A stretch of DNA of 63,275 nucleotides, counting the filler, from Bigelowiella natans CCMP2755 (lineage: Eukaryota > Protista > Cercozoa), in assembly GCA_000320545.1 (NCBI GenBank). It is 5 parts of 5 records of this genome, joined end to end, with 100 filler letters (N's around TTAATTAATTAA, not from the genome) between each part and the next. Parts side by side here need not be neighbours in the genome. Positions count along the whole stretch, not along the records: positions 1 to 25,312 come from ADNK01001917.1; positions 25,413 to 56,829 come from ADNK01000842.1; 3 more parts are not named here. One strand, given 5' to 3'. The notes below the pieces were generated by a model, which made no database searches, was not told the DNA's origin, and was given only the letters and a program-made list of their open reading frames with translations. The translations under genes were made by a program, and so were the position numbers. This document shows, piece by piece, positions 1-63,275 of this stretch. Every line of letters starts with the position of its first letter. Position 1 is the stretch's first letter.

Positions 1-169
1 CCGCGAAAGAGAAATTCCAACTCTCCCCCTTACTGAGAAGAAGGGAGGGTGAGCCGCAGGCTTGAAGTAACAGATTCAGACACACCGATCCTTGCACCAA
101 GATAGCCCCCTCTCGCTAAGAAGAGGGGGGGAGGGGTGGGTCTTTATTTTGTGTTATATATACATATAC

Positions 170-238
<69 letters not shown>

Positions 239-329
239 TGCATTTCCTGATAGGAAAAGTACGAAGCGAAACGACACCTTTCTCTCCGCAAAACGCACAC
301 GACTCTATTATCGGCGCGTTCTCTACCCT

Positions 330-1462
330 CCCCGCAAATCCAAAGTCCCTTGAAAGCACGTCCACGCATCGTCCTCCCTCCTCCCCCCCCTCCCCGTCCT
401 CCTCTTCAAGGCCTCGAAACTTTGAATGCAATCCCAGAACAGCGGAGGGTCTCTTCTCTTGGTGCTTCCTCTCTATGTATTCGGATTACATCAAAGATAA
501 TGCTGATAGAGCTGTTTTCAGAAGAATCAATATTAGCAGTAGAGATGTTGTTGTTATTATCAAAATAGCAATATCAGCAGCCTCAGTAGCAGCAGCAGCA
601 GTAGGAGCAATAGTAGCGATATACACTCCGGAAATGTCATCACCATCGTCGTCGTCATCATCATCATCATCATCATAACCACAAATAATTATCACCACCT
701 ACCGGTGTAGGGTTCAGAAACAAGGTAGAGGGGATGCGGCGGGGGGGGGTACTTCTTGCTGCTGCTGCTGCTGCTGCTGGTGGTGATCTTCTTTTCCTTT
801 CTCTGTTTCCTTTCTTTCTCTTCCCCCCCCTCCCTCTTTTGCATCCTTCGTTTATCGTCTATCGTATCGTCCCTGCGCCGCTTTGCACTGTCGGTGTTCC
901 GAGCGATCTCGCCCCTGCCCGCAGTCTGCTTTCGGCGTTTCTTGTGGAGGTTTGGGCCCCGCCCTCTCGCTGACTGTGCTGCGCTGCGCTCTTGCCGGGC
1001 TGCTTCGATCCTCATCCGTATTATCCGCTGTTGGTGGTGGGAATGGCAGGTGGGAACGTGAGGATTCTTCAAGGATGTGGACGGTAGCGTTGTTATATAT
1101 ATGCGAACTGTAGCAGCTGCGTGCTTGTCCTGGCCCTTACTTTGTTATCAGGGCATGTTCCTATCGTGTCTTCTGCTCAATCGCTCTCGCCACCCCCCCC
1201 CACCACCCCCCATTCATCATAGGACATGGCAAAATTAGGCGATAGCGCTACGCATTGTGTATCGATAGATCTTGCCTCAGAGACTGCCCTCTTGTGTGCC
1301 TCGATGGTGTCCAGCCAGGAATGACTGGGAGAGGGGGGAGAGGCGCCGAGGCTTTCGAGAGTTGATATCAGCGTTGACTCCGGCTCATGTTCAACTAGCC
1401 ATTCAGCCAATGTCTGCCCCATGTCATGGCTCTATGTAGAGAGAGAGAGAGCGGGTTAGGGG

Positions 1463-1497
<35 letters not shown>

Positions 1498-2790
1498 GAT
1501 GCAACATCATTCGTACGTGCTTGTCAATCAATCAATCATAGTGCCTATTTTTGGTAGCCGTTTCACTTTTTGACTATCTACGAATAGGATGCACACTCCT
1601 GTGACATCATCGTTATCATCATCATCATCATCATCATCATCACCATTCCCTTTTTCTTTTTGAACCCTCAGCAAATATTTACCTGCTGCAATACCAATGT
1701 GCCCTTCTCTTCCCCAGCAGCCGGCCTCGTGCTCCTTTTCACCCCCCCCCGTAAATCGAGTACGCGCTTTCTCCACTTTCGCTTCTCCTCTTCACTTCTC
1801 TCCTTGTCTACGCTTTGGCCGTTGGATTGGCCACTTTCATCGTTCTCGTCGTCGTGATCACCTCCCCTACAAGAAACGAGAGCTTTCAGCACGTCACTCT
1901 TGCGGCACCAGTGGATTGGCCTCCAATGTTGGACATCTTCCTCGAAGTTAAGGTCGGGGTGCTCTCTGGAAATGCACTCTGTAATAGTTGCCGAGCTACT
2001 CATTACAGCCCAGTGTAACGCATTCTGGTTGTGTCTGTTCCGCAGGGCGCTTAAAGACCAAGATAGGTAATCGTTTGCCAGAGGCCAGAGGAGGCAAAGT
2101 CAGCACCAATTGCAAGTGGATGCACAGTTATAATGGTAGTAATTACACGACGGCGATAAAACGACACAAATACATGATTGTGTGGAAGAAAGAAATACAA
2201 GAACAACCTGAGATCAGCCCCGCTTTCTACCAGCAATAGAAATGCTCCTAGAGCTTGCTTTTCGATGGCCAAGAAGAGGACAGGATTCTTGTTGCGGCAG
2301 CCCTCCGTTTGTGAGTTTGCTAGACGTCTCGCTTCCTCAGGTCCCACAGAATGCAGCAAGGACCTTATCACATGGAGATAGGGAAGATTTGTAGTGTGAT
2401 CATCGTGGGATACTGCAGAATCTTCAGGCTGTTGTCGGTCTTTCGCCGTGAAGCTATCACCCCGGTGGTCACTCCGATCTTCCTCCCAGCGCTCTACCCA
2501 GCTGAGATGGTCCTCCATTTTATCATGGTGAGGCCGGCGTAAGGATCTGAGGGCCGAGATCAGGTTGCTCGCCTGGCACACCTGTTCAACGTGGGAGCAA
2601 TCGCAGGGGGGAGGGGGTGATTATTCGATACGAATATATTGTGGGACGTTGGTTTAGCAATCCGCGGCCGGTTCATGAGGGTTATGATCGTATCACCCCG
2701 TTACAGCTCGAGAAATATTCTCTGATTTTGCCGTCCGTGGGATTCTTCAGAACCTCGGAAAACGATTTCGCCTGCATGTAGATAATGAGC
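330..2790 (-). CDS. Ankyrin-repeat protein, multi-exon; boundaries uncertain and may continue beyond the left edge
   Basis: Spliced exons read KNPVLFLAIEKQALGAFLLLVESGADL|SALRNRHNQNALHWAVMSSS...WRPIHWC, which are ankyrin-like repeats joined by a GT-AG intron at about 2208-2051. A further exon lies at about 1177-1435. Confidence 0.55.
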
Positions 2791-3348
2791 ATCAGCTAGG
2801 TTGTCAACTTGCGCTCGACCTACGACTTCGATTCCGACCACCACCCTCCACACCCCAGTTTGTAAGTCCCCATTGAATCTCTCCCAAAATGCAATTCAAC
2901 CATTAAATGGCTCGCGGTTCTGCTTGATCGCCGCCGCCGCTGCGTCGGCATCGTGATCTCGGGCGGGGGACCTGCTCACGAAAATGGCATCCTTGCGGGA
3001 TGGTCCTCGTTGCTATCCTGCGACAAAGAATGGTCGATGTCGCTCGTATCAAATACGGATATGATTTGTTTCTATCCTGCGACAACAAATATGCTCAGCC
3101 TTCCTCCTTCGGCAAGAGGAGAGCGAGAATGAATGAGATGGCTAACATCTCGTTCGTTCTATTAAGATGTTGCGTGGATAAATCATCGCAGCTTTCTGTG
3201 ATTATTATCTGGCTTGTTGCAAATGATAGTTTACTGATCTTTTTTCAGTGAGCTGATTTTATCCCGATTATATCTGAGATATTTTAGCGGTTCGAAACTC
3301 TCTCCGTTGATCAGACCGGTGCATATTCGCTACCCGCCTCCCCGGCGA

Positions 3349-4302
3349 ATGCTCCGCCCCAGACCGAATGACGCTGCTGAGGCGGGATCGGTCATCGAAA
3401 ATCTACCCTACTTTTGGTTCCATGTGAGCAATAAAGGAGTGGTGCCAACACACCCGGTGGCAAGGAGTAGCAAGGTAGTTTTCCTGCACGGTTTTATGCA
3501 GTCTCACACGGCTTGGTTGACCACAGCCGCACGTATTCGGGACAAGTATGGGCATGAATCTTTACTCTTAGACTTTTACGGGCATGGAAACTCTCCGTAC
3601 CCCTCTTCCTTTGACCAGCTCTCTGTCGGGCTATTTGTCCAGCAGCTGCGACGCACTCTGGAGAGGGTGGGCTGGCAAGACGAGAAGCTGGTTTTTGCTG
3701 CAATCTCTCTCGGGGCTGCAGTTGCTCTGCGGTATAATGAGCTGTATCCGAACTCTGCCGAACGTTTTCTGCTCTTCGCTCCTTCGACAAAGGCGGAGCC
3801 TTTTCCTCTTAATCTTGCTAATGTCGCGTCGGTGGTTGCAAAGGCCGGGGTAGGGCTAGGGAAGACAATGCGTCATCTTGGGCTTGGAATTACGACGAAA
3901 CTGCCCCCCATTTTCAAAAGCCTCGCATATCTAAACTTAATAAAAAACACTCCGACTTATGACACGCCCCAGGAGTTGAAACATGTACACGTGCCGTTCA
4001 CAGTCTTGCTTGGACAGCTTGATTGTATCCACACTGCACAGGCTGAGAAATGGCGGAAAGCAGGAATCCCATCGTTAAATCAGACCATTGTGATGCCGTA
4101 CGAATTTCATGTCACGATGTGTCACAATCCTGCAAGATTCAAGCTCGAAGACATCGTAAACGCGTGGCACTGTCGGCATCTTGAGAGGCGGCGAGACAAT
4201 AATGGACGTAAAAACTTGCGGCCCTCCAACGTGCCCACCTCACCACCAACACTAGATCAATATAAAACTAAAAATGTAAGTAGCATTAGATCAAGGCTTT
4301 GA
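3349..4302 (+). CDS. Alpha/beta hydrolase, intronless, with C-terminal PTS1 (SRL); probably peroxisomal
   Basis: Motifs VVFLHGFM, LLLDFYGHGNS, nucleophile elbow AISLGAAVA and VLLGQLD; the protein ends in SRL-stop. First ATG is at 3349. Confidence 0.85.
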   Translation: MLRPRPNDAAEAGSVIENLPYFWFHVSNKGVVPTHPVARSSKVVFLHGFMQSHTAWLTTAARIRDKYGHESLLLDFYGHGNSPYPSSFDQLSVGLFVQQLRRTLERVGWQDEKLVFAAISLGAAVALRYNELYPNSAERFLLFAPSTKAEPFPLNLANVASVVAKAGVGLGKTMRHLGLGITTKLPPIFKSLAYLNLIKNTPTYDTPQELKHVHVPFTVLLGQLDCIHTAQAEKWRKAGIPSLNQTIVMPYEFHVTMCHNPARFKLEDIVNAWHCRHLERRRDNNGRKNLRPSNVPTSPPTLDQYKTKNVSSIRSRL

Positions 4303-5029
4303 GTATACATTTGGACATTTGTTTATTGCGATTTAGAGACGTTGGTAGTCCTGAGTAGAGGATCATGTAGGTGATGAGCTAGGTTAGTGATTACAGCAGA
4401 TAATGTAGTCAGAGATTCGCATATAACTTATTTTATGAATATATTTATGTAATTGGATTAATTTTTATATATGATTAACTTGGTATAAGTGAAATAAGAG
4501 ACTTTATGATGGTAGATAGATTTAACTAGTTAACAAAGACAGAGACCAGATTTAACAAATAAGACAGCAATGCTTCCAAAGATATGATCTCATGCCCGCG
4601 ATTTCCTATATCGCTGTGCTTCTCTACATCATGCTAGCGTGATGCAAGTGTCGCACCGTTTAAAGGTTGACAGTCGCTTTCATTGATCATTTGCAAGCAT
4701 GCTAGCATGGCGTCGAGTGAATCGCACATAAACACTTAATTCCTAGCTAGCTAGCTTCAACACACGGGCACATATACATAGATAGCTACATGCACATGTA
4801 GAGCTGACTCGTAAATCTCAAACATCAACAATAATCTTGTTGCGGCAATGCTAGCATTAATTTCTAAAAGTGCGACGGCTGTGGGTGACTACATATTTTG
4901 AGGAAGCTCTCCTGTGCAACGCTGACAACTTAGCTGTTCACAATTCTACACGCGTGAACAAGCAGGTCTTCTCTAAGCTTAAATAACTCTAATGACGCAA
5001 CGTTTGGGTATTTAGTTAAACTTAACCAG

Positions 5030-6927
5030 TTAATTACGAGCTTTTGCTGCTGGACTGACACATCGCCCTGCGGGTGTACTCATAACATCCTTTCCACCAC
5101 TTGAAGGATGGAAAACCACCCCGAAATGGACATCCTTTGATCGAAAGTAACTGTAACTATTATCAAATGTGATCAATAAGTGTCCCGTAGATTTAGCTTC
5201 GAATGTTCCTTCATTTTGTGAGATTTTCTTAGAGTCTACTATTTTCTCCTTTGTGCCATTTTTCTCATCAATCCATTCAATTTTCAATGAAATGTCGTAT
5301 GACTCTAGTTTCATTAGCCAGACATACTTGCCACCTTTTGGATCATCACATTTACTCTTAAAAGAGTACAAATCTCGTGCTGCCACATTTTGAATGGAAA
5401 GCCCGTCGTCATTATCATTGTCATTGCTATCTGAATTAACTTCTGCAACTGGAAGTTCTATTTGATTTTCCCCTCCCCATGCAGCTGGTAGAACCTTCGC
5501 ATCCATGACTTCGTGTGCCAAATCTGGAGTGCCAGATGATGCTTGAATCTTTTCTTTTGTTCTGTAGTGTTGCAGCAAACTTGTAAGTATGATCGCACGT
5601 TTCTTGAATCAGTCAATTAATAATCATAACGTGACCGTGGATCGATAAAAGGTGCAAGCATTTTGAAGAGCAGAGGAACAACCCAGGGTGTATTTAAAAG
5701 GAATATATACGAAACAGTTTCAGGATAATTTTGCTTATCAATTTGCGATGTCATTTTCATGTACCTAAGTAGAAAATACAATGATGAAATTAAGGTTTAT
5801 GTATTACATAATGATCCTCACGGCATAATGTGCCGAAATGAAAAGCCCATCCCCTCAAGGTCAACTAAGACTATAGCTTGATAAATGGGTTTTTTGAGGG
5901 CAATAGCTCTTTTCCTCAATAATTCCTAAACAAAATGATAAAATGATGGTTATCTTGAATTCATTCTATGTTGATCGGAGTTATTTACAATAGTCTTTTC
6001 AACTCTCCACTTGTGATGCATACGCCATTCCTCTTTAGAAAAGGATTTGATAAACTGCAATTTAGGGAAATCAATTTTAGAACTCGGCCAAAGATGAATT
6101 ATATGATACCTCTTTAACTGCAATCTTTCCCATACGGGCTATGACCACTGGTCTCCCCTCTTTGTCGTCTCCGCATAGGCATGATGGATATAGCTTCTCT
6201 GCGAGTTTGATCTCATCTGCAATTGAGGAAGACTGGAAATATATCTTCTCCCAACATTATTGTAATGGCAACCTTGATTTTTTTCTTCCCACTCTATTAG
6301 CTTATCGATTTTTTCATCCTCTCTCCATTTTGCCATAGCCTGTTCAAAAACTGTTAGGATGGTGGAAAAAACCGTTCCAATTTTGTACAGCACTCTGTAT
6401 TGATTTAGGGCATCCTCAATAATCCATTGCTTTCCTGAAAGAAATCTAAAAACTAGAAGAGAAGTAAACTCAGTGCATACTCAATAAAATTCACTGAATT
6501 GGAAGTTGACATACGCGTAATGTCGTCTTGAATTCCTGAGTATTGTGGGACACCGGACTTGGGTATTCCCTGTGTAGGCAAATTTGCATCGAATTTTCTT
6601 GGAAGATTCTTCTAGCTAAATAAATTACTAGCTTTTCTTTGAATGTGTCGAAGAGTTTCTTCTGATCTGGCGAAAGTTTGAGCATGTGAAGCCTATAATC
6701 ACATTTGAACACATTGACTGTTCAAAATGTGTAGCATGCAGAACAAAGCACAAAGCGCATTTTGGCGCTCATCATTCGGCGTACATCGATCCCACATCCT
6801 TGCACTCCTCAGGACTTAGCCGGGAGTGCCACAGCTTCTTGAAGAAGAGTTTGACCTCCTTTGGATCGCCACTTCCATCCGTTGGTGGTGACGATGCAGT
6901 CAAAGATTTCAGTGTGGTGCCTTCCAT
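5030..6927 (-). CDS. SEC14-like CRAL-TRIO plus GOLD domain lipid-binding protein with short AT-rich introns
   Basis: Exons encode VLRFLSGKQW, GDDKEGRPVVIARMG, IVLVDLEGMG, NYPETVSYIFLLNTPWV, RTKEKI, LPAAWGG and the GOLD motif LLITFDNSYSYFRSKDVHF. Confidence 0.9.
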
Positions 6928-7613
6928 TGTTCTGAATGTGGTTCAGCAAACAATCTTTCCGAAACACTCAAAGTCTTTGTCGCAACCAAAAAATTGAGAG
7001 CTTTTCAGTTGTGACCGCTCTGCAGACCAGAACAATGAAGGCAAATCAAACAAAGCGACAGCTCACTGAGCATGTTCTCCAATCCAATTTGCATCGATTT
7101 TTGTGAATCAATCAACTCAACAACCAAAATGATGGATGCTGCTTCACTTCATGATCACCTCGCTGCGCATTGCAAACTGTCGTTTTGGTTCGTCTGAATC
7201 CGACAATCCACGGCGCTGAGCAGCGCTTTTTGCCGTGTTGCCTTCAATGAATGACTGAAATGAGTGACATTCGTGAGTGTGACGTGAATGACAATGCTGT
7301 GTGTGCTGTGCAACAAGACAAACCAAGACAGACGAACACAGTGGAGGCAACTTCTGAACTTGTTCTCAGAGTGCCAGATGAGTGTGCTGCACAGGGCTGG
7401 CTTCAATTCATTGCTGTTTGCGACTGTTTTCACGTGCAGCAACAGAGTGTGCAATGCTGACACATTTGCCAGTGGTGTTGAAATGTTTTTTTGGTCATTT
7501 GATTTTCAAAATCGTCGAAGAACTTGAAAAAACGATGCTCATGATGAGAGCAACCTCAACTCAATCTGTTTTTTGTTTTGAAGATGAATTGTGCTGCTGC
7601 ATCTGCGGATGTC
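6819..7613. other. TpA-free tract, 795 bp
   Basis: Read line by line, there is no TA dinucleotide between the TA at 6817-18 and the TA at 7614-15. The ORF-track peptides lying within it contain no Tyr. Confidence 0.9.
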
Positions 7614-7880
7614 TAATGCGTTGAGTGTGGCGCACGGGATCACCATGCAACACATGCACTCCACTGTGCTAGTATGCACAAAAGTGATGGGCACAAATCA
7701 TGTGCAAATGGTTCTCATTTTTTGTGGCCTCCATCTGCATCAGATGTAGCCAAATAACACATCACAGGAACATCATAGTGACTATGAACTTAATAAGTGG
7801 CATCCCTTTTATGTATAGAAATGTAAAGGTCACAAGTAAACACAGTACAAGGAAGTTATACTTCTCGCTCTGTAGATGCT

Positions 7881-9264
7881 CTAAAATACTTTTGGGTCCT
7901 CAATAAACCTAAATCGACTGCCGGGTGTATCCAGAAAGCACTGTGGATACTCCTTTCTAAGCAAAGTAAGGTCGTCATTATGTTCCTTGAAGAAGTCCAC
8001 TACCCTTTGCGAAACTACTGGTTGCTTATATTGACCGCTGTTCGCATTGAATGTCTGGCTAAAGTCTCGATGAGGTAACCCAAGGTGCTTCGCAACGGCG
8101 CCCATCGTCACTCCAGGCTCGAAGAGGAGCTGTTGAAAGCTCACAATAAGGAATTGTTCCGGCTTAAAATGTTGCAACCAGTGGCGCAACTGCAAGGAGT
8201 AAAGCCCTCCTTCAAGTGCCTTACATGTTGTTTCTGGGAGAACCTTGGAGGAGAGGGACGCTGAGGATTCAGCGGCTACTTTCTTGGTTGAAAAGCTTTT
8301 AATACCTTCATCTACAATTGCTTCCCAAGTTTTGTTCTCAAAATTTGCCCAGTGGGAGCGTACACCATGTTCGTATTCAGACATTGCACGGAAGATGGGA
8401 TTGCGTAGAACAGCAACAAACTTAATCGCCGAGGAGTTGATCCCCAATTCAACCTCGTAGAATGTTTTTAGGAGTTTTGGCGTGCTTGTGTCACAAAGAT
8501 AGTTAGGGGTCCCATCCATTAATAGAGAGTCAGTTGGGCAAACATCAAAGTGTGCGGAATAATGTGCAATCCCGTCCCTCAATTTTTCTGGTGTCGCGTG
8601 GTCAAAAAAGTGCTTTTCCTGTTAATAATAATAGGTCATAGATAAATGCATTATTGATTATACTAAAGTCATAGTATATATCAGCGCAGGATCTCAATTG
8701 ATGCACTCTTTCTGAAATAGAAGTTTCACTCAGATTTGTAACACTTTTTGTTCATAACTTTCAATTTTTCACCGACTCACTTGCTCTGTGTAGAAATTTG
8801 TTTAAATCGGCTAACTCAAATATTTTCTAGCTCAGTGAGAAATATATGGAAAAATGCAATCTTCATAAATTTATACAGATAGTTTACTTCAGCCGATCAC
8901 TTCATAGATTGTCAAATGTTTTTACAGCATGTAAGGGGCACCTTTCTGTAGAAACCCGGTTCACCCGCTAAGGATTTTCCCGGACACATATCCGACTTTG
9001 GCCATTCCTCTAAGTTCTTGAATAAGGAAGTGCTGCCACACTTTTGACCGCCAAGTAGAAACGCCTGCGGAACTCGAGGCTTTTCAGCCTAATTAAAAAA
9101 GCGTAGCGGAAAGTCAGACTTTTCATTTGGAGTTACATCGAGAACACCCCACCCCAACCTCTGTAAGACAAACGTACAAGAAGTCCGGAAGAGCGAGAGG
9201 TTGACTTCCAAACGGCAGTTGCTAGCGAGGGGAGCAACAGAGCGTACAGGAGCGTGGGAGTCAT
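7881..9264 (-). CDS. Secreted or lumenal sulfotransferase (heparan-sulfate 3-O-/N-sulfotransferase-like), 3 exons
   Basis: Signal peptide MTPTLLYALLLPSLATA; 5'-PSB motif FLLGGQKCGSTSL; KEKHFFD; DGTPNY; 3'-PB motif VLRNPIFRAMSEY; GLYSLQLRHWLQHF. Introns at about 9177-9090 and 8941-8620. Confidence 0.9.
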
Positions 9265-10773
9265 AGTCGCCAGCGTATTATTAAGACTTGGAATCTGGAA
9301 CGATAATTAATCATTGACCGTTCATCTGCCAAACATCGACGACAGCGAGTTGCTTCAATCAATAAATGTCCTGCAAACGTTCTCCTTCCAGCATACAGTT
9401 GGGGTTTATTCGAACACGGAGTAGCAACCTCAGTATTCCAGGGCAGTCTGCAGCCTTTTTCCCATTAAAAAGTCCTATGTTTGTATTGGAAGGCAGCCGC
9501 TCTTCGATGTCGCAAGCGAGCATGGCCGAAGACGTCTCGCCTTTATTTTTTCCGACGGCCGTTCGCACCACCGAAAAGAATAACTCTTTTCGGAATTTAT
9601 TTATTCGGCTATTTCGATTTGAAAATTGAAAATTCTGAAGGAGAGGAGGTGGAACTGCCTGGATTCTGGGGATTTTCTCATTGAGATTGTGAAAGTTCTT
9701 CCTCTTGTATGCTTTAGTTTAAAATATAGTACAATCTGTTCTAATACAAACAAATATACATTTTTTAGATATAAATTAGGCTTATACCGAGACGACTTAC
9801 TACATATTTGGGTCTTTACTAATTATTAAGATGTATTGTGCTGATTTCTATTTTGTTCACCCTGTAGATATTGACTTAAATTTTAATTATTTTAAAAAAG
9901 TACATCATTATTACCACTCTCAATGTATATTTACATTTTGATGAAACACTTTAAAATCTGAAATTTTGGAAGAAAGGGAGAGGGCTTCTCAGAATTGTAC
10001 ATCTCAATCTAGACTGAAAGTTCCGCGCTTATTTTGAAAATTGGCAAAATATCATGATGAGTGAGATGTAATTAGAGGGTTGTTTTGCCTTGTGATAATT
10101 TTCATGAAATTATTTAATTCTGAATCAAGCTGACGCACGACTAGGCTTCCATTGCCAACTACAGGTTCTGTGTGACTACTTAACCTACCCTCTTCTAAAC
10201 TCCTCTTTACTTCACGTTTAAAAAGATGAAGGTTAGGAAATATGATCATCTTTCTATGGCTTGATTCTAACCAATTGTCGGCGAAAACCGCGTTGCTGAT
10301 TTTCATTTAAGTGGAATTTCTAAATTTTGCAGGAGAGGCAAGCCGTCGGGAACGTTATCTTCAGCTCCAAACTTGTAGAAGGCGACCTCAGTATGTCATC
10401 CTTCCTCGAGGAGAAGGCTGCGAAGATACTCCGTAAATTTGATCCGCAAAGGTAGCAGTTTCTTTCGTGAGAGGGAAAATCGATACCCTTCAATTCACTC
10501 GATGGGCAGAGAACAGGATACATTTGAATCCTAATTATAGATTTTGAATGATTACTTATATATCTACATACGAAGAAAACACTCGCAAGATGTATTAAAA
10601 ATTTGCTAATCTTGAATATATGATGTATGGTATATTAGTTAAATAATGCGCTGTGATTAGAACATACGTTCAACCGTAAAATACTTTAATTAACTATATA
10701 TCGTTGTAATCGAACTAGAGTAAATAAAAGTCTCGAAACCTTTCCCATACGTACTTGATAAAAAAATATACAG

Positions 10774-12138
10774 GTTGAGGCAAAGATCTGACCATGGAGC
10801 TGACTTATTCCTGAACCCCCCTCTCCATTTATCTACGGGAGTACTAAGGGCCCTCCTTACCAACCACGGCCCACTTTCCCCTCCACCAGCTCCCACCCTA
10901 CGCAACTCCAAGAAAGAAGCCACTGCGGCGCCAGCATCAGCAGCACCATCGTTAGGAAAGCTATCGGTTGATGAGAATGCTTTAATACAAAAATTGGAGA
11001 CGACGACGGCAACTGCGAAATCGTCGTCAGCGTTGCAACAGCCTCAAGCAGTCCCCTTTGCTGTGCCAGTTGTTCCTTCTCTGGTGAATGTGCGTCGCCC
11101 TGCTGCAGCTGTTACTGCTGCTGCTTTTACGACTACCCCCACTGCCCAAAACCTCAAACCAAATGCAGCAAGAGAGTCGGATGATAAAGAGGCTAAGGGC
11201 AAGCTCGGAAAAGAGCAGAAGCGGGAAACCAAGGTTAGAGAGTGTACTAATAGTGTCGCTTAGGCTACTGCCGTCAACCACCACTTTTACCACTACTTAC
11301 ATAGCTGGTACATCAATAATTCCTGAGACACACGATGACCGAAATACATGCTGCCTGCATGTCGCAGGAGTAGATTGAAGTATATAGTATCCTAGAAAAG
11401 TAGCGTTTGGATCGTTATGGCAGTGTATGCTTGATAATTAGCTCCGCAAAGATTTAACGATTGCAAGATATCATCGTTTTATTTTCGTAGAAGCTCCCGA
11501 AGATTTGTATTCAGAGTTCCTCTCGAACAAACATCATCGTTTTTATCCCGTTCAAACATTTATATTCTCCATATACATTATCAGCACGACCTCGACAATG
11601 ACAGGCCAACTTCTTCGAATGATGCTCAAAGCACGGAGTTTCGCCCCCCTGCCCCTCATCCTACAACGTTGCCCTCCCCAGCAGAGGCTCTGGCCAGGCG
11701 CACTTGTCCTAAACCTGCGAAATCCCAGGTGGGATCCCGCAAACGACACGCCGTAGAGTTGTTTCCTACTCCGTCCTCGATAGCAACCAGCGGTACAACT
11801 TCAGCGAATCCGAAGGAAGAGCTTTTGGCCGCGACAGCTTCTTCTTCCTCCTCCTCGTCCTCTGCACCATCGTCGCTACGGTCGTCGCTTTCGTCAAAGC
11901 GAACTGCCTTTCGATGCCAGCACTGTCTCACCTTCTTCGACTCGGCCAAAACCCTTCTCACACACGTAAACATGAAACGTAGATAGTAAAAGTAGCCAGC
12001 TTCTCTGATGCAGAAGAGGAAAAAAATTGTTAGGAATGGGGAACGAGACTGAGAGGGAAAGGGAAGGAAAGAAACCTAAACTATCATAATTGGCTTTCGG
12101 GATTTCCTGAATCTGTTTGATCTATGTAGAACGGGCGT

Positions 12139-12183
<45 letters not shown>

Positions 12184-12943
12184 AGTATGAGTCTCGTCTT
12201 CTCATAACCTCGTTTTTTTGTATTGATTTTAGACGTGCACATTCGCAAAGACAACATCATCATCTGGTGCTTGTAAAGACGTGGCCGATTCGCCATCGTC
12301 GTCTTCGAATTCGTCTACCATTGGTCAAGACTCGGTGACGCCGTCGTTTTCGTCGATGCCATCGACATCTCTAGCTTCTGCCACAAGCTCCTCCACCACC
12401 CCCACTCACGCAGCTTCCACCGCCAAGGACACACTATCGCGTCACCCGCCGCAGCACCAACAGCAACACTTCTCCTCCTCCATTGTGGCATCATCGTATC
12501 CGTCTCCGGTCCGAGAGCAATTCGCATTGCCCCGGAAAAAACTGGAAGCCGCAGGAATCATCGCCCAGATCAGAGCAAGAGCCATGACCAAAGGTGAGTG
12601 AGTGAGCGAGCGCTCTAACAATGATGAGGAGGATGAGAATGGTGATAATGACGATGGTTGAGGAGGGGGGTTGTGAAATTGAAACATAAGTGAGTGAGGG
12701 CTGCTGGCTCGGCTCATTTTTTTTCTAAGAGAACATGCAGCAGGCCATCATTCTTTGCACATTCCCATTGTTGGAGGACGTGTGGGTTGATTTCTCTCTT
12801 GAACGTGATGTGTAAAGGTGGAGCGAGCTTCAAGAAAGGATGCGGTATGGTTCTCGATTTTAATTCGAGTCCCGTTCTTTCACGTTACAAAAGGGAAAAC
12901 GGCAACGAGTAGGAAGCTGCAAGTGCCCCAGATAGATAGATAG
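10774..12943 (+). CDS. Low-complexity protein with a C2HC-type zinc finger; 5' exons (possibly 9.4-10.5 kb) unresolved
   Basis: FRCQHCLTFFDSAKTLLTH|TC is joined by a CAC|GTAAAC...TTTAG intron. Ser/Thr/Ala-rich exons at 10775-11231, about 11590-11965 and 12233-12593. Confidence 0.55.
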
Positions 12944-13138
12944 ATCGATAGATAGACTGGTTGAATTGCAATTGAGCAATTAAGGGAACGGAAGGAGCGT
13001 TAATTTTGGATTTATGATTATTCATAATCGGAATAAAAAGACGAGAAAATATAAAGAATGGAAGATGAGAAATCAAACACTCCGACAGAATTTAGATTAG
13101 TTAGCATAGCATTGAATGAACACACATACACACACATA

Positions 13139-13181
<43 letters not shown>

Positions 13182-13560
13182 TATGTGCTTGTGGTTGTAT
13201 GTCCCGTACATTAGTATCAAAGAGCCAAAATAGTTACACATGTCCGTAGTAGCCTTACTAGCTTGTATGTGCATGTAAAGCATACGTGTGCAGAGTATTG
13301 CGTCATGCAATGTCTCATGTACGATGCATTTAGCTGATGAATCCATGCATTGTGCTATATATCATCTATGATGAGTCCACGACACGGCATCACAATTTGA
13401 GCACCCTAGCACCGCGTGCGTGCACATCGAACAACGAGCATTTGTTGAGCATGGTACGTAGCATGGTGTAGTGTAGCAGTCTAGCTAGCTAGACAGTCAT
13501 AGCTCCGTCAAACCTGCTAGCCTGTAACGAATCGCCAGAACATGCATTTGGAAGCTTCAT

Positions 13561-26372: not shown

Positions 26373-27092
26373 CATAGATGCTCTTAATGTGCTTGCATCA
26401 TATCTCGCTTATCCATGTGTGTGTGTGTGTGTGTGTGCGCCGCCCAATCGATGCCCGGATTTGAAGTGCAAGGAGAAAGTACCTTCCGATCGAAATGGGG
26501 GGAAGTCGAAAATAAAAAGAAGAGGAAGCCAGTGATAACAGACCCCGTCCACTAAAGATTCGAACCAGAGAAGAGTTGCGAGAAAGAGAAATACAAAACG
26601 CTACACTTGTATCCATCGACCAAAGGGGGGGGGGGGCATAGCAACAGGATCTCTTGAATAGCTTAGAAGCACGAAACGAATCGAGAAATTTTGCGAATCA
26701 AACGACTTATACAGCCGCAGTAGAGAGGTGGAAGATACACCACTGCGCTAGAAGCTTATGGACAGTGTGGCGACGACGATAATAAGAAAAATCAGCACCT
26801 CCACAGCCCTCTTTATCTTTGATTCTTTGAATCTACGTTCGCTTTCTCTGTTGCGGGTCTTTTTCATATTAGTTGTTTTGCTACTCGCATCGCTTTGTCT
26901 GGCAACAAAACAAAAAAAGCCTGGAGTTTATTCGCATGATCTTATGAAGTACATAAACATATGTATTCTTTAAATACTTAAAATGTGTATTTGTATACAT
27001 GCATAGATGTATCAGCCTATATAAACATCAATAAAAAAACACAACTACACGTGTACCGTAAAAATAACAGTAAGATACAGTAAATATAAATA

Positions 27093-27152
<60 letters not shown>

Positions 27153-27569
27153 GTATACACATTATATGAAGTGATATCGTGGTGCCTTTTTCCATATGTC
27201 CCCCTTATGTCTCTTTTTTATGTGAAAAACAATTGATGGAGAGCGAACGCTATGAAGGAGGGTAAGTACGCACTCAGTCGTCTCGGCGGCCTGGGGCTGC
27301 GTGGTGACAATAGTAGGGCTAGGAGCAGTTGTTGCTTGGGAAGAAGCAGCACTGGGAGGCTCATCGCTGCTGCTGCTGCTACGATGATGTTGATGGTGAT
27401 GATGCTGACTCCGTGGTGCGTGGTGGCTGCGGCACCGGCTTGAAGCAGGACCACCAGCCTCCCTAGAATATGGTATATGCGCATGTGTGTCTGTGTGTGT
27501 GTGTCGTGGGGCGGGGGTAAAGAAGAGGAAAATGTTAGCAAGCTCTGGAAGAAACTTGATCGGATCTTC

Positions 27570-28170
27570 TCAACTCACTCCGTGGGGGACGAAGAAGAGG
27601 AGGGCGAGATGCCAAACAGCTGCTGGCCGCTACGACGAGCTGCCTCTATCCGCCTGCGTGCCACGGGAAACAGTCGCTTCAGTACGAGGTATACAGCATC
27701 ATTATCATCATTATTTATCATCATTGGCATTGCAAACAGTTAGCGGAGGACCGTTTGGATTCCCTCATTATAGCAACTCGCTGTTCCTGGGACATGGCCT
27801 AGGTTAATGGAATGGAGAATTTCACGCAACCGAAAGGGGAAAGCGATGGACGAATGCCAACGTCGCCGTCTTTGAGTCGTGACAAACCTCGAAGTACTGC
27901 CTTATCTTTTCCATGTGTCGTGCTCGTTCGGGGGGGCTCATTGCCGCGAATTCTTCCATCGAGATAGGTCGAGCCCCAGGTGAAGGAACGGATGCTGAGG
28001 TGGAACCACCCGACACATTATCTGCTCGATAATAAACACACTCCTGTCAAACGTACCGTTCGGTCTTCGAGAATGTCCAACGATTTTCGGCTGTTGATGA
28101 AAGGGGTGGGATTGGTTGGACCGCTATCAATTGGCTCAAGAAGGCCCGCGCCCTCTCCGTCGTCCTCCAT
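27570..28170 (-). CDS. Hypothetical spliced protein; 3' end uncertain
   Basis: In-frame GT-AG joins give MEDDGEGAGLLEP...RRPN|DNVSGG...MEEFAAMSPPERARHMEKIRQYFE|AMSQEQRVAIMRESK. Confidence 0.5.
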
Positions 28171-28971
28171 TTAGCAATATCTTTATCCCTGCCCTTCCCA
28201 AGCGGAAGTAGCGACCTCGGCCTCTGTACGAACGATTACGAATGATCACTGATATGAACGCTCTTGCGTCTGAAACAAATTAAGGGAGAATTCCTTCCAA
28301 ACGCCAATTATTTACCTTGTCGTTTGATGAAGATCACCTTTGCTCGACACTGTTTATTTCCCTGATGCTCCTGACACTGGGGTGCTCGTCGGTAAAAACT
28401 TCATGCAGGAAAAGTCGTAGGTAGGTGCTACCATTCCGTGGCCAACTGCGACAAAAATGGAAGAGCTTGCAGTGAGGACGGGTTAGATTTCGACAATTTC
28501 TTCGATGTTTCTAGCATAAGATTATTACTTCCTGCCCCCCGACAGCAGAGCGGATGCTGGTGGGCCAGAATTCTCCGTGGTGCTGTGGTGGGTACATAAT
28601 TCGAAGTCTGCGACACAGATTTATCTCGAAAATGTGTAAAATCCCATTGCATTTCTTCGATTTTTAACGGTTGTCGTCGTCTTTCCCCTTCTCTCCGCAC
28701 AAGAACAAGACACAAAACTTCAAACCCACGATCGAGGTTGCCCCCCCCTCATAATTTTTCTGTGAGACTGTAAGATTGACCATGAAAACAAAGTGGCCCA
28801 ATATCCCAATTTTGAATTGATTGAGGCAAGAGAGCATTGAAGAAGAGAGTGTCGTGCTGTTTCCCTGATTCCTTGTTGATCGAAATAATACTGAAAGGCG
28901 GGTCGCTTGATTGTGAAATAGGGTTTTGATTTGCTGAAAAATATACACACCAGCGGGTGCATACAACAACA

Positions 28972-29999
28972 ATGGCAAAAGGAAAGGTTCGTAAGCACAC
29001 GGCGAAGGAAATTCAAAGGAAGATAGACTCGCACAAGAGCAAAGGTACTTTGGTAAATATTTACGATGTACATGATGCTATATGTACCAATTTGCTACGG
29101 TGTTCACAATGCTATGTTTACGTTTTGAACACACGTGAGTCTCTTGTACTTATCCAATACCGGAAAATCACCCAGAATGAATGTGCTACACAGGGGGTGG
29201 AAAGAAGGGTGCAGCTGCTCGCAAGCCGAAGTGCAAATTGGTGCTAATTTTGTGAAATACTAAATGTATACGTATTCTTCCGCTGAAAGTCTATGGTAAA
29301 TACGAACTGGACGAAAGCATTAACACATACGCGAGCGTACACGCAAAGCAGAATGATAATCGGCATTATAACTTATATGACATCAGGTGTGCAAAGTTTG
29401 CATGCTTCAGAGTCCGAGCATTACAACCTTGCGGGTCATCTAGGAGCACCCTTTCACTCATCACCAAATTCTCTTCGAAGAAACATAAGCAATCAATTAG
29501 AATTGCTGAAACAACGATCGTTTTCATCATCAAAGCGTGCTCAATGCTCAATATCACCATCACCGCCGAATACGTGCTCAGTAGTTTCCGCCCCATCTTT
29601 GCTGTTCTGTGTTGTTTCTTAGATCCACTATGGCAATAAGCACCCAAGGTTGACATTCAGCCCCGCAGAATATGGATTTCCGGATGAGGACGAGGTGATG
29701 ATGATCCACGGAAAAATTAGTGAAAAGGAAGGACTGTTTGGAAAATGCGTGAGAAGAAAGACACCGCAGAGAGATTGTTTGACACTAGTCAGTATCTGTG
29801 TCGCTCTTCTTCATATATCCCCTTGCCTCCCGCCATCCTCTTCCTCAAACAAAACACATGCCGCAGAAACAAGCCAAGCCCGCGGCGAAGAAGCCTGCCG
29901 CCCCTGCTAAAAAGGAGGAGAAAGCGAAAAGCTATCCTCCCAACGACAAGATCAAAGACGCACTCACCAAGCTGTATACGGAGAAGGTGAGCGTTCGAG

Positions 30000-30032
<33 letters not shown>

Positions 30033-30529
30033 CGAAGATGATGAGAAAGGGGAGAACGGTTAATGTGTTGATGGTGGTTACGGTGATGGGAGAAGGGAGA
30101 TTTGGGTATAAGAGGACTTCTAGAATGGTGTGCCGCTGTTCCAATATGTGCATGTATGTGTGTATTCATTCGTCTCTCGGTGTACACACGCTGATTAGGC
30201 ACCGGAGAAGTTGGGAAATATCGACAAAATTATGACAAAGTACGACGGAAAATGGGACAAGCTGGAAGAGGTAATCAATGCCAGATTGCAAGCCATCGTG
30301 CAGCGTATTCGAAAAAAAAATGATGCGACAGAATTCCTGATCCCTGTCGTTTTTCATTCGTTGTTCATTGAGGAAGGACCTCCAGCATCAACCATTAGTC
30401 AATCCCCCAATTTATGATGAGACACACACCCATACACACACACACACGTTCATACTCTATCGATATGACGATCATTAGGGTCTTTCTAAGAAATTCGGAG
30501 CCATCGACCTGAACGCAATGTGTAAGTGA
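28972..30529 (+). CDS. MBS1: MBS1-like (Methylene Blue Sensitivity) small C2H2 zinc-finger protein with an added C-terminal helical domain, 7 exons
   Basis: MAKGKVRKHTAKEIQRKID..KGGGKKG..KLVCKVCMLQSPSITTLRIHYGNKHP matches, from memory, the MBS pattern KKHTAKEIQAKID..GGGKAG..CxxC..IHHESKHP. Confidence 0.75.
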
Positions 30530-31204
30530 TGATTATAGTGAGGAGATAAAATGATACGTACAGACGGCAACCACTACCGCCAGCGGCTTCAATAGGCGAG
30601 TTAGCCTGCTATATTGTTATGACGAAATTAAATTGCAACAACATTTGCATCTAATTTCATTTCCATTAGCGTAGCAGACATTGACAACGATTTGAATGCA
30701 TGATCAAATTGTCTAACAATGCGCTCGCGTGGACAACTCATGTGCCAGCGTAGGCATGCGATGTTTATGTGTATATCATGCAAATGGGCGCGTGCGCAGG
30801 GCGCAAAATTATCAACAGTAGATGCCTGACTAGCTGAAGCGCTGCACTCGATCGACCATTCTGCTAGCATTGACTAGCTGCGTAGCAACAAGGTGTGTGC
30901 CAATATTAATGAAATTTGCGACAGTACAGGCTAGCAGGGTCTACGTAGCGCACGCATTTCATTGCACACTGCATTTTGATGTATACACATTATGCACGGC
31001 GATGTCTGTAGTCGATTCATTTGTCAGCATGCGTCCGCCCATGCTAGCATGTGCGAATGGCGTCGCTAGCATATAGACAGCAGTGTGACATTGGCAAATA
31101 TTCCGCCAACGCGTACGTGTAGTAGTGCGTGGAATAGTGATCACGAGGACATGTGTGTAAATTTACATGTAGTAAACACACCACACGCCGCTAGGCTACG
31201 CTTG

Positions 31205-31829
31205 CTACTTGAATGCCATGAGCAAGGAGTCAAAATTGTAAGCATCGAGCGCCTTGGCACACGCCTCACTGTTCTTTGGCTCCACGCCTGGAATGACGCA
31301 ACAACAAGAGAGAAAAAGGGATGGAGTCAGAGAACAAACAGATTCCTCAACGTCGTTGAGAGTTCATAGATGCAGACACCAAGCCATTCCTTTTGTTTGT
31401 CATGAGAAGAGAGAGGGGGTAACAGATGTGAAATGTCTTTGGAGTGAAAAATGTGTGCGTGCATGTATGCTTGCCCACGAGAGCCAACGACCGGTCAGGA
31501 GCTTGTACTTGTCGACGTATAAGTCCATCACGATCCCCTTTAGGAATGCCAAATGCTTTGGCGCGCTCTTCATCTCTTCCCGTATCTTTTCCTCGTTGGT
31601 GAGAATGCTCTGGTACCTACACGATAGTATCACCGCAGAAAGTCACGAGGAGGCAGTATTGGGGCAGTTTGGTTTTCTGGAGCTACTGTTAGTTTTGTGT
31701 GTGAATGAATTTTTGATCATGTCGCCCATCATCATATGTGCACGTGTTTCCCGTTACTCTTGGCTGAGGAAAGACAATTCGTCTTCGTGCGATTGTATCT
31801 CCTGAGACGTCGATTAGCGCGCGCGCGCG

Positions 31830-31905
<76 letters not shown>

Positions 31906-32143
31906 GAGGAGAGAGAGAGAGAGAGGAGGAGGAGAGAGAGAGTAGTAGTAGTAGTACATGGTTACTATTGATGCAGCTAATGATGGTCATATTGGAGAAG
32001 TATAGTTGTATCGCATGCATAATACGTAAGCAAGCCTCTCCACTCATTGATTCACTCACCCGCTCATGCAGCCGATTTTATCTATAGAGTAAGAAGACAG
32101 GGTCCAACGGCACACACGCCCCCCCCCCCCACCCCATTTCCAT

Positions 32144-32183
<40 letters not shown>

Positions 32184-32423
32184 CCATCCATCGTATACTA
32201 CGTACAAAACACTTAATATTGAGTTCCTTGGTAACCATGACACTCCTCATCCTCATCATCATCACCATCATCATCATCGTCGTGGTCGTCATCGTCATCA
32301 CCGCCGTCGTTTGTGGACGCATGCACGCAGTACCCGAGGTCTCAGCATCTTCAACATGTGGAAGATGCTCTCCTTTTTGGCGTCCAGCTGGATCTCGATC
32401 CTCACCTGAGACCGATCACATAT

Positions 32424-32494
<71 letters not shown>

Positions 32495-32615
32495 GCCATT
32501 CACTACAGAGCAATAATGGGGACAGGAGGAGGGGGGGGAAAGAGTCGAGGAAGGCTGTGATGTGTAGTTATAGTAGGATAATTGAATGACAGTACGCAAG
32601 CCCTCCTATCTGCCA

Positions 32616-32712
<97 letters not shown>

Positions 32713-33085
32713 GAGAGAGAGAGGAGCAGGCACCTGCCGCTTCGTCGCTTCCCTCGAGATGACTTCCTTTATGATCGTAATCACGGTCACTGATTCGGAG
32801 ACAAATGAAGCCTGCAACGATAGACAGACAGCAGCAATATAAACCAGCATAGAAATCCCTCAACAACACCAAGCCAAACAGATAACAAATGAGTTCTCCA
32901 CCCCCCCCCCCCCCCCCCCGTCCTCTCTCTCATTTGAGTTTACGGTGCAGGATCCTCCGATTTGCGTCTGTATTTACCTTCCCCTTGCAGTACAAGCACG
33001 TTAGTGTGGAGTCGATGAAGCAAGAACGATATCTGACCAGCAGGGTGGTATTGATGATGTTGATGATAATGACGATGACGATGCT

Positions 33086-33116
<31 letters not shown>

Positions 33117-33844
33117 ATTCAGCGATGAAGATTCTCTACTACCCTAGCTCCGCACGGTCGGAGGAGAGGCGGGCAGGGATCCCTGGAAGCACGATCGATA
33201 TCCTATAAATTCTTACGCTCAGATCTCTACCACGACAACAGCCGAACATATTGAGGCTGTGCTACGACTACTACTACAACGACAACAACAGCTGCCGCTA
33301 CTGCAGATCTCTTACTCCATTACCAAGCATGGACTTGAGCACGTGAGAAGTCGCCCGTGATGTCCAGCGTATTCACTGGCGCTCCTAACCAACAAAACGC
33401 CAATAAAACACCACGCCGTGACATGACGGAAAATAGCTGATGATATTCCGTGCAGTCCCCAGCGCGTGTGTGCGTGTGCGTGTGCGTGTGCGTGTGCGTG
33501 TGCGTGTGCGTGTGCGTGTGCGTGTATGTGTGTGTGTGCGTGCAGATCATGCGTTGTTGCACCTTCTTGGAGTTTCTTAGCTTCTGCATAGTCCACTTTG
33601 GCGTGGAGCGATAGCGGCTGACGATCGTGAGACGAAACAGAAGATAAGAAGATGAAGAAGAAAAGGAAGAAAAAGAACAAACATGAGAATAAAGGACGAG
33701 GGCGGACGATGCCAGAGTCAGCATATTTGATAATGATGATGATGGCGGTGTCAACACTAACTGAACGACGTAAACACGACATCCTTCTGCTCCTCCTCCT
33801 CCTCCTCCTACCACTACTACTGCTACTACTTCTACCAATTACTA

Positions 33845-33878
<34 letters not shown>

Positions 33879-34060
33879 TAATTAGAAGATGCTGAAACCT
33901 TGACTGGCACTTGGAGCCTCTGGGATGTCTTTGGAGACGTTTTAGGGATCACATACGCCGATATCGTGCCGAACTGACCCTCCACCGTCCGAAGCCGTAT
34001 CCCTAAAACGATCGTCATTATCTTCATCATCATCACCATTACACACCGCCATCGTCGATT

Positions 34061-34098
<38 letters not shown>

Positions 34099-35641
34099 CA
34101 ATATATTTTTTAAATATGCGAGTATTATTATTTTCAGGGTTGGGGGGCAAACTGAACTAAGCTTTGTCGTCCTCGTGACGCAAGTGTACGTGGCCAGCAC
34201 CGCGCTCTTTTCCTTGCGGTCAGCCTCCGTCTGCGCCCAAACAGCAGCAGCATCGTAAGGGAGGGGAGACGGTTGTTTTTACCACATGGGGCTGGTGAGA
34301 AAGGGTTCAGTCTTTATTTGAGCTGCTGTGCTGACATTGGGATGATACAGCTACTTCCCCCTTACCCCCCTCCTCCTTCTCTACCTACTGCCGCTGCGAG
34401 TGGTTGCAATTATTGCTGCACACGGCTACTACTACCTGACTGAGGAGTGCCTGGTTGGTGTCTGTTTCCATCAACAGCAGCGGGACGTCGCTGTGCAGCA
34501 CTACCATCTGATAATGACGATGGCGATGATGAGGATGGCGATGGCCACCAGCGGGCGGAGTCGAAGAATAGGGCATGCGACGACAACAACCAGTCCACAA
34601 GGAATGATAGACGAGCCCGTAGACTTGCAACGGCGCAACAATGATGATGCAGCAGCAAAACGCATTGTTCGTTGTCACTTTGGCGACATCATCATCATCA
34701 TCATCATCATCATCATTATCGTCACCATTTATGAACAGCAGTGTGCTATACCCCCCCTCCCACCCCCCCCCCTCCTCTCTCCCTCACCTCGATCGGCAGC
34801 TCGATCTCTATGGCTAGTGTGTAGCAAGCGTTCTCCTCGTCCAGCTTCATCGAGTAGTTCATGTTGAACTGCTTCTGCGCGGCGATCGTCTGCGACGAGG
34901 CGGAGCTGAACTTCGTCTTCATGTCCTGCAGCAAGTGCGGTGGCGGAGGGGGGGGGTGGGGTGGGCGGTGGTTTCACCAAGGGCGGAAAAGACACTCAAT
35001 CTATGCACGTCTCGGCGACAGCGGCAGCAGTAGCTAGCAGCACAATCTCACGCAAACTTTCCCCTCCCGACACACAATGAGGACCACGAATAGAGAAGGC
35101 TTCGCAGCATTCAGATGGCGATCGTATCGAGTACTGTCAGCACTCACTGTTATCACCATTACTGCTATTATTACTAGTAGTCCCTATTATTGTTGTTGTT
35201 GTTGTTATTATTGTTATTATTATTATCACTTTGATCTCTTGCTGTAGCGCCTGTATGTCCGCCTCGAGCTTTAGCGCTTCTGCGGAGCTGGCCGCTGATG
35301 ACGACGATTTTGCATCACCGCCCTTTTGGTTATTCTTCGTCCTCCTTTTTTCTTTGCCTGCTGCTGCATCACCATCATTATTTAGTCCTGCGCTGGCCAT
35401 CTTATCCTCCTCCTTAAACGTCAACGACACCAGTCGCCCAGAATACCTAGACCACGTATAGTGGAAGAAGAAGAAGAAGAAGAAGAAGAAGAAGAAGAGG
35501 AGGAGGAGGAAAATATGAGGAAGATGATCATTAACATGATTACGGCGATATCAATGGTAGCATTTGGGGGAGGCTCTTGACAACAAAAGAAGCAGAGGCA
35601 ATACGGGAATCAACATCATTGCCAAGAAGCTTGGACAGCGC

Positions 35642-35675
<34 letters not shown>

Positions 35676-36150
35676 TACATCCATACCCACACATCAATAG
35701 CAAGTATTTATATGGTACGTGTGTGTGTGTGTGTGTGTGTGTGTATCATGTGCATTTTTATTCCGTATGCGAGGGTATACGCACGTGCTGGCGAGTAGGT
35801 CGGTATTCATGGAGACGATGTTGCCTGGTGGTAGGAATAAGAACGATTGGCCAAAAAACCGCAGCATGCAGACAGCAGGAAGGCGATATTCAACACATCA
35901 TTAGCTTCTTGATTGTAGTGTCTCATAACGTATAAATACTAGGGTATGTATGAGGAACGTGGGCATTCAAATCAGTGAGCTAGTAATAGTGCGGATGGAT
36001 AATATATTGCCGTGAATGACGCTTGTGATCGTCTCGCTGCTGATCTGCTCCGAATACTTCAAGCTCGGCCCGTCTGCGGTGATGTTCAGCACCTACGACG
36101 AACGACGACAACGTGGAGGAGGAGGAGGAGGAAGAAGCATTTGTATCCCT

Positions 36151-36193
<43 letters not shown>

Positions 36194-37376
36194 CTCTGCT
36201 TGCTCTGACTCGCTGAACTCTTTCTTTCTATGTCGTCTCCGGGGATCGCAGGCAGCAACGTACCTCAATGCTTCCGTCTTCTCTCGCGACGACGACGTCG
36301 GGCACACCTTGTATATTGATTAAGAAGAACAAAGACAACTGTTAGAATCGCGCGGACCTGTATATCACCGATATATTGTTGCGTCTTACTCTCCCACCCC
36401 CTCTCTCCGTTGTTTCTTCCCCATGCGTGCAATAATGAATAGCTAATAAGACTGCCCCGACGACATCCTCCAACCATCACAAATCTCTCTCTCTCTCTCT
36501 ACATATATATTAATATATATAGTGATATTTGTTTATCGAATGGTAGTAATAATGATTATGGCGGCGTTATGAAGACACACCATCTTGGAGAACATCTACG
36601 GCATCCAGGGCAGTGATGGCAGCTTTCTTCCCGTCACCCTTATACATCCAACCCGGCCGGATGCCCCCTCCCTTTCTCACGTTGATCTGGCCAACTTTTC
36701 CATTATCCGTGCCATAGACGAGGCCTCCGACGGGCTGTATAAATATAAATATAAGTATATATGACGGAATGAAAGGATGTTTTACGTGACTGATGCGACG
36801 ACGACAAATCAAGAAGAGGAAGAGGGGGAGGGGGAGGGAGGGGGGGGGGCGTTGATGATGAAGCTCTTATGTGTTGTTCTTTGTGTACATATAAGATTAT
36901 ATAGTTTGTTGGGAAAAGACGCTAGATTTCTCTCACCGTTTCTGCATCTCGGTTGATCTCAGCCTCAAGTGTAAGTGCGGTCACAGAGCCAGGAATCTTC
37001 GGATGCGCTATCATCTTAGTACCTGGAGGAGGAGGAGAGGAAAGAAGAACAGGAGGAAGCTGAGGAGGTGATTGTATGAGGGTTATGATGAAGCTGCTGC
37101 TACTAAGTAGGAGCAAAATAGGAGGGGGGGGAATAGGCCACATCTAATATTGTGTCCATTGAGGATATTGTCCTTCTCCATCATTAGCATCGAGCTCACA
37201 CTTACCATCAACGATGCGGATATATCGATCTTCGCATCCCAAAGCGACCACGATGGCACCCATGGCACCATTCTCTGATAAGTGTGGCATTGGGCACATT
37301 GCATGGATCACATCCTGGGAATTGAAGAAACCCTTCTCCGTAACTTTGCTACCTTCCGCCTGCATAGTCAAGCAAC

Positions 37377-37417
<41 letters not shown>

Positions 37418-38423
37418 ATTATTCTTCACAAGCCCAATAGTGAACTGCTAGCCAATGGTATGTGGTAAAAGAGCAAGGCACACGCATGAAATACAGAGTT
37501 TGGGAGCTTTTCCATGTCCTCGCCTCTAAAGTCTTGGTCGTTCCTCAATTTCTCGCTTATTACGCTGTTACTACACTACTACTGCTGCTGCTGCTACCTC
37601 AAAATGGTTGATGTTAAACTCGCAACACGTGTAGATGCTTGGGTTTTCGACAAAAAGGGCCTTGATATCGTCGGTGATGGGGGCCTCGAACGCGAAGAAG
37701 GTCTTTCCCTTCTTTGTCATAGCCTTGATTTTGTTGCCATGAGCGACGAATAGCTTATCCTATACGGTATCATATGTACCCAATTTATCAGCGCTGGAGA
37801 TGAGCATCATGCCGGAAAACGGCACAGCATTATAATTGAATTAATCACGCCATTTTTGCTAGATTTTGGCATTGCCTTTGACCCTGGAGGACCTCCTAAG
37901 GAGAGTGCGGTTACGCCTTTCCGTTCTTGAGTCTGGGATAAGATCTTCGGAGTTCCACTCTTAAGGGTGATGAACTGGACCTGAGATGGCGGGCGCTTGT
38001 GAGACTTGAGTACGTCCAAGAAGGCACTATAGCAGTAACTGTCATGACTTCCCCAGGCCCTCCCTCCCTCCCTCCTTCTCTATATATCTCTCTGTTCTGC
38101 TCGTTAAACTCTCTTAATCACCAAGCCAGATTTGTTCCCAAACACGATTTTTTGGATCTTTCGCTTTGCGGACGGGAACGCAGCGAGGCATCCTCTTTCG
38201 TTGGACCTACGAAGGAAGCACATATACAACACAGCCAGAATTGTAGATATAACGATGCTAAACAGATGATTTTGTGCATCATATCCCCTCAATATCTGCA
38301 TAGACACACGTGAAGCAACTCTCCTCCATTATAACTGCATGAATCAACACATCTTCTTTTGCCGAAGTATAGTCGTTACCCGCCGAGGAATAGGAACTCC
38401 TTCGTGTCGAACACGTAAGACAT
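31205..38423 (-). CDS. BBS7: Bardet-Biedl syndrome 7 protein (BBSome subunit), multi-exon
   Basis: QKIVFGNKSG, ALSLGG, DKLFVAHGNKIKAMTKKGKTFFAF, VALGCEDRYIRI, LVYGTDNGKVG, and C-terminal PKHLAFLKGIVMDLYVDKYK...LDAYNFDSLL. Confidence 0.9.
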
Positions 38424-38589
38424 GCTGATGCAGCTTCTCTCGTTAACCCGACTGTTGAATTATGACCGGTCAATCCCCTCCTGCTCCTCCCTCACGTCCC
38501 GCCGGAAGAATTGGGCGGTGGATTAAGGGGACAGGGTTTGATGAGCTGGGCGTTGGGGAGGATTGATTATTGGGACTTCGGTGTTAAGA

Positions 38590-39902
38590 TATGTCGAACA
38601 CAGATGAAAGCATCATCAATACAGAAATAAAGGCAAAAATACATTGACGACTTGATGAGGATATCTTTTTTAGCGAATTTCGCGCCTCCTCCACCCTCGA
38701 AGCCAACCCGTTTTGATGTTTCTGGGGACACGGGATCCCTGCTGGAATCCCGGTTTGAAACTGGAGCTGGACTCCATGATGGATTTGACCATCCGTGAAA
38801 CTGCTCGAGGGCAAGCCGGAAACATCTAAAGATTCCTTGCCTTTGTCGGTCTGGACAAGGGCAGCTCAGACTCCTATCGTGAAAGTCTATTTTTTACATT
38901 AATTAGTAGTTTCCGGCTTATATATCTGTCTAAAGTTGATATACCTGTGCTCTAGAGAAGAAGATGGAGCCGGCGGATCCTGTCGCAGGGAGGGGCGAGG
39001 CTATGGTGAAAGCTGCAGAGTATAAGAAAGGTTAACTGGAAGAAGATAAGCGCAGCTCTCTATTTTACTCACGATCATTTCCTTTAGATGAGGATGTACA
39101 GAGGCAGAATCAGGATGCAGAAGGGGATGGAGATGAAGGAGAAGAGGTCCCGGATGGAATAGGAGTCATCACAGATCGCTTTAAAGTCATATCCTACACC
39201 GGCGGTGCGGTCTTACTTCATACTAGAGTCCTTTTCACTTGTAGCGGGCTCCCTTAGAATGAATGTTCCATCCATTTCAGAGCTATAACATACCTGTTGC
39301 GTGCACTTGTGGCTTGACGAGAGGAAATGAATATCTAAACGAGACGTAATATATTAGGTGCTCACAGTTCGGAATATGGCATTGGTAAGCTAAGAACAAA
39401 AATCATGATAACGTCCTCCTCCTCCGACCCTCAATGAGATCTTCGTTACCGTACCTTTCCAGAGAACGTGCTTCAGGACGAGGGCATCCATTGCAGCAAG
39501 CCGGGCAAAGTATTTTATACGATAACAATCCCTGTTTGCCCACACATAGAAGCGTAGGGACAATACGATATATACCCCCCAGCCTAACCTTCTCATCATT
39601 GTAATAAGAAACGATGGTATTATCACTCAGAACTTCGACCTCCTCCTGGAGTTCAACAACCCAAAAGGGGCTATAATATCCACTCTGGTGAGTCTAGTGG
39701 TCAAAATGAAGGAGTACGAGGAGGAGAGGAAGACGACATTTGCTAAGTAATCCTTGATAAGCTTTAATTTTTGTTAGCTGATTCGCGGGTCTCCGGCATG
39801 CAGCGCTCCGCTGAAGAACGCCATTGTACAAATCTACCAAAGAACAACCAAAACAATCTACTATCCGTATACATGCTCTTACCCCGCTCTCCCCCCCCCC
39901 CC

Positions 39903-39944
<42 letters not shown>

Positions 39945-40154
39945 ATTTACCTATATTTTAAGATTGACAACGCTTGGGGGGGGGGATAACAAGAGCAAAT
40001 TTATACATATCATGTCAACTCAGGTGTTCGTCTCAGAGGGGAAGCCTCGGAAGGGCCTGAAATACGCAAAAGTCTTCGACTCTGTCACTGATAAAAACAT
40101 GTAAATATGCGTAGATATTCATATACACATGCACGAATCGTATTGTAGCTGTAT

Positions 40155-40202
<48 letters not shown>

Positions 40203-40856
40203 CGCTTTGTCTGTGAAGTATGTGCGTGAGCAAGAGCGTCTTATTTACAAGAACTTGTCACCATCATCATGCTTAAACCGAGGCTTTTGCTGTTGTCCAA
40301 GGTACAATAACCAAATACATAAATCATTTCACAAAAGGTTCGAGTCAAAAGTTGAGGATATGAAGGAATCCGACTCCGCCACACCGGTCGGTACATATCA
40401 CATACACAATTTTTTAGCTGCAAAGATATATCACGCAATCTCAGCTCCCCCCCCCCTCCCCCCCCCCACACACACATTCCCACGCATTTGCAGGTGGGAT
40501 ATTTGGAGACGGATGAGGAGGTATATATACATATTTTTTAGAAACATTAACGGTCAGTAGAACGATGACGCCGAGAGTTAAGAGCGAGGGCGTTGGGTAG
40601 ATTTAGGAATTGAGTGATGAGATCTTTAACGTTTGACACATGCTGCTGCTGCTGCTGTCTTTCAAAAACATCGTTTAGAGTCTCGAAGGCATTCTATCCA
40701 TCACACCGTGGGCAAAAGGTAGCGACAGTGCTGTGTTGTGTATGTGTGTGTGTGTGTGTGTGTGTGATTACAAGTAATGAGAGCTGCACCGTGCAATAAG
40801 ATACTTCGGAGAGGAAATCACCACGGCCTACTTCCTGTGACAATATCTTCTAGTAT

Positions 40857-40893
<37 letters not shown>

Positions 40894-42589
40894 CGCATTC
40901 TATATATGGCACCAGGGCGTTACGTGCACATGCGCTTTCTCCGTCCTCATGCAGACGCCAACATTGACATCGACAGGGTGCGGAATGCAAAGCAAACATT
41001 CTCTCTCCCTCTCTCTCTATGCTCTATGCGCTATGCTCTATGCTCTATGCTTTCCCCCCCTCCCTGGTCTCGAATCTCTTCCCCTTATCATGCTACTACC
41101 TAAGTACATGGAGCTTGTCGAGCCCGTAATTGTTACAAGCTGCTGTTGCCGTACTTGTTATTGTCGCGCTACTCCAACAACCTGCTGCACAAACTGATCT
41201 TAGCCGCACCACCATCACCATCTCCACTACCTCCTCCTCCTTCCTCCTCCTCCTCCTCCGCTAGATTCACATATTGGGGGTGGTCCCTGAGAGTGCAGAG
41301 TTCTCCAGGATTACGTCGTCGTCGTCGTCAACGACGAAGCCTCTTGCAGGCATTGAGGTATCGTATGTATTCACCAGCAACGAGGAGGAGGAGGAGGGGG
41401 AGGAGGAATGCAACCACAACGACTAACAAACACTACGAACGACATTCTGCTAGCAGCTGCGCTGAGACAATGAGAACCGTAGCAGAACGGCATGCAAATA
41501 GTAGCGGGAAGGCTGAAAATAACAACGGAGAAAATGCGGCACTTATCGTATCTCCTTATTTCGGTCGTTTACGTTGTGCTCGTGCACGCAGGTGGGGAGG
41601 GATGCATGCATGGCTCTGGGCGCATCGAGACCTCCTTTGTCCACGTTCAATGAATTCAGGTATAGTAATAGACATTGCTATGCCGCGCCCTTGCCAACCC
41701 CACTGCGTGATGTCCCTCCATACAAATCGACGGTGACGAGGGGGGGGGGGGAGGACACGCTGTTTCGTCGTCTGGGTCCATCTGTCGCTCTCTGAGAGGA
41801 AGTGCAATACATTCGTCGTGCATGCGTGTGTACCTGCTCCTCCTCCTCCTGCTGCTGCTGCTGCTGCTGCTGCGGTTTCTTCTTCCTCCTCTTATTGTCG
41901 ATGTTGTTGTTGTTGTTGTTGTATCAGATTCGATCTGATGGAGCGTATTCAGAGCGGCACGATAGCGCTGCTCCTTCTCCCCACCCCCGCATCTCAGCGC
42001 GAGATTGAGGGAATGAACCAATTTCTCGCTGGAGTGGCCGAGATCGCACAGAGGGAGTGGACTGACTCTGGTGTGCGCGACCGCGGGGGGAGGGGGGGGG
42101 GGGGAGAACAGCACGCACACACACACACACACACGCAAACACATGTGCATAGAAGCCAATACGGGTGAATAGAGTATATACTTGCCGTCCTTCTATGCTA
42201 CTTGCTTAAAGGCCTCGAGTTTTACTACCACGTCTTCGATCTGGGAGCTACGGATCCAACGACGCGGGCTGCCTCGTTCCTCCGGGTGATATCTATTAAC
42301 CATTCAAAATACACAGAAGAGAGATTAGCGTTGTTAGTAATGATAACGGCAATTTGGAAAAATGACGATAACTTTCGTCCCGCGGTCGTGTGTCATAGGC
42401 GTTTTCCATGCAGACACATGTGAATACAAAAATATACAAAGAGTATCATGTGTATATATGCGTATATAATTACATATATATATATATATATATTTATTTA
42501 TTTATTTATATGTATATCGTAAGGGTCTTTTCGTGTCGCAAGATCACCCAGGAATGGTGCTTGGAATAAGGGAGAGCGACGGTGGGACA

Positions 42590-42628
<39 letters not shown>

Positions 42629-42743
42629 CGTGTGTGTGTGTGTGTGAGTGTGATTCTTTGTAACATCGGATTGAACCTGGGTCTTTATTACGATAGCTTG
42701 TGTGCTGATATGGATATGTATACCAATCGTTGTTATCATCACC

Positions 42744-42775
<32 letters not shown>

Positions 42776-43654
42776 TATCACCATAGGGACCAGATACCTA
42801 TTCGACTCCTCCTCCTCTTCGGGAGAGAAGAAGAAGAAGGAGCTTGCTACGACGGCAGACGACTACGAAGATATATCGTAAGCAGCTGACAAGCAGAACT
42901 GTTTTGATAAAGATAGTGGTGGCGTTGCGACTATGTGATAATGAAGATGAATGGGTTGTTAACGTCCCCTCCCCTCCCCTCGTCCATGCATCGCGTTGCA
43001 TGCGTCGTGCGTCATCACGGCGTGCACGCAACAGCTCAGCTCCCTGACCTTTGAAATATATACAATGCCCAGGGTGGGGTTCATGTCGTGGTGCGAGATG
43101 TACACGCGCGGGGAGGTCGCTCAACACTGGAAGTCGGAGAAACTTCTCGGTAAGATTGTCCCGCCGCTGCCATCTTCCACGGAGATCATCACACGGGAAA
43201 GCTTTCAGGTGGGGAGAAGTAGGAAGAACCGATGTCTTCTAACTACCAATTAGTGGGAGTAACAATACCCGAGAAGAAAGTAGCCTTTTTGTCCTCTCCT
43301 TCTCCTCTTCCTCCTCCTCCTCCTCTGCTCGCTGCTTATTCCCCCCGTCATTCTGCCAAGTTGCTCACCATCTCTCCCTCTCCCTCCCCCCCCCTCTTTC
43401 TCTCTCCTCACCCCTCCCCCTCCCCCCCCCCATGTTGCTGTTCTCTCCGTTGCTATTACTATTACTATCATCCTTGGTTATCACGCCATCGCTCGTCGTT
43501 GGTAGGAGAGTCTGGCAGCATGCAGAGGAAGCTCCCTAGTGTGTGTCCATTACAACGGTAGGTACGGGATGGTAGAGTAGATGTTGATAACAATAGCTGG
43601 AGGCTATACACCGAATCGTTTGCAAAAGCCCACAAATACTCGAACAAACACACA

Positions 43655-43688
<34 letters not shown>

Positions 43689-44318
43689 ATCATAATCATC
43701 ATTATCATCATCACCATCATCGTCATTGTCATTCGCCTCTCATTGAATTACATGACGATGGGCCTACTTCTTGCTCAGGCCTGCAGCCTTCCCCCTCGCT
43801 CCTCGCGCCTCCTCGAGGCGGTAGCTCTGACGCCAAAGGGGGGATGCTGGTACTACACACGACGCATATTCGCACCACGTGATAGTGCCTTTCTCGAGCT
43901 GAAGGCCACTCATCTGACTCTTGTTGATGTCTACCGCTGCTGCTGTTTCCTCTCACCGCAGGGTGATGCTGAGACCGATGGGGGGGCAAGGTGCATATGC
44001 GTGTGCGCGTGTGTGGATGCAGTTGTGACAGCAGCAGTCAGGAAGACGAAGAAGACCGCCGCCGCGGTAAATCTCTATCCATCTTCCTCATAAATTAAGT
44101 ATATTTGTGCATGCGTGTGTGAGTGTGGGTGTGACTATGAGTGTGCGTGCTCACTTCTATTCTCTCTCCTCTGTGCTGCATTGCGAAGAAGGAAGAGGAA
44201 GAGACGTCGCCGCCTTTCAAGTGCTTTTTGTTCGACTACGAGGCCAATGATGTAGAGCCCAAGGTCGGTTGGAAGCCGTATGTGCGTGTTTGTATGTGTG
44301 TGTGTGTGTGTGTGAGAG

Positions 44319-44357
<39 letters not shown>

Positions 44358-45328
44358 TTTTTAATACTTATTACCCCTCATCCGTCTCCTAATTCTTGTT
44401 CCTCGTACAAAAGTGGCTCCCTGACGAGTTGGCGCCCCCGTTTTTAGCCTGGTATCTACCTACGCACGCACTGCACTTGCATACACACCTATCAGTATAA
44501 ACGATACGTGAACATCATATACATGTGCGTGTGCGTGTGCGTGATTCTATTTTCGAGCAATGGGGACCTCCTTCTCCTCAGCCCGTGTTTCACCGCTATC
44601 CTCATCATTCTTGTCATACGAGTGGATTGTTGTTGTTATCCTCGATGCTCCTCCTCCTCCCCCGCCTCCTCCTCCTCCTCCTCACATTTGTTTCTTTCCC
44701 CGTGCGCTCCCACCACCCCCTCCTCCTCCTCCCCGAAGGTTCTCCAAAGCAGGACACCCGCCCGGGAAATCATCGGCCAAGAAGAAGAAGAAAAGTCGGC
44801 GTTAGATATCGGATTAGAGATAACGAACGAACGAGAACGAACGGAAAGAGAGCCAGAGAAGCCAACTCGAAGAATTGCTGATGCCAGGAGGGAAGGGAGA
44901 GGAGAGCGGAGAGCGGAGGGAGAGAGAGAGAGCGAGAGAAAGAGAGGCTTATCCTTGCACTATAGGGGAGTGGTCCGCTTGATCATATCACATCCCACAC
45001 GTGTGCTGAACATGCTGCAACTCTCTCTCTAGGAGGAGGCAAGGGGGGCGCATCGTCGTCGTCGTCGTTTGCTGGGCGGATGTTAGGAAGGCAGGTAGTA
45101 GTAGTAGCCAGCCTGTCTTGCTGTGTGCATTCAAACGCCAGAAGAAGATTTTGAGTTATACTTCGGTAGTGATAGCGTAGTGAGCGCAGCAGATAGAGCA
45201 GCAGCAGTAGTAGTAGTAGTAGTAGAAGAAGAAGAAGATGATGAAGAAGAAGGAGCCGTCATCGTCGTCGGCTCTAGAGATGTAAAAAACTGTTACAACC
45301 GACCAACATGCAGTAACCGATGCAACAT

Positions 45329-45365
<37 letters not shown>

Positions 45366-45571
45366 AACACACCAACACACCAACGTACACACACACACAC
45401 ACACACGCGTCATGGCTGCTGGCCTGTCTGCTCAATAGGAGAAGAAGGCGGTGATGCACGGATCGCGCGTTCGGTCGAAGGGTATTCTTCAGTAGTAGCC
45501 TACTACTAAAACAACAGAAATGGAACAGAAGAATATGCAGTACAACTGTCATAATCTCTACATATATGTAA

Positions 45572-45615
<44 letters not shown>

Positions 45616-46541
45616 AGGAGTCCGCATACACACACACACACACACACACACACATGCATGCATGCATGCATGCATATATACGCGACATACTATTGACCTT
45701 CGTCTTCAAGTATCATTCAACTACCCCAAACTTCAGTTGATACGGTGAATTTGGTCAAGTTTGTGCACAAGAAGCTTTCCAAAGTAGTAGCAGAAGTAGT
45801 AGTAGTAGAAGCAGTAGTAGCCGTAATAATGATAGTAACAATGGTGGTAGTTCACATACACACACACACACACACTTACATGAATTGAATGTATAATTTC
45901 ATAGATATCCGCATAAGCTTTCTTTCCTAGCCTCCCCTTTTCACCTTTGTAGCACTCATAAAAAATCCCCTCCTCCTCCTCCACCACCACCTCCTCCTCT
46001 TCCTCATCACCATTGTCACCATCATCATATCTTCTTGGCACGACACCACACCACCACCACCACCTCCACAGCAAGACAAATTCCCATTAAACGCGGCGCT
46101 GGAGGATGCAGAGAGATTCGACAACTCCATGCCTGCCAGAATAAAGGTAGTAGCAGAGAAGCCGATCTCAACACGCACTAGCACGGCTATTTTGTCGCAT
46201 TTAGAAAACGCAAACACACACACACACACACACACACACCACTAGGCGCGTAGCGCATACGCGAGCATCCGTTGAATCGTCTGTATCTTCGGCAGGCATT
46301 TCAGATCCTACTGCTCCTCCACCGTCCTTCCCCTACCGCAACGACGCCCAGCATTGGCAATAGTGATGGTGGTGGTGGTGGTAATAATAATAGTAGTAGC
46401 GGTGGTAGTGGTGGTGAAAGCGTCACAACTCTGGATGCAAAGCTGACGGCAGAGGTATGTATTCAAAACGACAAGAATTCGACCGAACCCTACTCATTCA
46501 TCCCATTCACCACCCCCCTTCCCAACGCGCATGTATCACCA

Positions 46542-46580
<39 letters not shown>

Positions 46581-46857
46581 GTTAGGTTGTATTGTTGTTT
46601 CTTCAGATGGAGGCCGATTTAACGGATGTCCGCGAAATGATATGGGACCCCGATAAAGGTGCTGAATCGACGGAAATTGATGAGATGCATGTGTGAGTGG
46701 AACATAAATATACAACCTCCTTCTCACAGGCGAAGCGCTTGCGGTTGCTGTCGCAAAGGTGGAGGCCTCCATGACGAAAACGGAAACCAGCGCAGAGGGA
46801 GAGTCTGAAGCGGGAGAGGGGGGGGGGGGATGAATTGCCAAAAGTTCCTAGAAAATA
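38590..46857 (+). CDS. Large spliced protein with an N-terminal galactose-binding-like beta-sandwich and putative thioredoxin/PDI-like segments; boundaries uncertain
   Basis: Phase-consistent exons EYGI|ENVLQDEGIHCSKPGK|NFDLLLEF...|LIRGSPACSAPLKNAI|VFVSE...GRYVHMRFLRPHADANIDIDR|IHILG. Later exons include FLFDYEANDV and NLVKFVHKK. Confidence 0.55.
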
Positions 46858-47383
46858 AAAATTGGATGCAGCTTGTTGTGCCTCGCATGTCGACCTTTAC
46901 TATGCGGGGAAAGCGCGCGCTCTGTTCCGCGCAATGAATTGCTGCAGCCAGCCGTCACAAACCTTAGGTCATATGTAATGCTTTGTAGAAATGCGCCATA
47001 ACAAAGTTTGAAGATGCACAGATATCATCCATCATCCTACTAAAACAATTTAAATATGAATTACATGCAGTACGATTCGTAGTACTGGCTATTTAGCTGC
47101 TTTGACAGCCTGTTGGTTATATATCGGGTTTCGAATTGTGCTTCATTGAGCTAAGTTGGTTGAGCATGCACTTGCGCATAGTTGCTTACAGTATTAAGAG
47201 GCTCGCTGTTACGTTAAATAACACGTATGTCTTGGACTGAATGGACTTGCAAAGCATATGTAGCTGAGCATCATTATCATTCGTCAATAACATTACGGCT
47301 CCGCGCGCAACTTTGCAGGAAAGACTTTTTCTTTGGATATGCAACATGCACATAGAATGCGGGTCAACGTTCATAATTATTTG

Positions 47384-47579
47384 TTATAATTTGCTTCGCA
47401 CATCCATAGATGATTGTCTATTACTCGAGTTCTTCACTGTTGGTTTCTTCTTTGGAGTCCGGCGAATGGGCGCGAGGCGGATCATAATCTCCTGTGATAC
47501 TGTCGCCTGAGGAATGGGACATCAAGCACAATGATAATGAGAAAAGCTGCATATAATCAGGATTCAAGTTTGTGCATGC

Positions 47580-47616
<37 letters not shown>

Positions 47617-47876
47617 TCTCTTGCCGGAGGGCTAACGAAATACATAGAACTCAAAGATGCAGCAAGCTAGTGACCACATGAACTCCCCTTTCCGTGAACA
47701 TCCTGCCCACACAGCTAAAACGATAATGGAAGGAACAAAGATCTTCTTTATGATTAAATCATCGCAAGCTTTTATGATAACGATCGCTGCTTTGCTACGA
47801 CGACGCACGCAATAATAGCATGCAATTTCTAGAGGGAAAGAAGAACAAACTGGGACGCGGAAAGGTCAACGAGAAT

Positions 47877-47916
<40 letters not shown>

Positions 47917-48613
47917 GAGAGAGAGATAAGGAAATTTACGCACAATCCTCGGCTCCCAGCAGCACGTGGAGATCGTACGTCATATCTGGCAGGAAAACCA
48001 ACAACCCCAAGAACATATTCTTCATATTATCGCGAGAGAATTAATACTTCAAACTAATATGAAGAAGCAGTAAACAACAATATTGTTAACGTCCTCTCAA
48101 CTTTGCAGAGACAAGGAAGGATATTTAAAAACAATCGCCATCTCCCACTTTCCCCTTTCCTCCACCTTCCCCACGCCCCCTTTTTTTCAAGGAATCCGGC
48201 GAAATCTCATATTTCTCCCGGTCAAATCTCATATTTCTCCCGGTCGGCAGCATCAAGGCGGTTATAGTCCGAACGACTACTCAATTTTGTGCTGCTTACA
48301 GGAGCCATTCCATCGAGTTGAAGGGGGGGGCATGAAACCAAATGGAGTGATCTATGGAGGCCATCTGCGTTTTATTTCATATATTAGCGGAAACAGCAGA
48401 GGGCGGGGGAACATGCATGCAGTAATAGAGAGCGCTGCCAGAGGCACAGCAATCTGCGGTAGCACTGACTATCCATGCATCGTATCCTCCTCCTGCTACA
48501 CAGCAACGAAAAATGGGGGGCGGGGGGCGTCGACCTGATGAATCTTCCTCTCAGTTCCGATTCGATGCTGTTTTAAACTTGTCCCGCCCAGACCCTGAAA
48601 ACAACCGTTTTTT

Positions 48614-48653
<40 letters not shown>

Positions 48654-48843
48654 ATATGATTGGAAAATGCTATGGTATCTGTCGTGGTACGTCAGTGGTG
48701 CCCAAATATTACTACTACTACTACTACTACTACTACTGCTACAACTACTCTACTACTACCCAGTCGCTCATGTAGGCTATTGCGCATTGCTGGAAGGTGA
48801 TGTCGTCTGCTGGTCCAGATCTACCGTTGTTGTTCGTCAAAAT

Positions 48844-48887
<44 letters not shown>

Positions 48888-49963
48888 ACATACACACCGA
48901 GTGAGCCATCCTTATTCTCATTCACACTTCTTCCTCTCAAACATGAGTCGTCTCACGTCGCTACTCTCTGTCCCATTTTCGCCATCACCGAACAACTGTC
49001 GCCGAGCGGTACTTACTCCGTATTTCGCATCCAATACGACTGTCTTCGTCCGCGATCCACAGGGCCTTTCCCTCCCCACGCGCCCCGATCACTGCGCCTA
49101 TGAGTAGCATGCCACAACAAGGAGGCTGAGAAGGTTGAAGGAATGATGAGAGCGCGAGAGTGAGGCGAGGAGTTCCTGTATATCTCCACGTTATGAAATG
49201 CTGCAATATGGTATTTCCATCCATCGAGGAGAGCGCGCATACACGCGCACACGCACGCAAACACCAACACACAGACACAAACAGGACGCATATGTGTGCA
49301 CCATAAATAGCGGCACAAGAACATCATCGTATTCGGGAGCTGTTGATGCAATACCGGAAGGTGACCGCTGCTGCTGCTGCAGGAGCAAGCCACATCTCTA
49401 CGGGTGGAGGAACTCTCACCTAGGACCAACAACAAAAACAACAACAACATAGACAAAGAAAGGAGAGAATATCAAACAGTAGGAGGGAGGGAGTAGGAAG
49501 ATGATAGCATCCATTCTCCACACGATCAGCACCAGCATTGGGGAGATGCGAAGACCGAGTCGTCGCCTCATCATCATTATCATCATCACCACCACCACCA
49601 CCATTATCGTCATCACCATCATCATCATTCCTCTAGTCTAATCTGAAATCAACCCCACATACGCATTTAGAGCAACGACGAGGAGTGAAACAACAGCACA
49701 CCTTTCCTTTTCCAAGCTGCCTCCCATTATGTTCGGACTGAATGTTCGCTCCTGCCTCCATGGACTTCTGCGGCGACAGCACTCGTGGCATCTGGGCGGG
49801 CGGAGGATAGCACCGAAGCAAAAAGAAACAACGCTCAATCAACCTCTCGTCGCAATCTGTCCACCTGTAGCTCAGGCCGCAGCACCAGCAGCAGCAGACA
49901 AAGGTAAAGAAGGGTTTGCGGAATGGATGAAGAGCCGCATGTCGCTGCTGACTGAGATTTGGC

Positions 49964-49997
<34 letters not shown>

Positions 49998-51220
49998 CGG
50001 TGTTTCTTACCCTCGACTGATGTACGGCTGCGTACTCGTCCTCGGGGATATGAAAGCTCGCCTTTCATGGAGAGCATTTCAGGGAGACGGGGGAGGAGGA
50101 GGAGGAGGAGGAGGAGGAGGAGGAGGATTACAACGGAACATATACGCGTGAAACAATCACACACTACCGACAGGACGAGGATGGTCTTGCCTTCCTGTGT
50201 CGCGGTGACTCTTCGGACCTGTTGTGCGCCCAAACAAACGCACATATCCGCAAAAGACGCATAGAAAAAGGAGAGGGGTTGGGGACGCGCTCGAAACTGT
50301 TGTCGTCAACTATTGGTTGTGAAATAACTATTGGCAAGCACAAGGCCGTACGCTGTAGCTTCGCCCTTCACGTGCCTTTTCTGCGGTAGGAAACGAAAAC
50401 GATTTTTGAGTGAAGATCTGTCACCGATGGTTCAACATTTGATATGTCTTGGAATGAATCTATTACCCACGCTGAACACGATGGGCTTCGATGCGTCTCC
50501 TGAATATATGATCCGAAACGATTCCAACAGGAAAAACCGAATCAAACGTAGGATTCAACTCCCTCCCCGATTTGAAATGAAAAGCCTATCGCGAACTATC
50601 CCCCAATGCAGGAGGAGGCGGAATACCTGCGCGTAAGAAGTAAGCGTGTAGCGAATGCGCGGGCTTTGTGGACTCCAACGTGCGAAATGCTGCCATCAAT
50701 GCCTACATGGGACATCATAATCCTCGTTTCATAAAAAGAGATAGGATGAGTACGGGTAAAAGGTAGAAGGGCACCTGAGCAATCGTCTGTCCGCCAAATA
50801 CCCTTTTCCACGACACCTTTCGCAAACCACAACACAGTTCTGCTTAGGGGGCGGAAGAAGGAATAGTGCTGGGGATCCATCATTATACAGCGAACATTCG
50901 CTGTATCTTCTGTGTGTTACCCCGGAAGATCAAGCTGTCTATCCTCTCTGAGTGGGGAACAAGAGTGGTTTGAGTTGAATCATGGGCTGCTTCGAGTAGT
51001 GCGATTTTGTTTTGTATTAGAGGGTGGGGGTTTAATGAGAGACCCAAGTTGAGAAGTTCACGCAGCACTGAGGTTGTAGTAATGTCGCCTACAATCGTAT
51101 ACAGGCAATTCTTAAGATGCTGCCTTTGTACTTGTATTCGAGTATGCACACACGAAGCAAATGTAGTGTCAACCGACCTTTGGGCGTTGCTACAACGGCT
51201 GCCCTAGCATCCTTTCCCAT
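47384..51220 (-). CDS. ACOT8: Peroxisomal acyl-CoA thioesterase II (TesB/ACOT8 family) with PTS1 SKL
   Basis: RVFGGQTIAQ|ALMAA, HSLHAYFLRAGD, REGRSYS, VTATQEG, IAYMSDW, MASIDHSIWFH, EWLLY..SPRAAGSRGL, ATVSQE; ends RSKL*. Confidence 0.92.
48202..48245. repeat. Perfect 22-bp tandem duplication in an ACOT8 intron
   Basis: AAATCTCATATTTCTCCCGGTC occurs twice in tandem. Confidence 0.9.
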
Positions 51221-51860
51221 GACCTGTTTGTCACATGACCATCCGATACAGATTAGCATGCTGACATCCTATTAATTTTCTGCGTCTTCCCCCTTTAGGC
51301 TCATCTAATCTGACCCACAAACCTACTTCCTGGTAGGGGGGCTCTCCGTTTTCCGAGGCTTCTTTCCCTTTTATGATATTCTACGATAAATAAGCCAAAA
51401 ACATCGAATTAAAATAGGTATATATTTCTAATTACTGGCCAGAAATAGTTTGCTGTGGACCCAACTGGTCAAAATAGTAGAGGCCGCTGTCCCTGATATT
51501 TCCGGCTTGTAAATCAAACTTGAGTGTTTGGGTTTCGGAGCGGGGGCTCCTCGGTTGCGTCCTGTAGAGAAGAATTTTGCAAGTCGCACGTCAAGAATCA
51601 TGGCCATTTGCTAGGGAAATATCGGGGAAAGGCTGGATCTGGCTGGAACAGCTTGAAAGTGGTAGTTCCCCGAGGTTTTCTTGCTTCCGAAGGGATGAGT
51701 CAGCTTCTTTGCGAGAAAGATGAGTCAGCAGCTGAAGGAAGGAGGAGGTCGAAAATTTAGGATATTATCTCGATGTTTTTGTGTCGAACCTATCGCGCGC
51801 CATAATTCAATATCATCCGGGTCTCCTGTTTATTAACTTGCGTTAGCTCTTTCTGATCGA

Positions 51861-53296
51861 ATGGGGAGAAGGAGGCTCTTCGGAGGAACCGCCACGGCAC
51901 TAGCTCTCCTCTTCTTCATCACCTGCCTTCCTCTTCTCCTTGAGGCGAAAGGAGGAGGCGGGGGGAAAGAAGAGCGGAATTGTGCGTTCCAATCCATTGA
52001 GGAGCTCAACGAGGAGCTCCTCCCGACTCTCAAGGAACTGGTATTATTGCTCGTAATCGGGAGAAGAAAGGGAGAATAGTGAGTGGAAAGAAGAATAAAA
52101 GGAAGAATGTTTGAGGCACTATCAGTATCCTCATCTAACGGAAAGTGCACTTTGGAGACGATCGATCGCTGAAAATATGTCGCTCGTATCAGGTGAAAGC
52201 ACCGTTCTTCAAATTTTATCGCCTATCCCTCTGCGCACAATGTGCACATAAATTCCCACCGCCGATGTGCGCCTCACCGGATTGCGCTGTCTGCGAGGTA
52301 AGCAGTGGTGGCGTTAGTAGAGGGAGGAAACTCTTTATTTTACCTTGCTGATACTCCGGCGTTCCCACAATAGTGTTCGAGCTCTGACTTGCCGTGCGAC
52401 CAGTCTGGACGCTGCTTTTTAGCGCCAGAGAGTGAATCACAGGTAAGGCCTACGAAGAAGCACGTAGTATTAAAACAATGGGGCACACCGAGCTAAGTCT
52501 CGATTGGGTTGTTTTTGTACGTGTCAGAACGATGGCGACCCTAGCTGCGACGGAAGGTGATAGTTTACTTTTGCTCATGATGTATGAAGTAATAGACGCT
52601 TTGATGGAGGTTCTGCGATGAACCTGGAAGATTCGTCTTGTGCATCATTATGGTGGGCAATCTGGAAAAGAGTGTCTTCTGTTCCCAAACCGCACCTGCT
52701 GAGACCTTAATTTGTCTTTTGACGACAAATCAATATACATACTACAGCGACGAGGAGGAAGCTCGACTGAATCTTTTCGTAGACCGCAATATGATGCTGC
52801 CATGGTGAGGATGATAAGAAGAGGAACGATGCGTGTAGATAAACGCGCATATGGTGGCGATGATCAAATTAACAACCACGAACAGTGGTGACCGCGCAAT
52901 GATGATAATGATGGTGATGGGGATGGTGAAGATGATGACGACAATGCTGCCGATGATGCCGCAGCTTGTCATGATATTGGATGAGATTTCCATCTTCCCC
53001 CCCCCCCTCCTCTGGTGCAGGAGCGAAAATGATAGAGATCCGTGGACCTACGACGGCCATCCTAATGGTTCTGAACCCTCTTCCTCCTAATTCCCCCCCC
53101 CCCCTTTCCTCCCTTTTTTTTTGGTAAGTACATATTGCCTGTTTCATTTTCTGGTTTGGTCATTGGTTATTATTATTACGAGGCAGGCGCAGAGCTGTCA
53201 TACGTCGACCTAACGCTGAATCCTGAACGCTGGTCTGGGTAATAATTCGATGCAGAAGCAAGAGGAAATAACCTCTTCATAGATCTATATATATTA

Positions 53297-53345
<49 letters not shown>

Positions 53346-54083
53346 TTACTGAAAGAAAGAAAGGGTGGAAGGGAGAGAGACTGCAAAATATCAACAAAAT
53401 GGATCCTGCGGCGACAGCGTCTCCTACACCAACGAATCTTCGTTGTCGTCGTCCTCCTCCTCCTCCTCCTCCTCCTTCTGCCTTCTGCCTCCTGCTTCTC
53501 CCCCCTCTCTATCGCTCCGTTCGCTGTGTCAATCAGATACTCTGAGAAGCAGGGCTCGACGGATATCTGGCGTGCGATCTACAGCGAAAACTGCAAGACC
53601 AAAGACGGTGATATGATGATGATGATGAAGGAGTGGGGTTTGGACGACGTATGGAGGGCACGACGTTGTCGTTCGTTCGTTTGTTTGTTCGTCCGCCACG
53701 CTACCTTTAGTATAGTAGTAGATGATATATACAGTAAGGAATCTAAGCAAACAGCTACAACAACCAACAGCAGTATGCGTTATTGTCTGTTGTCGTTGTA
53801 TATTCTTTGCGGTATTTCTTCGTCTGTGTCTGTCTTTCTTCTTCTCCTTCTCCTTCTTCTTCTTCTTCTTCTTCTTCTTCTTCTCCTCCTTCTCCTCCTC
53901 CTTCTCATCATCCTCTCTCGTTTGCTGTTCCAGAGGGCGGTGTATGCGAAGGCGAGGAGGCAGTATTCCTGCAGAAACTCATCAGCGGGCTGCACACGTC
54001 CATCACCATGCATATAGTCTCGGATTCGTGCCTGAAACAGTAAGACAGGAGGAAGAAGAAGAAGAAGAGTTTGAGTAGCAGAA

Positions 54084-54118
<35 letters not shown>

Positions 54119-54200
54119 ATCTACGTCTGGGTTGATTCTATCTCTCAGTTTGTCGATCCCCCCCTCCCTACCCATGGTGTATTCCTCTTCCTTGGCCATG

Positions 54201-54247
<47 letters not shown>

Positions 54248-54465
54248 TTCTTTCTCTCCCACCACGACGTAGGCAAAAGCACGGCGAGTGCCTGCAATGG
54301 GGACCTGACGTGGAGGTAGCTGTCTTTATCATCTCGTGTTGTGACGCCATGTTACGTCCTCATGTCTCTGTCTCTCCTTCGCATTGTTCGCACGGCTCTC
54401 TTTTTTGGAGGAGGAGGAGGAGGGAGGAGGAGGAAGACCACTAAAATTTCTATCGCACAGCACAC

Positions 54466-54505
<40 letters not shown>

Positions 54506-56386
54506 TCACTTTCTCAGGGTTTCAAGCAACGTGTAATTTCGGATCCGTCACGAGTGTCCAATATGAAGGAGCTGTATATACTCCTGATCAAGGCTATCAA
54601 AAAGGCAATATCCGTAGTTTCAGCACCAGCAGTAGTAGTAGCAGTAGTAGTAGTACCAGTACTAGCAGTAGAAATTCTGATATTGCGTATATTCTGCCAC
54701 TATTGTCGGTGCACGTTGTCAGGCTGGGCAAGCGCTACTGAGGGTCGACTATACTTTGCAGAAAGGGAAGAAGAAGGGGGAGGAGGAGGAGGAGAAGAAG
54801 GAGCAATCCCATGATGATATCAAGAAGATCATTGAGGTAATAAATGAGAAGTCACGTGATGATGATGATGATGATAACGATATATACTAATCTCTCCTCA
54901 CTTGCTTCTCCCCATCAATATCCTTTCCCTCGCCCATCATCATCATCATCATCATGATAATAATCATCATCACCATCATCATCATCATCCATTTCCCCTT
55001 ATCGTCTTGCCGTGGCGGTGATGCTGCAATGAAAGGTGGTTACACGCGCTGCTGATCGATGCGAAGTGACACGCAGCGCAGTGGAAGCGCTGCCGCCGCT
55101 CCAAGAAACGCGTGCGGTGTTCAGGAACATCTCGAGCATCATGGACTGCCTCGGTGATGAGGCATTCTGCCCCTCTTACACTTCCCCCCCCCTCCCTCTC
55201 TCCCACTCACTCGTAGAGAGCTTTCTATATGCTACCCATGTACACGGGGGTTGCAAGTGTTCTTCGTTGTGTGTGTGGTGTTCTCTCTTCTCTTCTTCTT
55301 CTTCTTCTTCTCCTTCTTCTCCACCAAGGCCACTACTACCACTTCCACCACCCCATCTGCCTACCCCCACTTCCTCCTCCTCTCCTTCTTCTTCGTCTTC
55401 GTCTTCGATTGTGTCACATCGCCTCATATCTAGCCGGGCTGTTATTGCGTATGATGAGTGTGTGTGCGTGTGTGTGTGCTTGTGTGTGTGCTTGTGCTTG
55501 TGTGTGTGTGTGTGTGCTTGTGTGCGTCATGTTTATACCATGGACGCCAACCATTAAGGCTGCGACAAGTGCAAGGTGCGGTCGGCCGACATAGATACTA
55601 CCGCACACGCACACGCACACGCACACGCACACGCACACACACACACACACACACACATACATGCTCACACAGCAAGGCGGATTCATGTTCTTCTTGCATG
55701 GTTGATAATGGAAAGATATAGTGCTGATGATAAAAATGATTATTATTTTTGAGATAATGGTAATGGGGATGTCACCATGATGATGATGATGATGATGATG
55801 ATAATGATGATGATGATAGTTATGATACACCTCCTCCTCATATTCCTCCTCTTCCCGATCAATATTCTTCCCTTTGTCCCTTCTCTCTCCTCATCATCAT
55901 CACCCCCCCCTCCTGTAATCGAAAGTTGTGGGGTAAGCTGCAGTTCCAAGGTGTGGGTACTGCACTGAGGATTCTCTACGACCAAAGTACGTTAAAACGA
56001 ATGAAGAAAACTATGAAGAAGAAGAAGAAGAAGATGATGATGATGATGATGATGGATGTTCCTCTGATGCCTAGGAACGTATCGTTGATTGCTCCCATCT
56101 AATGTCTCTTATCCGTCGTCATAATAACACATAATACTTCAAACTACTGCTGCTGCTGCTACTCTACCCTAGATTCGGTTCAAAAACTCAAGCGGATCGA
56201 GGCTATTGCGCTCATAAATACGGCCAAAAAGATCGCATATTCCCCTCACCAGGTTAGTGGAAGTATACGCTACAAACGAGGGGGTGGGGGGGATGGGAAG
56301 GATTCAACCTGGGGTGGGGACCGTCACTATCACCCACAAACAATACAGATTTTTAAGCGCAGCACTCGAGCCACCCACTCATTCAG

Positions 56387-56417
<31 letters not shown>

Positions 56418-56595
56418 TTTATCATCACTGAATGCACACGATTGTCATCGCCATCATGGTCAGGTCGCCGTAATGAGGAAGATGGTGGTGGGTGATAATG
56501 ACGGTGAATATCCCTGGAAGATCTGGATTGATGACGTCGCCTCCAGAATCTCCACCAGCATCAGCAATCTCGTCTCTCAGGAAAACATGCGGTAG
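51861..56595 (+). CDS. ERO1: ER oxidoreductin 1
   Basis: Signal peptide; PFFKFYRL, CASPDCAVCE, YVDLTLNPERWSGY, IWRAIYSENC, KLISGLHTSITMHI, FRNISSIMDCL|GCDKCK|LWGKLQFQGVGTALRIL. Confidence 0.93.
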
Positions 56596-56829
56596 TAGCA
56601 GCAGTAGTAGCAGTAGTAGCAGCAGTAGTGGTGGTGAGTGGGAGAGTTTGTAGTAGCAGTATAGAAATGAGGAACAGTAGCAATGTAAGTGTGAATGCGA
56701 CGAGGAGGAGGAGGAGGAGGAGGAGGAGGAGGAGGAAGCGGAGAAAGTCCAATTTAAAGAGACAGTTCATTCCGTGAATAGAAGTGCTTGTTGGAGTACT
56801 GTGTGTGTGTGTTTGTGTGTGTGTGTGTG

Positions 56830-56929
56830 NNNNNNNNNNNNNNNNNNNNNNNNNNNNNNNNNNNNNNNNNNNNTTAATTAATTAANNNNNNNNNNNNNNN
56901 NNNNNNNNNNNNNNNNNNNNNNNNNNNNN
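56830..56929. other. Assembly gap spacer
   Basis: N44-TTAATTAATTAA-N44. Confidence 0.97.
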
Positions 56930-57066
56930 CCGGATTGGTGTGTGTTTAAAGAAAAAATTAAATTGCTATAAAAAGATATATATATATATATCCATTTCTA
57001 AAAAAGCCCCCCCCCCCCCCCCCCCCCTAACCCTAACCCCCCCCGCCCGTTATTTACGACGTCCAC

Positions 57067-59562
57067 TTACGAAGTCCTCCGCGGCGTGGGCACCAATTTC
57101 CCTCCTGTACCTGAACATGCAGCAAACATACAAAATCCGTTGTTATCATTCAGAGTGAAAAAGAGGATAAAGGTATACAGCAAAGCTTCCGCACCTTTGC
57201 GCCAGGAACCGAGCGTATGGAATCGTGAGAGAGAAGGGCAGCACAACCTGCAGTTAAGGCCGTTTTGTCAGCCATTCCATGTTGATTTTCATCACCCTCG
57301 CGCCACACAATGTGTCGTATGTTTCTGTCCGCGAAGGACTCGTCGATCGCCTACCTGCCGACCAGATTTGTCCAGAAACCTCGGAGCATCTGGGTAGATG
57401 AAGAAACAAGGTGAAGGGCAAGGGGAAACGAACATTATTCGGAGAAAATGAAATCGGCAGTGATGGCGTTCGATGCTGCCAGCGCTACGACGTAATCGTA
57501 CATTCGCATTTTACGCGCGCGCGCACACGCATACAGGGAGATAAGAGAGAGAGAGAGAGAGAGAGAGAGACGGAAGAAACACCACACATGCAGGTATGCA
57601 TATCATGCTTTGTGAATGCTACTCTTATCGAAGTCCCACGTGCCCCTTTTCTTCGGTCGCAGAAGTGGCGGCGACATACGATTACTTCCTGCACAAGCGG
57701 GAGAACGAAACACTTACACTTCCACGCTTTTACCAAAATCTTACAACAAAAAAAGCGACAACGCAGCAAGAGAAGGAATGACGGCTGACCATGGGCTCTG
57801 AAGACCCCCTCCACAAACTGCAGCACACGATCTTTCACGGCGTTGGCGTGCGAAAACGCGTTCACTGTATTGGAGAATGCATTCATCGAAACCCTAGTAG
57901 CCGCTTGAGAGTACCGCTGCTGTGATTCCTGATGGGGCAGTCGTTGCAAATAGCAAAAAAACCACTCAAGAAAGGTCACGAGACACGAGCTTCTTTGGAC
58001 GGTGCATGCTGTTGTGTGAGCCACCACCATTCGGTCGTAGATGAAGTCGATTGCAGGCGAGGGCTCGATGGAGAAGAGCTTGTCTAACACACGGTGGTTG
58101 AACGAATCCCCTTTGAAAGAAGAGTAATAACGATGAGGGCACTAAGGGCGAGAAGAAGACGACCCAAAACGCGCACGTACCTTTGGTTGACAGCTTCACC
58201 AGAGCCTTCTCGAGAAGTTGCTCTCCTGCCGGGAAAAACACGCAATGATATCAGCCCGAAATGGATCATTTTGGGCACGATTTCTCACGAAGGGCGGTTG
58301 ATTGCGGAGACGAGCGGTGGGCGAGGATTCCAGATGATTCTCGCCCAAACATGTGTGGGAAAACATACAGCCTCGTCGCATGCTATCATCTATTCACGTC
58401 GAAGAAATATCGCTCTTGTGATAAGGGGGGGGGGGGGGGGGGGCTTTTTTCCCGAATCACGACCTAGTTCTATCGGTATCCGCTTATCTTCAAGGAGCAT
58501 CCTGATGGGTAAAACCACGCAATAGAAACAGCCTTAATCAGTGCGCGTGGGCCCTCAAAAGATGTCAGATCTTGGGGATTTTGTCCTGAAAAAAGTCTCC
58601 GGCGAAAAATCGTCATCACAATCATGCACGGCGGCGTCGTACTGTGCACTTGGCCTTTGCCTCGGGTCGGCTCGTAGCAGCTCTTCGATGATCTGCAAGT
58701 AGCAGTACCAGGGGTGAACGTTCAGGCTTGCTCCAGAAATTTCAAAGCGGCATTGAAGGAAAAACAACGTCGATGTTCAGAGAGAGAGTGTGTGCTTATG
58801 CTCATATGACATGTACATATATGTATGTGTATATTATATTTATTTATATTTGTGTACGACTGTCTGTTGTGGCACTACACTCCTCGAAGATCGCTGACTA
58901 CCGTAACCGTTGAGCTTTTGTTCTCGACTTTCGCCGCATTGCTAGCCTTGTTACTCCTCTTATCGCTTGCGTGCTATGTGAGTCATAGATCAGGGTGTCA
59001 GTGAACGACTCTTCTGCCATTTGCGCCATTTCAACCATGGTTCATCAACAACACAACAAACACACCTGTAGCTGCTGCTGCTGCTGCTGCTGCTTGTCCC
59101 CAAGAGCCCAGTCACCCTCTCCAATGCAACCGCCCTTTCGCAGCCTTCATTAATTTTCAAATCGCGGCATGAGGTCGTTTCGAAATCTCGCGTTGGGGAG
59201 GGGGGAGGGAGGGGGGGGGGGGGGTGGGCCTCCTTACAGGGCTTCGAGTGCTTATTATTATGTGCTGCTCTAGTGTTACTGTATGATAGCGTTTGCCCTT
59301 TCCTGCCCGGTGTGAAACGGCCGAAATAGCTCGTAGAGAATGATGCCTTATCAATATACATGCGTGAGTCATCGTCACAAGGGTATTTGTCAGGCGTGTT
59401 TGGGATTTCCAGATAGCAGTGCTGCAAACAATCATGATGGCGGTGGCTTGTGTACAGCGAATGCGGTGCCATCTTATTTCATCTTCTTTGTTTTCCCCCT
59501 TCTTCTTCTCCTCTAACTATATCACCTAGTGCATACATATCCGCCTTGGAGTCGTACTTTTT
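57067..59562 (-). CDS. GCN2: eIF2-alpha kinase GCN2, internal fragment (end of kinase domain plus start of HisRS-like domain), bounded by gaps
   Basis: KKYDSKADMYALG, IIEELLRADPRQRPSA, DKLFS..DFIYD, VEGVFRAHG, RFLDKSGRQ|VVLPFSLTIPYARFLAQ. Confidence 0.8.
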
Positions 59563-59639
59563 CTAAACACAGGAAAGATGGGCGGGATGGAAGAAAAATA
59601 GGGTGGGGGAAGAAGGGGAGAAGGGGGGGGGGGGGGGGG

Positions 59640-59739
59640 NNNNNNNNNNNNNNNNNNNNNNNNNNNNNNNNNNNNNNNNNNNNTTAATTAATTAANNNNN
59701 NNNNNNNNNNNNNNNNNNNNNNNNNNNNNNNNNNNNNNN
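59640..59739. other. Assembly gap spacer
   Basis: N44-TTAATTAATTAA-N44. Confidence 0.97.
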
Positions 59740-59821
59740 GCATGGTGGTGTGGACACACACACACACACACACACACACAACACACACACTATATATTTG
59801 TATTCGTTGTTATATGGCGCG

Positions 59822-59972
59822 CTATTGCAGCACGTACTTGGCGAGGGGTTTCACAAGATCATGGACTAAATGGAAACTGATAACAATGATATATGGGGGG
59901 GGGACAGAGGACCTGCCTTTAGGCTAATATAGTACTCATAATCCGCGCAGGGTAACGTTGTGTGGCGGGAAA

Positions 59973-60024
<52 letters not shown>

Positions 60025-60108
60025 TCCCCACCCCCCCCTTTCTCTTTCTTCTCCACACGACGACAACATCACCACCATCACCACTAATGCTTATCTTACA
60101 CACACACT

Positions 60109-60163
<55 letters not shown>

Positions 60164-61351
60164 CACAACACAAACACGCTGCTCTGACCAATTGTGAGTC
60201 GCATCTTGGGAAAGCATCAGTCTCTTCTGTTTAGAGGGGCATGCTACAATAATACCACACCACATTGGAGGATTGAGAGAGGAGGAGGAGGAGGAGGAGG
60301 AGGAGGAGGAGGAGTAGCATTGCATCATGAACCCATCCATCGCGAGTATCTTCTCTCCCCCCCCCCGTTAGTGCTAGATGCTACCGCGGAAGAGCCTCGT
60401 GGACATGACGTGGGGAATGACTTCATCCTTCTTCCCATGAACAAAGAGGACCGGACACCTCACCTGGTTGATCTCGGCCACGTTCGGCCACGCCTCCTGG
60501 ATGGTGTACCATCGTATGTTTCTCTTTGGCTATGTAGAAGCGCAAACAAGCCACGACGAGCACAATCCAGGCGAAGGCAGACGGAGAAGATCGATTGAAA
60601 CAGAAAAGCATGCTCCATTGCGTGCGGCTTGTTGTAGAGGTGGAGCAAAGCTGATGCGCCCTTCTCCCCCCCCCCCCCCCTCTCCCATTACTTCCCCTAT
60701 ATTTCGGGATGAACTACCGCCATGACAAATCTAGCAGCGGAGGAGAAGCTTCGAGCGGCGTCCAGGATGGAGGTGAAGGGGCTCTAAGTAAGTATATATA
60801 TATATATATATATATATATACGTATTTACTCGTAAGTCTGTAATGATAATAATGATGATTCTAATGGTGATGAGGATGATGATGGTGATGACGATGATGA
60901 GAACACCCACCTGCAGGACTAACCCTCCGATTTTTACTTTCTTCTTACATAGCTCCGACGCCAGCCTTTGAGGCGATGGTGATGATTATTGAAGAATGAT
61001 GATGATGATGATGATGATGTTAAGGGGAAAGTTTGGCAGATCTCTTTCTTTTCCCCTTCTCTACCCTCCCTTCTCCCTCTCTCACTCTCTCTCTCTCGCA
61101 CACACACACACACACACACATCACGATGCAAGTAACAGCATTAACAGCAACAACAACGACACAGACAGCAAAGTGGCGTGTATTCTTCTCACCGGCAGGT
61201 CGGCCCTGTACCGAGAGATCTCCCGAATAAAATTATCTGAGAAGTGTGCGTATGGCAATCAGGAGTCTTGCGCTAAAGATGGCGGCAGAGTACTCAAAGA
61301 GCAGGTTCGGTCTCAAAGTCTGCACAGCTAGATTCGGTTATGTACTCTTCG

Positions 61352-61389
<38 letters not shown>

Positions 61390-61792
61390 TACATCGCCCA
61401 CAAACCGAAGCTACAACATGTAGGACAGGGAGAGGTGGGGACTACCCGTTCAGGCGGGACCCCGACTGTACTTGTGAGAAATTTGTAGACCTGATGGTGG
61501 GGAGGAGGGGGAGGAGGAGAAAGGATGAGCGCAGAAGAAAAACAAATACACGAACAAAAATTTCTAAATTCTTTTTGTGATTTCGTCACTCTGGGATTTT
61601 TTTTAAAAATGAATATCATCTGCTGTGATTGCATATTATCTATCTATCTATCTATCTATCATCATCATCACAGCTCCTCAAAATAGAGTAATACTACACC
61701 AGCACCTGCGTGAGATCTTCGTTTATCCGCTCTTCGGATGGTTTTCCATCGTATAGACCGTACCCGCAATATTCCATAGCGAGGAGGTGTAC
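59822..61792 (-). CDS. ABHD17/ABHD13-like alpha/beta hydrolase, 5'-truncated by a gap
   Basis: LLAMEYCGYGLYDGKPSE, IILFGRSLGTGPT, GGLVLQ|SPFTS, VRCPVLFVHGKKDEVIP, ATHN. Confidence 0.85.
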
Positions 61793-61867
61793 CTGCGTAT
61801 TCGCAGCACTATCAGCATCATCATCGTCTTCTTCCTCGTCACTCCCCCCCCCCCCCCCCCCCCCTGA

Positions 61868-61967
61868 NNNNNNNNNNNNNNNNNNNNNNNNNNNNNNNNN
61901 NNNNNNNNNNNTTAATTAATTAANNNNNNNNNNNNNNNNNNNNNNNNNNNNNNNNNNNNNNNNNNNN
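61868..61967. other. Assembly gap spacer
   Basis: N44-TTAATTAATTAA-N44. Confidence 0.97.
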
Positions 61968-62045
61968 ACATCTTCCATCCATCAGCTCGCTCTTTGTCGT
62001 CGCACAGCTCAAAAAGACTGCTAGGTACTGACTTTCCCTTACTGC

Positions 62046-62078
<33 letters not shown>

Positions 62079-62810
62079 TGGCTGGAAGAATTGTTTAATC
62101 ATCCCGCGTCGTTTCCTTCTTCGTTGTGCCTAATCATGCGGTTTGCGGTTTGCAGATCTTCAGCCTTCGACGACGTGCAGTACCAGCTGTGGAAACTCGA
62201 CCTGCTCTCCTCCTTCCAGGTCTACTACCACGACGCAGCACACGGCAAGAAACAGAATCATCGCTATTCTTCTGCACTTCCGTCGAGATGGAGACGACAA
62301 TGGACTATACGCACACACACGCACGCACATGCTTGTGATGATGATGATATAGAGCATTTAGATTCTTGCCACTCCCCTCCCCCCTCCAAAAGGCGTCCCG
62401 TCCATCAATCACTGAATGCATGTATCTTGAACCTCATCAGGAGAAGCTGGAGAGCGCTTGCTCTTGCGATTGCCTCTACTGGATCGACAGTGTCATACCC
62501 GTATTCTTTGAGGACATTTTCAAGAACCCTGACCAGGTGTGCGTGTGTGTGTGTGTATGTGTGAGTACGTGTGTGCCTGCTTGCAGTTACGTGTACATCT
62601 CACGACGGGACTTAAATATGGGAAGTAGCGGCAGTTTTGGTTGAGAAACCCGTCGTCGTTGTTCTTCCTCTTCTTGTTGTTCTTCTTCTTTTTCCTCTCG
62701 TTTGCGCTAGGTAACTCGCATTCCATACCTCCTGGCTGCTCTTCGTGACTGTCGGAGGCTGCTACTCTCTTACGACCCCACCCCCCCATCGACGCTGCTG
62801 GAGGGGAAGA

Positions 62811-62853
<43 letters not shown>

Positions 62854-63275
62854 GCGCATATGTGCCAGCCATGTAGCAACAACGACCGTACGATACGTGG
62901 AAATGAGCATGGCTGCGCTTGTTGTCTTGGCGTGTGAAGATTGTTGGCTGCTGCTGTCGTGTGTGTGCATAATAGACGACCGGTCCCAGCAAGCAAGCCG
63001 CGGCTTTCGTGAAGAGCTTCAAGGTTGTTTTGCACCTCCCCTCATCGTCTCATTAGTATAGTTTGAAGTATGCAAAGAGGAGGGGTGGGGGGATGGGATG
63101 TTTGTTGTTTACTGATAACATGTGACAAATATCGTGGTTGATTGTTTCCAAATTCCCCCCCCCCCCCCTCTTTGTTTCCTTTTCCCCCCTCCTCCTCTTC
63201 TTCCACGACGTTGTTTTCTACAGATGGAAGTCCTGGGCCATTTCGAGAAAAAGATCATTCAGCCGCTCTGTCGCG
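61968..63275 (+). CDS. WASHC4: WASH complex subunit 4 (SWIP/KIAA1033), internal fragment
   Basis: LWKLDLLSSFQ|EKLESACSCDCLYWIDSVIPVFFEDIFKNPDQ|VTRIPYLLAALRDC...KIIQPLCR resembles, from memory, WASHC4 [24 protein letters not shown]...LHYMFSALRDC. Confidence 0.8.

What the first reader, a model, noticed from the sequence alone, without database searches (positions are those of the whole stretch)
4560..47380. Candidate system: TpA-directed DNA mark or mutator at gene 3'/termination zones
Seen: the deserts and the zones rich in alternating purine-pyrimidine palindromes all lie downstream of gene 3' ends (4560-5030, 6819-7880, 13240-14725, 16050-16900, 20740-21290, 30530-31200, and weakly 46860-47380). 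None lies at a divergent promoter. Established: in kinetoplastids the modified thymine base J, made by JBP dioxygenases via 5hmU, marks Pol II termination regions; 5-formyluracil can mispair with G; Pol eta mutates WA to WG; TadA-derived deaminases prefer TA. Inference: a thymine or adenine modification at TpA marks termination zones here and leaves a T>C/A>G scar. No responsible enzyme is encoded in this window, and the head-to-tail junction at 26.6-27.2 kb is not depleted.
Basis: inference. Interest (0 to 1): 0.8.

Follow-up and report, generated by a model that had tools for sequence, protein, structure and literature searches.

The report
TA-erased patches in an algal genome
In the alga Bigelowiella natans two patches of about 1 kb have lost nearly all T-A steps, likely to a mutation process already reported in this species, one patch on a repeated transposon relic and one over the start of an active host gene, while the stretches behind gene ends keep their T-A steps and are a separate, unexplained feature.

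Summary
The window is Bigelowiella natans. The finding lumps two features. (1) TpA loss is real in 2 of 7 zones: 6819-7613 (0 TA, 60 expected) and about 13834-14725 (13 TA, 63 expected). It is TA>CA/TG transition on both strands: a 59-bp duplicate differs at 7 of 7 sites this way and its palindromic arms make TA the ancestral state. A 2026 preprint already reports this mutator in this species, and this scan found it before on other DNA. The second patch overlaps a high-copy terminal-inverted-repeat element; the first is single-copy and covers the 5' leader and first coding exon of an expressed Sec14-GOLD gene. (2) The other five zones lie at convergent gene ends and are not TpA-poor (o/e 1.01 against 0.73 at divergent promoters). 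They are GpC-rich, CC/GG-poor, CTAG-rich and purine-pyrimidine alternating, which transitions cannot produce. A base-J-like mark scarring termination zones is therefore not supported. Left open: editing of host 5' sequence, and the origin of the post-poly(A) signature. No genome was held, so no genome-wide test.

The parts
6819..7613 (.). TpA-free desert 1 (796 bp between TAs), CA+TG o/e 1.72, both CA (73 vs 46) and TG (96 vs 53) raised; no second copy seen
   Evidence: one record laid at 80% likeness in each of 2 DNA runs
6785..7241 (-). Sec14-GOLD exon inside desert 1: 5' leader plus first coding part (predicted start ATG 6927-6925, in frame across the 6693-6784 intron)
   Evidence: RNA joints; translation; WH..LSPE motif shared with the Gymnochlora orthologue P0010
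7242..7323 (-). TA-free leader intron of a long Sec14 transcript (GTTTGT donor, AAG acceptor; the other 7 introns hold 4-6 TA each)
   Evidence: (1 of 2 RNA runs)
4879..6927 (-). Sec14/CRAL-TRIO-GOLD host gene, expressed and spliced
7794..9264 (-). sulfotransferase gene (B. natans model Bigna1/77349); poly(A) end at 7794, 180 bp before desert 1
   Evidence: (poly(A) in 1 of 2 RNA runs), 49, 50
13498..14223 (.). non-coding element with terminal inverted repeats (MITE-like); ends and right half are high-copy; right half 13834-14223 has 3 TA against 25
13559..13617 (.). 59-bp palindrome, unedited copy (17 TA; hairpin z -4.98)
13775..13833 (.). 59-bp palindrome, edited copy (10 TA; 7 of 7 differences TA>CA or TA>TG; hairpin z -0.94)
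14224..14725 (.). TpA-poor flank beyond the element (10 TA against 37.7, 6 of them CTAG); includes a hairpin at 14400-14429 whose one mismatch is TA/TG, and the far 5' leader of the ubiquitin-like gene from 14495
4510..4880 (.). post-3'-end zone between convergent hydrolase and Sec14 transcripts: GpC 1.92, CC+GG 0.44, TA 0.94; single-copy
13240..13497 (.). RY-alternating zone behind the + strand C2H2 gene, TA 1.17, single-copy depth
16140..16900 (.). RY-alternating zone between convergent ubiquitin-like and syntaxin genes: alternation 0.71, GpC 1.75, CC+GG 0.37, TA 1.41
20740..21290 (.). RY/GpC zone at a convergent junction (gene models by eye), TA 37/35
30530..31200 (.). RY/GpC zone between a small + gene and BBS7 (-), TA 51/49
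46860..47380 (.). weaker RY/GpC zone at a convergent junction (gene models by eye), TA 39/43, no CTAG

Best explanation
The two TA-poor patches carry TA>CA/TG transitions on both strands and are likely scars of the TpA hypermutator already described in Bigelowiella natans, which likely works by deaminating the adenine of TpA in locally marked DNA, while the five zones behind convergent gene ends are not TA-poor and likely arise another way. Steps: (shown) TpA was replaced by CpA and TpG in two domains of 0.8-1 kb; (shown) one domain overlaps a multi-copy inverted-repeat element, the other is single-copy and runs over a host 5' leader and first coding exon; (from the preprint) such changes arise de novo at about 1000 times the background rate in viral insertions; (inferred) a domain is marked as foreign or repetitive, an ADAT2/3-like enzyme converts A to inosine at TpA, replication fixes G, and editing runs some hundreds of bases into neighbouring host DNA, sparing CTAG in partly edited parts; (inferred) desert 1 began on an old, now unrecognisable insertion that became the long Sec14 leader. 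The 3' zones are most likely unconstrained post-poly(A) spacer built up by slippage of self-complementary 2- and 4-base units (TAGC, ATGC, TACG), perhaps kept for termination or nucleosome exclusion (inferred, weak).
For: Species: P0018 (Bigna1/77349) matches the window at 98.8-100% over three exons. Desert statistics; desert 1 resembles fully edited AT-rich spacer in simulation (CA+TG 1.72 vs 1.72-1.83, AA+TT 1.28 vs 1.24-1.29). 59-bp pair: 7 of 7 differences (4 T>C, 3 A>G), and at one palindromic site the four arms read TA, TA, CA, TG. Repeat copies in DNA run X10: adjacent TG-to-CA double differences at 13866/7, 13925/6, 13943/4 and TA coexisting with CA/TG at 13797/8, 13799/800, 13912/3, 13986/7, 14121/2; CpG is not depleted there (1.16). 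Summed depth 18,577-30,223 against 77-96 for locus-specific contigs, 266 records laid. 1-kb windows meet the preprint's cut-offs at both patches. Preprint 10.64898/2026.01.13.699255. 3' zones: TA 1.01 at 5 of 5 convergent vs 0.73 at 5 divergent junctions; editing with or without decay leaves alternation at 0.46 and GpC near 1.0.
Against: No transposon or virus homology for desert 1: 0 Pfam hits in 6 frames, 0 viral or metagenome pattern hits, no second copy, so its foreign origin is assumed. Editing does not follow the element's ends: the left third and left flank keep TA (1.17) while the right flank has lost it. No new TA change was seen in 2 DNA runs over 3300-8700, so present activity here is not shown. 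13 of the 24 listed variant positions in the repeat fit TA/CA/TG interchange, but 45% of positions lie in such steps, so that count alone is not above chance; 16 variant rows were not shown. Desert 1 keeps no CTAG (0 against 3 expected). The deserts share part of the 3' signature (CC+GG 0.53-0.55). The enzyme is untested; sequence cannot tell A chemistry from T chemistry.
Confidence: 0.72

Rival explanations
1. Same mutator, but aimed at host DNA without any foreign insert: read-through from the upstream gene over an upstream start of the next gene marks a 1-kb domain at head-to-tail junctions, which is then edited.
For: Both deserts lie at head-to-tail junctions, end at or in the next gene's 5' region and hold long 5' leaders; desert 1 is single-copy, without homology to mobile elements and includes 107 coding bases with 0 TA against 5.6; the TA-poor flank 14224-14725 lies beyond the element end.
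Against: Desert 2 overlaps a repeat family whose other copies are also edited, so much of its TA loss is inherited; 26.6-27.2 kb is not depleted; convergent junctions, where overlapping transcription is most expected, are not depleted; n = 2.
Confidence: 0.17
2. One reading: a modified T or A at TpA (base J, 5hmU, 5fU) marks Pol II termination zones and leaves a T>C/A>G scar there.
For: All seven zones lie downstream of a gene 3' end, and the signature is stronger past the RNA-defined ends than in the 3' UTRs (GpC 1.92 and 1.75 vs 1.27 and 1.22). Compared with AT-rich spacer controls the zones have a lower TA share among TA+CA+TG (0.325 vs 0.452) and a CTAG excess (39 of 300 TA vs 8 of 360), which mild editing could add to.
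Against: TpA o/e 1.01 at convergent ends vs 0.73 at promoters; alternation needs more than transitions; CTAG is 38 against 6-16 in dinucleotide shuffles, a gain rather than sparing; J sits near G-rich, G4-forming DNA (PMC4344527 abstract) whereas these zones are GG-poor; no paper linking chlorarachniophytes to JBP/TET in the library.
Confidence: 0.05
3. The deserts are inherently TA-poor mobile DNA (selection against self-insertion at TA, or donor composition) plus ordinary CpG decay; no special mutator acted here.
For: TG/CA swaps are also the classic trace of CpG deamination; desert 1 has CpG o/e 0.67.
Against: TA is seen as the alternative state in copies; palindrome arms TA, TA, CA, TG; CpG o/e 1.16 in the element; host coding and intron DNA is also TA-free; the mutator is experimentally seen in this species.
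Confidence: 0.06

Closest known systems
TpA hypermutation of integrated viral DNA in Bigelowiella natans (Mettrop et al., bioRxiv 10.64898/2026.01.13.699255)
   Same: Same species, same change (TpA>TpG/CpA, both strands), patches meet its 1-kb cut-offs; the paper already extends the target to transposon-related sequences and reports 124 TpA-poor clusters.
   Different: Patches here are about 1 kb, below its cluster definition of three windows; one lies on a non-coding MITE-like family, the other on an expressed host 5' leader and exon. The main text has no occurrence of 'terminat', 'UTR' or 'promoter'; its supplements could not be seen and may list these loci.
Repeat-induced point mutation (RIP) of fungi (from own knowledge and the preprint's discussion)
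   Same: Dinucleotide-specific, both-strand hypermutation of repeats that can leak into flanks.
   Different: RIP is C>T at CpA and creates TpA; this removes TpA. The single-copy target also differs.
Base J of kinetoplastids (PMC4344527 abstract; listing)
   Same: Only the location of the second feature, behind convergent gene ends.
   Different: J is not TpA-directed, lies near G-rich sequence and is not known as a mutator (own knowledge); the zones here are GG-poor and not TpA-depleted.
Short inverted repeats at yeast poly(A) sites (PMC6420913 abstract)
   Same: Palindromic DNA concentrated at gene ends, proposed to lower nucleosome occupancy.
   Different: Yeast repeats are AT-rich and sit at the poly(A) site; here the signal is GpC/CTAG-rich and spreads 400-900 bp beyond it.
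MITEs of the Tc1/mariner or CACTA type (own knowledge)
   Same: Short, non-coding, terminal inverted repeats, many copies.
   Different: Superfamily unresolved: the ends read either as CA...TG termini with a 2-bp GT duplication or as a TA duplication edited to CA and TG.

Membership tests
B. natans TpA hypermutation (Mettrop et al.) | occurs in the B. natans nuclear genome | tested here: met
   P0018 Bigna1/77349 98.8-100% to the window
B. natans TpA hypermutation (Mettrop et al.) | TpA>TpG and TpA>CpA transitions, both strands, TA ancestral | tested here: met
B. natans TpA hypermutation (Mettrop et al.) | 1-kb rho TpA <=0.43 with rho CpA+TpG >=1.52 | tested here: met
   1 of 63 fixed tiles (7001-8000); sliding windows starting 6451-7101 and 13651-13851; fixed tile 14001 misses (0.37, 1.41); too short for a 3-window cluster
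B. natans TpA hypermutation (Mettrop et al.) | target is viral or other foreign/mobile DNA | tested here: inconclusive
   yes for 13834-14223; no sign for desert 1
B. natans TpA hypermutation (Mettrop et al.) | raised de novo rate | tested here: inconclusive
   no differences in 2 DNA runs over 3300-8700; desert 1 has no TA left to mutate
B. natans TpA hypermutation (Mettrop et al.) | ADAT-like DNA deaminase as the agent | not testable with these tools
   a hypothesis in the preprint itself
Base J termination mark | JBP1/2 and J-glucosyltransferase in the genome | not testable with these tools
   no genome held; no such gene noticed among the window fragments scanned
Base J termination mark | modified thymine detected at termination regions | not testable with these tools
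   needs chemistry or native long reads
Base J termination mark | sites near G-rich, G4-capable sequence | tested here: not met
   CC+GG o/e 0.60 at convergent junctions against PMC4344527 abstract
   0 of 5; o/e 0.84-1.15 against 0.55-0.78 at 5 divergent junctions
Fungal RIP | CpA>TpA direction | tested here: not met
   opposite direction
MITE | terminal inverted repeats, no coding capacity, high copy | tested here: met
   16 of 17 letters match between the ends; 0 Pfam hits; depth some hundreds-fold over locus contigs, a rough measure only
MITE | target-site duplication that assigns a superfamily | tested here: inconclusive
   two readings fit

The most novel reading that the evidence does not exclude
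The B. natans TpA mutator is not confined to foreign DNA: it marks domains of about 1 kb that take in the promoters, 5' leaders and first codons of active host genes and rewrites them, making it a chromatin-domain mutator that reshapes host regulation; and the same genome carries a second, undescribed sequence code (alternating, CTAG/GpC-rich, CC/GG-poor DNA) confined to the space beyond poly(A) sites that acts in termination or records a separate mutational process there.
Probability: 0.22. Interest if true: 0.72.

Novelty: new member of a known kind. Interest (0 to 1): 0.4.

Why it matters
The mutator itself is published and was met before in this scan, so the core is not new. The window adds a polarised, internal record of the change in a non-viral repeat family, which offers hundreds of copies for working out the enzyme's context rule and the timing of editing, and one case where the scar runs over an expressed host gene's leader and first exon, which bears on how the process is targeted and what it costs the host. 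The post-poly(A) signature was not found in the searches made and could be a cheap genome-wide test, but rests on five junctions.

Tried and rejected
No whole genome held, so no metagene plot and no proteome search. Pfam on 12 reading frames of both deserts: 0 hits. Rfam: 0 matches in the window. Metagenome scans for strain orthologues: 0 loci. Viral contigs: 15 pattern matches for the element end, none with further similarity by blastn, treated as chance; 0 for desert 1. Homology search with CA/TG/TA treated as equal found only low-complexity matches within the window. No long inverted repeat in desert 1 or the 3' zones above shuffles; short hairpins 28 vs 5-13 in 5 shuffles. Idea that the 3' zones are edited (TA)n runs: rejected, CG makes up 20% of YR steps in alternating runs where editing predicts none. 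Idea that cycles of editing and decay give the 3' signature: rejected. Link to giant-virus methylation motifs such as TGCA: rejected, TGCA is not above dinucleotide shuffles (50 vs 37-53). One junction (36330-36570) scored was dropped because it lies inside BBS7. Run X10 shows no cover over 14269-15654 and no listed holder is on record as RNA; neither is used as evidence. A possible sixth convergent junction near 57-58 kb lacks the signature but its gene ends are unknown and it borders an assembly gap.
Full report
Identity. No genome is held for this window. The sulfotransferase exon at 7884-8621 falls in a cluster holding the Bigelowiella natans model Bigna1/77349, which matches the window at 93.5-100% over three exons, 98.8% over the longest. 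The neighbouring Sec14-GOLD protein has its closest relatives in Lotharella, Gymnochlora and Norrisiella. The window is B. natans nuclear DNA.

Observation. Between the TA at 6817 and the TA at 7614 there is no TA in 796 bp, against 59.9 expected; the next longest gap is 187 bp. 13836-14725 holds 13 against 63. The other listed stretches are not depleted: 36/39, 58/51, 106/72, 37/35, 51/49, 39/43. What all seven share is low CC+GG (about 0.5) with high GpC and CA+TG. So the finding joins two features.

Direction of change. A 59-bp sequence occurs at 13559 and 13775; the copies differ at 7 sites, all TA against CA (4) or TG (3). Chance for this is about 1e-5 to 8e-3 depending on the transition share assumed. 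The sequence is a palindrome (hairpin z -4.98 for copy 1, -0.94 for copy 2); at one symmetrical site the four arms read TA, TA, CA, TG, which makes TA ancestral. A hairpin at 14400-14429 has a single mismatch, TA against TG.

Desert 2 is partly a repeat. Laying contigs at 80% likeness on 13180-16140 put 266 records of DNA run X10 there, with summed depth 18,577-30,223 over 13873-14268 against 77-96 for locus-specific contigs (the tool warns that depth is no copy number). The element runs from 13498 to 14223 with terminal inverted repeats agreeing at 16 of 17 letters and has no Pfam match. Of 40 variant rows shown (16 more hidden), 24 lie in the repeat and 16 in a paralogous exon. Thirteen of the 24 fit TA/CA/TG interchange, which alone is not above the 45% of positions in such steps. 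The telling rows are three adjacent double differences where the window has TG and most copies CA, and five dinucleotides where TA coexists with CA or TG. CpG decay could give the swaps, but CpG o/e is 1.16 in the element. TA loss does not follow the element's ends: the left third keeps TA (1.17), the right half has 3 against 25, and the 502 bp beyond the right end have 10 against 37.7, 6 of them CTAG. Survivors in desert 2 are CTAG in 7 of 13 cases against 94 of 2937 in background, as earlier notes of this scan also report. One of three RNA runs carries the ubiquitin-like gene's leader back to 14495.

Desert 1 is single-copy and transcribed. In two DNA runs only one record each was laid on 3300-8700, identical to the window. 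RNA-type runs (a guess by the tool, but they show GT-AG joints) splice 6785-7241 to the Sec14 exons in 2 of 2 runs and 7324-7451 through a further intron in 1 of 2; the sulfotransferase poly(A) tail is at 7794 in 1 of 2. The exon carries an open frame from ATG 6927 that continues in frame into the Sec14 body and shares WH..LSPE with the Gymnochlora orthologue, so the desert edge lies in conserved host coding DNA: 107 coding bases with 0 TA against 5.6. No mobile-element origin was found. Its composition is close to fully edited AT-rich spacer, with some extra GpC and CC+GG loss.

The 3' zones. At 5 convergent junctions TA o/e is 0.84-1.15 (pooled 1.01), GpC 1.64, CC+GG 0.60, alternation 0.589; at 5 divergent junctions 0.55-0.78 (0.73), 0.97, 1.08, 0.436. 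Gene ends are RNA-supported for the first two junctions, Pfam-supported for syntaxin and BBS7 and by eye for the rest; one scored junction was dropped as inside BBS7, and a possible sixth convergent junction near 57-58 kb lacks the signature. The signal is stronger beyond the transcript ends than in the UTRs. CTAG is 38 against 6-16 in 20 dinucleotide shuffles. Transitions cannot change the purine-pyrimidine string, and simulated editing, with or without AT-biased decay, leaves alternation at 0.46 and GpC near 1.0. These zones are therefore not a T>C/A>G scar. Against my reading: relative to AT-rich spacers they have a lower TA share of TA+CA+TG (0.325 vs 0.452), so mild editing on top cannot be excluded. 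My best guess, weakly held, is slippage of self-complementary units in unconstrained spacer, possibly retained for termination.

What is known. Mettrop et al. (bioRxiv 10.64898/2026.01.13.699255; parts 1-4 of 5 of the main text read; supplements closed and may list these loci) report de novo TpA>TpG/CpA mutation at about 6e-7 per site per generation in two viral insertions, 124 TpA-poor clusters, enrichment of transposon domains in TpA-poor genes, and an ADAT2-like candidate. The text has no 'terminat', 'UTR', 'promoter' or 'hydroxymethyl'. For base J I saw a search listing and the abstract of PMC4344527: J lies near G-rich sequence, unlike these zones. PMC6420913 (abstract) reports inverted repeats at yeast poly(A) sites. 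Passages of 10.1101/2025.11.19.688996 and PMC4738411 added nothing decisive. Searches found no description of B. natans host DNA modification, of this element, or of the 3' signature; the library lacks most subscription papers. Labels eIF3j-like, ZNF706-like and ubiquitin-like, and the facts on RIP and MITE superfamilies, are recalled and come from no call.

Verdict. The TpA loss is real and belongs to a process already described and already met in this scan. The link to termination zones and base J is not supported. Two leads remain: editing of an expressed host 5' region, and an unexplained post-poly(A) signature. Interest 0.40.

Noticed in passing
window 7242-7323 and 6928-7451: The long Sec14 leader uses a TA-free intron with a GTTTGT donor and AAG acceptor and holds 5 upstream ATGs in 442 bases; TA>TG/CA editing could create such ATGs and splice sites.
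   Followed up: partly
window 13606-13716 and 13775-13833: A lower-copy repeat (depth about 400-630 in X10) with 59-bp palindromic direct repeats sits inside the high-copy element, perhaps a nested insertion; its copies vary in editing state.
   Followed up: partly
window 15384-15562, 15912-15965: A second, expressed paralogue of the ubiquitin-like gene (21 differences in 179 bases) appears in 3 of 3 RNA runs.
   Followed up: no
window 16676-16700: Perfect 25-bp palindrome in the convergent zone.
   Followed up: no
window 31400-37800 (-) and 52400-56600 (+): Intron-rich BBS7 gene (Pfam E 4e-14 and 2e-11) and a likely ERO1 gene (weak hits, E about 0.01).
   Followed up: partly
window 57700-58200: Mild TpA dip (o/e 0.47) without CA+TG excess (1.16); does not meet the edited signature.
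   Followed up: partly
window 7451 and 14495: In run X15 both long leaders end in about 25 loose letters not found on the stretch; adapter, chimera or trans-spliced leader not resolved.
   Followed up: no
window about 25313-25412, 56830-56929, 59640-59739, 61867-61967: Four assembly gaps with an AT-only linker between runs of N; they add artificial TA and hide sequence.
   Followed up: no
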